61,507 nucleotides of DNA from Chiloscyllium plagiosum (lineage: Eukaryota). The stretch lies in NCBI RefSeq assembly GCF_004010195.1, contig NC_057746.1, positions 28,987,861 through 29,049,367 of the forward strand, written 5' to 3'. This document shows, one piece after another, positions 1-61,507 of this stretch (positions within the stretch are counted from its first letter, which is position 1; each line of letters starts with the position of its first letter). The position numbers and the translations under genes were made by a program. The notes under the pieces were generated by a model that worked only from the letters and a program-made list of their open reading frames with translations, made no database searches and had not been told where the DNA came from.

Positions 1-51
1 TATCCTCCGACAGCCTGATGTGAGGAAGCGAAGAATGTCTTTGAAACAATA

Positions 52-143
52 ACAGGAATTGCTTGAAAATCTCAGTGGAGCTGGCAGCATCTGTGGAGAG
101 AAATCAGATTTAACACTTCTGGCCAGTGATCTTTCCTCAGAAC
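52..143 (-). mobile_element. Penelope-like element 3' tail fragment (family C)
   Basis: Reverse complement resembles the ttctgaggaagggtcac...gctgccagacc...ctgag tail seen on + at 34617, 47298 and 58393 (the last ends a PLE body). Confidence 0.55.
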
Positions 144-402
144 TCAAATTTTTGAAGTTCAGTCTTTTAAAGAGTAAAGGTAGTGTGACAAGAGGCCATG
201 TCTCAGGGCTGAAAATAGTTAACAAGGTGGGGGGTGGGGGGAGGATGGTCCATTTCAATAACTGGGTTTCGTGTTTGCTACATTGTCTCATTATATCATC
301 CTTGAAAAGGCACTTCATTGGCAATGAGGTTAGTCTAATCTCAGTGGTGGGCATGACTTGGAGGTGCTGGTGTTGGACTGGGATGGACAAAGTTAAAGAA
401 TC

Positions 403-524
403 CTGCTGAAGAATGTATGCCCGAAACATCGATTCTCCTGCTCCTCGGATGCTGCTGGGCTGCTGTGCTTTTCCAGCACCACACTCGTGACTCTAATCTC
501 CAGCATCTGCAGTCCTCCCTTTCT
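403..524 (+). mobile_element. Penelope-like tail (family A), degenerate hammerhead motif, inserted into the end of a family B element
   Basis: ctgaaga...gcccgaaacatcgattctcctgctcctcggatgctg matches family A tails at 16902, 48831 and 51119; flanked by imperfect duplication caaagttaaagaatc / caaagttataaatc. Confidence 0.7.
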
Positions 525-527
525 CAA

Positions 528-690
528 AGTTATAAATCACACAACACCAGGTTATAGTCCAACAGGTTTATTTGGAAGCACCAGCTTTCAGAGTGCTGCT
601 TCTTCACCTGATGAAGGAACAGTGCTCTGAAAGCTAGTACTCCCAAATAAATCTGTTGGACTGTAACCTGGAGTTGTTTGATTTTTAACT
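528..690. repeat. Compact ~163 bp palindrome of family B PLE tail centred on the hammerhead core
   Basis: agttataaatcacacaacaccagg...ttca (528-606) is an imperfect reverse complement of tgaagg...gatttttaact (612-690); loop cctga; same sequence as the outer arms of 28374-28924. Confidence 0.85.
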
Positions 691-766
691 CATTGGTGGG
701 GAATTGATTAGAAGCAATTCTGAGAGATCGAATTAACCTGCACTCTGTGAGGTAGCCATTAATCAA

Positions 767-1087
767 GGGTGACATGGTGGGTCAGTGGTTAGCACTGCTG
801 CCTCACTGCACCAGGGACCTGGGGTCAATTCCAGCCTTGGACAACTGTGTGTGTGGAGGTGCACATTCTCTCTGTGTCTGTGTATGTTTCCTCTGGATGC
901 TCTGGATTCCTCCCACAACCCAAACCTGTGCATGATGGGTGAATTGGCCATGCTAAATTGCCCATCGTGTTCAGGGCTGTGTAGGCTAGGTGCATTAGTC
1001 AGGGGTAAATAGAGAGTAGGGGAATAGGTCTGGCTGGGTTACTCCTGGGGGGGTCAGTGTGGATTTGTTGGGCAGAGGGCCTATTCC
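767..1087 (+). mobile_element. HE1-type tRNA-derived SINE
   Basis: A-box-like tggttagcactgctgcctca, B-box-like ggtcaattcc, core tgaattggccatgctaaattgccc, LINE-like tail; about nine copies in the window. Confidence 0.85.
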
Positions 1088-1895
1088 TAATTCTTAATAA
1101 CAGTCAGCATGGTTTTGTCAAGGGGAGGGTCATGCCTGACCAACTTGATTGGACTTTCTGAAGTGACAATCAGTTGTATAGATGAGGACAATGCTTTGCA
1201 GCTAGTCAACTTGGATTTCAGCAAGGATTTTGAAAAGGTCCCATATGGGAGACTGAGAACGAAAGTAAGAGCCTGTGGTTCCATGAAATTCTGCTAATTG
1301 GATCCATAGTTGATACAATTACAACATTTAAAGGCATTTGAATGGGAAGGGTTTAGAGGAATATGGGCCAAGTGTTGGCAAATGGGCCTAGATTTATTTA
1401 GGATATCTGTTCAGTGTGGACAAGTTGGACAGAAGGGTCTGATTCCATGCTGTACATCTGTATGACTCCACGACTTTGGGAAGCTCCAAGGACCAGAAAG
1501 ATGTTGGTATGCATATCCATCAGTGCCTTAAGGAAACAGGACAGGTGAATAAAGTAGGAAAGAAGGCATATTTGTGCTTGCATTGATTAGTTGAGGCATT
1601 GAGTTTAAGAGCAAGGGTGTTATGCTGGAACTGTATAAAGCACTGGTTAGACCACAGCTGGAGTGTTGTGTTTGGTTCTGGAAACCACATTATAGTTAGG
1701 AAGTGATTGTACAGGAGAAGGTGCAGAGGAGATTTACCAGGATGTTGCCTGGACTGGAGAGTTCAGTTGTGAAGAGACATTGGAGGTGTTTTCATTGGAG
1801 CACTGAGGGAGAACATTACGGGAACTTGAACAGGTGCAGGAAATCCATGGGATCTGGGAGGGGGTTGGGGTTGAGGGAAACTTGAACTCACTGCT
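1088..1895 (+). mobile_element. CR1/HER1-type LINE RT fragments (nested, decayed)
   Basis: Translations SCLTNLI...LDFSKDFEKVP and EKVQRRFTRMLPGL are typical of CR1 ORF2. Confidence 0.8.
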
Positions 1896-2349
1896 TGTTT
1901 TAAAAAAATTCTCAAGGTCAGGTTCGTAGGAGAGTAGTCTGACACAGAACAAACGACCAAGAGGCGAGTCTGCTAGAATATGGGCATTTTATTCCCCGCA
2001 GCGTCGCCACAACGGGTCTGGCTTATACTCACTCTACATGTTACCAAAACTGGGAGCCGTCAGTTCTCGTAGGGCGGTTGCCAACAACCCACGCTCGGCG
2101 GTTAAACGTAACCCCGGAGCAGACTCACCGAACTGGAGACTTTTCCAGCTGATATACTCTTTTCCAGATATAAACATTCATGTGAACAGCAGAGCAAGGC
2201 TAAAAAACACATTCCATTCTGGTTACATACAGATAAGAAGATTCACACGGGACTAAGCAACACCTCCATTCCGGTTAGATTCACACATGTATTGGGACAT
2301 AATTTTTAACCGTTTCACCACATTCCACTGCTTGGAATTTTACACCACA
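1896..2349 (-). mobile_element. Solo LTR, 454 bp
   Basis: TG...CA ends, 5 bp TSD ctgct (1891-1895 and 2350-2354) interrupting a CR1 3' region; aataaa on minus strand at ~1988-1993; CpG-rich. Confidence 0.75.
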
Positions 2350-2409
2350 CTGCTTGGAGTGGTATTAGAAGTTAAAACGCCTCTCTACATTTAAAGAACA
2401 TGTAAAGAT

Positions 2410-2699
2410 GGGTGGCAAGGTGGCTCAGCGGTGAGCACTGCTGCCTTATAACACCAGAGACCCAGGTTCAATTCCCCCGCGGGTATTGTCTGTACGGAGT
2501 TTGCACATTCTTCCTGTGTCTGCGTGGGTTTGCTCCGGCTTCATCTAAAAGATGTGCAGGTCAGGTGAATTAGCTATGCTAAATTACCGGTGGTGTTAGG
2601 TGAAGGGGTAAATGTAGGGGAATGGATCTGGGTGGGTTTCTCTTCGGAGGGTCGGTTGGGCCGAATGGCCTGTTTTCACACTGCAAGTAATCGAATCTA
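2410..2699 (+). mobile_element. HE1-type SINE
   Basis: tggctcagcggtgagcactgctgcc, ggttcaattccc, taatcgaatcta tail. Confidence 0.85.
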
Positions 2700-2850
2700 T
2701 AAAAAAAATTGGATATACTCATGAAGTGCTGTCACAATGAACCGAATTTGTATCTTTCCGTTAGCACTTATCCCGAAAGTCAATACTGACCATTGTGAGA
2801 CAGTAAATGAGCTGGAGACCAGGGGTGGGAGAGATGATTTCTTTTGGGGT

Positions 2851-2950
2851 GGTCCCGCCCTTCCGCAGTGTGAGTTTGACGCCCGAAAACTTTTGGCTCA
2901 ACTGTGCACCGATTAGAGAAGCGGAACTGATATCAAATAGAAACTGAAAG
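2851..2950 (+). promoter_or_regulatory. Candidate interferon-responsive promoter of the BTN-like gene
   Basis: GC box cccgccc 2854-2860, ETS-like gaagcggaac 2918-2927, ISRE-type agaaactgaaag (GAAANNGAAA) 2939-2950, locally CpG-rich non-repeat sequence, strong donor 57 nt downstream. Confidence 0.55.
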
Positions 2951-3007
2951 CTCTGATCGCTTCTCCATTTTGTCATCCTTGCCGAATTTTTTGGAGGAAT
3001 TTAATCG
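2951..3007 (+). other. Candidate non-coding first exon of BTN-like gene (5' boundary approximate)
   Basis: Ends in cg|gtgagt consensus donor at 3008; no ATG; next plausible acceptor atttcag at 6357. Confidence 0.5.
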
Positions 3008-3402
3008 GTGAGTTTGGGGGTAATTTGAGCTCCTATCAGTTTGTGTAATTGACTCCGATCTCCCTATCGGTGGGGACGTCCTGGATCACGCACTCAGTCC
3101 CGAGGGGAGTGGGAGTCTCAGTCCAGGAACCGAACAGAGGCTGGGAGGGCCTGGCTGTGGGAGGACGGAGCCTGGGTGATGGGGAGAGCGGGTCGCAGGG
3201 GACATGGTGGGTAAATATTAACCCGTCTGGTCCCTTGTGGGACAGGAGATTCTGGGTGTTCCCAGCTCCAAACGATACCGTCTCCATGACTGGATGGTTC
3301 CCAGGTTTCGCTTTACAACAATGACCGCATCTTAAAAGAAGAGGATTTTCATTCGTGCGTGAGATTCTCATACCCCTTTCCTTCCAGATTATCGGGAATA
3401 TT

Positions 3403-3658
3403 GGCGGCATAGTGGTTAGCACTGCTGCCTCACAGCGCCAGAGACCCGGGTTCAATTCCCCCCTCAGGAATGTGGAGGTCTGTGGAGTTTGCACATTCTC
3501 CCCGTGTCTGCGTGAGTTTCCTCCGGGTGCTCGTTTCCTCCCACAGTCCAGCTTAGGTTAGGTGAAGCGGTAAATGTAGGGGACTGGGATTGGGTGGGTT
3601 GCACTTCGGCGGGTCGGTGTGCCCCAAAGGGCCTGTTTCCACACTGTAAGTAATCTAA
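3403..3658 (+). mobile_element. HE1-type SINE (internally deleted)
   Basis: gtggttagcactgctgcctcacagcgccagagacccgggttcaattccc; taatctaa tail. Confidence 0.85.
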
Positions 3659-3846
3659 GCGTCACCTGAATCGGGTTGTTAGTCCGTCCTTTACCTCAGG
3701 AGGTTGTGGGTTCAAGTCGCACTTCAGGATATAGGTATATAAAACCGAGAGTGACACTCCAGAGCAATAAAGAGAGAGTGATTGAAGATAAGACGTCAAT
3801 TCAAGTCATTAAGTATGTTGAAGAGCAGGCGAGTTATTCTCGGCCA

Positions 3847-4530
3847 TAGAGTTATGCAGCACCGACGCAGATCCTTCGGCCCAACTGAACTAGTCCATTT
3901 GGCCCATACTCCTCCACACATTTCCGACTCAAATGACTTTGTACTCGCTTCTCGAATTTTCTCTGACAGCTCGTCCCATATACCACCTTCTGTGGAAAAA
4001 GTTGCTCTTTAGCTCCCTTTCAAATCTTTGCCCTCTCACCTTAAAACTATGCCCTCTACTTTTCCACTCCCCTACCCCCAGGAAAATACCTTGGGTATTC
4101 ACATTGCCTGTGCCTCTCATGATTTTATAAACCTCAATAAGATCAAGGGGAAAACAAGTCCCAGTTTTCCAGCCTCTTCTTATAACTCAAACTCTCCAGT
4201 CTGGGCAGCATTCTTAAACCTTTTTGTACCGTTTCGAGTTTAATAATAACTTTTAATAATAAATACAAGAGTATTTTGCAGAACTTGAAATGTGGCCTCA
4301 ATAATGTTTGCACAGTTGCAACATGACATCCCAACTCCTGTACTGGAGGTTCAGACCAATGAATGCAAACATGCCAAATATTGCTTTCACCACCTTCCCT
4401 GCCTGTAATGCCACTTTCAAGGAAATATTTACCTACATCCTGACATTTCCTTGTTTGACAACATTCCCCAGGGCCTTAACGTTAACTGTATAAGTCCTGC
4501 CCTGATTTGCCTTACTGAAATGCAATACCT
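3847..4530 (-). mobile_element. CR1-type LINE 3' fragment, splitting an older SINE (~3690-3840 and ~4550-4735)
   Basis: Minus ORFs SRGHSFKVRGQRF...NFF and LLRPHFKFC...RMLPRL are CR1 ORF2 C-terminus. Confidence 0.75.
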
Positions 4531-5110
4531 GAATGTGTCTTGATCAATATTAATCCCTCATTCAGCATTACAACAATTAGATGATCTATTCATGTTGGTG
4601 TTTGTGGAGCTTGCTATGCACAGATGGATTGCTGTTTTCCCACATAGCAACATTGATTATGCTTCAGAAATACTTCATTATCTGTGAAAAACTTTGGGAT
4701 GTCATCAAATGTGCTATGTAAATGTGAGTTTTTTTAAATGGAGGCATTCATTGTTGTTAAGGAGTTTGGCAGAATTGGTGTAGTGGAGATGTGATCATTT
4801 ATGTGGATAACTTGAGGTTATAAATGTAAGACAGTCACTAATAAATCCAATGGGCAATTCAGCAAAAACTTTCTCAGCGAGAGAGCGGTGAGAATATGAA
4901 ACTTACTGAATGGTCTCAATATATTTAAAAGAAAGCTAAATTAACACAGTTGGAAGAAAGGAACAGAAATAAATTTACTCCAACATCATAACCATTTTAT
5001 AATCCTGCCCTAACTATTTGTTGAGCCTGTCAATATGAAAAAAAAACATTTATGCCATCTCTTGCTTCCTGTTAGCCAGCCAATTTCCTATGCATGGAGA
5101 AAGCGAGGAC

Positions 5111-6020
5111 GGTCGATGACACTAAAGTTGAAGGTGTAGTGGACAGCAAAGAAGGTTACCTCAGAGGACAATGGGATCTTGATCAGATGGGCCATTGGGT
5201 TGAGGAATGGCAGATGGAGGTTAATTTAGATAAATGTGAGGTGCTGCATTTTGGGAAAGCAGATCTTAGCAGAACTTATACACTTAATGGAAAGATCTTG
5301 GGGAGTGTTGCTAAACAAAGAGACCTTGGAGTGCAGGTTCATAGCTCCTTGGAAGTGGAGGCCAATAGGATAGTGATGAAGGCATTTTTATGCTTTCCTT
5401 TATTGGTCAGAGCATTGAGTATAGATGTTTGGAGGTCATGTTCCTGCTGTACAGGTCATTGGTTAGGCCACTTTTGGAATATTGTGTGCAATTCTGGTCT
5501 CCCTCTTATCAGAAAGATGTTGTGAAACTTGAAAGAGTTCAGAAAATATTTACAAGGATGTTGCCAGGGTTGGAGGATTTGAGCTATAGTGAATAGACTG
5601 GACCTGTTTTCTCTGGAGGGTCAGAGGTTGAGGAGTGACCTTATAGAGGTTTATAAAATCATGAAGGGCATAGATAGGGTAAATAGATAAGATCTTTTTC
5701 CTGGGGTGGGAGGAGTCCAGAACTAGAGGGCATAGGTTTAGGATGAGGGGGAAAAATTCATAAGGGATCTAAGGGGCAACCTTTTCGCACAAAGGGTAGT
5801 GTGTGTATGGAATGAGCTGCAAGAGGAAGTGGTGGAGACTAATACAATTACAACATTTAAAAGGCTTATGGATGGGTATATGAATTGGAAGGGTTTGGAG
5901 GGATATGGGCCCAAGCGCTGGCAAATAGGTCTAGATTAATTTAGCATATCTGGTCAGCATGGAATTGGACCGAAGGATCTGTTTCCATATTGTACATCTC
6001 AATGACTCTATGACTCTATG
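5111..6020 (+). mobile_element. CR1/HER1-type LINE 3' fragment
   Basis: DDTKV...WQME.N.DKCEVLHFG, LVRPLLEYCVQFWSP; (atgactct)n tail at 6002-6020. Confidence 0.9.
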
Positions 6021-6414
6021 TCATCTTTACATGTTATATGATTTTTTTTCTTTATGTTTGATGCAACCTTTAACATTTTTCATTAAAGATAGGTAGTTGG
6101 TCCATCCTTTGAAATGTTTCTAATTACCACGTAGATATTCTGTAAAATGTAGAGATTTGTAAATCATTGCATAAGTACAGTAAAGATTATGATGTGAAAT
6201 TTTGGACAAGACTGTAATGTAAATGTTTGTATCTAGATATCTGTCAGTACATGTGGATATATATTCATGCATGCTTCAATGACTGAAGCTGGAATACTCA
6301 GTTGTGTCATTTCATGTGTTTTTTGTGTGTAATGTGAACTCTCTAATATTATTTCAGGCAGTTGCAACCCATCATTTTCTGAATATGCTGACATCGAATT
6401 TCTGAATTTCCGAA

Positions 6415-6454
6415 ATGTTTCTCCTGCTTCAGATTCTTGTTTGGATCTTCTATG
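6415..6454 (+). CDS. Butyrophilin-like protein, signal peptide exon (MFLLLQILVWIFY+G); exon acceptor at 6357
   Basis: ATG 6415, 13 hydrophobic codons, phase-1 donor g|gtagga at 6455; joins 7495 to give MFLLLQILVWIFYETAA-DLHV, a plausible signal peptide. Confidence 0.7.
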
Positions 6455-7494
6455 GTAGGAGAACAACATTTAATAAATAATAACTAATATTAGTTTTTAA
6501 TTTTTTTTTGTCTGGTAAAAGTGGTAGCTTACAAATACTGAGTTGGAAGACAAGGATTTTTTATTCATTCATCGGATAAAGTAAAGTTGCTATTGTTCCA
6601 GAGGGCCGTAGGGCTGCTCTCTCATTAGAGAGATGAATGGTGACGGTTGAACCTGAGGTTCACCATGCCTTAGGTGAGGGGTGAGATTGAGAAGGAAGAA
6701 CCTTCATGGGAACCTCAGCCAGGGTGGGATTTGAAACTCTACTGTTGCTGTTATTCCAGCTGTCTGGCCAACTGAGTTAACCGAGTCCTATACAGGGTGT
6801 AGGGACACCCATGGTGTGACGAGAGAGAGACTTTCAGGTTTTTTTATCCAACATCATTGAAAGAATGGCAATATATTTCCAAAGCAGTAAAGTGAGTGGC
6901 TTGAAGGAGAACTTGCAAGTGGTAGTGTATTCCCATGTATCTGCTACTCTTATCTTTCTGGATGGTGGACATCATGGCTTTGGAAAGTGCTGTCAAAGAT
7001 GTCTTGGTGAGTTGCGGTATTGAATTTTACAAGTTCCCACTAATGTGCACTGCTTGTGCAGTCAGTGAATATTAAATGTCTTGGATGGGGTAATAACCAA
7101 TGGACCACTTTATCCTGGATAATGTCAAGCTTCTTAAGTGTTGATGGAGTTGCACTGATCTTGGCAAAGCCCACACTAGGGATTTCTGTAAGTAACCGAG
7201 GCTGGTTGTTCAGGTTGGCACTGAGGAAATGCTGCATTGCCAGATGGTCAGTACTATGGGAAATGTGAACTATTTTCTTAGTTCTCTGTCTGTTTATCTC
7301 TCACTCTGGTGCTTCTCCACGTTTCCCTCTCCCCTTCCCTCACTCTCTCTTTGTTCCTTTTGTCTCTCTGTTTCTTTCTCTCTGTCTGACTGCCTCCCCC
7401 TCTCTGTCTTATTATTCATGATATAACTGTAATGACCTTTGTGAAGACTGATGGATCTCATTCTCTAGCTCTCTCTCTATGCTGGCTGTTCCAG

Positions 7495-7857
7495 AAACTG
7501 CAGCAGATTTACATGTGACAGGACCATTTGACCCCATCATGGGGGTTGTTGGGGACGATGTCATCCTGGACTGTGTGCTGATCACGGCTGTAGCCCCAGA
7601 GAATATCGAAGTCCGCTGGATCAACATGGAATATGGCTACAACTCACCCATCCACATGTACACTGGGAGAGCAGACGACCTAACATTTCAACCCTCAACC
7701 TACAATGGCCGGACTGAGATGTTTCTCGATGAAGTGGCACAGGGGAATCTCTCTCTCAGGCTTAAAGATGTCAGCGTCTCCGATAGGGGACAGTACCAGT
7801 GCTTCGTTGTGTCCAATGACAAGCATAGCGATATCACAGTGACCCTGAATGTTACAG
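7495..7857 (+). CDS. Butyrophilin-like protein, IgV exon
   Basis: ILDC...EVRW...YNGRTEMF...GNLSLRLKDVSVSDRGQYQCFV is the BTN/MOG/B7 IgV signature; phase-1 acceptor ttccag (alternative in-frame cag at 7503/7506), donor g|gtcagt at 7858. Confidence 0.92.
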
Positions 7858-8705
7858 GTCAGTGATCATTTCAAAACCATTATTCTTGACTTCCTTGCTG
7901 AAGGTGATAGAGAAACATTAACCATGACAGAAGCCAAATTATTACACATTGATTACGCGAGGTTGAATTTCATTGGTTCAGGAATCTCACACAGATGGAG
8001 GAGGAGAGACGAGGGGGGCAGGCTGGTTAAGGGGAAGGCAAAGATAATTTAACAATGAGATACAAAGCTATTTCACTCAATGCTGTGAATCTTTGGAGCT
8101 GTCCACATAAGAATATGAATGAAAGAAGACCATTCGGGCCCTCAAGCTTAGTCCATTCTTTCATACAAGTGAACTTCCCTTTATTTCCTTAGAAAAAACA
8201 TGATCTGAGTTGAATATATTCAATGACTGTTTGCACCAACCCTCTGGGGTCGATATTTCCAGGGAATATTGGAATAGGTGTGAGGGTCAAATGGCCTAGT
8301 CCAACTTCTATCTCTGTATCAACTTCCTGGCTTCCCACATTGTGAAAGCTATGGAATGTTTTAATAGGTTTTTAGTGTTTCTATGTCTCTTGGTATTAAT
8401 GTATTGACAATATATTTCATTGACTGGCTGAATCAAATTCCCTTTCTGAGTAGGGGTCATCCTTATTCCCAGGATTTTGGGGATCAGGTTTGATGCTTCC
8501 ATTTGTTTTTCACCTCCAGGATTAACATTTGTCTAAGACTGTTTGAGCTAGAGTTTTAGCCACAGATTGCCAATCCAGCTGCAAGTTGCCTTTAACATTC
8601 TTCAATTATTCTGAATTAATGCTGTATCCCATTGTGAAAAACCAGAGCATCACTGAAATCTCTTCCGATCTGAACCAAAGATTAAGGGAGCAACTGCATT
8701 CTCAC

Positions 8706-10850
8706 GTCAAGGTCAGATTTGACCAGATTCAGTTTCCACTAAAAATAATTTGTATGTTGCCAAATAAGAAATGACACAAGTGTCTGCCAGCTTTAAATCT
8801 CTTTGTTACATGTGATAAATGTTTGTGATGCATTATTAGTGCCTTTTGGAGACTTGGGGTTCTGTTAGGAACAGTCCTCATGTGAAGGTGCCCAATTTGT
8901 TGCTATTCCAGGTAATATACTTAGGAAGGAAACCTACCGACTGGGGACAAAGACACAAGAGGCAGGCAGGATTCAGGCATGTGGCAGTCTTCATTCGCAT
9001 TCAAACAATCACTGGTTCATGCAGGGAGAGGGCCAAAGAATCCCCCCAAGTTTGGCCTCGATCTAAGAATGCAGTTGCTCCCTTAATCTTTGGTTCAGAT
9101 CGGAAGAGCGATCAATGATGTTCTGGTTTTTCACAGAGATACAGCATTTTTATACATGTTGAGTTACAATAATCACCTACAGCGTGGTCACTGTGATCTT
9201 CCCCTTATTCTATACATTCAGTCCCGTGAAACACTTGATGACTGATTGACAATCCTGTGGAAAGCCCAAGGTTCCCATGATCTTATGATGTTTAATAGAC
9301 ATTGTAATCACCAGGCTTTGGGATCTTTCTATGCATCCTATGAATTACATTCCAAACTTACTGGCTGAACTCCGTCAAACATGTCGCTGACTTGCTTATC
9401 CTTAAAGAGTGCTTTAATTCTGTTGCCCATTGTATTCCTTTGCTATCTCTTCAAACTCTGTTACTCCTCTTATATTTTCCTAATTTTATATAAAATATGC
9501 AAAAGACAGCTGGTTCTAACTAACTGCTTTAAGATTTGTAATATTAATTTCTATTATAAAGTTAGTTATATGTAAGGTTTTATTGCTACTTCTACTGATA
9601 GCACTCTTTAGCTCGTGATTTGCGAGCAATTTGTTTTTTACTGGATCCACCCAGGATCCCTGTTGTGATAAAGAAAATATTTCCTGAGACGTAATTAACT
9701 TTTACATTTAGGTTTGAATCTTTCCCATAATGCTAATTGGCATATCTTGTTATATATTTGTATCCATAACTCCATCGAAATCTATCTCTGTGATTATCTG
9801 AAGAATCTTTAACTAGAACCTATTTCTTAATACTAAATAGTTTCCAAGAAACAGCTAATTACTGCAAGATAACTTTAGCTGCTGTTTTCACAGCTGCATG
9901 ATGAGCTGCATGATGCCATTTGGCTGTCTTCTGAAATGAGATTTACAGCCCTTGTTCTAACTAACACTGCTCACCTAATGGGATAACATCCTTTTGTTCA
10001 TGAGACCAGAATAAATCACTTGTCATAATTTAATGAACTTGTTTGAATCCTTCAAATGTTTATGAGCCACAATCACATTAGTTCACCTATGATTGTTATC
10101 ATAGAAGTTTACCCCCTTCTTCAATGTTTGGTCCAAATCTTCAAACTTGCAATCTTCTTATTGAACTGTCACTGGCTGTTGTTTTTACACAACCTCCTTT
10201 TACTTCGGTTCAAAGGTACCATTGTGTTTCTCTTAAATATTGGAACAGTCTTCTTACACTGTTTATCGTTTGTCAGGCATTTTGTGGAGCAGGCCTTATA
10301 ATTCTATTTATCCAATTGTCAGGCATTTTGTGCCTTTCAAATATGGGCACCCCTTAGAGTATACCTCCAAAAACATTGTGTTTCAGGTGAGGAGAAATAA
10401 ATGGACTCCCTTTCATTTTTCACCTACCACTCAATTAGTTGCAACAATGTTAAATTGAAAAGTATTCCTTCCCTCATTGATATATTTTTTCAGCCCAAAT
10501 ATATTTTTATTTTAAACTGAACTAATTTAAGCATTTGAATTTATGAGTAAGTTAATTAGCTAATGTAATGTGAGAAAAGAGAATAAAACATGACATCAAT
10601 ACATGGATTAGAAATCAGTAGTAAGCCTGAAGGAATCACCCTTTGGCTGGTTAGTGATGAATATTGTGAACCATTGCAGCCATTAAATTGGGGGATTTTA
10701 GTCACCGTGATATTGTCAGTTGAGCAGTTATTTGCAGATTCTTGGTTCTGCAATGAGCTGACTGGAGCTTGTCCAATTTCCTCTGGCAGTGGTTGTTCTG
10801 ACTTGCTTTCAGCAATCAGAGACAATCTTTAAGAAGGAATTGAAAACCAT
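8706..10850 (-). mobile_element. Decayed LTR retroelement/ERV relic, possibly env plus LTR
   Basis: Left end caaggtcagatttg resembles the solo LTR end (caaggtcaggttcg ~1913); minus strand A-rich broken coding with furin-like RSKR at ~10196-10207; boundaries uncertain. Confidence 0.3.
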
Positions 10851-11760
10851 ATGACACTAAGCTTGGTGGCAGTGTGTGCTGCAAGTGGGGTGGAAGGAGA
10901 CTGCAGACTGACAGATTAGTGGAGTTGGCAAATACTTAGCAAATGCAATATAATGGGAATAAATGTAAGGTTATCCAATTTGGTCACAAAAAGAGGAGAG
11001 CAGATTATTATATGACTGGTGTCAGTAGAGGAAAAGATGCAGTGCAACGTGACTTTGGTGTCATGGTGGAACAGTTGCTGATGATTGGCATGTAGGTGGA
11101 GCAGGTAGGGAAGAAAGCTAATGACATGCTCTCCTTCGTAGCAAGAGGACTTGAGTATCAGAGAAAGGATGACTTACTGCAGTTATACAGGGCATTGGTG
11201 AGGCCACATCTTGAGTATTGTATGCAGTTTTGGTCTCCTTGTCTGAGATAGGACATTCTTGCTATTGAGGGAATCCTGCAAAGGTTCATCGGACTGATGC
11301 CCAGGATGGTAGGACTGACATATGAGGAAAGACTGGATCAATTGAGCTTTGACACACCGGAATTTTGAAGAATGAGGGGGATCTCATAGAAGCATATAAA
11401 ATCCTGATGGGACTGGACAGGCTAGATGTGGGAAGAATGTTCTTGATGTTGGGGAGGTCCAGAACTAGAGTGTGACAGTCTAAGAATAAGGGGTAAGCCA
11501 TTCAGGACTGAGATGAGGAAGAATTTCTTCACTCAGACACATTTTGAATTCTCTATCATAGAAACCCGTTTGGGGCTTGTTCATTAGATACATCCAAAAG
11601 TAGTTGAACTTGGCCCTTGTGGCTAAAGGGATCAAAAGGTTTAGAAAGAGAGCAGGGATGGAATGCTGAGATTGTTTGATCAATCATGATCATCTTGAAT
11701 GGTGTACAGAACAGAAGGGCTGAATGGATTGCACCTGCACCTATTTTCTATGTTTCTATT
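10850..11760 (+). mobile_element. CR1-type LINE 3' fragment
   Basis: gcattggtgaggccacatcttgagtattgtatgcagttttggtct (LVRPHLEYCMQFW); tttctatgtttctat tail. Confidence 0.85.
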
Positions 11761-12689
11761 TTCATAGAAGAAGGAGCCTCCACACTTCTGAGAGGAGATT
11801 CCACCTGGGCTTCCTCAGAAATACAGAGCCGTTCTCCAAGTCTGATGGTTCTTTCATAAAATAGGATTGTTAGAGGAAAGTAAACGACATCCCCTTTTAC
11901 AGAGTTCTGACATTTAAAGGTCCAGACAGCCATTTTAACAGATAATGCATAAGATAAGTGTGATAGGGCATTGGAGGAGAAGATGCCAAAGAGTCGGTAG
12001 TGTGGGTACCAGGTAAGTAGAATGCTGACTGGAAAGATTGCCAGCTTGGATGGTGCAGCCTGCCAGTGCAGGATGCCAGATTGCCTAAGGAGTAGAGTGT
12101 CATGTTAATAGAATGCCAGGTATATAGGGTACATGGTAAGTAGAATACCAGCTAGGGTGGGGTAGGGAACCAGGTAAATAGGGTGGAAACTGGGTACAGT
12201 ACCAGGGGTTAAGGTGGCAAGGTAAAAGAAAATGCAATGTATAGAGTAGGTCAAGGTGTATGGGAGGAATTGGGTCTGGCAGTGAAAGTATGTATGGATG
12301 ATTTGTAATTCGGATCTGGCAGGAAGGGTGAGGGAGGTTTAGTGGAACTTCCCAGTGCCCCTTCAAATGAGCAAACATAGAAAGGAATGAAGCACAACCA
12401 ACCCTGACAATACAATCTGCCAATCGTAACACATTCAAATTTCAATAATCTGCACACAGTCTAGCAGATCCATCTGGATTAGAAACCTACACCACTGATG
12501 AACTCCAGTTGCTTTGATTAAGTTCAGACTGGTGTTTTTCTACCATGAATAGAATCAATGTTTCCACCTGAGCTTGATTTTCTGGGCCCAGTTGATAACA
12601 ATGTTGTTTTATCCTAAAACTATAAGATTAAAAAAAAATCCAGTTGTCTGTAAAAGCATTTCTATTTATGTAAAAAGAAGAAAGACACT

Positions 12690-14580
12690 ATAAGCTATCA
12701 GAGCCACTTAGCCCATCTGATCTGCTCTGCCATTCAGTCATGACTGACATGTTTTTTCAATTCCATTCTCTAGCTTTTCCCTGTAACTTTTGATTATCTT
12801 AATAATCAATAACCTATCCATCTTTATCCTAAAGACACTCAATGACTTGGCCTTCACAGCCTTCTACAGCAATAAGTTCCACAGATTCACCAACTTCTCA
12901 CTGAAGAAATTTCTTCTCATCTTAGTTCTAAAGGGACGTACCTTTCACTCTGAGACTTTGCCCTTGGGTCCTTGTCTCTACTATTAATGGAAATATTTTC
13001 TCCATGTCTTTATGTAAGTTTCAATAGATTACCCTCATACTTCTAAACTCAATCTAGTATAGATCCAGTGAGCTCAATGCTTCTCATATGATAAGTCCTT
13101 CTGGGATCATTATTGTAAACCTCATCTGGACCCCATGCTTCACATCCTTCCTTAAGTAGGGGCCAAGAACTGCTCACAAAATTCCAAATGCAGTCTAAGC
13201 AGTACATCCCTATTCTGTATTCTAGTCCTCTAAAAATGAATGCTAACATTGAATTTAACTTCCTAACCGCCAACTGAACCTACATGTTAACCTGAACTCT
13301 GACTGCTAAGTCCTTTGTGCATCAGATTTCGGAAACACTTCCTTGTTTAGAAAATAGTTTCTGTCTCTATTCTTCCTCCCAAAGTGCTTAGGCTCATATT
13401 TTCCCATATTGTATTCTAAATATCAATTATTTGCAACTCCCCTAGCCTGTCAAAGTCCTTCTGTAGCCTCACCACTTCCTCAAAACTGACTGTCTCTCCA
13501 CCTATTTTTGTGTCGTCTGCAAACCTGGGAACAATATCCTCAGTTACTTTGTCCAGATCGTTCATGTACAGTGTGAATAGTTGTGATCCTAACATGGACT
13601 GCTGCAGAATTCCATTTGTCACCAGCTGCTGTCCTGAAAAAGACCCCATTATCACAACTCCCTGCCTTTTGCCAGTCAGCCAATCCTTTCAACTTGTCAG
13701 TACTTGTCCCCAATACCATGGGCTCTTAACTTATTTATCAACCTCGTCAAAGGCCTTCTTGAAATGCAAATAGATCCTGTCCACCAGCTTTCCTTTGCTT
13801 AACTAGCTCATTAGATCCTCAAAGAAGTCTCCGAACAGATTTTCAGGCATAATGTCCCTTGATGAAACCATGATGACTCAGTACTATTTTACCTTGCACT
13901 TCCAAATATCCACAATCTCATCCTTAATAATGATCCGAAAATCTTACCAATGACTGAGGTCAGGCTAACTGGCCTATAATTTCCTCTTTTCTGCCTCTCT
14001 CCCTTCTTAAAGGTCAGGAGAGGACTGGGGTCAATTCCTGGAATGGAGGTACTACCTTACGCTGAAAGACTGGAGCGACTGGGCTTGTATACCCTTGAGT
14101 TTAGAAGACTGAGAGGGGATCTGATTGAGACATATAAGATTATTTAAGGATTGGACATTCTGGAGGCAGGAAAGATGTTTCAGCTGATGGGTGAGTGCCA
14201 AACCAGAGGACACAGCTTAAAAATACGGGGTAGACCATTTAGGACAGAGATGAGGAGAAACTTCTTCACCCAGAGAGTGGTGGCTGTGTGGAATGCTCTG
14301 CCCCACAGGGCAGTGGAGGCCCAGTCTCTGGATTCATTTAAGAAAGAGTTGGATAGAGCTCTCAAGGATAGTGGAATCAAGGGTTATGGAGATAAGGCAG
14401 GAACAGGATACTGATTAAGGATGATCAGCCATGAAAATATTGAATGGTGGTGCAGGCTCGAAGGGCAGAATGGTCTACTCCTGCACCTATTGTCTATTCA
14501 ATAGGGATGTGTTCCATTTGCCATTTCCAGTCCTCTCCGATCATCCCTGACTCCAGTGATTCCTTAAAGACTACCACCAA
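12690..14580 (-). mobile_element. CR1-type LINE fragment (minus) containing a younger plus-strand CR1 3' piece at ~14012-14497
   Basis: Minus ORF LFTLYMNDLD...FADDTKIGG; plus ORF TRGHSLKIRGRPFRTEMRRNFFTQRVV. Confidence 0.8.
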
Positions 14581-15949
14581 TGTAACAATTGTAATGAGGT
14601 CAGCCAGCTGGACCTCGTACACTGAGTCCCATGATTGGGACTATTAATTTGGTCCAATCAGGGTTTCCTGGTGAACATAAAGAAAGGTAAAAACAAGGAC
14701 TGCAGATGCTGGAAACCAGAGTCTAGATTAGAGTGGTGCTGGAAAAGCACAGCAGGTCAGGCAGCATCCAAGGAGCAGGAAAATCAACATTTTGGGCAAA
14801 GGATGTGTTGTAGATCGTGACTCTTTGGTACCCAAGTTTATATGAAGCATTACGATAATCAAAGATTGTTTATGTGTAAATACAGGATGACTTAATGACA
14901 GGAGACTGGCCTCTGTGGAGTTATTTCAGAGGCAATAAGAGCAAAGCATGATCCTGAAGAAATGTGCTCACAACAGTTGTCTTTGAATTGGAGTAAGCAT
15001 TTCTTACATCTTGTCTTCATTTGGGCAGCTTGACTGATTTGACCCTACTGTTAGAAACCAGTCCGAGTACGTGGAAAGAATGCATTATTATTTCTATGTA
15101 AATGACATTGTGGCAGATGAGAAAAGATGATTAAGTTTCCTGACAGCCTGTGGAGCTGCAGCTTTTTATATAATTAGCAGCCTAATTCATCCTGAAGCTC
15201 CACATACAAAAACATTTCAAGACATAGTTAAGGAATAATACGACCTCAAGCCTCTAATTCTAAGATTCTATCACTTTTACTCAGCAATTTGAAAACCAGG
15301 GGAATCTATATTGGGGTTTTTTATTAAATTAAGATGACTGGCCGAAGCTGATAACACTTAATGAGATGTGGGATTAATGATGTAACTATACAAAAATGTC
15401 TAGTCCAGTTTGCAGAATGGGCAGGTCAGGTTGTACAGTTTGTGAAGCCTGATGGGTCAGTTCCACTTTGTAGAGTCTTAAACAACCGGTAAAGTGCTTC
15501 TCATAGCTGGTTAAAGATTTAATCCCACAGACAGAGGATTTGTACACAAAGCTGGCTGGGGGGGGGGGCTGTTCTTCATGAAGCTGGATGTGAGCCACAT
15601 TTACTTGCAATTGTGTTTAGACCAGGAATGCCAGAAGTATGCTCTGGTAATACCCAAAAGGGTTTGTACCAATATACGAGACTACCCTTTAAGATGTTGT
15701 CAGCCTGTTCAATTTTTCAGCGGATGATGGAGAATATTTTGCAAGGTTGACCTCAGGTTACCATTTACCTAAATGATTTCCTGGTAACAGGTAAAGGAAC
15801 ACTTAGAGAATTTAGATACAGTCCTGAGGCATTTACTAAAGGCAGGCATATGCCTCAGAAGGGAAAAATGTTTGTTCCACACCTTCCAAGTGACCTGCTT
15901 GAACTACAGAGACAACAAGACCGGATTATACCCTGTTGAAAATGACGTG

Positions 15950-17245
15950 AGAATCATAATCCCTACAGTGTGAACACAGGTCCTTTGGCCCAACAAGTCC
16001 ACACTAACCCACCCAGACTCATTTCCCTACTCTATTATCCTGTATTTACCCCAGAACAATGCTGAAAAATGTGTTGCTGGAAAAGCGCAGCAGGCCAAGC
16101 AGCATCCAAGGAGCAGGAGAATCGATGTTTCGGGCATAAGCCCTTCTTCAGGAATGAGGAAGGTGTATCAAGCAGGCTAAGGTAAAAGGTAGGGAGGAGG
16201 GACTTGGGGGAGTGGCGTTGGGAATGCAATAGGTAGAAGGAGGTTAAGGTGAGGGTGATAGGCCGGAGAGGGGGTAGGGGTAGAGAAGTCGGGAAGAAGA
16301 TTGCAGGTCAAGAAGGCGGTGCTGAGTTCAAGGGTTGGGACTGAGATAAGGTGGGGGGAGGGGAAATGAGGAAGCTGGAGAAATCTGCATTCATCCCTTG
16401 TGGTTGGAGGGTTCCTAGGCAGAAGGTGAGGCGCTCTTCCTGCAGACATCGTGTTGCCATGGTCTGGCAATGGAGGAGGCCAAGGATCTGCATGTCCTTG
16501 GTGGAGTGGGAGGGGGAGTTAGAGTTCAGCCACGGGGTGGTTGGGTTGGTTGGTGTGGGTGTCCCAGAGGTGTTCTCTGAAATGTTCCGCAAGTAGGCGG
16601 CCTGTCTCCCCAATGTAGCCTGCTCTACAACACAAATTCACCTGCACCTCCACACACATCATTTACTGCATCCGCTGCACCCGTTGTGGCCTCCTCTACA
16701 ACCTTATCTCAGTCCCAACCCTCAAACTCAGCACAGCCTTCTTGACGTGCAATCTTCTTCCCGACCTCTCCACACCCACCCCCTCTCCAGCCTATCACCC
16801 TCACCTTAACCTCCTTCCACCTATCGCATTCCCAACACCCCTCCCCCAAGTCCCTCCTCCCTACCTTTTATCTTAGCCTGCTTGGCACATCTTCCTCATT
16901 CCTGAAGAAGGGCTTATGTCCGAAATGTCGATTCTCCTGCTCCTTGGATGCTGCCTGACCTGTTGCGCTTTTCTAGCAACACATTTTTCAGCTCTAATCT
17001 CCAGCATCTGCAGTCCTCACTTTCTCCCAGAACAATGCACCTAACCCATATATCCCTGAACGCTATGGGCAACTTAGTATGGCCTGTTCACCTAACCTGC
17101 ACATCATTGGGCTGCGGGAGGAAACCAGAGCATCTGGAGGAAACCACGCAGACATGGGGAGAATGTGCAAATTCCACACAGAATTGAACCTGTGTCCCTG
17201 CTGCTGGGAGGCAGCAATGCTAACCACTGAACCATCGTGCCACCA
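15950..17245 (-). mobile_element. HE1-type SINE inserted in Gypsy RT, itself split by a PLE
   Basis: Tail at 15950-16062 and head at 17026-17245 join across the cccagaacaatgc duplication. Confidence 0.85.
16063..17025. mobile_element. Penelope-like element (family A) with ~290 bp inverted arms and internal GIY-YIG fragments
   Basis: 13 bp TSD cccagaacaatgc (16050-16062, 17026-17038); 16061-16352 is inverted at 16701-16993; RCLQEERLTFCLGTLQPQGMN and IIYCIRC..CGLLY GIY-YIG motifs. Confidence 0.88.
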
Positions 17246-20200
17246 AGTGAGGGCAATCAAAGATGCCCGGATACCTATGCCTGTCAGGAGCTTAGGGCAT
17301 TTTTTGGTCTGATAAATTATTGTGGAAAGATTATACATAACCTTTCACCTTCCTTGCACCTTTGCATAAGCCTTGAAAGTGCTCTCATAGATAAGCCTAG
17401 CATTCAATGAAGTAAATAAACAGCTGCTGTGCCTCTGATGTGGCATGTTATGGTCCCAAGAATGATCTGGTATTGACAAGTGATATTTCCCCGTATGGCA
17501 TCAGGATGGTATTAGCTCATAGTGGCCCAATGGAAAGGAACACCCAATAGCTTATGCACCCAGGAATTTGGCTAATGCAGCTTGTAAATACACCCAGAAA
17601 ATGGATTGGCAGTCATAATTGGGCTCAGGAAGTTCCACCAATACTTTTATGGATGGAAATTTGTGATAATCACTGATTATTTACCCTACTTGGTCTGCTT
17701 AAAGAGGACAAGGCAGTGCTCCCTATAAGTTTGGGCCACATTCAGCAGTGAATTTTAATACTAAGTACTTATAATTATAAGTTAAAACACCATCCAGGAG
17801 GCCAAGTAGCAAATGCGATATATTGAGCCTTCTCTTGCTGGCAGATACATCACCAGTGGTGCCCCTAATATTAAATTTCATGACATGTTCCCAGTCACAG
17901 CTAAGAATATCAGATTTTAGGCACAAAGATCCAGTCCTTATAAATTGAAACATCTGTTATTAATGGGGGAATCCAAAGGCCTATTACAACTAGAATTGAA
18001 ACCTTTTTCGACTGGAGAGACAAGCTCAGTGTAAAGGCTGACATATTGTTATGGGGAGCAAGGGTGATTTTCCAAAGCAAAGGTCACTACTAGACAGTCA
18101 TTCAGGGGTCTCCAAAATGAAGATGTTGGCAATGAGTTATGGCTGATGCCCAGGCTTGGGGGATACAGATACAGCCCCATTGGCAGAGCAGTGCTCAGAG
18201 TGTCAACAAGGACAAGAATTACTGCCAGAAGCTTCCCACATCCATAGGAATGGCCAAGCAAACATTGGACTCTGGTTGCATGTCAACTATGCAGGTTCTT
18301 TCATGCATTCAATATTCTTAGTCATGGTAGACACTGAATCAAAGTAGATGGACATGCATAGAATTCATTCACCAAACATGGGGATGCTGGTAGAAAAACT
18401 GCGCATATATTTTGCAACACATGGAGTCCCAGAAGTGTTGGTCACAGTTAACAGGCTATCATTTACTAGGAGGGACTTTAGTTACTTCTTTAATATTGAA
18501 TGGGATTTGACATACACAGTCAGCTCCATACTACCCATCATCTAATGGCTTGGCAGAAAGTGCACTCCAAACCATGAAGCTGGATTAAAGAAACAGCCTG
18601 CAGCCTCGTTAGATACCAAGCTGTCACGTTTGTTGATTGTGGGACCATCCCAAATGCAGCTACAGGAATAGCATCAGCAGAATTGCTAATGGGTCAAAAA
18701 CTCCGCATGAAGTTAAGTCTGATCTTCCCGGACCTGGGAAAGAAGGTGACATGCCATCAGGCACACCAGTGCAGGACACAAAACTCCTGTAAGTATGAGA
18801 GACGGTTTAATACAGTGGGCCAAGTTTGGTAAAAGCAATCATGGAAATCGCCTCACATAGGTCAGAGGCATGGTTAACCTCAGGTCAGGGCCAATGGGTT
18901 TTAACGTTCTGGAAGGTGTGATGATCCTGAATAAGCATTTGGACCATATGAAAGCTGTAAACTTGTAAACAGTGCTGCAAAAAAACATACCCTGTCCTTG
19001 GAACGTCTGAAATGCTGTTGCAACCTGTGGATTCACCTTCTCCATCAAACTGAATCCTCTGTATCAGATTTGGACTTGACAGAAGTAGCCACCTTGATGC
19101 CTTTGCTGCCAGAAGAGAATGAAGTTTGGCCAAGGTGTTCCAGGTACAAAAGGCCAGCTCCTGTGCATTACATGCAGCCTATGTTTGATGCCAAGTGAGA
19201 TGAAGCTGACCAAGTGCTAAAATATCCCATGATTTTCTCCAAGAGAAAGGATTGGTCTATTTCTGCACACTCAGAGTGGGAGGGATGTAGTGATTGTAAT
19301 GAATTGAATTGAATTGAATTGAATTTATTATCACATGTATTGAGGCACTGTGAAAAGCTTTGTCTTGTGAGCAATGAGCTCAGCTGGGTGGAGAATATGA
19401 GTTCCTTGTGTTATGGGCCAAACAAAGTCCCCTTCAACTATATCAAGGAGATAGCATAGCAAAGACCCTAACTTTTACCTTATTTAAAGGCAAATGAGTT
19501 CCAGATGAAATTAAATTGGTTACAAAATGCATTTTACTCTTACCCTACAAACAAGTTAAAATATAAAGAAAAGGAAAGAAGATCTTTGGTATAACTTTAA
19601 CTCTTGTTGGAGAACTAAAAAGAATAATGGATTATTTAACTACAATTCTAATTCTAAACACGACAATTCTAATATAGTAGTATCCAAGAAACACAACCTT
19701 GGCAAATTCAGTAAAATTGATTGACTCACATGCAATATTTTTCCAGTCCAGGAGGAAACAACATCAAGAGAAAATCATGGTAGAGAGAGAGAAAGAGAGA
19801 GCGAGAACTCAAGCCTTTTGCTGTAGCAGGGTGAGATGTTTGGCAGCTTCAAAAATCCTGTACTTATGGGAGCCTGACTCCACCCATTCATGATGCTTCT
19901 ATTTTTCCAACTTAAAAGAAAAATCCAAGACCTCACAAGCTGTTTACTTTATAGCTTAGAACAGAGTGCTGTTCACCTGTGTCTCAACCTATCTTTATTA
20001 AAAAGAGCAGGACAAAATACATTTATAAAGCCTCCATAATGTCACACCACCCCACTTAAAGAATGAACCATCAATATACAAAGATGTCTTCATTTTTAAA
20101 AACCTTTAGTTTTATGCTATTAGTACACTACAATACATACATATTACACTGACTGTAAACCTACAAACATTCAATACGACAGTCCATTTGTTCTGTCACC

Positions 20201-21860
20201 AAACATCATCTTCCTTCATCAAAGTCATGACAATGCCTTGGCAATTATGTTCTCTCGTCCTGCCATGTGCATAATTCTCAATTTAAATGGTTATAACAAC
20301 AAACTCCACCTGAACAGCCTGGTACATGCATCATTAGGTTTTTGCAAAAGTGTTAAGGAATTATGATCAGTACATAGAATTGTCTCAGACACATTACTGG
20401 CAAGATAAATGTTAAAATGTTACAATGCCAACATCAAACTCATGGTCTCTTCCTCAATTGTGGAATATTTCTGTTAATAATTATTCGACTTTCTGGAAGA
20501 ATACCGAATAGGTTTTTCTACCTTTTTGTATTCTTGTAAGAGTCCAGCACCAACACCCGCATCACTTGCATCGATAGCCACTTTGAATGGTTCTGCATAA
20601 ATAGGTGTGGCTAACATTGGGGTAATGGTTAACATAGCTTTCATCCTGTCAAGTGCCTTCTGACATTTCTGCAACCACTGAAATCTTCTGCGTTTCTTCA
20701 ACAAGTCAGTCAGTAAAGGAACCACACTGCTAAAATTTGATACAAATGTTTTGATAAAAATCACTCAGTCCCAAGAACCATACTACTTCCTCCTTCAGCT
20801 TTGACATGGGAAACTCCACAATAACCTTTAATTTCACATCTCATGGGGCCATCTGCCCATGTCCAATGGTATGGCCAAGGAACATGACTTGGGCTTTTGT
20901 GAAATCACTCTTAGCCAGGTTTATCACCAAGCCCACTTCTGAAGTAGATTGAATAATTTCAATAGATGCTCCAAATGTTCCTTCCATTTGTGCCAAAAAT
21001 CACCACATCATCTATGTATGCAACAGAATTGGATAATCCCAAAATGATTTTATTGGTTAGTGTTTGAAATGCAGCTGGTGTATTTTTCATACCAGATGCC
21101 ATAACTTAAAATTGGTAAAGTCCACTCGGTATCACAAGAGCTGAAATTTCCTTCGCTCTCTCAGATAAAGGTATCTGCCAGTATCCTTTGAGTAATTCCA
21201 ATTTAGAAATATAAATTGCTTGCTCCACCTTTTCAATACAATTTTCCAGCCTTGGAATAGGATATAAATCAGATTTTGTAACTTCAGTGACTTTATCATA
21301 ATCAACACAAAAATGTTGGGTATCATCTGATTTTGGCATCATTGTTATGGATGATCACCAGTTGCTGCAACTCACTTTGACTATATTGCCTTCCAGCTTG
21401 CTTTCAATCACTTTTGAACCTATGCCAATGTTAGATGGTTAGACTGTTGCTTAATTGGAAAAGCATTTCCTATATCTACATCATGCTTAATCTCTATATA
21501 TTTCCACGTATCCCTCCACGTGATTGCAATTCCGATCATTTCAGTTTTCCTCTGGAGAGTAACACAATAATTTTTCCCAATTTTTTAAAACTCCCTCACT
21601 GTTAAATTTAATTTGAGGAATATCAAATTCAAATATATCTTGATTTAATTATTCACTCCAAGTACCACATTCTCCTTTTGCTTCTCTTTCCTATCAAAAT
21701 ACCGCTTGAGCTATTCACAGGACACATTGTGTAAGTATTCCTTCCCTCCGGCATTTTTATTCAATAAATCATCTCACTCAATTTCATTTCAATTCGATAA
21801 GGTCCACTAAAACTTGCTTTTAAAGGTTAACCTATCACTGGGAGCAACAATAACAATTTA

Positions 21861-24800
21861 AACTAAATAGAGTGGGATAGAGAAAATTAGAAAACCTGAA
21901 TTCAAAGAGAAGGTAAAAGTGCAGAACTCGAGAGAGGTTTTTAAAATCTCCAGCACAGACACAAATTGGACAGAATATCTGGAAAGGGTTAGCAATCATA
22001 CTTCAAGTACACTGGGCAAACAAATGACTATGAGAGGTGGGACAATTAATACAGGACTGAAGGTGTTGTATCTGAATGCACGTGGTGTAAGGAATAAGAT
22101 AAATGAGCTTGTCATGCAGATCGAAATTGGCAGGTATGAGGTGGTGGGCATCATGGAGACATGGCTGCAAGGAGATCAAGATTGGGATATTAGACAATAT
22201 ACATCCTATTGTAAAGGTAGGCAGGTGGCAGAGGGGTGGGGTTGTTCTATTAGTAAGAAATTAAATTAAATTAAAAGTGAGAAACAAAGTGGGGTCAGAT
22301 GGTGTAGAATCTGTGTGGGGTACAAGTGAGGAGCTGCAAGGGTTAAAATAAAAACATAGTTGGAGTTATGTACAGGTTTCCAAATAGTAATCATGAACGA
22401 GGCTGCAAGATACATCAGGAGATAGAAAAGATGTGTAGGAAAGGCAAAGTTACAGTGATCATTGAGAGATTTCAATATGTGGGTAGACTGGGAAAATCAG
22501 ATTGGTAGTGTTTGCAAGAAAGGGAATTTGTGGAATGTATATGAGGTGGCTTTTTGGAGCAGCTTGTGATTGAGCCCATGAGGGAACGGCAATACTGGAT
22601 TTAGTGTCGTGCAATGATACAGACTTGATAAGGGAGCTTAAGGTGAAACAGTGAGCACTGAAGATAGAATCAGCAATAATGGTATTTCAGCTGAATAAAC
22701 GCAACTACAGAGGCATGAGGGAGGAGTTGGGTAGAATTGACTGGGAGTGGAGCCTAGCAGGGAAGACAGCGCAACAGCAATGGCAGGAGTTTCTACGAGT
22801 AATTCAGAGACACAGCAGAGGTTCATCCCAAAGAAAAAGAAGCATGAGGAGTATGAGACAACCATGGCTGACTAGGGAAGTCAGGGATAGCATAAAAGCA
22901 AAACAGAAAGCATATAAAGTAGCAAAGAATAGTGGCAAACCAGAGGATTGGAAAGTTTACAAAGACCAACAGAGGGCAAAAAAAGAAGAAATAAGGAGGG
23001 TGAAATTTAAATATGAGGGTAAGCTAGCCAGTAATATAAAGGAAGACTGTGGGCAGCACGGTGGCACAGTGGTTAGCACTGCTGTCTCACAGTGCCGGAG
23101 ACAAGGGTTCAATTCCCGCCTTAGGTGACTGACTGTATGGAGTTTGCATGTTCTCCCCGTGTCTGCGTGGGTTTCCTCCGGGTGCTCCGGTTTCCTCCCA
23201 CAGTCCAGAAGATGTGCAGGTCAGGTGAATTGGCCATGCTAAATTGCCCGTGGTATTAGGTAAGGGGTAAATGTAGGGGTCAGTGTGGACTTGTTGGGCC
23301 GAAGGGCCTGTTTCCACACTGTAATGTAATCTAATCTATAGGGTTTCAATATAAAAAGGGCAAAAGAGAGACAAATGTGGACATTGGGCTGCTGGAAAAT
23401 GACACAGGAGAGATAGCAATGGGGAACAAAGAAATGGCTGAGGAACTCAATAATTATTTCCCATCAGTCTTCACAGTGCAAAACACGAGTAATATCCCCA
23501 AAAAATCAAGAGATTGAGAGAACAGAGATGAGTATGGTGGCTATCGCCAAAGAAAAGGTGCGAGAAAACTAAATGGTCTGAAGGTGGATAAATCACAAGG
23601 ACCATTTGGACTATACCCCAGTGTTATAAGGAAGATAATTGAAGAGATAGTGGAGGCATTAGTGGTAGTTTTTCAGGAATCACTAGAATCAGGAAGGGTT
23701 GCAGTGTACTGCAAAATCACTAATATAAAACACCAGTTTCAAAAGGGAGTAAGGCAGAAGAGGGGAAATTGCGGACCAATTAGCCTAACCTTGGTCGTGG
23801 GTAAGATCCTTGAATTCATTGTGATGGATGAGATTTCTGAATACTTGGAAGTATATGGTAAAATAGGGCAGAGTCAGCACGGTTTCCTCAAGGGTAGGTC
23901 ATGACTGACAAATCTGCTAGATTGCTTTGAGGGAGTAACAAGCAGATTAGACTGAGGAGAACCATTGGATATTATCTACGTGGACTTCAAAAAGGCCTTT
24001 GACAAGGCACCACATAGAAGGCTACTGAGTAAGGTAAAGGCCTATGGTGTTAGAGGCAAGGTGCTAGCATGGATAGAAGCTTGGCTGTCTGGCAAAAAGC
24101 AGGGAGTGGTGTTTCACAAGGCTCAGTGTTGAGACCACAACATTTCACTTTATACATTAACAATCAAGATGAAGGAACTGAGGGCATTCGAGCTAAGTTT
24201 GCAGATGACACAAAGATAGGTGGAGCATGGGTAGCATTGAGGAGACAGGGAGGCTGCAGAAGAATTTGGACAGGTTAGGAGATTGGATGAAGAAGCGGCA
24301 GATGGAGGACAAACGTGGCAATGCGTGAGGTTATGCGTTTTGGTAGGTAAAATAGAGGCATGGACTATTTTCTAAATGTGGAGAAAATTCAGAAGTCTGA
24401 AGTGCAAAGAGACTTGGGAGTTCTAGTCCAGGATTCTCTCAAGGTAAACTTGCAGGTTGAGTCAGTAGTTAGGAAAGCAAATGCAATGATGGCATTTATT
24501 TTGAGAGGACTTGAATATAAAAGGAGGCGTGTACTTCTGAGACTCTATAAGGCTCTGGTCAGGCCACATTTGGAGTATTGTATGCAGTTTTGGGCCCCAT
24601 ATTTCAGGAAGGATTTACTGGCCCTGGAGCATGTTCAGAGGATATTCATGAGAATGGTCCCAGGAATGAACCTCGGAACATATGAGGAATGTTTGAGAAC
24701 TCGGGTCTGCACTCGATGGAGTTTAGAAGGATGAGGGGCAATCTAATTAAAACTTACTGAATACTGAATGGCTTGGACAGAGTGGATGTTGGGAAGATGT

Positions 24801-25124
24801 TTCCATTGGTAGGAGACACTAGGACCTGAGGGCACAGCCTTAGAGTAAAGGGAAGACCTTTTAGAACAGAGATAAGGAGAAACATCTTCAGCCAGAGAGT
24901 GGTGAATCTATGGAATTCACTACCACAGAAGGCTGTTGAGGCCAGGTCATAAAGTGTGTTTAAGATGGAGATCGATATGTTCTTATTGTAAAGGGGATCA
25001 AAAGTTATGGTGAGAAAACGGAAGAATGGGCCTATGATTCTCATCAACCATGATTGAATGGCAGAGCGGACTGAATGGGCTATGTGGCCTAATTTCTGCT
25101 CCAATGTCTTATGGTCTTCTGGTT
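21861..25124 (+). mobile_element. CR1-type LINE, 3.3 kb, with APE endonuclease and RT remnants
   Basis: YLNARGVRNK...GIMETWL (APE), RT FADDTKIGG, LVRPHLEYC; 10 bp TSD taacaattta (21851-21860, 25125-25134). Confidence 0.92.
23051..23338 (+). mobile_element. HE1-type SINE nested in CR1
   Basis: Near-consensus head gggcagcacggtggcacagtggttagc, taatctaatcta tail. Confidence 0.9.
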
Positions 25125-25789
25125 TAACAATTTATCTCCTCTAGTAAAACCACAAATTTTTATTATTTTCTGCTTCCTGTTTCATCACATGCTGTGCTAC
25201 TTTCAAATGCTGTTGACCACTAAAATAGACATAGTTCAAATATGTGGTAACCGAACTCTTGCTTACCAATTTTTCCTTAATTAATTTCAGTGGTCCTCTC
25301 AGCTCAGGTCTGAAAATTAATTTGGATGGACTGAACTTTAGTTAATTTGTTGGGTGCATCTCTAACTGCAAAAACTACAAATTAATTTCCTTTATCCCAT
25401 TTCTTTGAATAGTCTTGACTATAAGCCATGGTCCTTAAAGTTTGATGCTATCATTCTAATGCTCCTCGCAGTTGATTTAAATTGTTTTATACCTAAACTG
25501 TCCATAACTTCCTTGAATATTGTTGATGTAAAATTTGACCTGTGACCTGATTGTATCTCTGGATTGTCTTTACATAGTAAAACATTTGAGTAACTCATCT
25601 ACAGTCCTTTTAGACATGATATTGCAAAATGAAATCGCCTCTGGAAATAGTCTAGACACAGCTATTACGATTAACAAATATTGATGACCACTTTTTCTTT
25701 TAGGGAGGGGCCCAACGTAATAAATTAAGACTTGTAAAATGTTCCTCAATGCTTGAATAGGTGTTAGAATGAGGGTGGACTGACCTTGC

Positions 25790-27378
25790 CTCCGCTTATC
25801 TTGACTCCTTCCTGTTCACCTTCATCCAGGAACTTCCCAGTTACATTCGAGACACGTTCCATGCCTTCCACTTCCTCCATGATTTCCGATTCCCCAGCCC
25901 TCAACACCTCATCTTCACCATGGAAGACCTTCTGCACCTGTATTCTCTATGAGGAAGATTTAAAAGCCACTACACCAACACCTTCCACCCTGACCTTAAA
26001 TTCACTTGGACCATCTCCAACCCTCCTTCCCCTTCCTGCACCTGTCCATCTCCGGCGACTGGCTCAACACTGACATCTACTTCAAATCCACCAACTCCCA
26101 CAGCTTCCTTGATTACACTTCCTACCATCCCACCTCCTGTAACAATATGATCCTTTACTCCCAATTCCTCGGCCTTTGCTGTGTCTGCTCTCAGGATGAG
26201 CAAGTCCATCCCCAGATGTCCCTCTACCTCAAGGTCCGTAATTTCCCCTCCCCTGTGATCGACTGTCCCTTAAATTGTGTCTCCTCCATTTCCCGCACTA
26301 CTGCCTATGCTACGTCATCCCCCTAACCACAACAAGGATAGAATCCCTCTTATCATCACTTTCCATCCCACTAATCTCCAAATCCTACGTATAATCCTTC
26401 GCTATTTTCACCACCTATAATCAGATCCCACCACCAAAAATACATTTCCCACCGCCGCTCAATTTGTGTTCAGTAGGGACCGTTCCTTCCATAACTCCCT
26501 CATTAGGTCCACACTACTCATCAAACCCCTCAGTATCTGGCAACTTCTTCTACTGCTGTAAGAGGTGCAAAGCTTGTGCCCACACTTCCTCCATCCAAGG
26601 CTGCAAAGCTTCATTCCAAATCTGGCAGAGATTTACTCGTATATCCTCGGACCTCATTTACTGCAGATATTGGTCTCGATGAGGTCTCCTCTATATGAGA
26701 GAGACTGAACACAAACACGCAGAACTGTTCAGGGCTCATCTCTGGTCTGTATGCACCAACCGAACTCACTTTCTGGTGGCCATTCACTTCAAAAGCCTCT
26801 CCCATATCTCGATGACATGTCTATACTAAGCCTCCTCCACAGCCAAAAGGCCACCCACAAATTGGAGGAAGAATAACTTCCACCTCGAGAGTCTCCAACC
26901 ACATGGCCTCAACATTGACTTCACCAGTTTCCAAATCTCCCCTCCACCCCAACCCCATCCCAGATTCAATTCTCTGACTTCACACCACCCTCTTGACCCA
27001 TTCCTGTTGAAGGACTTTTGCCGGAAACTTCGATTTTCCTGCTTCTCGGATGCTGCCTGACCTTCTTTGCTTTTCCAGCACCACTCTAATCTTGACTCTG
27101 ATCTCCAGCATCAGCAGTCCTTACTTTCGCCTACCTGGGTCCATCTTCCTTTCCATATATCCGGTCCACACTTCATACCAACCTACCATCATCACCTCTT
27201 CCCTGCATCCATCTATTACCATCCCACCTACTATTTTCCTAGCCCCACTCTCCCTCCTCCTATTTATTTTTCAGCTCCCTTCCCCTTCCCAGTCCTGATG
27301 AAGGGCTATGCCTGAAATGTTGATGTTCTTGCTCCTCAGATGTTATCTGATCTGCTGTCTTTATCCAGCACCACACTT
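25790..27378 (+). mobile_element. Penelope-like element: RT C-terminus, GIY-YIG and tandem family A tails
   Basis: PFLHLSISGDWLNTDIYFKSTNSHSFLDYTSYHP (PLE RT thumb), LIYC GIY-YIG start, two direct tails at ~27002 and ~27293. Confidence 0.8.
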
Positions 27379-28425
27379 TAATTGAGAATATCTGAGGCAT
27401 GGTTAGTAAGTTTGCAGATGACATCAAAACTAGTTGTCTAGTGGATGATGAAGAAGGATATCTAAAATTATAAAGAGATCTTGACAATTGGGCCAATGGA
27501 CTGATGAGTGACAGATGGAATTTAATTTGGATAAGTGCAAGATATCGCATTTTGTTTTCACAAACAAGGGAATGACTTATGCAATTAATAATAGGGCCAT
27601 GGGTAGAACTTAGAGAACAAAGGGTTCAGGTAGATTATTATTTGAAATTTGCAACATAAGTAGATAGAGTGGTTAGGAAGGCATTTAGCATGCTTGCCTT
27701 CACTGCTCAGATTTTTGAGTATAGATGATGGGACATTATGTTGAGGTTGTACAGGATATTGCCTCTTGTCACCCAGTTCTGTTTGGAGAAAGTTGTCACC
27801 CAGTTCTGTTCTGCAGATGCTGGAGATCAGATTCAGGAGTGTGGTGCTGGTAAAGCACAGCAGGTCAGGCAGCATCTGAGGAGCAGGAGAATCAATGTAT
27901 AGGGTGTAAGCCCTTCATCAGGAATCCAGTTCCAGTTGCCTTGTTATAGGAAGGCTATTATTAAACTGCAGGGAAGGATGCCCGGAGGCATGGTACATTG
28001 GGGAAACCGAGCAAAGGCTACGACAACGAATGAATGGGCACCGCATAACAATCAACAGACAGGAGGGTTCCCTCCCAGTTGGAGAACACTTCAGTGGTCC
28101 AGGACATTCAGCCTCGGACCTTCGGGTGACCATCCTCCAAGGTGGACTTCGGGACAGGCAGCAGAGGAAAGTGGCCGAGCAGAGGCTGATAGCTAAGTTC
28201 GGTACCCAGAGGGAGGGTCTCAACCGGGACCTTGGATTCATGTCACCTTGGCGATTACCTTGGTGATCACCTTGGGACCTTGGTGATTACAGGTGATCAC
28301 CATTGCACTACACACACACACACGGATATTCCTACACACACACACTCTCACATACACACGGGGGGTGTACAAAGTTAAAAATCACACAACACCAGGTTAT
28401 AGTCCAACAGGTTTAATTGGAAGCA

Positions 28426-28460
28426 CACTAGCTTTCGGAGCGACACTCCTTCATCAGGTG
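28426..28460 (-). ncRNA. Minimal type I hammerhead ribozyme motif (family B, antisense arm)
   Basis: Minus strand cac CUGAUGA a ggagu guc gcucc GAAA gcU A gug; one G-U pair in stem II. Confidence 0.6.
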
Positions 28461-28837
28461 ATTGCGGAGGGCTCGTTCGTAACACAGAATTTATAGCAAA
28501 AATTTGCAGTGTGATGTAACTGAAATTATACATTGAAGAATTGATTGTTTGTTAAGCCTTTCATCTGTTAGAATACAGTGATAGTTTCACTTCTTTCATG
28601 TGTAAATCACAAAACCCTTTTTTTTAAAAGTTGCATTTTCAGGTTAACTGTTAACCCGAGAATGCAACTTTAAAAAAATAGGGTTTTGTGATTTACACAT
28701 GAAAGAAGTGAAACTATCACTGTATTCTAACAAATGAAAGGCTTAACAGACAATCAATTTTTCAATGTATAATTTCAGTTACATCACACTGCAAATTTTT
28801 GCTATAAATTCTGTGTTACGATCGAGCCCTCCACAAT

Positions 28838-28872
28838 CACCTGATGAAGGAGCGTCGCTCCGAAAGCTAGTG
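28838..28872 (+). ncRNA. Minimal type I hammerhead ribozyme motif (family B)
   Basis: Stem I cac/gug, core CUGAUGA(+A), stem II GGAGC/GCUCC, GAAA, palindromic AGCU stem III, predicted cleavage after CUA at 28869. Confidence 0.68.
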
Positions 28873-29900
28873 TGCTTCCAATTAAACCTGTTGGACTATA
28901 TCCTGGTGTTGTGTGATTTTTAACATTATTAAACTGGATAGGGTTCAGAAAAGATTTAGCAGGAATTTGCGGGTGTGGAGGGTTTGAGTTATTAAAATAG
29001 GGTAAATAGGTTGAGACATCTTTACTGACATAACCAATCTGAAAATTAGAAAGAACCTCTGAATTTATTATTCAAAAGCCAGAGCTTTCAGCTACAGGTA
29101 AATATAAATAAGTTGATTTTCTTCAGTCTTAAAGGGGCTTTTACAGCAGAGAACAGCGAACAGAGACAGCTCCTGAGCTGTTGGAAATCTGAAGATTTCT
29201 TTGTATTTTGTTCATAGCCCCAAGGTGTGCAGCTTCCTGAGAACCAGTCACATCATTGTTGGCAGGCTTTTGTCATCAGTAACTGGCCACTAATCTACAA
29301 GCCAATCAGCTTCTTGTTGCTGGCTCAGTCGCCATTTGTAAACCCTATTTCGGGCACCAGCTCATCTGCAACTTCTCCTACTACTGCTGGAACCAGCAGC
29401 TTTGTAAACAGTGTTTAAAATGAGTCGGGTTACTTGCTTTCGAAAACAGTCATCCTTGGTTTTAAAACATTTCAGACTATTTCAGATTGCAATAAAATAA
29501 AAAGATACAGTTTTTACCTTGTTGAACAGTGTATCACTAAGTCTGATTTATATTTCTTTGTCTCCTCTCCTTAACCAATACAATCACGTTAGCTTCATTT
29601 TTGAGGTGTGAGTGGTGACAATACTATACTGCAATCTAAGTTGGGAAATTGTCCTCCACTTTGCCTTCTGGTCAATGTGTTTATCTTTGACCCAAACTCA
29701 GTTTGGTACCAAAGCAAAGACAGAGCAAAAGGCTCCTCTCCTCTCTCCAACTCCCAAATTCCCAATGATCATTTCAAGCATTGGAAGACAAAATTGATAG
29801 CTAGAAGTACAGTTCTGCAGTGATCTAACCAAGTGGCATAGGGTGCCATGCTTTGGGGCCTACCCCCACAACCCCCTTCCTAATGTCTCTGTGATTGCAG

Positions 29901-30185
29901 GTATGGGTCAGCAACCCTGGATTGAGATGGAGGGCCAAATGGGCAATAGCATCAGACTGGGCTGCAGATCCGAAGGCTGGTACCCAGAGCCGCCCATCCT
30001 GTGGGTGAATGGAGATGGAGTGAACATGACGGCCCAGCAGGAAACCACATACCAGCCAGACAATCAGGGGCTGTTCATTGTCAGCAGCTCCATCGAGATC
30101 TCCAAACACTCCCTGAACAAATATACTTGTCTCATTCACAACGTGATCCTGAAGGAGTCACGGGAGGCTCACATCCAGATTGCAG
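29901..30185 (+). CDS. Butyrophilin-like protein, IgC exon
   Basis: GMGQQPWI...IRLGCRSEGWYPEPPILW...GLFIVSS...YTCLIHN...IQIA matches the BTN IgC motif CxSxGWYPxP; 285 nt, phase 1-1, ttgcag| and |gtctgt. Confidence 0.92.
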
Positions 30186-31587
30186 GTCTGTCATAATAGG
30201 AAAAGAGCTTCACAGATACTCAGCAGGCTGGGTGAAAGAACATGAATCTGACGGTAGAGAAATATAAAATCCCGAGGAAATTCCATGACTGAAACAGGCT
30301 CCTCATGACCCTAATAGGCCACAGTTGCTGATAATAGACTAATCTAGGCTCTTCAGACCTCACATAACAACAACAGACACCTCATAGTGAGGGTGTCTTG
30401 GAGATAGAGTCAGGCTGTAATGGAGGAAGAGGCAGTGAAGGAGATGGGGGAAGAGGGAGAGCCAGTGATGGGGATACAGGCTGTGATGGCGGGGGAAGAG
30501 TGGGGTTGTGAAAGGTTGGGGTGTATTGGAGAAAAGGAAAGAGGTCTAATCTGGGAATAGCATGTGAGAGTGGGTTTGGGTGAACTTATTCTCAAGTAGT
30601 TGACTGTTCTCTCCCCCTTCTCTCTGTGAGATCGTGTTTAATAATGACCAAGATTAGTGCATGGAGAAAATACCCTCTTTATTAAGCATCTGCAGTAGCA
30701 TATTTTGAGAGGGCGATGGAATCCAAAGTACTGTTTTACAATAGCCTCTTTATACACAGTTCTTAGACTCATTAAGATTTTAGCACAATGGCATTGCATA
30801 GTTGCATTCAATTTATACAAAAGTTTGTGTGACATCTGTCCTGGGGAAGCAGCAGATGGTTTAAACACTTGCTAAACGCTGACTGTTACTCCTGATGGGA
30901 ATTGAATGTCTGTCCAATCTGAGCTTGCATAATTAAGAGGCATTAATCCTTTTGTCTTTCAAGTCTTTCAAGTAAAAATACTAAACCTACATGATCAAAA
31001 TAAGTAAGAAATTATACATGTACTAAATAAAGGACTAGAGAATATTAAACTGATCTCAGCAGCTGGTTTGTGAGATTTCATGCCAGTTTTGACATTCATT
31101 CATGAAGTTTCAAGGATGCGCTGTTTTGACAGTAAGCTTCTTAAATGGATAGCAGGCCTACTTAATATTGTATGAAAAGGCACATGCCAGTGGAGGACTC
31201 TATTTGATGTTTTGCAATCTATTCAGATCCTGAGAGACAGTTATTAAGCACTGATTAACATTATAATCTGTCCTTAATTTGAGTAAGTTATGGAGACATG
31301 TTGGTAGTGTGGCATTTTTCTGAGTAGGTTACGGTACACTTATTCTGGGATAACCTTTGATACAGAGACAAGTCTGCTTAAAGCATAGGACCAATACAAA
31401 TTGAAAGGTGGAAAGAAGCAGTAATGGGTTGGAAGGGATGTTTTAATTTAGTTTGTCTTGTAATAGTAAAACCACAGTTTAATGAATGAATGTAGATGTG
31501 GTGTAGTAAACATAGTGTGTTTGTGAATGAGTTGGTAAAGAGAATTATAATGCAATATCTCACATCTCTCTCTCTCTCTCTGCACAG

Positions 31588-31704
31588 ATGTCTTCTTCCT
31601 CAAGTCAGAAGTGACGGTGATACTCTTGATCATTGTTTCATTTTTGGCTGGAACATTAATTTCTTCGTCATGCTGGTGCTTTCAGCATTTTAAATCAATA
31701 AAAG
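31588..31704 (+). CDS. Butyrophilin-like protein, transmembrane exon (DVFFLKSEVTVILLIIVSFLAGTLISSSCWCFQHFKSIK)
   Basis: (ct)n tract + gcacag acceptor, 117 nt open phase 1-1, IxIAD-xFF junction typical of BTN, 24-residue hydrophobic span, donor aag|gtgaca. Confidence 0.85.
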
Positions 31705-32063
31705 GTGACAAATTAAGCCACTGAATGAAACAGTGATGGGGTTGAGGGGTACAGGGAACTGCACTGGGACTGACTCACTTCCTGATATACTGAGTGGGAC
31801 CAGACTGCCCTCCACCCCCTCCACCTCCCCTACCACTCTTTCTGCCCTTCTTCACTCCTCGTTCATCTTCTCCCCACCTTTCCTCCATTCTCTTCTCATT
31901 TCCTCCCTCCTCATTTTCCATCCCACTTCACAATCTTCCTTCTCCTCCTATTCACCCTCCTTTCTCTTCCTCCTCCTCCTATCCATTCTTACCCTTCTTC
32001 CACTTTGTTTACACCTCTCCTTCACCTCCTTCTGCACATCCCCACTTGCTAATTTTCAACCAG

Positions 32064-32104
32064 ATCAGAGACCAGGGGATAGGATGATCCCATTGATATC
32101 CTGA
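32064..32104 (+). CDS. Candidate cytoplasmic exon with in-frame stop (DQRPGDRMIPLIS*); exon 32064-32111
   Basis: ~258 nt AG-free pyrimidine tract, branch-like ctaat, cag acceptor, donor gg|gtatgc at 32112, 48 nt symmetric phase-1 exon containing TGA at 32102-32104. Confidence 0.45.
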
Positions 32105-32580
32105 TCATGGGGTATGCATGTCCAGGCAATAGTAACACTTCCAAGATTTCAGCCACACTTCTAACAAAACATCAAATGGATATTTTGTTTTTATCATCTC
32201 AATAAGGAGTTTTGAATTTTTTCCATCTGTCAGCAACAAATAAAGAAAGGTGAGAAATTGAAACAAATTTTGTAAAAAAAATGGTGGGGCAGTATACCAC
32301 AGGAAAGAGAAAGACATAGTGGGGGCAACTTTGACAGGTATCAGATAATGGTGAGAGAGAAACATTTTTTGCAGCAATATATTGATTGGAAGTTTCTTAA
32401 CTCCACATTCAATCCAACTCTTCTGCACTGATTGTGGGGCTAATGTGATTCACCTGAGGGCTATAAACCAAGTACTAGGTGGGAAGTGGATTTGGGCCTC
32501 TGTCATTCTAGGATTAAGAGTAGGACAAGTGTCATTCTGGTTACTGCAAGCCCTGATCACACCTTTTCTTAACATTTCAG

Positions 32581-32607
32581 AGACCCGTAAGCGAGCAAGG
32601 AAAGCAG
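32581..32607 (+). CDS. BTN-like cytoplasmic mini-exon, 27 nt (ETRKRARKA)
   Basis: tttcag| ... cag|gtgagt, symmetric phase 1, size typical of BTN juxtamembrane exons. Confidence 0.72.
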
Positions 32608-33638
32608 GTGAGTTATGACAACACATGGGTGACACTGTGACTTTTCAGATGATAATGTTTCATTCAGTCTCGGATTGTCAGAACACAATTGAAAATAATG
32701 GTACGGTCACTGAAATTAACCGACCAAGTTTATAAACAACAGTTGAAGCCCAATCACATAAATCGAACCATCAAAGCCAACACTAAATTATAATGCTCTC
32801 CTGTTACAATGTGTGGAGTGGACAGGCTAATTCAGCCAATTCTTCAATGTGAGCTGTCACGTTCACTGTTCTCAGAACCAGGGTCGCTGAAAAAATGCTG
32901 TTCTCGGGGTTTCCTGAGCTGACAGAAACACATTCTAGAACTGGGATTCAGTGGATTTCCAAAAGTACATGTTTATATTCACTTATGGAATGTGGGTGCT
33001 CTGATGGAAAACAGCATTTGAGAAACTGTTCACTCCCCTGTGCTAACACCAGTGTTTGGCTTGACCAAGTGGTGGTCCTGGGGATTAGGTAGATGCCTCT
33101 ATGTTGGTGAGGTTTGCAGTGTAGTTACAGCTGGCACAGATGGCTGTCTGATGAATTGGTGTTATCCTATCCATTACTCCAACTTGGAATGGTCCATTGG
33201 ACACTGCTGGTTGCATATGGTTGAGTAAGACTGAGTAATGGAGAACTGAGCTTAGAGCAGAGGATTCAGTGCAGAGAGCAGAGAGGAGCAAAGGATTGGA
33301 GTCAAAGATAATGTTGACATTGCAAAATTTCAATCTGTAATCAGTACCTCCTTGTTTGTTACAGCACACCAATAATTCAAGAAAAAAGTTATGTGCTTTT
33401 ACCAGAATTTTCATTGATGTTGATGGTCAATTCAGAGTAAAGACAGACTGACTGTGATTGTTTTTTGATTGGTGCTCTGACGAGAAGGTTGTTCCTTCAA
33501 CACTACATCACTGTTTTGAATTTCAGGAATTATTCCTCTTACTGCTGGAAATGATTTAGTGCCTTTTTGTCACACTGAATAAAGATATTCTCTTTTATTG
33601 ATACTCCAATTACTCACATCTTGATTCTTATTTTACAG

Positions 33639-33662
33639 CTAAAAAGAAGAAAACTCAAGAAG
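33639..33662 (+). CDS. BTN-like cytoplasmic mini-exon, 24 nt (AKKKKTQE)
   Basis: ttttacag| ... aag|gtatgt, symmetric phase 1. Confidence 0.72.
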
Positions 33663-33808
33663 GTATGTAACAATGCCAGAGATTCTGACTGTAGACTTCC
33701 GTGACTTTAAACAGAGACAAAGTGATAGTGCCTTTTTGTCACACTGAATAAAGATATTCTGACTTTATTGGTACTCCAATTGCTCACATCTTGATTCTTA
33801 TTTTACAG

Positions 33809-33832
33809 CTAAAAAGAAGAAAGCTCAAGAAG
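33809..33832 (+). CDS. BTN-like cytoplasmic mini-exon, duplicated copy (AKKKKAQE)
   Basis: Same splice sites as 33639-33662, one non-synonymous change. Confidence 0.7.
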
Positions 33833-34371
33833 GTATGTAACAATGCCGGAGATTCTGACTGTAGACCTCCGTGACTTTAAACAGAGACAAAGTGATAGCG
33901 TGAACCTACAACAAACATTGTAAACGGAGGCCTGGGTCAGCAACTCAGTGAAGGAATCACTTACTCATCCACCTTGTTTCCAATTGCAGTGGGGAATATG
34001 CAACCTGGAAGAGACCAAATTGGAAATTTAGCAGCAGACAGCACATACTTTCTTCAGTTTTCAACCTACATCCTTAATTTTTCCTTCTCACTGTCTCTTT
34101 TTCATGTCAGCTTGCCTTTCACCTACACCAAGTGCTCACTCTGTGCTTCCTTTCCCTCTTTAATTTGCTTGTTTCCATTTCTCCCATTTCCCTGTATTCT
34201 TATCCCCCATTTGCTCTTCCCTTCCTCCTCCTCTCTCTAATGTTCTGGTTCTCTTTCTGTTCAGCTTCCCTTACTTTTCTTCTCTGTATCTCTCTGTCTG
34301 CCTTCTCTCACATGCTCGTCCTCTTGTCTCATTTCTTCTGTCTTTCTTCCCACCAACTTCTCTGTACCCAG

Positions 34372-34397
34372 AGAGCTGCACAGTGATTGATATATGA
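34372..34397 (+). CDS. Candidate alternative terminal exon of BTN-like gene (ESCTVIDI*)
   Basis: ~300 nt pyrimidine tract, cccag acceptor, phase-1 frame to TGA, aataaa at 34534-34539. Confidence 0.42.
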
Positions 34398-34616
34398 TTA
34401 AAAACAGAATGCTGAAGAAACACATTTCATTTATCTCTGATCCTTAACTTGCACAACTAACAAGATACAGATCGGTTGGCCAAGGATTAGATATATGTCC
34501 TAATATATGATATATGATTCATTAAAATTAATGAATAAATAACAAAATATGAACAATTATTAATACAGAGAATACTACCGGTTAAGACAAGAGACATATT
34601 CCGTCTCAGCTTCAGA

Positions 34617-34750
34617 GTTCTGAGGAAGGTCACTGGACTTGAAACGATAATTCTGTTTTCTCACGACATTGCTGCCAGACCTACTGAATATCTCCAGCAT
34701 TATGTATTTTTGTGCTTTCAAATCTCTAGCATCTATAGTTGTTTCTTTGC
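34617..34750 (+). mobile_element. Penelope-like tail (family C) with hammerhead-like core
   Basis: ctgaggaaggtcactggacttgaaacg...gctgccagacc. Confidence 0.6.
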
Positions 34751-35800
34751 AGCTTCACAGTTTTTGGTTCCTTCACTGAGTTGCTGACCCAGGCCTCCGT
34801 TTACAATGTTTGTTGTAGGATCACGCTATCACTTTGTCTCTAAAGTCACGGAGGTCTACAGTCAGGAGACAGGCCTTTCAGCACAACTTGCCCATGCTGC
34901 CCAGTTTTCACAGTTATACTAGTCCTATTTGTCTGCGTTTGATCCATGTCGCTCCATACCTATCTCATCCATGTACCTGTATAAATGTTTCTTAAATGAA
35001 AAAAATTACACTTACTTCCACCATTGCCTCTGGAGCTTGTTCCAGACACTCACACTTTGTGTGAAAAAATTGTCCCTCTGGACCCTTTTGTATCTGTCCC
35101 CCCTCATCTTAAATCTATGACCTGTATTTTAGAGCCCCCTACAATGGGATCTATTTGCCTTATCTATGCCTCTCGAGATTTTACAGCTCTCTATCAAATC
35201 AGAGTTTATATCTTCATCTGTGTCTTACCTTCATTGCTTGCCCATTGATGCTGAGCCAACCAGTGAACGACAACCCAACTTTTGATGTCATCTGCCCCAC
35301 CTTACTGAGCTGTATACTGCTAGCTCCACATTTCACTTTGTTCAGTTGAATCCAGCAAATATCCACCAGTTAGGATGCCTTGGCTTTATAGCTTTTTGCC
35401 ATGTTTCTTATCTGACATGAAGAAAAGAATGTCCTGATTGCAAATATTCTGCAGATATAGTTTGCAATTATTAACCCCTTGTTTTTTGCAACTTAGCATT
35501 GCAGAGTTCACTGAGTCCAAAATCCACAGTCAGCGGGTCTGCAGCATCTGGGGAGCTGGACTTAATGTTTTGTCACCCTCTTGTCATTAGCATTGTCTCA
35601 TCCTTCATGAGTTACTTGTGAAGTATTAAAGGGCAGTATGTAAACACATAGATGTTAATTACTGATCAAAATCAGCATTGGAAAAAGGTGGAAATTGCAC
35701 CTAGATAAATGACTGGTTGTTACTCAAATTGTACATGTTGGTGACACTGTACAGCCGCTTGTTAGAGGTTTGAATATGCTAATTGTTTGTTTTACCAGCT

Positions 35801-36077
35801 GGGGCGGCACAGTGGCTCAGTGGTTAGCACTGCCGCCTGTCTGTGTGGAGTTTGCATATTCTCCCCGTGTCTGTGTGGGTTTCCTCCAGGTGCTCCAGTT
35901 TCCTCTCACAATCCAAAGCTGTGCAGGTCAGGTGAATTGGCCATGCTAAATTGCCCACAGTGTTAGTCAGGGGTAAATATAGGGTAGGGGAATGGGTTTG
36001 GGTGGGTTTCTCTCCGGAGGGGCGGTGTGGACGTGTTGGGATGAAGGGCCTATTTCCACACAGTAGAGAATCTAATT
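35801..36077 (+). mobile_element. HE1-type SINE (internally deleted)
   Basis: ggggcggcacagtggctcagtggttagcactgc and conserved core. Confidence 0.85.
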
Positions 36078-36346
36078 ATCAGAGGCTTCACTGTGAACGT
36101 GTTAAGTTGGGTATCAGTAAAAATCTGGCTTCACTCAATTAGCATGCAACCACATCTGCTTTTGTGAACAACTGCGATTTAATCTTTGAATTGAATTAGT
36201 TTATTGTCACATGCATTCAAATGAGTACAATGAAAAGTGTGTAAGTCGCCATCTACAGCACCATTTCAGGTACAAAAGTGCCTAAGGACAACTCCTTCAG
36301 TTACAATATTAGTTACAGTGTAACAATGTAAGCCAAACATGGCCAT

Positions 36347-37505
36347 TTTAGATACAGAGTACCTAGGTCCAAAGGACAGGACAGCACAGTACTGGCCCTT
36401 CAGCTCTTGATGTTGTACTGACCTCTTTTCCTACTCTAAGATCAGACTAACTTACATACCCTTCATTGTACTAACTTCCATGTACGTATGCAAGAGTCAA
36501 TTAAATGTCTCCAATGTATCTGATTCTACTACCACTGCTAACAATGCATTCCAGGCACCCACCACTCTCTGAGTAAAGAACCTATCTCTGACATTCCCCC
36601 TAAACCTTCTTTTAATCACCTCAAAATTATGCCGCCTCATGATAGACATTTCCACAAAGGGAAAAAGTCGCTGGCTATCCAGTCTATCTATGCCTTTCAA
36701 CATCTTTATCACCTCTATCAAGTCACCTCTCATCCTTCTTTGCTCCAATGCGAAAAAGCCTAGCTCTCTCAACCTTACTTCATAACACATGCCTCCAGTC
36801 CAGGCAGCATCCTGATAAATCTCCACTGCACCTTCTCTAAAGTTTCTACATCTTTCCAATAATGAGGCAATCAGAACTGAACACAATATTTCAAGTGTGG
36901 TCTAATCAAAAATCCATAGAGCTGCAGCATAACCTTGCGGTCCTTAAACTAAATCTCCTGCTAATGAAAGCCAACACAGCATATGCCTTCTTAACAACCC
37001 TGTCAACCTGGGTGGCAACTTAGAAGAATTTATAGACATGGACTCCAAGATCCCTCTGTTCCTCCACACTGCCTTTAACCCTGTATTCTGCATTCAAGTT
37101 CAACCTTCCAAAGTGAATAATTGCACAATTTTCCAGTTGAAATCCATCTGCTACTTATCAGTCCAGTCTGTATCTTGTCAATGTCTTGTTGCAACCTTCA
37201 ACAGCCCTCCACACTATTCACAACTTGAACAACCTTTGTAACATCTGCAAACTTACTAACCCACCCTTTCACTTCTTCATTCAAGTCATTTATAAAAATC
37301 ACAAAGAGTAGAGGTCCCAGAACTGATCCCTGCGGAACACCACTGGTCACCGAGCTCCAAGCTGAATTCTTTCCATCTACCACCACCCTCTGTCTTCTAT
37401 GGGTCAGCTAATTTTGTATCCAGACAGCCAGGTTTCCATGCATCCCATGCCTCCTTACTTTTTAATGAGCCTGCCATGGGGAACCTTATCGTGGACCTTG
37501 CTAAA
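36347..37505 (-). mobile_element. CR1-type LINE fragment
   Basis: [23 protein letters not shown]...KFAD; RRMRGDLIEVIKM. Confidence 0.9.
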
Positions 37506-37979
37506 ACCGCTACTGTCACTCTGGCCATCCTCTTATTCCTCACATAAGCGTATAACGCCTTAGTTACAATCCTTAGTTACAGAATAGAGAAATGAAGAAA
37601 AACTTACATTACAGCTATGCATAGTATAATCGTAGGTCGGAAAAGCAAGAATCAAAGTTATAAAGACAAATATCACAGTCTATCTCCAAGGGCTGGCTGC
37701 AGCAGACTAGTGCAGGACGGCATCCACAGGGTCTCGCTGTTGGCTGCCATCCTCAAGGGACTGACTGGGCTGTTGGCTTCCCACTACTGACAACATTGGT
37801 CACTGGCTTCCATGTGCCAGGCTGCTTGTTGTCTTTATAATTAATTAGTTATTGCTTCCAGTAATTTTCAAACAAAAGTGTTCATCAAGAGAACTTGGGC
37901 ATGGAGAATTTTTTTTAATAAAGTCAAGAGCACCAACTGGGTACATTGATTCTTTTTCAATTTCTCTGTTTCCATTTAG

Positions 37980-38006
37980 AGGTTACGGATCCGAATGTTA
38001 TGATAG
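37980..38006 (+). CDS. BTN-like cytoplasmic mini-exon, 27 nt (EVTDPNVMI)
   Basis: Pyrimidine tract + catttag| ... tag|gtatgt, symmetric phase 1, open. Confidence 0.65.
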
Positions 38007-38906
38007 GTATGTTCTCCCATGTAAATGCACATTGAAACAATATTCATTTTTCAGTATTGGGTTTTTATTAATGTTAAACCAGAATTGTATTGAATGAAAT
38101 AGAATAAGAGGTTGGGAATGTCAGTTTTCTTAATATCCACTCGTAGTTAATTCTAAAATTGCCAAGAATGTAAATTTTGGACATTAATCCTTGGTACTCT
38201 GTATGTGTGCACATGTGTGCAAGTGAAGCATAGAAGCAGTATGGTGTAAAGTATATGATTTAACCTGAATCACATTCCCAGAACCAGCAGATAGGTACAC
38301 TGTCTTTAGCCAAACTCTTAAGTTTTGCCCTGCAATTGAGGATTGCAAAGAAGTTCTATTTCTCATCAGCCTGCACCTTGAGGTCTTGCTTCACACAATT
38401 ATGATGAAGGTTGGAGATATCTCTGCAGACATTCACTTTGATAAAACCCCTTGTGATTAATGGTAGTTAGTTTTTGAAAGCAAAATTGATAAGGTATTGA
38501 TTGAGCAGTCTGGTGTTCTACATATATATGCAGTTTAGTTACTAACTATGTAAAGAGGTCATAGAGTCATAGAGGTCTCTGGGTTCTTGTGGGGCTCAGT
38601 TTGCTGAGACCACAGAACACAGTAGTTGGAAGTCTTTCAATCACCCACTCTTCAAGAGAATAATTGTGTTCCATAGTCTACTCACATCAAGGATTTTTAG
38701 TAAACAGGACAGCTGAATCTGGAAGTTCTTTTCCTTCAGCAGGCTTTCTTCAACAATATCAAAAACATCTTCAAATCAAGCTAAGACCTGGTATTCACAG
38801 ACTAATGGTCTCCAGTAAATGAGCATTAACCACAATATAGGAACCTACAAGAAGTGCCTTGGTCAAAAAAACCCAAAGATTTTCACTAATTATTTTTTCC
38901 CCTTCA

Positions 38907-39254
38907 GGGTGGCATGGTGGCTCAGTGGATAGCACTGCTGCCTCACAGCGCCAGTGACCCGGTTGGGTTCCAACCCTCGGGTGACTGTCTGTGTGGAGTT
39001 TACACATTCTCCCCGTGTCTGCGTGGGTTTCCTCTCAGTGCTCCGGTTTTCTCCCACAGTCCAAAGATGTGCAGGTTAGGCCATGCTAAATTGCCTACAG
39101 TGTTCTGGGATGTGAAGGTACTAATCAGGGGAATGTATCTAATAGGATGAGGGGAATGGTTCTGGATGGGTTACTCTTTGAAGGGTCAGTGTGGACTTGT
39201 TGGGCCAAATGGCCTGTTTCCACACGATAGGGATTCTATGATCTATGATTCTAT
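38907..39254 (+). mobile_element. HE1-type SINE
   Basis: gggtggcatggtggctcagtgg head, attctatgatctatgattct tail. Confidence 0.85.
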
Positions 39255-39500
39255 TCGGATATTGACAGAACTTTGAACTTGATTTATTTGTCCACAGACC
39301 TTCAAAAGTCAAACCCTCAGAATAAGAATATAAAGAATGAAGATTGCATTACCTTTAACATATTGTTAATACCCCTCTAAATGATATGACTCACTCCGTG
39401 GTGCCTGGCTTACTATAAATTGCAATGTACTTTGACCCTTGCCCCTCTTGTATGTATTAAAAACATTATTTATCTTTTGTCTTCTGTTTTTTTTCCACAG

Positions 39501-39527
39501 CATTGAACTGATTTGCGAACTATACAG
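39501..39527 (+). pseudogene. BTN-like pre-B30.2 linker mini-exon with in-frame stop (ALN*FANYT)
   Basis: Very strong splice sites ttttttttccacag| and cag|gtaaga, 27 nt; TGA in the phase-1 frame. Confidence 0.6.
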
Positions 39528-40501
39528 GTAAGAAACTTGGTGTGTGTGTGTCTATGTGAGTGCACATGCGGGTGGTCCCCAAACATTTTTAAAAGTGAAT
39601 TTCAATACCATGATGGAATTTGAATTTCACTGGTTTATGTATCCAGTAACAGTACCTTTACAGATCATTCTTCAAACCCCCAGGTTGTTCTGAAGGGCCT
39701 TATGATTAAACCAGTAATGTTGCTGTCAATAAATGGTTTGACACATTTCTGTATAGCAAGATTCCATAAACAGCGAATGAGACAAAATAACTTTTGGAGG
39801 TTTTAGGTGAGGATGAGTGAATGGCAGGGGATGAAGTAGAAAAGGAATTTGGTCTTAATGCCTCATGTTGATTTGCAACATTTCCTTTATATTACATGGA
39901 GAAGATTAGGTTAGATTTTTGTGCTCAAATCTCTGGAATGGAACTTAAACTCCCAGCTCTCTGACTCATCGATGAATTGTACTCCCTAAGTCTGAAGTTT
40001 TTCAATGTGCAACCTCCTAGCCAAACCTCCTGCTAATCTTGAGCTCCTGCCCTGTCAAACTGATTGAAAGATTAATTAGATTTGGGCCTACATTCTCTGG
40101 AGTACAGAAGAATGCTAAGTGACCTCATTGAAACGTGTACAGTCATGGGAAGACTCAATAGTGTAAGTACTGAGAGGTTATGTCCTCTTTTCTGAAGAGA
40201 TCATATTCTGAATTGGTATTGGACATTTAGAATTAAGATCAGAAGAAAATTCCTTCTCAGAATTATTAATCTCTGGAATTTGTTACGCAAAAGAGCATTA
40301 GATGTTCAGTCATATGAGTACATTCAAGACTGAAATAACTAATTTGTTTATTTTGTACTTTGGAAATTAAGAGATTTTGGGATAGTGTGGAAATGCAAAG
40401 TTGAGGCAAGTTAGCCATGGTTGTATTGAGTGTTGGAGCAGAGCTCAGTATTGTATGTATATTCCAGCTCCTATTTGCCATCTCCTTGTGTTCTTTCCTA
40501 G

Positions 40502-40645
40502 CCCCTGTGAAAATGGACTCTGAAACAACGTGAATTTGACTGTATCTCTAAACAGGCAAGAGTATGAAAGGTGAACAGACATTGAGTGATGTGACAACCC
40601 AAAGTGGCCTTCTCCATCTGCTTGCTGAGGCAACATTAACAAGCA
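40502..40645 (+). pseudogene. Decayed PRY (B30.2) exon start of BTN-like gene
   Basis: ttctttcctag acceptor then APVKMDSET / NLTVS / GKSMK / DNPKW across frameshifts and stops, resembling PRY consensus VTLDPDTAHPxLxVSEDxKSV...DNPERF. Confidence 0.55.
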
Positions 40646-40899
40646 TATTCATTCATTCAGCTCCTCAAGATTGCTCTCATGATGATCGGATGTAACCTCA
40701 AATTCAAATTCTAGCTTGCTTCTGATGACATTTCACCAACCCCTCTACCCCCATCTTGCTTATGAATCTATCTCTCTGGTAAAATACTTTGTGGACTCTG
40801 CTTCTCCAACCTTTTTGGGAAAAGAGTTCCAAATACTCATGTCCTCAGAAACAGATGATCCCCAAGTTTAGAAATAGTGTCTCCTCTGGTTGTAGAGGG

Positions 40900-41250
40900 G
40901 AAGGTAAGAGCTGAGCAATGTTATTGGTGGATTAGTAATCCAGAGACAGCAGTAATGTTCTGGGGAGTTGGTTTGAATTCCACCATAGCAGATGGTGAAA
41001 TTGAATTCATTTTTAAAAAAATCTGGGTTAAGAATCTAATCACAAAAATGAAGCTTTGTTGATTTTCATTAAAAAATCTGTTTCACTAATGTTCTTTCGG
41101 GAAGGAAAACTGTTGTTCTTATCTGATCTGACCTCAAGGTGACCCCTGACTCACAGCAATGTGGTTGACTCTCCTCAGCCCTCTGGGAAATTCAGGATGG
41201 GTAATAAATGCTGGCCTAGCCCACATCCCATAAATGAATAATAATAAAGT
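40900..41250 (+). mobile_element. Older tRNA-derived SINE of a different family
   Basis: tagtaatccagag...ggtttgaattccacca B-box-like head, ataaatgctggcctagcccacatccca tail with (aat)n. Confidence 0.5.
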
Positions 41251-41429
41251 TCTTCCATCAACCTCTGGAAAAGCTAAATTTTTGGGGAGCTGTGGACTAA
41301 AAATAGGAAAAGAAATTTCTAAGTTTGTGTTTTTGATTTTGGGTTAGTTACATGCATTTTGTGTATGCCTGAATTTAACAACTAACATGTAAGTATTTCT
41401 ACAGCTTGGCAATTTCTTTGAAAACAATT

Positions 41430-43800
41430 TGTGACCACAACTTTGTCACAGTGCTAATGGGTATTTGTTTATCTTGGGATGTTTTATATTTTTGGAAAGT
41501 AAACCACTATATTTTAAGGATTGTTCAAAATACCTAGCCTTAGTTTTTATTTACATTTTAGGGGAAATAACCAAAGCTTAGTGAGAAAGATTTCTTTCTT
41601 CTGTACTACTTTGTTTTTGGGGCAAGTCTGTGAAGTGCTTGTAAATGAGTGGTTGTACAGAACAGTGCTTCTGAAAAGGGGAGAATATCATGAAACTAGA
41701 TTACCTTCGAGTAAGGAGTTAATGTAAGTCCCCAACATAAGGTGTTGGGATAAAACCCTGGAGAAGTTATTTGAAACTGAGTATGTTTAAAATAACAGTT
41801 ACCTCGCACTATCCATGTGAGGAAGAGATTTATTTCCCTCTGGGATGAGTACAGTGCGAAAGATATTTTGTTGGGATTTTGTAAAGGATGCTTGTGATGT
41901 TAGTGGAATTATACTTTTACTGTGTGTTTAAAAGTACTGTGACGAGTAAAGGCGGAATTTATTATATTTCCATTTATTTTGTTTTATAAAATTTTTCTGT
42001 ATTTTGAAAAATAAAATCTGCAATCTTGTGTGCTTATACTTCAGTGGGAAACCACCTCACAAAAACCAAACCAAGCCAACATCTATCGATGATTCCTGAT
42101 GAACGGCATATGCCCAAAACGTCAATTCTCCTGCTCCTCAGATGCTGCCTGACCTGCTGTGCTTTTCCAGCAAAACACTCTAGACTCTGACCTCCAGCAT
42201 CTTCAGTCCTCACTTTCTCCAACATCTATTGAGCAATGTTTAAGTCTGGGATCTAACTTGCACAGTAACAACATTAGCTGGAATCATAACAATGGCAGAA
42301 GGTTTAGAGGGGATTTGAGCAAATTTATTTTCACCCCGATGTTGCTGGTGATCTACAATGCACTGCCTGGGAAGGTAATTGAGGCGGGTAACCTCACTAC
42401 CTTTCAAAACGTACTTAGATGATCACTTGAAATGTCATAACATTCAAGACCATGGGCCTAGTGGTGGAATGTGGGAAAAGTATAGACTTACTAAATTGTT
42501 GGTGATACAGACTCAATGGGCCTCCTCTGTACTGTATGATTCTATGAAAACTAAAGAAGCTATGTAAGCACAGGAGCTTAAAATATTGTGCAGGAACATT
42601 TAAAAGCTTGACAAGTAAAATTTTAAAAATGAGCAGACGAACATCAGAGTATGGCAAGCAAGAGATGAAGTTCTGCCTTTACAAAGTGAATCTCTGAAAG
42701 CAAAATCCAGTAGTTGCTACTAATTAGACGAATGAGTAAATTACTTGTCTGTCAGGCATTCCTGATCACAGAAAGATCAGTTGCCATGTCAATACATTGA
42801 AGAAATATCACAGGGAAGAAGGTGATGTGGACCTTTTTTACCACTAGCATCCTGAATTTTGTGATAGGTAAAGGATAGACAGCCAAGTTAGAATCTAATA
42901 CAACTTCATCTTTATTATCTCTAGTTTTTAGAAAGGAAACAAGCAACATATTAGCTAACTGTTTGACTAGAATCTAGACACTACCCATATGTGGTTAACT
43001 GGCCAGGTTTATCCTGATGAGTTGTAATCTGAATTCTGAATTCAGGATCTCCTCTTTGTGATGGTTGGTCTCATTGTTGTTCCAGTACTCGCTGTTGATG
43101 TCTTCAATATGGCTTCTTCTGTGTTTTCTCCCAATCTTGCAGACTGTTCAATATCATGCCCCCTTACAGGTTCCCTCAGTGCTGAACTCATTCATCCAAG
43201 AATCTAGAGATGTCAGTGTCATGGTTCCTATCACCAGTCATATTTTATCCTTTTTTCATCCACAGAAGTCAAATGACCTTTTGCACAGCCATTCGCTTCA
43301 GTCAGTAGTCTGATTTTAATACTTCCGGTCATAGTAAGCTGATTTGGCATTTCTGTAAAGTTAGTATAAACTTCCCCAGCATGCTTGTCCAGCTTCAGAT
43401 GTTAGGTATAGGGCAACAATTAGTGACATGATCACAATAAGGAACAGCACATATGTCAGGTGGGAAAAGATAGAGAATGCCAGATTCAATAAAGGTGAGG
43501 CAGAGAAAGGGTACACAATTCTTAAAGTGAACTCCACAATTTGACTAGCCAATATGGAAATACTGGAAAGGTTAACGCTGCGTTCTTGTATTTAAAGGAA
43601 GGACAACAGGAAGAGCTAATGAAGTTACTTGATCCATTTTATTTCCAATGTATAGTTCTACACCTGGATGCACTGTGTGAGCTAGACATGATCTGTGAAT
43701 TGAAGAACCAGAGCAGGTAAACAATATCCTTCCCAGTTGAGCCCAGAAAAACACAATCTTAGGTGAATGAACACTTGCTGGGAAAAGAAATGTCACTTTT
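41430..43800 (+). mobile_element. Highly decayed LTR retrotransposon relic with nested PLE tail (~42090-42220) and CR1 piece
   Basis: LTR-like end cataaca at ~42291; PDHRKISCHVNTLKKY at ~42760-42810 resembles Gypsy integrase C-terminal HVNxLKxY. Confidence 0.35.
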
Positions 43801-43841
43801 GAGTCAAGCCAAAGGCAGCAGACTTTTGCTAGTAGTGCTAG

Positions 43842-44880
43842 GACATAAGAAATAGGAGCCGGACTAAGCCATTCTGCTGCTCAAGCTTGCCTCATCATCC
43901 AACATGATTATGGCTGATCTCTCCCAGGCCTCGACCACTCGATAATACCAGTTCCTCGCACCCCTCAATTCCATGATAATTTCAAAAATCTACCAACTTC
44001 TTTTTTCGATAATTTCAGTGATCTAGCCTCCACGACTCTCTGGTGCAGAGAATTCCAGACATTCAGAACTCAGAGAAGGAATTCCTTCAAATCTCAGTTT
44101 TAATTGAAGGTCTCCTTATTTGATAACTCTTCCTTAGATGAGATTCCTCCACTAACAACTCAACATTTAACCTATAAAGCTCCCGCAATCTTCTCTTTTT
44201 CAAAAGGTTCACCCATCGTTCTTAAACTTTAATGAATAACCTGTATAGCCATTCTTGTTAAGTCAACCCCTTCATCACAGGAAACAGCCTAGTGAATCAC
44301 TTTTTAAAAACCTCTAATACCAGTACAGTGTATCCTTAAGTAAATACAGGAGCAAAAACTATACGTGGCACTCCAGGTGCACCCTCACCAACATCTGTAT
44401 AGTTGTAACAAACCCCTAGCAATAAAAACAATCACTGGTCTTCTTAACTATATTTAACTGTGTCAGTTGAATGCTCATTTTAATGTGTTTTATACATAAG
44501 AACCACCTATATATATATCGCTGTGCTACACTTTTGTTGGAATTGCTTTCCTATTGGAAAGCAGTCTGCCTTTTGATTCTTCCGACCAAAGTGAAAAAGT
44601 GGACCCATGACATTCTCTTCCAAGTTATTAATAAAGATACTAAATAATTAAGGCTTAAGGAATGTGGCATTTATCTAGTCTAATCTTTCTAATCTGAAAA
44701 AGATCAAGTAAACCCAACTATCTGTCTTATGTGTTAACCACTCCTCAATCCAAGCGAAAACATTAACCCCAATATGATTTGTTCCTATCTTGTGCAATAA
44801 CCTTTTATGTAGTACCTTATCAAAGTTTTCTGGAAATTCAAATGCATTAAATCTACTTGTCCTCTTATTCAACTCTTAAG
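43842..44880 (-). mobile_element. Old CR1-type LINE fragment
   Basis: FDKVLHKRLLHKI...WIEEWL; cataagaaatagga tail. Confidence 0.7.
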
Positions 44881-45177
44881 TTAATCAACTTCAAGTTCCT
44901 AAGCTGGATAGATCAACTTGATTCTAAACAGATTACAGAAAAGTAAACGCATTAATGAAAAACAGACTCAAATCTAATTCCTTGGTTCAAAAATTGTATT
45001 GAAAGGTTTGTCAGTGCCTCATTTCCTTCTTAAGACTGAAACATAGAACAGCTTCTGGCAAGTGTATTAACATCAAGATACAAAGAGATAACTGTCTTTG
45101 ATATAATTGATTTGCTGTGGCAATGTTGAATCATGTCATTTGGATTTAAAAGCACCCAATCAATATTCCAGTAACTT

Positions 45178-46640
45178 GTAGAACGTAGAACGTTACAGCA
45201 CAGTATAGGCCCTTCGGCCCTCATTGTTGTGCCAACCTGTGAAAATAATCTGATGCCCATCTAACAACCCCATTCCATCATTATCCATATGTATGTTCAA
45301 TGCCCATTTAAATGTCCTTAACGTTGGTAAATCTACTACTATTGCAGGCATGCCGTTCCATGCCCCTACTATTCTGAGTGAAGAAACTACCCCTAATATC
45401 TGTCTTAAATCTATCACCCCTCAATTTAAAGCTATTTCCCCTCGTGTTAGCCTTCACCACCCAAGGAAAAAGGCTCTCACTTTCCATCCTTTCTAACCCT
45501 CTGATTATCATTTACGTCTCGATTAAAGTCTTAACTTTCTTCTCCATCGAAAACATCCTCAGTTCCCTCAGCCTTTCCTTGTATGACCTTACTTCCATAC
45601 CAGGCAACATCCTAGTAAATCTCCACTGAACCCTTTCCAAAGCTTCCACGTCCTTTCTATAATGCGGTGATCAGAACTGTACGCAATACTCCAGATGCAG
45701 CCTTACCAGTGTCTTGTACAACTGAAGCATGACCGCGTGGCTCTGAAACTCAATCCCCCTATCAATAAATGCCAACACACCATATGCCTTCTCAACAACC
45801 CTATCAACCTGGGTGGCAATTTATAGGACACTGAGATCTCTCTATTCATCTGCACTACCAAGAATTTTACCACCAACCCAGTACTCTGTATTCCTGTTAT
45901 TTCTTCAGAAGTGAACTACCTCACACTTTTCCTCATTAAACTCCTTTTGCCACTTCTCAGCCTAGCTCTGCATCTTATCTATGTCCCTATGTAACCCACA
46001 ACATCCTTCGGCATTATTCACAACTCTGCCTACCATAGTGTCATCCGCAAATTTGCTAAACCATCATTTTACACGTACATCCAAATCATTTATAAAAATG
46101 ACAAACAGCAGAGGCCCCAAAACAGATCCTTGTGGCACACCACTGGTAAGTGAGCTCCAGGATGAACATTTCCCATCAACCACCACGCTCTGTCTTCTTT
46201 CAGTTAGCCAGTTTCTGATCCAAACTGCTAAATCACCTTCAATCCTGAAACTCCATATTTTGTGCAATAGCCTACCGTTGGAACCTTATCAAACGCATTA
46301 CTGAAGTCCATGTACACTACATCAATCATTTTACCTTTATCCATCTGTTTTCTCACCTTCTCAAAGAACTCAGTAAGGTTAGTGAGGCAGACCTACCCTT
46401 CACAAAACCATGTAGACTATCCCTAATCAAATTATTCCTTTCCAGATGATTATAAACTTATTTCTTATAACCTTACCCACAACCGAAGTAATGCTCACTG
46501 GCCTATAATTACCAGGGTTGTCCTGACTTCCCTTCTTAAACAAAGGAACAACATTTGCTATCCTCCAGTCTTCTGGCACTACACCTGTCGACAATGATGA
46601 CATAAAGATCAAAGCCAAAGGCGTCTGCAAACTCCTCCCA
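45178..46640 (-). mobile_element. CR1-type LINE fragment
   Basis: VPEDWRIANVVPLFKKG..DNPGNYRPVS; [22 protein letters not shown]; (gtagaac)n tail. Confidence 0.92.
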
Positions 46641-47984
46641 GAACTATTTCACAGACCTTGCTTGGGCAAGTATGAATCGCATTTGTGAAGGTGTGATGTA
46701 ATATGTAGACCAGAAAAGTCAAGGGCAGCAGATTTCCTCTTGGGTTGAATGAGACGGGGTCTGAGACCATCTTTTCATTTGAGACTGAGATTGAATTTTT
46801 GATTCAAATTTTTTGTTTAAATATGCTTAATTAACTGAATTTAAATCACTGCACCCAGGCTGAGATCCATCCTCAGGTTTTCAGTGGATTAGTGGGGGAA
46901 CAAGGTTATTATCCAGAATATTCCCATTTTCTAAATATCCAAGCATGACATTTCCAGTCCAAAGAAAACATCCTCCTTGCATTGCTCATATGAAGTTGTA
47001 TCAATGAGATCACCCTTCATTCTCTTATACTCTGAGGAATAAAGGTCTCGACCACTCAATCACAGTTCAGAGAACAATCCCCACCAAAGATCCATCTGGT
47101 GAATCTTTGTTACACTCGTTATGAGGAAGGTCTATCCTCCTCAGGTAGGGACAACAAAGGTTCTTGGGATGCCAGCTGTGGTTTCGATGAGTGTCTGTAA
47201 AATTGCTGTCAAAGTTATATACTTTTGCTAAGGAAATGCAGGAGTTAACAGTGATCTCCATAAACAGGATATGATATCTGAATACACTTCAGCTGGAGTT
47301 CTGAGGAAGAGTCACTCAACTTGACACCTTAAAACTGCTCTGGATTAGTGGTGCTGGAAGAGCACAGCAGTTCAGGCAGCAGCCGAGGAGCAGTAAAATC
47401 GCGTTTCGGGCAAAAGCCATTCATCAGGAATACAGGCAGAGAGCCTGAAGGGTGGAGAGTTAAGTGAGAGGAGGGTGGGGGTGGATTGATGCCCTGGGGT
47501 TGAAGTGTTCCGAGGCGGAAGATGAGGCGTTCTTCCTCCAGGCGTCTGGTGGTGAGGGAGCGGCGGTGAAGGAGGCTCAGGACCTCCATGTCCTCGGCAG
47601 AGTGGGAGGGAGAGTTGAAATGTTGGGCCACAGGGCGGTGTGGTTGATTGGTGCGGGTGGGGAGGGATGTTCCCTAAAGCGCTCTGCTAGGAGGCGTCCA
47701 GTCTCCCCAACGTAGAGGAGACCACATCGGGAGCAATGGATACAATAAATGATATTGGTGGATGTGCAGGTAAAACTTTGATGGATGTGGAAGGCTCCTT
47801 TAGGGCCATGGATGGAGGTGAGGGTGCAAGTTTTGCAGTTCCTGTGGTGGCAGGGGAAGGTGCCAGGATGGGAGGGTGGGTTGAAGGGGGCGTGGACCTG
47901 ACCAGGTAGTCACAGAGAGAACGGTCTTTGCAGAAGGTGGAAAGGGAAATATGGTGGGGTCTGGGGTCTGAGGTGGCAGAAATG

Positions 47985-48299
47985 ATTAGATTAGATTACA
48001 TTACAGTGTGGAAACAGGCTCTTCAGTCCAACAAGTCCACACCGACCCGCCGAAGCGCAACCCACCCATACCCCTACATTTACCCCTTACCTAACACTAC
48101 AGGCAATTTAGCATGGCCAATTCATCTGGCCTGCACATCTTTTGGATTGTGGGAGGAAACCGGAGCACCCGGAGGAAACCCACACAGATACGGGGAGAAC
48201 GTGCAAACTCCACACAGTCAGTCGCCTGAGGCGGGAATTGAACCCGGGTCTCCGGCGCTGTGAGGCAGCAGTGCTAACCACTGTGCCACCGTGCTGCCC
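47985..48299 (-). mobile_element. HE1-type SINE nested in PLE
   Basis: Near-consensus, (attag)n tail at 47985. Confidence 0.9.
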
Positions 48300-48824
48300 A
48301 CTAATGTCGGCGGATGATTTGGTTTATGTGAAGCTTGGTAGGGTGGAAGGTGAGCACCAGGGGCGTTCTGTCCTTGTTACGGTTGGAGGGGTGGGGTCTG
48401 AGGGCGGAGGTGCAGGATGTAGATGAGATGCATTGGAGGGCATCTTTAACCATATGGGAAGGGAAATAGTGGTCTCTAAAGAAGGAGGCCATCTGGTGTG
48501 TTCCATGGTGGAACTGATTCTCCTGGGAGCAGATATGCCGGAGGCGGAGGAATTGGGAATATGGGATGTCATTTTTGCAGGAGGTATGGTGGGAAGAGGT
48601 GTAATCCAGATAGCTGTGGGAGTTGGTGGGTTTGTAAAAAATGCCGGTATCAAGTCAGTCGTCATTAATGGAGATGGAGAGGTCCAGGAAGGGGATGGAG
48701 GTGTCACATCTCCGGGACACCCGCACCAATCAACCACACCACCCTGTGGCCCAACATTTCAACTCCCCCTCCCACTCTGCCGAGGACACCAGACGCCAGG
48801 AGGAAGAACGCCTCAGGAATGCCT

Positions 48825-48867
48825 GTATTCCTGATGAAGGGCTTTTGCCCGAAACGTTGATTTTACT
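48825..48867 (+). ncRNA. Minimal hammerhead ribozyme motif (family A)
   Basis: CUGAUGA a GGGC uuuu GCCC GAAA cgU U; palindromic ACGU stem III; stem I weak/bulged. Confidence 0.5.
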
Positions 48868-49489
48868 GCTCCTCGGATGCTGCCTGAACTGCTATGCTCT
48901 TCCAGCACCACTAATCCAGGATCTGGTTTCCAGCATCTGCAGTCATTGTTTTTTACCTGTCTTAACACTGCTCCCCGCAGATGCTGCCAGACCCGCTGAG
49001 CTTTTCCATCAATTTCTGCTTTGCTTTCACACTTTCACTGGATATTGGTGAACAAGTTTCAAAATTGTGTTCTCGATGATCCTCTGGCAGGTGGTTTCTT
49101 AGAGAGAGTTCAGCATCAGGTAATTTGCTCCTCAGAGTGAATCCCATTGCAATTTTTAGCAGAATAATGAAAACAAAACTGGAGTGCAGTAGATCGTAAG
49201 TGATGTGTCCAAGTCAGTGTTTCGTTTCTAACTTAGCACTGCTGCCTCACAGCACCAGGTACCTAGGTTCGATTCCAACCTCAGGAGACTATCTGTGTGG
49301 AGTTTGCAAATTCTTCCTGCGTCTGCGTGGGTTTCCTTTGGATGATTCAATTTCCTCCCACAGTCTAAAGATGTACAGATTAAATGGATTGGCCATGGGA
49401 AATGGACGTTACAAAGAGAGGTCAGTGGGTAGATATAGGTGGGGTGTTTTTCAGAGAATCGATGTGGATTTGAATTAAATTAAATTTGT

Positions 49490-50690
49490 TAAACTCAAAA
49501 TAGGAAAAGACGAGATCTGTGGGGCAGGAGCAGGCAGAAACAAAAGTATGCTCGGGCAATCTTGTTTGTGGATTTTGGGAAGGAAGCGAAAGCGGGTTGT
49601 GCGGGACTGGGAGTTTATCAACTTGGAGCCAGTGGAGGGAGGAGGGATGATGTGATTACCAGATGCAATGAGGTTGGTGACCAGACTTGACACCATGGCC
49701 TGATGTTCCATGCTGAGATTATGATCGAGAGGGAGATAGCAGGAGGTATTGGAGAGCTAGTGCTCAGCTTCTGTAATGTAGAGGTTAGTCCACCAGAAAA
49801 CAACAGCACCACCCTGATCAGTAGGTTTGATTACAAAATCAGAGTTGGATCTGAGAGCATAGAGTACAATCAGTGCAGTGGGAGATAGGTTGGAATGGGT
49901 AAGGGAGGGGGCAGAAAAATTGAGGCGACCAATGCCCTGTTGACAGGTGTCAATGAACAGGTTGGTGCAGGTATTAGGCCAGAGAGAGGGGTCCAAGTGT
50001 GGGAAGAGGGTTGGAGCTGGGTGAAGGGTTCTGCAGGACTGGGAGAGGATTCTTGTCCAAAGAAATGGGCATGGAGGTGAAGACAACAGAAGAAGAGTTC
50101 AACGTCATGTCGTGCCTGAAATTCATTAAGATGGGGGACTCAGAGGGATACAACTGGGAACTTTGCTGAGAACAGAATATTTGGCATCGGAGAGTGGAAG
50201 GTCCGGAGGGATGGCGAATACATGACAGGAGGTGGGATTCGGGAAGGGGATGGAGTCAGAAGGAAGGGGAGGGGAGGAGGGTTCCAGAGAACAGTGGGTA
50301 ACTCTGAGTTATTGCATCTTGTGTGCCTTGATGCCCAAAGGGAAAATTTTATAAATATTGTTGGAATGTCAAATGATCTGGAGGATGAAGTGGGGCTGTG
50401 GAGTGGTGCAGTCCTGAGCCAGCGTGATGTGATGCTGTTGGAGAGAGAGAGGTAGAGAGTGTGCATGTGATGCCGCATGGCACTGAGTGTGGATCTCAGG
50501 ATGCGAAGTGAGCAGCTGTCTGTGGGATGTTGAATATCACTGGTTTACTGTGACCCTGGGTGGATTCAAAGCACGAGGGATGAAAGTTGAGTTGGAATCC
50601 ACATGAGTCTGAGCTGGAGGCAGTTGCTGAGGACTGGGAGATGGCTGTGGAAATTAGTTTGAGCTAATGCCTGGTCAAACACGAGGAGTG
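49490..50690 (-). mobile_element. Penelope-like element, 5' ORF and RT N-terminal part, decayed
   Basis: ALRSNSDFVIKPTDQGGAVVFW (IKPADKGG motif), RFRFLPKIHKQDCP (LPKIHK motif). Confidence 0.8.
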
Positions 50691-51104
50691 ACAGTGATGT
50701 TAATGTTGGCCTTTAAAACGGTTCACTTTACCAATCTAGTTCCCTTGGTGTGAACCAGATTGGGATTCATGCAGATACGATCACATCCACATTTTCAAAA
50801 TGGTCTTCATTTAATCTCATTATTTGAGTATGTGTTTGATGACCATCGCTGAGAGACATTAACTAGCAACAGTAAAATTAATAACTACCTCTGGGAAATA
50901 TTATAATTCTGCATTAATATGTAAAGTGTGATAAATGCTGGAACGTTCATCTTCCTCTGAATTACCCGACAGAAACAAAATATTATTGACGTCAGGGCAT
51001 TGTTTCCCAAGGATTTGAGAGCAAGTCATCGAGGGGAATGAATGGATGCCGAACTCGGGGATTGAGCTGGTTCACTTTCTGTCTCAGTATCAAAATATTG
51101 ACAA

Positions 51105-51243
51105 AATATAAGCCTTTCCTGAAGAAGGGCTTATGCCCGAAACGTCGATTCTCCTGTTCCCTGGATGATGTCTGACCTGCTGCGCTTTTCCAGCAACACA
51201 TTTTCAGCTCTGATCTCCAGCATCTGCAGACCTCACTTTCTCC
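51105..51243 (+). mobile_element. 139 bp PLE family A insertion consisting of hammerhead motif plus 3' tail
   Basis: 15 bp TSD tcaaaatattgacaa (51090-51104, 51244-51258). Confidence 0.85.
51116..51150 (+). ncRNA. Minimal hammerhead ribozyme motif (family A)
   Basis: CUGAAGA a GGGC uuau GCCC GAAA cGUC (predicted site after 51146); stem I only ~2 bp. Confidence 0.5.
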
Positions 51244-51489
51244 TCAAAATATTGACAATCAAGACACTCACAGTCCAATGCACCCTGGTTTTCCCATCAT
51301 TCTGGTGAAAATCGCGGTGGCATTCACTCTGCTGAGTCAAAATAGGTGACTTTGAATTTCTTCTCCTATAAACTTAATCTTGTCAGAGAATTTGAAGGGC
51401 AGATAACGTCAGGAAATTGATCGAGATATCCACAAATCTAAGTGCGGACATTAATCCCATTACAGTACACGGTGTTCGCTGGGAACTCT

Positions 51490-51765
51490 TGCATCTTCCC
51501 ACTCACCAAATCGCTCCACCCTTCCCACTGACCAATCACAATAATCCCCAACCTGCATTCACCTATCACCGTCCATCTACCCTTTTCCCCAGCCCCATCC
51601 CCTCCCTCTATTTCTATCTGGGCTCCCTCCTGAGACCAGACGAAGGGTTTCTGCCCGAAACAGTGACTTTCCTGCTCCTCGGATGCTGTCTGACCTGCTG
51701 CACTTTTCCAGCTCCATATCTATTGACTCTGACTTCCAGCATCTGCAGTCCTTCAGTCTCCTGCG
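51490..51765 (+). mobile_element. PLE family A-like 3' tail
   Basis: gaagggtttctgcccgaaacagtgactttcctgctcctcggatgctg...ccagcatctgcagtcc. Confidence 0.65.
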
Positions 51766-51804
51766 TTTGTATCTTTTGTAAAAAGAAAGCTTCAGAAACT
51801 CGTT

Positions 51805-52060
51805 TAGACTTTTTTTTTAATTTCAAAAATATACTTTATCCATAAAAGTATCTTTGTGTATGTACAGTCATAAATGCCATTCGGTTCTGTACAGTTGCAT
51901 TTGAGGAAACAAGCAAACATTAGCGTTCCACTCTATCAAACAAAACAAGGGCAGCTCTGACACGGACAAGACAATATTTACATCTATTTGAGGCACCGAG
52001 AGGGCAAACAACTTTGACTGTAATAATCTCGATCCACTGCGAGACTGCACCAGGTGTACT
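51805..52060 (-). mobile_element. Poly(A)-tailed non-LTR element 3' end (L1/Tx1-like)
   Basis: T-run at 51810-51818 next to a ataaagtatatttttgaaa motif on minus. Confidence 0.35.
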
Positions 52061-52129
52061 GTGACCTATTGTAGACTTCTCAGCTGAGGACGGATAGACC
52101 TGTCTCAGAGGGAGTGCAACAAAGATTCA

Positions 52130-52645
52130 ACCTGGAGACCAGAGAGAGATGTGAAAGGGGGGAGGTGACCAAGGACATGTGGACAGCAGGTCTGGACAGA
52201 GAGAGAGGCTAATAAGATCTCAAAGGAGATCAGCATGGGTGAACTATATGATAACTACCCAAATAATGTGAGAATAGACCTCGGAGTAGGGCAGAGAGAA
52301 TGGATGAATGTGCTGAAAGCAACCCGTCTCACAAGACACGGAGTGGTGTGGGGAAAAACCGGCAATGATGGGATTAGGCTCTAAAATTACTGCAATCGAT
52401 ATTGAGGCCTAAAGGCCCCAGGGTTCCCAAATGGAAAATGAGATGCCGGTTTGCGAACTTGCGCTGAGGTTGGCTAGAACATTGCAGAAAACCGGAGACA
52501 GAAATGTCGGCCAGGACACACGGTGGTGTGTTGAAGTCGCAGACAGTTGGAAGCCCAGGGTCAATTGTTACTGTCAGAACGTGGGTGTTCTGCAAAGCAG
52601 TCACCCAGATTGTGTTTGGTCTCTTCATGGAGAGCAAATACAGTA
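52130..52645 (-). mobile_element. PLE GIY-YIG fragment
   Basis: HLIFHLGTLGPLGLNID motif. Confidence 0.7.
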
Positions 52646-54008
52646 ACACCAGTTTACACAGTTGTCGATATTGAGATCAATTTGTCCATTTGATTATTCT
52701 GCCAATGTCACTTTGTAATTTGATACGTATCTGTCAGTGTTTCACAACGTCATCTATTGTACCATTGGGAATGTTGGATTTGTGGCTTTCTGTCCCGGCA
52801 TCTAAGTAATAAATCAGTAGAATGATGGAAACATTGTTAACACCAAAGGAATGTTCTTAACTCGCAGAGAGATTGATGACAGAACTGAGCAGAAGTGAGC
52901 TGTAAATAAATGTATCGGATAATCTGAGCATTGGGTTAAGAACACAAGAGAGCAGAGGTGAGGAGGTTATAAGATCAGAAATTGATCACAAAAGAGTTTA
53001 ATACTAATAATGTCTCCTGTCGCTCAGCCAATTTCCCAAACAGGACAAGCCTTCAATGCGACATGCTCCCCATAGTCGCTGCTTAAAATCCAATACCTTC
53101 CCCAAGGGAACCGCTCCCTTTGGCTGTGGGTTTTCACATTCGCACCACCCTCTGGAATATAATCCCTCCGAATATCGGAATGAAAACACCTTTTGTGATC
53201 AGTTGATTTTCTTTCTTTCTGAGCGAGTGTCGGTGGGGCCTGTCTTATGGAGGTTACAGCATCGACAGAAAATCCACTGGCTCATCTCTCCAGCCTTCCT
53301 CTGGAAAGGAACATTCCAGAAACAGGGAAACTGCCTCGGCTCCAGTGGGAGGTGTCAGTTGTGGTTCAGTAGGAGCGCTCTTCCCTCTGATTCAGGTCAG
53401 GGGCATCGAGGCCTGGACAATAATCCAGACGGAGCCTGCCGTGCGGGACTGAGAGGGGATAAGGCAACTGCTCTGCTCACTGGGTTCGTGACTGTGTTTC
53501 ATTTGTTTATGTAAATCACAACAGCGAGTACATTTCAGAAAGGCTGAATGGTCAACGTGCTTGGGTAAATCTTATTGTCGTGAAGGACGCTATATAAATG
53601 CAAGAGATTCACAAATCTAATTCCTGGAGAGACTGCCTCCGTATCTGTCATCTCAATATCTGACGGACATGTATAATACTTTGTCTCTGAATTTGAGTGC
53701 ATGCAATCACTCACACAATTCAGGTTACAGATCCGAATCTTACACCATGTTTCACCAGAGGGTTTGGAACCGGGGCAGTGAGTTCAGTCTGCAGCAAAAT
53801 GTCAGGAAAACTCCCTCACCGCCCATCTCCGCCTCATATCTCTCTCCGTCCCACCCAATGTCAACACACCATGGACTTTCCCCCTCCCGGCCAGAGTTCG
53901 TCTTCTCCTCCTACTCCTCGCGTTCTAACTCCGTTTCTTCTTCAACATATTAACGTTTATTTCCCTCCCTTTAAAATATCTGCAGCATAAAGCTATCTTA
54001 TATATTAT

Positions 54009-54356
54009 TTCTTCACCGATCCGGTCATATTGGATTGTGGGTACACCTTCTGCCGCTCCTGTATCACCCAGAGTTGGGAAGAGAAGGAGATAAACTCCTG
54101 TCCGGAATGTAGAGAGGTGTTTCCGGAAAGAAACCTCAGGGTAAATCGGGCCTTAGCGAATCGGGCCGAGGAGGCTCGAAAATTAAAGCTGGATCCGACA
54201 GAGAAGGAAAGTAAACCTCACTGTGAGGAACATCAGGAAGATCTGAAGCTGTTTTGTGAAACTGACAAGAAGTTGATCTGTCTGATTTGTAGAGATTCGC
54301 GGGAACACAGAGAGGACCGCTTCCTGCCGATCAATGAGGCTGTTGAATCTTACAAG
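54009..54356 (+). pseudogene. TRIM pseudogene exon: truncated RING plus B-box
   Basis: FFTDPVILDCGYTFCRSCI...CPECR, CEEHQEDLKLFCETD...CLIC...H; start codon and first CxxC absent (in-frame TAA at 53988), RING His to Tyr, last B-box His to Asp; donor aag|gtaaag. Confidence 0.9.
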
Positions 54357-54434
54357 GTAAAGGGTAAATATCTTATAAACTGAGAGCTCTATTATGTTCC
54401 GACACATTAATTCTGTAATTTCTCTCAATTCCAG

Positions 54435-54530
54435 GATCAGCTGAACTCTTCCTTAGATTCTCTCACAGAGAAGAAATCGGCGGTTCTACAAACGGAACTG
54501 ACCCAGAAACGGAAGATTTCCGAAGTGAGG
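54435..54530 (+). pseudogene. TRIM coiled-coil exon (96 nt)
   Basis: DQLNSSLDSLTEKKSAV...SEVR; canonical 96 nt TRIM exon with ccag| and |gtgagc. Confidence 0.88.
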
Positions 54531-54623
54531 GTGAGCTCTCCCTGTGCTGATTCTCTGGGATCTGGGTTAGTTTTGTTCCCTTTATCGCGGGACATTAATG
54601 AGGTTTCACATTTCATTTGGTAG

Positions 54624-54858
54624 GAACAGGCGAGCAGTCTGCAGACCCACATCACATCCGAGTTCACTAAAATGCACCAGATTCTCACTGAGAAAGAGCA
54701 GCGTTTACTCAGAGATCTCAGGGAAGAAGAGGAGAGGGTTGTAGAACCAATGGAGGAAAATCCTTCCAGAGATTCAGGAGAATTTAAATTCTATTGAGGA
54801 GGAACTCTCAAAGTTGCAGAAACAGATGGAGCAGAAAGACGAGCTGATATTTCTGAAG
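54624..54858 (+). pseudogene. TRIM coiled-coil exon (234+1 nt, frameshift near 54762)
   Basis: EQASSLQTHITSEFTKMHQILTEKEQRLLRDL...; 235 nt, reading resumes +1 as EIQENLNSIEEELSKLQKQMEQKDELIFLK. Confidence 0.88.
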
Positions 54859-55383
54859 GTGAGGGATTATATTCCAGATTAGGTAATGGAAATTTCACTC
54901 AGTTACAAAAAACGGATAATAATTGTTATGTTGATATAGCAATTACTAAGAAAAAACAGAATTAAATTGAATCTCTGACTGGACGATTCTGATATTATCA
55001 CTGAACTAACACCTCCCACAGTGTCTGCAGCATCTCGGGAATATCGACATTCTCCCGGGAATGGGCTGTGATGTTTTCAAATGTTTCGTTATTATCTCCC
55101 TGTTCCCCAAGTTTAATTATCTCCTGGAACTCCCATTGTAATCCAGTTCCAGTTCCATGTGGAGAGTGTGTGGGTGTGCCTGGTACAGTGGGAGTGTGAG
55201 AGTCACTGTGTCTGTGAACGGGACTGATGGTCAGTTCCAGTTTATTTTACCCTCTCCTCAATCTTCCTTCCAAAATGTATCAGTTTCCACTTCCGTGTTG
55301 TGTCTGCACATTTCAGCAGCCTGTCTGTCTCCTCCTGAAATCTGTTACTGCCATCCTCACTGTTTGTGATTCATTTCTTTTAG

Positions 55384-55406
55384 GAGGAAGCTTGTCGGGA
55401 GATCAG
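55384..55406 (+). pseudogene. TRIM 23 nt linker exon (EEACREI)
   Basis: ttttag| 23 nt |gtaggg, canonical TRIM exon size after the coiled-coil exons. Confidence 0.75.
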
Positions 55407-55921
55407 GTAGGGCATGCTCTTTACTGAAACTCTGCACAGTTTGCTCAATAGCTCAGTGACGGGTTATTATGGGGTTATTTCCTAGTAAATGTCGCCGCTT
55501 TAAAGGGTCGGTTATCGGGTGACAGTAACTCCGTTTATTGTTCACACACCAGTGTTTTTTATAATAAGAAGCTTATTGCAGAGTTGAGACAATATTAGAT
55601 TTTATAAAACTGTTCTGTAGCATTGTAAGCAATAACAAGATACCTGTGAATAATACAACCTAGTTCTCAGGCTGAAAGTGATCACTTCCCTGATTTGGGC
55701 TGTTTGAGTGACTGTGATTTCCTTCTGACCCTGAGAGAGAGACGGCCCATGTTTCCAGGGAATGGCCATCCCTGTCCCTGCATGGTTCCAGAACAACTCG
55801 AGACAGCACTAGTTGTTAAAACCAGGAGACTGTCCCTGGAAATATTATACTTTCTGTGGGTCCATTTGGATAAGCGTCTGAAGCCATCAGCTCTGTATGT
55901 CAGAGCAGGGAAGGGTTCTGT

Positions 55922-58490
55922 CTAACGAGGGGAATAACGACAAGATAGGAAGAGGTATCTGGAGCTGGTGCTCAGCCTCTGCAATGTAGCGATCAGTCTG
56001 CCAGAGTACAACAGCAGCACTCTGATCAGCAGGCTTCATAACAAAGTCAGGTTAGATCTGAGAGTACAGAGTGCTCAGTTTCTTTGAAAAAGAATCTGCT
56101 CCCCATCCCACAGACCCCTTAGCCCAGCTTCAACATTCTCCCTCCACCTGGGCCCCTCTCCCATGTCTTTTGACCTGTACTTGATCTGTTCCTTGAGGGC
56201 TATCACAACTGTGACATTGATCACCTCAATTTGTCTGCCCCCATTACACATTCCAATCTATCATCCCAAGAACTGACAGCACTACGTGCACTCAGATCCA
56301 ACCCTGACTTTGTGATGAAGCCTGCTGATCAGGATGGGGCTGTTGTAGTCTGGCAGACTGACCTCTATATTGCTCAGGTTGAGCGCCAGCTCTCAAATAC
56401 CTCCTCCTATTGCTTCCTGGATCCTGATGCCATGATGGAACAACAGACCATTGTTTCAACCACAGTCACCAACCTCATTTCATGTCATGTTCTCCCACAA
56501 CATCCTCCAAACTGACATCCTCCAATCCTGAAAAATTAATTTCGATCTCCTTCCCAAAATTCCCAGGCAGACCCATTGTTTCTGCCTGCTCCTGCCCCAC
56601 AAAACTCATCACTTCCTACCTTGACTCAATCTTTTCTCCCCTGGTCCTGTCACTGCCCACTTGCATCCATGATTCCTCGGATACTTTATGCCAGTTTAGA
56701 ATTTCCATTTGCAGACTCCAGCTGCCTGCTGTTCACCATGGGATGCATAATCCCTTTATGCATCCCAACCCCATCAGTATGGTCTCAGGACTCTCTATGT
56801 CTTCCTGGAACAATGCCTAAACCATCCCCACCCACCACCACCCTCCTTCACCTGGCCAAGCTCATCCTCACTCTGAACAACTTCTCTTTTAACTTCCATA
56901 ATTTTCTTCAGGTCAAAGGTGTGACCATATGTATTTGCATGGACCCAAGTTTTGCCCATCTCTTTGTGAGATATTGGAATATTCCTTGTTTCAGTCCTTT
57001 TCTGCCCCCACCCACAAGTCTTTCTTCAGTAGATTGATGATATATCATCAGTGCTGACTGCCTGTCTTGTCTAGAATTGAAGTTTATCTATTTTGCTTCC
57101 AACTTCCACCCTGCTCTTACCTTCACCTGGTCCATCTTTGACCCCTCCCTTCCTTTCTTTGACATCTATATTCCTATTTCTAGGGATCAACTCTCCCCTA
57201 ATATCTATTATAAACCCACCAACTCCCAAAGTTATCTGGGTGGTGCTGAGTTCACTGCTTTTCATCATTCATATAAATGATTTGGATGGGAACATGTGAG
57301 GTTTAGCTATTAAGTTTGCAGATGACACTAAAATTGGAGGTGTAGTGGACAGCAAAAAGGTTACCTCAGAGTACAATGGGATCTTGTGCAAATGGGTCAA
57401 TTGGCTGTTAAGTGGCAGATGGAGTTTAATTCAGATAAATGTGAGGTGCTGCATTTTGGGGAAGCAAATCAGAGCAGGATATATACACTTACTGGTAAGG
57501 TCCTAGACAGTGTTGCTGAACAAAGAGACCTTGGAGTGCAGATTCATAGTTCCTTGAAAGTAGAGTCACAGGTAGATAGGATAGTGAAGAAAGATATTTG
57601 GTATGCTTTTCTTTATTGGTCAGAGTATTGAGTATAGGTGTGGGAAGGTCATGTTGCAGTTATCCAGGATATTGCTTAGGCCACTTTTGGAATATTGTGT
57701 ACAATTCTTGTCTCCTTCCTATTGGAAGCATGTTGTGAAACCTGAAAGCATTCAGAAAAGATTTACAAGGGTGTTGCCAAGTTTGGAGGATTTGAGCTAG
57801 AGGGAGAAGCTGAATAGGCTGGAGCTGTTTTCCCTGGACTATCATAGGCTGAGGTCCTTAGAGAAATTTATGGGACTAGATTAGGTTAGGGTTTCTGGTC
57901 ATCATGGAGAAGTTGGACTGAAGAGTCTGTTTCCGTGCTATTCATCTCTATCACTGTACATGCTCACACCCTGCTTCCTGTAAAGACCATAATCCATTCT
58001 CCCAGTTCCCCCTTATTCGATGATGCCACTGTTGACAAGGGAGCCTTCAAAGTTTCCATCTTGTTCCTCAACAGATGATTTCCCAGCATCATTGTTGAGA
58101 GGGCCCCCAGCTGGGTCTGATTCATTTCCTGTAATTCAGCACTCACGCCCTCTTCTTTCCCAAAACAGTGATTGTATTACCTTGTCCTTACCCAGCATCC
58201 ACATGCAGAGGATCATTTGCTGCCATTTCTGCCACTTCCTGCAAGATGCCACCACCAGACACCAGACGCCTCCCCTCCTTTGTCAGCTTTCTGCGGGGAC
58301 CGTTGCCTTTGGGACACCCTGGTTACTTGCAACATCGCCCACCAACCATCCCACCTGCCCAGCCTCATGGTACGTTCCCCTTGCTACCATCAGTTCTGAG
58401 GAAGGGTCACTTGACCAAATACGTTAACTCTGATTTTGCTGCACAGCTGCTGCCAGACCTGCTGAGCCTGATGACTATCTACAGGTTTAA
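55922..58490 (+). mobile_element. Penelope-like element (family C), RT region with inverted 5' segment, split by CR1
   Basis: ALRSNPDFVMKPADQDGAVVVW, GRPIVSAC, LILTLNNFSFN..FLQVKG; 55945-56084 inverted relative to 56268-56410; family C tail at 58393-58470. Confidence 0.8.
57240..57960 (+). mobile_element. CR1-type LINE 3' fragment nested in PLE
   Basis: HINDLD, KFADDTKIGG, WQMEFNSDKCEVLHFG. Confidence 0.88.
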
Positions 58491-58579
58491 CACAGTTAGG
58501 TGTTAAACAAGGCAGAGATATTTGTACATTTCCATAAGGGAGGATGAATAGACAGTTTGTAGATAGTGATTTTGATAGA

Positions 58580-58865
58580 ATCCAAGAATCCCTTCAGTGT
58601 GGAAGCAGGCTATTCAGCACCATCGAGAACACACCAATCCCCAGACTCAACCCCCACCATATCCCTGTTACTCCACATTTCACATGGCTACATCTACCTA
58701 GCCTGCTCACTATCGAGAAAAGTTGCATAGCTTTGCACTGTGGGAGGAAACCCATGCAGATAGTCGCAAACATGCAAACACCACACAGACATTTACCCAA
58801 AGCTTGAATCAAACTCAGCTCCCTCATGTAGTGAAGCAGCAGTGCTAACCATTGAGCTAACATCA
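58580..58865 (-). mobile_element. HE1-type SINE (diverged)
   Basis: gcagcagtgctaaccattgagcta head on minus strand. Confidence 0.75.
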
Positions 58866-59864
58866 TGAGCGCTTTTACTGATCAAGCAGTCAATCCAGTA
58901 TGAGGGTTGTGATTCAGTGAAATATTCCTGCTCAGTTTTCCAAGGATTTGGAATGTGAGAAGGGTCCAGGTCATCTTGCAGGTGGGGGCAGGTGACTGGA
59001 AAATTGCCATTATTTCCAGGTGAGGGAACAGACCAATTTAGGATGCTGAGAATATGGGAGGAAATCGACAACAATGAAGCAATGAGTAGCCATGTGAATA
59101 ACTAACTCATCTCCTAGGAACAGAGAAATCGCTACAGAGGAGGGTATGATAAATCAAATTGTATTCAAATATCACCCATGGTGCCCACATATTAGCCCAA
59201 AGAACTTTTGAACCATTGAAGTGTTTTTGAGGAATATTCCCTATTGTAATGAGGGCAATGAGAGAATCCATCTGTGAACAATGAGGTCACAGAAACAGCA
59301 TTGTGATTATGAGAAAGTCATCAGTTTTGATGGTATTAGTTGTGGTAGAAAGGTTCAGTTACACCAAGGAAGCCAACACATTGCATTATTTCTAACAGCA
59401 ATGCAAGAGGTCAAAAAGTAGGTCCTCGAGGATTGTAATATCTGTTCTCGTGTCAGGAGGAATAGGAGGATAAAGTAGATTAATTTATGGCTGAGGAGCT
59501 GGTGTGAGGAGCATTTTTGGACAATTTGGGTCTCTTCTTGGGAAGAAGTGAACTGACTAAGAAGGACTGGCTGCAACTAAATTGGAAAGGGACCAATATC
59601 CTCGCAGGGAAATTTGCTAGTCCTACTCGGGAGGCTGAAGGGTGAATTTGATGAAGGGTTAGAGAATTATGATGAGTATAAATGAGTAAATAGCAAGCTT
59701 ATTTTCCCTTAATGGAATGTTCAATAACTGGGGACATAGGTTTAAGGGAGGGCGCAGGGGTTTTCGAGGGGGATTACTCACTCGGATGATCATAGGTGTC
59801 AGGAACTGACTGCCTGAAAGGAGACAGAAATCTTTGCAATATTTTGGAAGTCATGCAGTTGGAG

Positions 59865-61190
59865 TGATAGAGTCACACAACACAGAAACAGACTCTTCCA
59901 TCCAAGTCATCTGCACTGACCAGATACCCCAAACTGACCTAGTCCCTTTTACCAGCATTTGGCCGATGTCCGAAGCATGCCATACTCCCTTTTCACTACC
60001 CTGTTCCATCTGCAATTCCACCCCAAATTACCATGCACCTGCTCCCCCAGGCCTCTCATTCAGTAACACTCCCCAGTATCACACCATCAACTATATGAGT
60101 ATTGTCGTGGTTTGCCCAACCAAATTGCAACACCTCACATTTATCTAAATTAAACTCCATCTGCCACTCCTCAGCTCATTGACCCATCTCATCAAGGCCC
60201 TGTTATGCTCTGAGATAATCCTTTTTACCATCCGCTAGACCACCTATTTTTGTGCCATCAGCAATCTTACAAACCATGCCTCTTTTTTCACATCCAAATA
60301 ATTTATATAAATGACACACTGATCCTTGTGATGCACTGCTGGTCATAGTTCTGTCACCACCCTCTGTCTCCTACCTTCAAGTCAGTTTTGTACTGAATTA
60401 ACAAGCTCCCCGGATCCCATGGGATGTAACCTTACAAACCAGTCTACCATGCGGAACCTTGTTGAAAGCTTTGCTGAAGTCCATATGGACAACCTCTACT
60501 GCTCTGCCTTCATCAATCTTTTTGTCACCTCTTCAAAAAATCAATAAATACATCATTTCCTAATTATAAAGCCATGTTGACTGTTGCTAATATGTCATTG
60601 TCTTTCCAAATGTATGTAAATTCTGTCATTTTTTTCTCCAACAACTTAGCCACTACTGATGTAAAGCTCACGGGTTTAATATTCCATTGCATTTCCTGAG
60701 AGACAGTGAGGACTGCAGTTGCTGGAGAGTCAGACTTGGTAAAGCGTGGTGCAGGAAAAGCACAGCAGGTCAGGTAACATCCAAAGAGCAAGAGGGTCAA
60801 TGTTTCGGGCATGACGCATCTTCAGTCCTGAAGAAGAGTCATGCTGTAAACTTTGACTCTCTTGTCCTCGGATTCTGCCTGACACGCTGTGCTTCTTCCA
60901 GTGCCATGCTTTACCAACACTCGCTTTTCCTTACAGCCTTTCTTAAATAATGGCACCAAATTAACCAATCTCCAGTTCTGGCACCACAGCCATGGCTGTC
61001 GATGGTACAAATATGTCAGTGAGGGGCCCAGCAATCTCTTCCTTAGCTTCCCATGAAGTTCTGCAAAACACCTCAGGTCATGGGGATTTATCCAGCTTTA
61101 TACATTTTAAGTCCTCCAGCACCTCGTCTTCTCTAATATGAACTCTTTTCAAGACATCACTAATTATTTCTCCAACTTCCCAAACTCCTG
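59865..61190 (-). mobile_element. CR1-type LINE fragment
   Basis: NWRLVNLVPLFKKG, PVSFTSVVAKLLEK, DFSKAFNKVPH. Confidence 0.8.
60698..60917. repeat. Compact palindrome of family A PLE tail centred immediately 5' of the hammerhead core
   Basis: 60736-60825 inverted at 60828-60917, centre tcttcag-tc-ctgaaga; inserted in CR1 with degenerate TSD. Confidence 0.8.
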
Positions 61191-61199
61191 GGAAATGGG

Positions 61200-61507
61200 A
61201 TACAAGTTGACAGGCTCACACTCACACTTCCCTCTCATTTTCTCCTCCAACCTACTCTCCCATCACTCCCCAACCTTACTCCATCTCCATATCACTTGCA
61301 CCCCCCAATTCTCTATTCCACTCACTCCAAGACTCTCAGTCTTCCACCACATATTTCACTTTCACTCTCTCCATCCGTCTACCTGACTCTCTTCCTCCAA
61401 GTCATGCTCCTCATTTTCATTCCCCCTCCCCACACTCTCATTGCCAATTTCCTTCTCATTCTACCTTACTCCAGCTCTTGCCTCCTCCACACTTTTGACC
61501 TTACACA
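61200..61507 (+). repeat. Pyrimidine-rich low-complexity tract running off the window end
   Basis: Strong C/T bias, similar in character to tracts before BTN exons at 7276, 31804 and 34070. Confidence 0.6.

Follow-up and report, generated by a model that had tools for sequence, protein, structure and literature searches.

A stretch of 61,507 nucleotides from the genome of the shark Chiloscyllium plagiosum (GCF_004010195.1, NC_057746.1, positions 28,987,861-29,049,367 of the forward strand; hereafter the window) holds exons of a butyrophilin-like gene (BTN) interspersed with ends of Penelope-like elements (PLEs) that carry hammerhead motifs, and it raises the question of whether these motifs cut host transcripts or serve the elements from which they come. 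The analysis reported here indicates that they are very probably, for the most part, decayed end-pieces of three PLE families, whose hammerhead likely cuts only rarely and in the element's own RNA, and likely spares host transcripts, that of BTN included. The motif itself has been known since 2014, when a minimal hammerhead was described in the pLTRs of metazoan PLEs (PMC4209133); the shark genome is useful because it documents the PLE mechanism, in the form of end-pieces with fixed start and stop points and a used poly(A) site.

PLE remnants in the window and across the genome

A profile search recovered 23 PLE end-piece remnants with a hammerhead motif in the window (14 of family A, 4 of family B and 5 of family C), in agreement with the original prediction of about 20 motif copies in 61 kb, from three families. 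They lie among the following features:

39-144, minus: family C pLTR end, core broken
405-525, plus: family A pLTR end with a broken stem II and an 8-bp target duplication
529-689: family B head-to-head pair sharing one common core, single-hairpin fold (604-689 plus, stem I broken; 614-529 minus, core broken)
6415-6455, plus: signal-peptide exon of the butyrophilin-like gene, from start codon to donor
7494-7857, plus: IgV exon of the same gene, start approximate
14687-14800, minus: family A pLTR end, core without its 5' half
16051-17027: family A inverted pair flanking GIY-YIG fragments, 292-bp arms (16154-16051 minus, 16899-17027 plus), both palindromes broken by CpG decay
25779-27126, plus: broken PLE RT-thumb-GIY-YIG frame (25779-26739), then family A end (27000-27126, core broken)
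27291-27389, plus: family A end, palindrome broken
27811-27925, minus: family A end, core broken
27958-28254, plus: fragment of a family B GIY-YIG endonuclease, with 88% identity to a longer frame of this family elsewhere
28371-28927: inverted pair of family B with 278-bp arms (96%), the motif intact at 28457 (minus) and at 28841 (plus), predicted cut after 28869
28881-28900, plus: poly(A) hexamer ATTAAA (28881-28886), family B poly(A) sites at 28898 and 28900, then a GU-rich stretch; use is demonstrated at the level of the family and not of this copy
29898-30185, plus: butyrophilin-like gene, IgC exon, matched over its full length by RNA contigs with 100% identity
31588-31705, plus: candidate transmembrane exon of the same gene, from splice signals and a hydrophobic run
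34616-34716, plus: family C end, core broken
42093-42220, plus: short insertion of family A that lacks G12 and has an 11-bp target duplication
47297-47339, plus: family C end, core broken
47338-48953: family A element, its RT-thumb-GIY-YIG fragments in minus orientation (end 47432-47338 minus, core broken; inverted end 48825-48953 plus, intact motif 48831)
48962-49029, plus: family C tail without core, directly after the family A end
51115-51243, plus: short insertion of family A with the motif intact at 51119 (cut predicted after 51146), a 15-bp target duplication and, on its 5' side, a short inverted piece pairing with stem II
51635-51753, plus: family A end, core broken
58390-58491, plus: family C end, core broken
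60700-60902: family A head-to-head pair, both broken (60825-60700 minus, 60826-60902 plus)

The motif is intact in only 4 of the 23 window remnants, none of them of family C. A search with a strict descriptor (core, extra base, 4-bp stem II, GAAA, self-complementary 15.2/16.2, U-H and 2-bp stem I) returned four matches in the window, at 28457 (minus), 28841, 48831 and 51119 (all plus), against none in 100 out of 100 first-order Markov resamples of it. The predicted coordinates were accurate to 1-3 bases (42096, 58396 and 28457 instead of 42095, 58395 and 28460) and the cuts after 28869 and 51146 correctly placed, but copy-by-copy motif scoring did not bear out a full motif at most of the copies named: 16902 and 27295 (family A) have ATGT in place of ACGT, 42096 (family A) has lost G12, stem I is broken at 608 (family B), and 34620, 47301 and 58396 (family C) each carry core changes.

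That the genome at large is densely seeded with such motifs is supported by 80 evenly spaced 10-kb samples (762 kb in total), which hold 191 remnants (126 A, 20 B, 45 C) and 32 strict motifs, that is, one remnant per 4.0 kb and one strict motif per 24 kb. Extrapolation gives about 140,000 strict motifs (95,000-196,000) and about 0.8 million end-pieces genome-wide, compared with counts, obtained with another descriptor, of about 4,000 in coelacanth and 9,000 in Xenopus (PMC4209133). At these densities 15.4 remnants and 2.6 strict motifs are expected in the window, where 23 and 4 are seen.

The pieces are rightly called tails, being pLTR ends downstream of PLE reading frames: a same-strand PLE frame lies at most 900 bases upstream of 47/238 A, 29/118 B and 12/107 C copies, in a set of loci partly picked by PLE protein searches. 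The order upstream of the pLTR is RT followed by a C-terminal GIY-YIG endonuclease, with Pfam matches (RVT_1, E 1.7e-4; GIY-YIG, E 7e-4) that both fall short of the curated cut-offs; the family B frame, in which Pfam gave no RT or GIY-YIG match, was assigned via its 34% identity to family A and its motifs. A CxxxxCxxC zinc-finger linker precedes the endonuclease (CHHRNCKTC in family A, with the first C replaced in the translated B copy). A CX2-5CxxC linker is a trait of Neptune and Nematis, absent in Penelope/Poseidon; by this linker, families A and B would be Neptune-type EN+ PLEs. The C-terminal GIY-YIG, the linker, strong 5' truncation, head-to-head inversions, a 30-40-bp tail and target duplications are common to Neptune-type elements, whereas the tight 5'-end clustering at the hammerhead edge seen in the shark (see below) is not described for them in the available parts of PMC8557442 and PMC3846280. 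A search for a full-length tandem element in 20 stretches around long open frames yielded nothing but copies that were broken or had gaps, and in 374 copies with full ends no common element sequence continued past the tail; in the Anolis Poseidon element PAc the reading frame begins with the tail (PMC11167929).

Hammerhead architecture, covariation and decay

The predicted architecture of the families was recovered in genomic copies, with GGGC/GCCC and ACGU in A, GGAGC/GCUCC and AGCU in B, and GGGUC/GACCC and ACGU in C. The CUGANGA core, GAAA, U16.1 and H17 are present in all three profiles, and in full in 4/23 window copies. An extra A between A9 and 10.1 also occurs in all three (altered in 5/88 family A copies), and pair II.1 (G10.1-C11.1) is G-C in 68 and G-U in 14 of 87 family A copies. 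The palindromic 15.2/16.2, without a stem III of its own, is ACGU in A and C and AGCU in B, and helix I has 2 bp and a mismatch in most A copies, 3 bp in B, and 4 bp in C as well as in a single A subfamily. On core, extra base, palindrome and helix I, the family profiles support the proposed identity as minimal type I hammerheads of PLEs; the motifs match the published minimal hammerhead consensus, and self-cleavage as a dimer is predicted from it. Specifically, CUGANGAH, a G-C closing pair, GAAA, the palindrome, UH, the extra base 9/10.1 and a short helix I are all shared with the motif of PMC4209133, which is inactive as a monomer and of low activity as a dimer, as is the presence of several covarying consensus families per genome with copies mostly single or on opposite strands; stem II is 4-5 bp here against 7-8 bp in Schistosoma. 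That source reports the motif in fish Xena, Poseidon and Neptune elements, coelacanth and Xenopus, with no shark among the species in its searchable supplement.

Covariation of the stems between families, also part of the original prediction, holds for A against C: their tails are homologous, and paired changes separate them both in stem II and, from C-G to U-A, in stem I. Beyond the motif, family B aligns with neither of the other two, and A/B differences therefore amount to shared architecture and not to tracked covariation. Within family A, the second pair of stem II has changed from G-C to A-U in 5/84 scored copies (shuffle mean 0.5), which, the copies being related, are non-independent events; the other six pairs tested show 0-1 paired changes.

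As to conservation, the original prediction had taken a core no better kept than its flanks, together with a lack of cleavage, as grounds for rejection. Across subfamilies the core has in fact changed less than its flanks: in family A, non-CpG changes affect 1.7-2.7% of the core and 4.7-7.7% of the tail, a comparison in which ascertainment bias favours the core, while families B and C show no significant difference between core and flanks. CpG changes amount to 20-49%. After insertion, copies decay at the CpGs of G12 and of the palindrome, the latter being CpG-decayed in 38/89 family A copies. By the profile-based score, 27/126 A, 0/20 B and 0/45 C copies of the even sample are intact.

Single-copy folds contain no hammerhead and are mostly no better than shuffles, as expected of a dimer-dependent motif; a hand-written dimer fold lies 9-15 kcal/mol above the co-folded minimum, a gap that speaks neither for nor against activity. 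No hammerhead family was among the four Rfam matches at E up to 5; those to mir-101 and bantam, with scores below gathering, were rejected as the family B hairpin at 529-689.

The butyrophilin gene and the family B poly(A) site

The original prediction placed many motifs inside the BTN pre-mRNA, where active copies could cut nascent transcripts. From the start codon at 6415 to the candidate transmembrane exon ending at 31705, the span over which we counted, there are indeed eight remnants on the plus-strand gene, but four are in sense orientation and only one of these, 28841, is intact; copies past 31705 may or may not belong to the transcript. A tblastn search of the window with five BTN proteins gave no transmembrane or B30.2 exon, and a splice-and-hydrophobicity scan yielded the one good candidate transmembrane exon.

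That intact intronic copies dimerise in BTN (or TRIM) pre-mRNA, cut nascent transcripts and thereby lower or shape host expression is most improbable, even though the window has four intact motifs, the genome some 140,000 strict ones, family A is apparently able to cut in vivo (see the U6 joins below) and tandem retrozymes are stated in a preprint to avoid introns in Xenopus (10.64898/2026.07.22.740005). The single intact sense copy in the mapped introns has no same-strand family B partner between 6415 and 31705, and it is predicted to lie buried in a 278-bp duplex with its inverted twin (a hairpin of -454 kcal/mol). RNA contigs match the splice sites of the IgC exon exactly, so spliced BTN mRNA exists; family A and B reads are uncut, copies decay at CpG rates, and the density of the window is near the genome average. 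The intact 48831 and 51119, on the same strand 2.3 kb apart with a common palindrome and 2-bp stem I, could dimerise in some transcript; 48831 has an inverted twin, and 51119 is predicted to misfold, as is the fragment 51105-51243 originally proposed for cleavage assays, via its short inverted 5' piece.

The RNA evidence comes from about 2/100 of one poly(A)-primed single-cell RNA run, in which BTN is hardly seen; such priming misses tail-less 5' products and easily loses short 3' products, and the reads represent whole families, not the window locus. Among 1826 family B and 2636 family A reads there was no position at which many molecules start or end, with no pile-up at the cut, and polyadenylated reads of both families pass across it; each core position differs in at most about 7% of family B reads. 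Family B RNAs are polyadenylated 29-31 nt past the cut, after AWUAAA, and the measurable effect on host RNA is this poly(A) signal, not cleavage. The inserted 3' ends lie downstream of the used site, so that a tailed family B RNA stops short of them and cannot have its own 3' end primed at those points. No published PLE pLTR poly(A) signal and no paper on shark PLE hammerheads was found in a literature search that had most subscription journals and Repbase outside its reach; no poly(A) site is described for PAc in the available part of PMC11167929.

Copy ends, U6 joins and the copying cycle

The majority of copies span 90-125 bases, and many of them come with target duplications or an inverted twin; the start of short copies mostly coincides with the 5' edge of the hammerhead and not with the cut. 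In the even sample, 98/126 A copies match from +4 or earlier and 5/126 from +25 to +34; in a set that includes loci fetched for other reasons, only 11/253 A, 2/99 B and 8/125 C copies have 5' ends at the cut (+24 to +34). Of 80 solo copies, 20 have target duplications, where shuffles give 0-7, and in 16 of these 20 the boundary falls between -14 and +5; copies starting after +16 are excluded from this test. The 3' ends peak near +90 and +125 in family A and near +84 and about +120 in family B. Head-to-head pairs, in which the motif would be sequestered, involve 80/126 A, 8/20 B and 15/45 C copies, whereas same-strand neighbours within 500 bases are found for 16/126 A, 0/20 B and 2/45 C (18/191 sampled) and for 2/23 in the window.

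Two further explanations bear on these ends. The short copies might form a SINE- or retrozyme-like class, in which hammerhead-released unit RNAs are circularised and reinserted: many copies of 90-125 bases have target duplications, non-LTR retrozymes, present in one chondrichthyan genome, are defined by type I hammerheads and proposed to derive from PLE pLTRs (10.64898/2026.07.22.740005, PMC7229834), and four reads reach back 125 bases on a family A copy. This is very unlikely, as the units start elsewhere than at the cut, same-strand neighbours are rare, the four reads equally fit a genomic tandem, and the window shows no tandem arrays of the unit, whereas retrozymes are tandem arrays with a hammerhead per unit (10.64898/2026.07.22.740005) and the shark copies are dispersed or inverted. 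Somewhat less improbable, though still unlikely, is a non-catalytic job for the motif, as a fold or PLE-protein binding site marking where reverse transcription stops or jumps, with cleavage incidental; the clustering of 5' ends and inversion junctions at its 5' edge fits this, as does the lack of effect of catalytic mutants of the Anolis element on insertion in vitro (PMC11167929), but catalytic core bases, H17 and dimer palindrome have all been retained between families that share about 34% protein identity, and U6 copies are joined at the cut.

On the preferred reading, a rarely cutting hammerhead that acts in the element's own RNA, selection would maintain the motif in active master elements only, and activity would depend on a second copy, and probably also on the protein of the element. 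Uncut RNA would be the template of most insertions; reverse transcription would begin at two fixed points, 85-125 bases behind the core, and would halt at the 5' edge of the hammerhead. PAc offers a parallel: its cleavage occurs only with the element's protein, its main template is uncut RNA, no RNA-seq ends are reported at its cut, and two reverse-transcription start sites define an optional tail, much as shark families A and B show paired 3'-end peaks; PAc belongs to the Penelope/Poseidon clade, while A and B have the Neptune-type linker (PMC11167929). A retrovirus-like copying cycle is possible but doubtful: RNA would run from the hammerhead's 5' edge to the poly(A) site just past the hammerhead of the next pLTR, be primed internally 85-125 bases from its 5' end and copied to that end, with an obligatory jump across the repeated hammerhead region; failed jumps would leave the mass of short and inverted copies, and the ribozyme would cut only a minority of RNAs. 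If so, a by-product would be the dispersal by family B of portable poly(A) cassettes, tens of thousands in number, at which host and promoter-divergent RNAs end.

A minority of cut RNAs is also suggested by U6 copies, 2 of 30 examined (L240 and L257) being joined exactly at the family A cut (position 1.1), which makes rare cleavage in vivo likely; the resulting 5'-OH end would occasionally be joined to U6. RtcB-type ligation, by which U6 ending in five U is likewise joined to retroelement RNA in U6/L1 chimeras, requires a 5'-OH such as a hammerhead cut would supply (PMC6789731); in the shark the partner is a PLE, the join falls at a predicted ribozyme cut, and ligation is inferred. The joins mark the ribozyme cut in the germ line and, with the fixed ends and the poly(A) site, make it testable when the hammerhead acts in the copying cycle. 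At the joins, a microhomology of 1-2 T bases is possible.

Hammerhead-bearing PLE ends in the window and the genome

The population of Penelope-like element (PLE) ends in this genome is real, dense, ordinary and mostly dead, and the hammerhead motif that it carries is already known; the points of interest are the poly(A) site of family B, the clustering of insertions at the 5' edge of the motif and the joins to U6, for none of which in PLE tails was a report found in the open-access literature. Using family profiles derived from near-identical genomic copies, 23 remnants were found in the window (14 A, 4 B and 5 C), and the three family motifs of the original prediction proved correct as written when checked against genomic copies. 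The strict descriptor (core, extra base, stem II, GAAA, palindrome, U-H and stem I) has four matches in the window and zero in 100 of 100 Markov resamples; the other 19 remnants are damaged by core changes (11), a broken palindrome (3), a broken stem II (2), a broken stem I (1) or truncation (2), and of the eleven positions originally named the motif is intact at four and not at the remainder. The claimed covariation of the stems holds for paired changes between A and C, the tails of which are homologous, and for one stem II pair inside family A, with a paired change in 5 of 84 copies (shuffle mean 0.5); it does not extend to six other tested pairs, which show 0–1 changes, or to family B, which is not alignable with A or C outside the motif. 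Among 89 family A copies, variation affects 3.4% of positions in the core, 8.4% in stem II, 21% in loop II and 47% at N7, a comparison biased in that all retained copies had to match from the core start. No Rfam model detects these motifs, which agree in every feature with the minimal hammerhead consensus as set out in PMC4209133. The agreement extends to the extra base, the palindrome, the presence of several families in one genome and pairs of copies on opposite strands. A fourth family with a longer stem II, absent from the window, matches the strict descriptor as an inverted pair elsewhere in the genome (L168:8929, minus strand, and 9541, plus strand).

The A, B and C tails are PLE ends. 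On the same strand, and no more than 900 bases upstream, a fragment of a PLE reading frame precedes 47 of 238 A copies, 29 of 118 B copies and 12 of 107 C copies, shares that are not genome averages since some loci had been fetched through PLE protein searches. In longer copies the order is RT, thumb, cysteine linker and GIY-YIG, with weak Pfam support for these domains; the linker, a mark of Neptune or Nematis elements in the sections of PMC8557442 that deal with it, suggests an element of one of these types. Older PLE RT fragments at 49334-50227 (minus strand) and 56080-57265 (plus strand) are 37–38% identical to the family A protein, and the latter may belong with the family C end at 58396.

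That the genome is densely seeded was borne out by a sample of 80 evenly spaced stretches of 10 kb each, taken from chromosomes only and covering 762,032 non-N bases, in which 191 remnants and 32 strict motifs were counted. Extrapolation to 3.3 Gb of the 3.56-Gb genome from which the window was taken gives about 830,000 remnants and about 140,000 strict motifs (95,000–196,000, Poisson limits that ignore clustering in pairs), whereas the counts quoted from PMC4209133, obtained with another descriptor, are about 4,000 in coelacanth and about 9,000 in Xenopus. The window is slightly above the genome average in remnants (23 vs. 15.4 expected, P 0.04) and holds 4 strict motifs vs. 2.6 expected (P 0.26).

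Insertion pattern and the family B poly(A) site

In the even sample, the match begins at +4 or before it in 98 of 126 family A copies (C3 of the core being +1) and at +25 to +34, around the predicted cut, in only 5. Among 170 A copies reaching C3, an inverted partner is found no more than 150 bases away in 67; another 59 stop under 25 bases upstream, and the remaining 44 extend further, a count in which rare subfamilies may be misread as stopping early. Target duplications were found in 20 of 80 solo copies (shuffles 0–7), and in 16 of these the boundary lies between –14 and +5. From the clustered 5' ends and the duplication boundaries, therefore, most insertions include the motif in full and uncut, and terminate at its 5' edge. 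The 3' ends cluster at two points, 30–35 bases apart, resembling the two internal start sites of an Anolis element in the account given in part of PMC11167929.

In family B, non-templated A tails follow 28898 (270 reads) and 28900 (351 reads; molecule tags not collapsed), points without an A run in the DNA, and read depth falls from 856 to 119 across the site. A hexamer lies 12–14 bases 5' of the sites and a GU-rich stretch just 3'; AATAAA or ATTAAA occurs in 76 of 90 B copies vs. 5 of 95 A and 1 of 63 C. As the poly(A) site (+58 to +60) precedes both 3' ends (+84 and about +120), priming at these points requires either RNA that reads through the site or use of the RNA's 5' end. We infer, as a possibility only, that the second option would follow a strong-stop model, in which reverse transcription runs to the 5' end and then jumps; no start site and no full tandem copy were found among the long-frame stretches and full-ended copies examined. 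Stalling at a hairpin, or self-priming with an antisense strand as template, as described in PMC3846280, explains the head-to-head inversions equally well.

One flank, in 68 reads, maps to a single genomic place outside the window (L201:1376-1500, G000:C33, minus strand). The family B copy at that place is short, has a target duplication of 10 bp and lies some hundred bases away from an oppositely oriented reading frame and from a GC-rich region, on the downstream side of the latter; it likely ends a promoter-divergent RNA.

Solo short insertions often carry a few inverted motif bases (at 51105-51118, 42087-42095 and 396-405) that separate the core from the target duplication, like head-to-head pairs in miniature. 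A coreless family C tail at 48953-49029 follows immediately on a complete family A tail and starts approximately where its own cut is predicted; joining at a cut end or template switching may account for it.

The butyrophilin-like gene and the proposed cleavage of its transcript

Host genes and other coding remains in the window
6415, plus strand: signal exon of the butyrophilin-like (BTN) gene, among the first exons of the gene in the window
7494-7857, plus strand: IgV exon of BTN
29898-30185, plus strand: IgC exon of BTN (RNA contigs)
31588-31705, plus strand: candidate transmembrane exon of BTN
53991-54380, plus strand: RING/B-box gene
20477-21354, minus strand: broken LTR-retrotransposon-type RT and RNase H fragments

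For the immunoglobulin exons, the closest proteins are butyrophilin-like and come from bamboo and epaulette sharks, which marks the source as a cartilaginous fish. The IgV–IgC intron (7857-29898) measures 22 kb vs. about 2.6 kb in the adjacent upstream paralog (L183:5101-7677). The region belongs to a butyrophilin/TRIM/B30.2 cluster in which several B30.2 exons (L185-L199) are broken; TRIM-like pieces with RING and B-box lie at 53991-54790 on the plus strand, and the closest B30.2 exon 3' of them contains a stop codon (L187:3030-3572).

The original prediction held that active hammerhead copies inside the BTN pre-mRNA could cut nascent transcripts; such host cleavage is now very improbable. 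The mapped part of the transcript stops at 31705, and in the introns before it there are eight remnants, four in sense, of which only 28841 is intact. This copy has no same-strand family B partner within the mapped introns, and its inverted twin would enclose it in a predicted 278-bp duplex. The IgC exon is spanned by contigs from two runs with edges exactly at the splice sites; these carry 481 and 705 bases 5' of the exon, which fits spliced IgV, the joint itself lying outside what the contigs showed. Of the raw single-cell reads from one sample, amounting to about 2 in 100 of the run, 1826 were placed on the family B end and 2636 on that of a family A copy, and neither set shows a site where many molecules start or stop. 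Family B depth is level over 28869/28870, and core variants reach at least 5% of reads only at U4 (52/772) and position 17 (59/839); the family A end has transcripts from both strands and gradually climbing depth. Because the reads represent whole families and cleavage products are under-represented in a library primed on poly(A), they demonstrate abundant uncut RNA and not the absence of cutting. Such uncut reads agree with what the parts of two papers dealing with activity describe, namely minimal hammerheads inactive as monomers and of low activity as dimers (PMC4209133), and an Anolis element whose cleavage requires its own protein, with no read ending at the cut (PMC11167929).

U6 joins

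Among the best 30 of 48 U6 matches, two join the U6 T tract to a family A tail at position 1.1, on different chromosomes and with different A subfamilies; at L257, outside the window, an inverted arm stops at the same base as the U6 join. These joins, indirect evidence that the ribozyme can cut, fit a ligation of U6 to a 5'-OH end of the kind shown for L1 in PMC6789731, a reading based on two cases in which T microhomology is possible. By eye, two further U6 copies among the same best 30 of 48 lie near internal family A sequence, about ten adjoin the 5' end of a common tRNA-derived SINE and one adjoins tRNA-like sequence. The SINE is presumably HE1-like, and the copies next to SINE or tRNA-like sequence are those at L238, L245, L246, L250, L255, L258-L263 and L241.

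Follow-up and report, generated by a model that had tools for sequence, protein, structure and literature searches.

The window, by which we mean the whole 61,507-nucleotide stretch of the Chiloscyllium plagiosum genome that was analysed, contains a candidate immune gene and, between two of its exons, a retrotransposon insertion built around a near-perfect palindrome (Table 1). IgV, IgC and membrane exons follow one another in order on one strand, which is the arrangement of a butyrophilin/B7-like gene, the membrane stretch near 31590-31660 being judged by eye and the gene model being drawn from sequence alone. The splice sites of the IgV and IgC exons are phase-compatible, which places the palindrome within an inferred 22 kb intron, 976 bp upstream of the IgC exon, and agrees with the original prediction that it lay in the intron of a candidate immune gene. 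An ISRE-like sequence, GAAACTGAAA, is found at 2940-2949, ~4.5 kb upstream of the IgV exon; the window contains 14 such loose matches, this one included. Further downstream, a RING and B-box exon of a TRIM-type gene is present at 53991-54380 on the forward strand (Pfam).

Table 1. Features of the insertion and of its host gene, in window coordinates (PLE, Penelope-like element; TSD, target-site duplication)
Feature	Position	Strand	Evidence
Host gene IgV exon, start approximate	7495-7857	+	V-set, E 1.7e-9
TSD, left copy ATTATTAAACTG, inside old LINE-like repeat	27957-27968	+	direct repeat
End of 5'-truncated PLE ORF: C-terminal GIY-YIG endonuclease, YIGET motif	27969-28246	+	
39-nt patchwork of local 12-14-mers, only in this copy	28247-28285	+	
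Start of the element's CA-rich 3' UTR	28286-28361	+	
Inverted 12-nt stub of PLE 'tail'	28362-28373	-	
Left palindrome arm, inverted pLTR	28374-28648	-	arm comparison
Minimal type I hammerhead, left arm, one G-U pair in helix II	28426-28460	-	
Palindrome centre T, in GTTAAC-T-GTTAAC	28649	.	arm comparison
Right palindrome arm, direct pLTR ending at tail-less end	28650-28924	+	arm comparison
Minimal type I hammerhead, right arm; predicted cleavage after CUA at 28869	28838-28872	+	
ATTAAA signal (28881) and poly(A) place of family transcripts from other copies	28881-28900	+	
TSD, right copy ATTATTAAACTG	28925-28936	+	direct repeat
Host gene IgC exon, butyrophilin/B7-like	29901-30187	+	C2-set_3, E 1.2e-22

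Anatomy and identity of the insert

The palindrome was confirmed as first described, 551 bp long with 275 bp arms about a 1 nt centre, and 11 of the 275 arm pairs are mismatched; its joint at 28649 lies at the natural near-palindrome of the family, GTTAAC-AGCTAAC. Folded as RNA it reaches -454.5 kcal/mol (z -52.7), a value matched by none of 100 shuffles and in keeping with the long hairpin expected of the stretch if transcribed, whilst as DNA its fold amounts to -299.9 kcal/mol. A 12 bp direct repeat encloses the palindrome plus the GIY-YIG fragment as a single insert. The surrounding host repeat is presumably a CR1-type LINE, and its uninterrupted copies display the empty site: the 11 paralogues examined, taken from 998 search candidates, all have a single 12-mer between the flanking sequences seen here (identical in five, with 1-2 changes in six), the 12 bp repeat is therefore a true target duplication, as had been proposed. 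Repeats of 9-13 bp were also present at all five other palindromes checked.

At its 5' joint the GIY-YIG fragment overlaps the target by two nucleotides, TG. The 39-nt patchwork that follows may be a scar of slippage or repair, and the joint it interrupts (28246-28286) occurs without it in other family copies. The joint between UTR and tail falls inside six consecutive G (2 + 4), requires no overlap and is unique in the genome.

Searched against Pfam, the GIY-YIG fragment and a longer family piece gave no family, whilst the top ESM Atlas matches of the fragment were GIY-YIG clusters at 0.95 and its homologues carry RVT_1, both of which uphold its original identification. A reverse transcriptase domain (PF00078) lies upstream of the nuclease in one homologue, P0007 (79% identical); none was observed in the long family copies of this genome. 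The closest named proteins to the GIY part are from Chiloscyllium punctatum (94-97%). The family copy at L042 and its homologues read VYLIRCRQGC...YIGET, with two cysteines between the GIY and YIG boxes as in EN+ Penelope-like elements, and further traits of these elements are found here: a pLTR in direct or inverted orientation with an optional 30-40 bp tail, a short target duplication at an AT-rich site and, at motif level, a hammerhead within the pLTR. A CX2-5CxxC linker precedes the nuclease in 10 of 11 homologues examined, at a position outside the window's fragment; this linker is present in Neptune and Nematis and lacking in Penelope/Poseidon, according to the available text of PMC8557442. 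Measured against the Neptune-type elements described there, which have a C-terminal GIY-YIG with CCHH in addition to the linker, the likeness resides in shark homologues of 73-94% identity with the linker zinc finger and the two GIY-YIG cysteines, and the window differs in that only the nuclease end is present. Judged on these sequence traits, the arms are the hammerhead-bearing pLTR of an abundant PLE of Neptune-type architecture, probably Neptune or Nematis. The same GIY-YIG end was also seen fused to unrelated predicted shark proteins, namely ankyrin, GPCR, Ku80, septin and P450 (P0001, P0003, P0009, P0022, P0044), which are either exonised PLE pieces or annotation errors.

Hammerhead motifs and transcripts

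An intact minimal hammerhead had been predicted on each strand, and both are there: each has the core boxes CTGATGA...GAAA, a 5-bp helix II and a 3-bp helix I, and each is without helix III, in whose place stands a palindromic AGCU. A scan of the window with Rfam at E<=1 returned no hammerhead match. The motifs resemble the minimal hammerheads of metazoan PLEs, as these are presented in the accessible part of PMC4209133, in being of type I, in the unpaired base before helix II, in the palindromic positions 15.2-16.2 and in the lack of helix III; they differ in their short helices, of just 3 bp (helix I) and 5 bp (helix II), and they are known from sequence. The same source describes minimal hammerheads in pairs, one on each strand and separated by 100-700 bp, and a minimal motif for which cleavage was absent in the monomer and weak in the dimer. 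For a lizard PLE, the portion of PMC11167929 consulted has the ribozyme requiring protein, and being dispensable for insertion in vitro.

In an equilibrium prediction of the full palindrome transcript, the hammerhead helices have probabilities of 0.0 on both strands, whilst in a single arm taken alone helix II is predicted at 0.93-0.97 and helix I does not form. Each strand has only one sense hammerhead, and because the antisense arm would be transcribed first on either strand, the sense ribozyme is predicted to be zipped into duplex and inactive. Both ribozyme motifs are thus predicted to be sequestered in a transcript of the palindrome. A second hammerhead-bearing repeat family has many copies in the window (at 406, 16151, 16902, 27295, 47427, 48831, 51119 and 60825), with an ORF piece at 47580-47909 on the reverse strand that has a cysteine linker and matches GIY-YIG weakly (E 7e-4). 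The single Rfam match, to mir-101 at 583-635, scoring 34 of 60 bits and below threshold, was rejected as a microRNA: it is a short hairpin with a hammerhead core by sequence, likely the stub of a related PLE end.

Family transcripts in run X21 are mainly sense and have poly(A) ends at 28898 and 28900 (166 and 173 reads), downstream of the ATTAAA and ~30 nt past the hammerhead site. A base other than that of the window was carried by 173 of 175 reads at 28733 and by 40 of 40 at 28549, these reads are therefore assigned to other copies, and their differences are family variants also present in DNA runs. No reads fell in the unique flank 28996-29300 in the ~2% of run X21 that was sampled, which is too little to bear on expression.

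A viroid-like rod RNA with ribozymes of both polarities had been raised as one outcome of this arrangement; taken further, such a viroid-like or retrozyme-like rod would have its ribozymes active in each polarity and would pass through excision, circularisation and replication. The core boxes are indeed intact on both strands, the fold is rod-like as in viroids and non-LTR retrozymes, the family is transcribed and sister palindromes exist. Yet hammerheads of both polarities are trivial, since a palindrome is symmetric, and a single sense hammerhead per strand cannot free a unit-length RNA: the available text of bioRxiv 10.64898/2026.07.22.740005 defines retrozymes by tandem same-sense units (non-LTR retrozymes having at least two such hammerhead units), whereas the window has no tandem same-sense ribozymes and no route to a unit-length circle. 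The motifs, moreover, lack helix III and, where a viroid-like rod would have foldable ribozymes of both polarities, are predicted to be sequestered, minimal hammerheads were inactive as monomers in the part of PMC4209133 cited above, and what the window holds is a DNA insertion with a target duplication. This reading did not survive, and we regard it as extremely improbable. Only slightly less doubtful is an effect of the insertion on its host gene, whether by intronic dsRNA that is edited or diced, or by a poly(A) site in the sense arm that would end the message downstream of the IgV exon. Such an effect is favoured by the high stability of the hairpin, by the orientation of the right arm, which agrees with that of the host gene, and by the polyadenylation of family transcripts just there; against this, the RNA reads come from other copies, a change private to the window at 28901 adjoins the poly(A) site, the signal would sit inside the duplex, and the changes of the palindrome itself show no A-to-G excess on the sense strand. 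We thus find no sign of a viroid-like RNA or of a host-gene effect at the locus, and the insertion is most likely inert intronic DNA.

Head-to-head palindromes across the genome

The family whose end repeat forms the arm is very large: 1,409 DNA candidates and 5,473 exact 21-mers were counted, and 43,771 protein-level candidates were obtained for the GIY part. An inverted arm lies head to head within 1.5 kb at 7 of the 19 best other arm loci, and a search for exact 17-mers in facing pairs with a spacing of 50-80 nt returned at least 27 such places in the genome (control, 0). Both arms are complete in 20 of the 27, a full tail is present on exactly one arm in 23 and on both arms in none; three of the places, L133-L135, have common flanks and are, by their sequence, probably a single locus. 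The palindrome at L070 is more perfect (98.6%) than that of the window, and GIY pieces are joined to inverted arms also at L008, L037 and L129. One place, L127 (G000:C29:20.28 Mb), contains an 836-bp palindrome (371-1206, 99.5%) whose flanks are mirrored for ~140 bp, and is either an assembly fold-back or a secondary inversion.

Inverted pLTRs, an optional tail, target duplications and palindromic joints are described in the available parts of PMC3846280 and PMC8557442 (Fig. 2 legend). The complex insertions of EN+ PLEs reported there are like the window in their 5' truncation, head-to-head pLTRs and palindromic joint, and again in the one-ended tail, the short target duplication and the AT-rich site. 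Unlike that layout, the GIY-YIG/UTR piece of the window lies beyond the inverted arm rather than enclosed by the two arms, 12 nt of tail are left where theirs is 30-40 bp, and the centre is common to a second insertion. The fallback reading that came with the original prediction, an ordinary PLE inversion on insertion, was essentially right: there is nothing unusual in the locus as such, which belongs with the many by-products that a known retrotransposon class leaves behind.

The centre of the palindrome nevertheless has a history of its own. The genome copies with the same centre, a count suggested at the outset, amount to four loci, and no parent element with this centre followed by the ORF was found among them. 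The left arm of the window carries three variants within 11 nt of the centre, and of 3,080 places that match the region only two have this triple haplotype, the window and a palindrome on contig C7; both are palindromic, with the variants on the left arm in each. The two palindromes are 97.9% identical over 563 columns, yet have unrelated flanks and separate target duplications of 12-13 bp. Two of the three variants occur at 53 places including the window itself, and among the 52 others only C7 has the window's centre and no linear donor of the haplotype was found. The variant at arm position 111 relates the arms differently: it is present in the left arm of the window and in both arms of C7, whilst the right arm of the window is without it, so that the right arm reads 84A/111T and the left arm has 111C together with the centre variants as in C7.

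Further pairs were found among the 27 places. L072 (G000:C21:12.42 Mb) and L129 (G000:C37:16.35 Mb) have an identical complex centre and unrelated flanks; their tails are on opposite sides, and one arm of L129 encloses a GIY-YIG piece. L068 and L127 also have a common centre. Homogenisation of the arms was considered for the latter pair and set aside; the mirrored flanks of L127 make this pair weak evidence. In all, sister pairs number three among ~25 distinct palindrome loci, whereas most of the 27 centres differ from one another, from which we conclude that most palindromes are made anew and that a minority, judged by their centre sequences, are likely copied from a parent junction.

The shared centre also bears on the age of the insertion, which had been called young for its few arm mismatches. 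The mismatches are few, but three of the 11 are common to the C7 sister, their count is therefore not a clean clock and was dropped as one, those three being inherited; measured against the majority base in 14 family copies, the GIY part departs at 7 of 278 positions, and the claim of youth is weakly based. A 49-nt contig of run X13 (organism B) matches 28906-28954 exactly, across the right joint, and hints that the insertion may predate a species split, its 19 + 30 letters either side of the joint being below the 31-letter rule. In the flank, a further run of organism B departs from the window at 5 of 147 bases, whilst organism A runs match at 372 of 372.

Origin of the palindrome

The reading we hold to be probable, with good confidence, is a target-duplicated, 5'-truncated PLE insertion with head-to-head end repeats, which arose from a tail-less start of reverse transcription, a parent junction shared with C7 and a jump into the UTR and endonuclease. 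The GIY-YIG nuclease would have made a staggered 12-nt cut in the AT-rich site, reverse transcription of a putative RNA template would have started at the tail-less end, copying would have crossed a head-to-head junction likely inherited from a parent common to the C7 copy, and the reverse transcriptase would then likely have jumped into the UTR/endonuclease end of the element, this order of jumps being conjectural; the hammerheads would be passengers of the pLTR. A useful comparison is PAc, a Poseidon element of Anolis carolinensis which, as given in the available sections of PMC11167929, is alike in that the tail is the gap between two start sites of reverse transcription and in its AT-rich target; the window's duplication starts with ATT, the preferred cut motif of PAc. 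PAc differs in belonging to the Penelope/Poseidon clade, which is without the linker zinc finger. The pattern at position 111 stands against a single clean copy, and better fits a history of two templates or of later conversion.

That the palindrome is merely an assembly fold-back is unlikely, to the point that we give it almost no weight. No contig spanning the centre is among the matches listed, which are dominated by family copies, and L127, one of the 27 loci, combines mirrored flanks with near-identical arms, such that artefacts or secondary inversions may occur; the window's arms, however, carry 11 mismatches, the tail stub is on one side only, the target duplication is at both ends and the flanks are unmirrored, C7 has the same centre, and the X13 contig, short as it is, crosses the right joint. 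A weightier alternative, though still the less likely one, has the palindrome arise afresh where it now lies, either with both cut DNA ends as primers or through self-priming of the GTTAAC near-palindrome, in which case the likeness to C7 would stem from the same donor RNA or from chance. Junctions do have hot spots, for L021 and L023 use the same joint without the three variants and joints at AGCT are met more than once in the 27 places; 23 of these bear the tail on a single arm, self-priming is proposed in the accessible part of PMC3846280, and in that of PMC11167929 both strands are cut and extended and two start sites of reverse transcription flank the tail. Against it, no linear donor of the triple haplotype is present in the assembly, where the haplotype is confined to two palindromes, in the left arm of each, C7 is alone among the other two-variant places in having the window's centre, and a copy primed on the top strand would start with the tail and not with sense GIY sequence. 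Two steps at the DNA level are a further alternative and an improbable one: a linear truncated copy would have had its middle later replaced, by one-sided recombination, with a C7-like inverted arm and centre. The mixed variants of the two arms are as this requires, the joint between UTR and tail is unique and needs no microhomology, and the nearby patchwork resembles a repair scar; but the difference at position 111 could be one later mutation, and the GIY pieces on inverted arms at L008, L037 and L129 suggest a routine by-product of insertion.

Under the preferred reading of an inherited junction, the recurrence of one centre haplotype at two separate insertions makes it likely that palindromic junctions are re-copied. 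We therefore put forward, tentatively and with rather less than even confidence, that head-to-head PLE junctions may act as heritable templates, with reverse transcriptase reading through a 275-bp RNA hairpin and so founding small lineages with diagnostic centres. A literature search, with most subscription journals and supplements outside its reach, returned no paper on PLE palindromes in sharks and none on sister palindromes with a shared centre. For the origin of inverted PLE ends, the part of PMC3846280 available proposes self-priming, and that of PMC11167929 leaves the later steps of insertion unvalidated. The value of the locus is modest and mechanistic: two insertions with one centre suggest that some inverted junctions are copied, not made anew, and if such junctions are heritable templates, sister palindromes would preserve a trace of where transcripts ended and templates were switched in the PLE insertion pathway.
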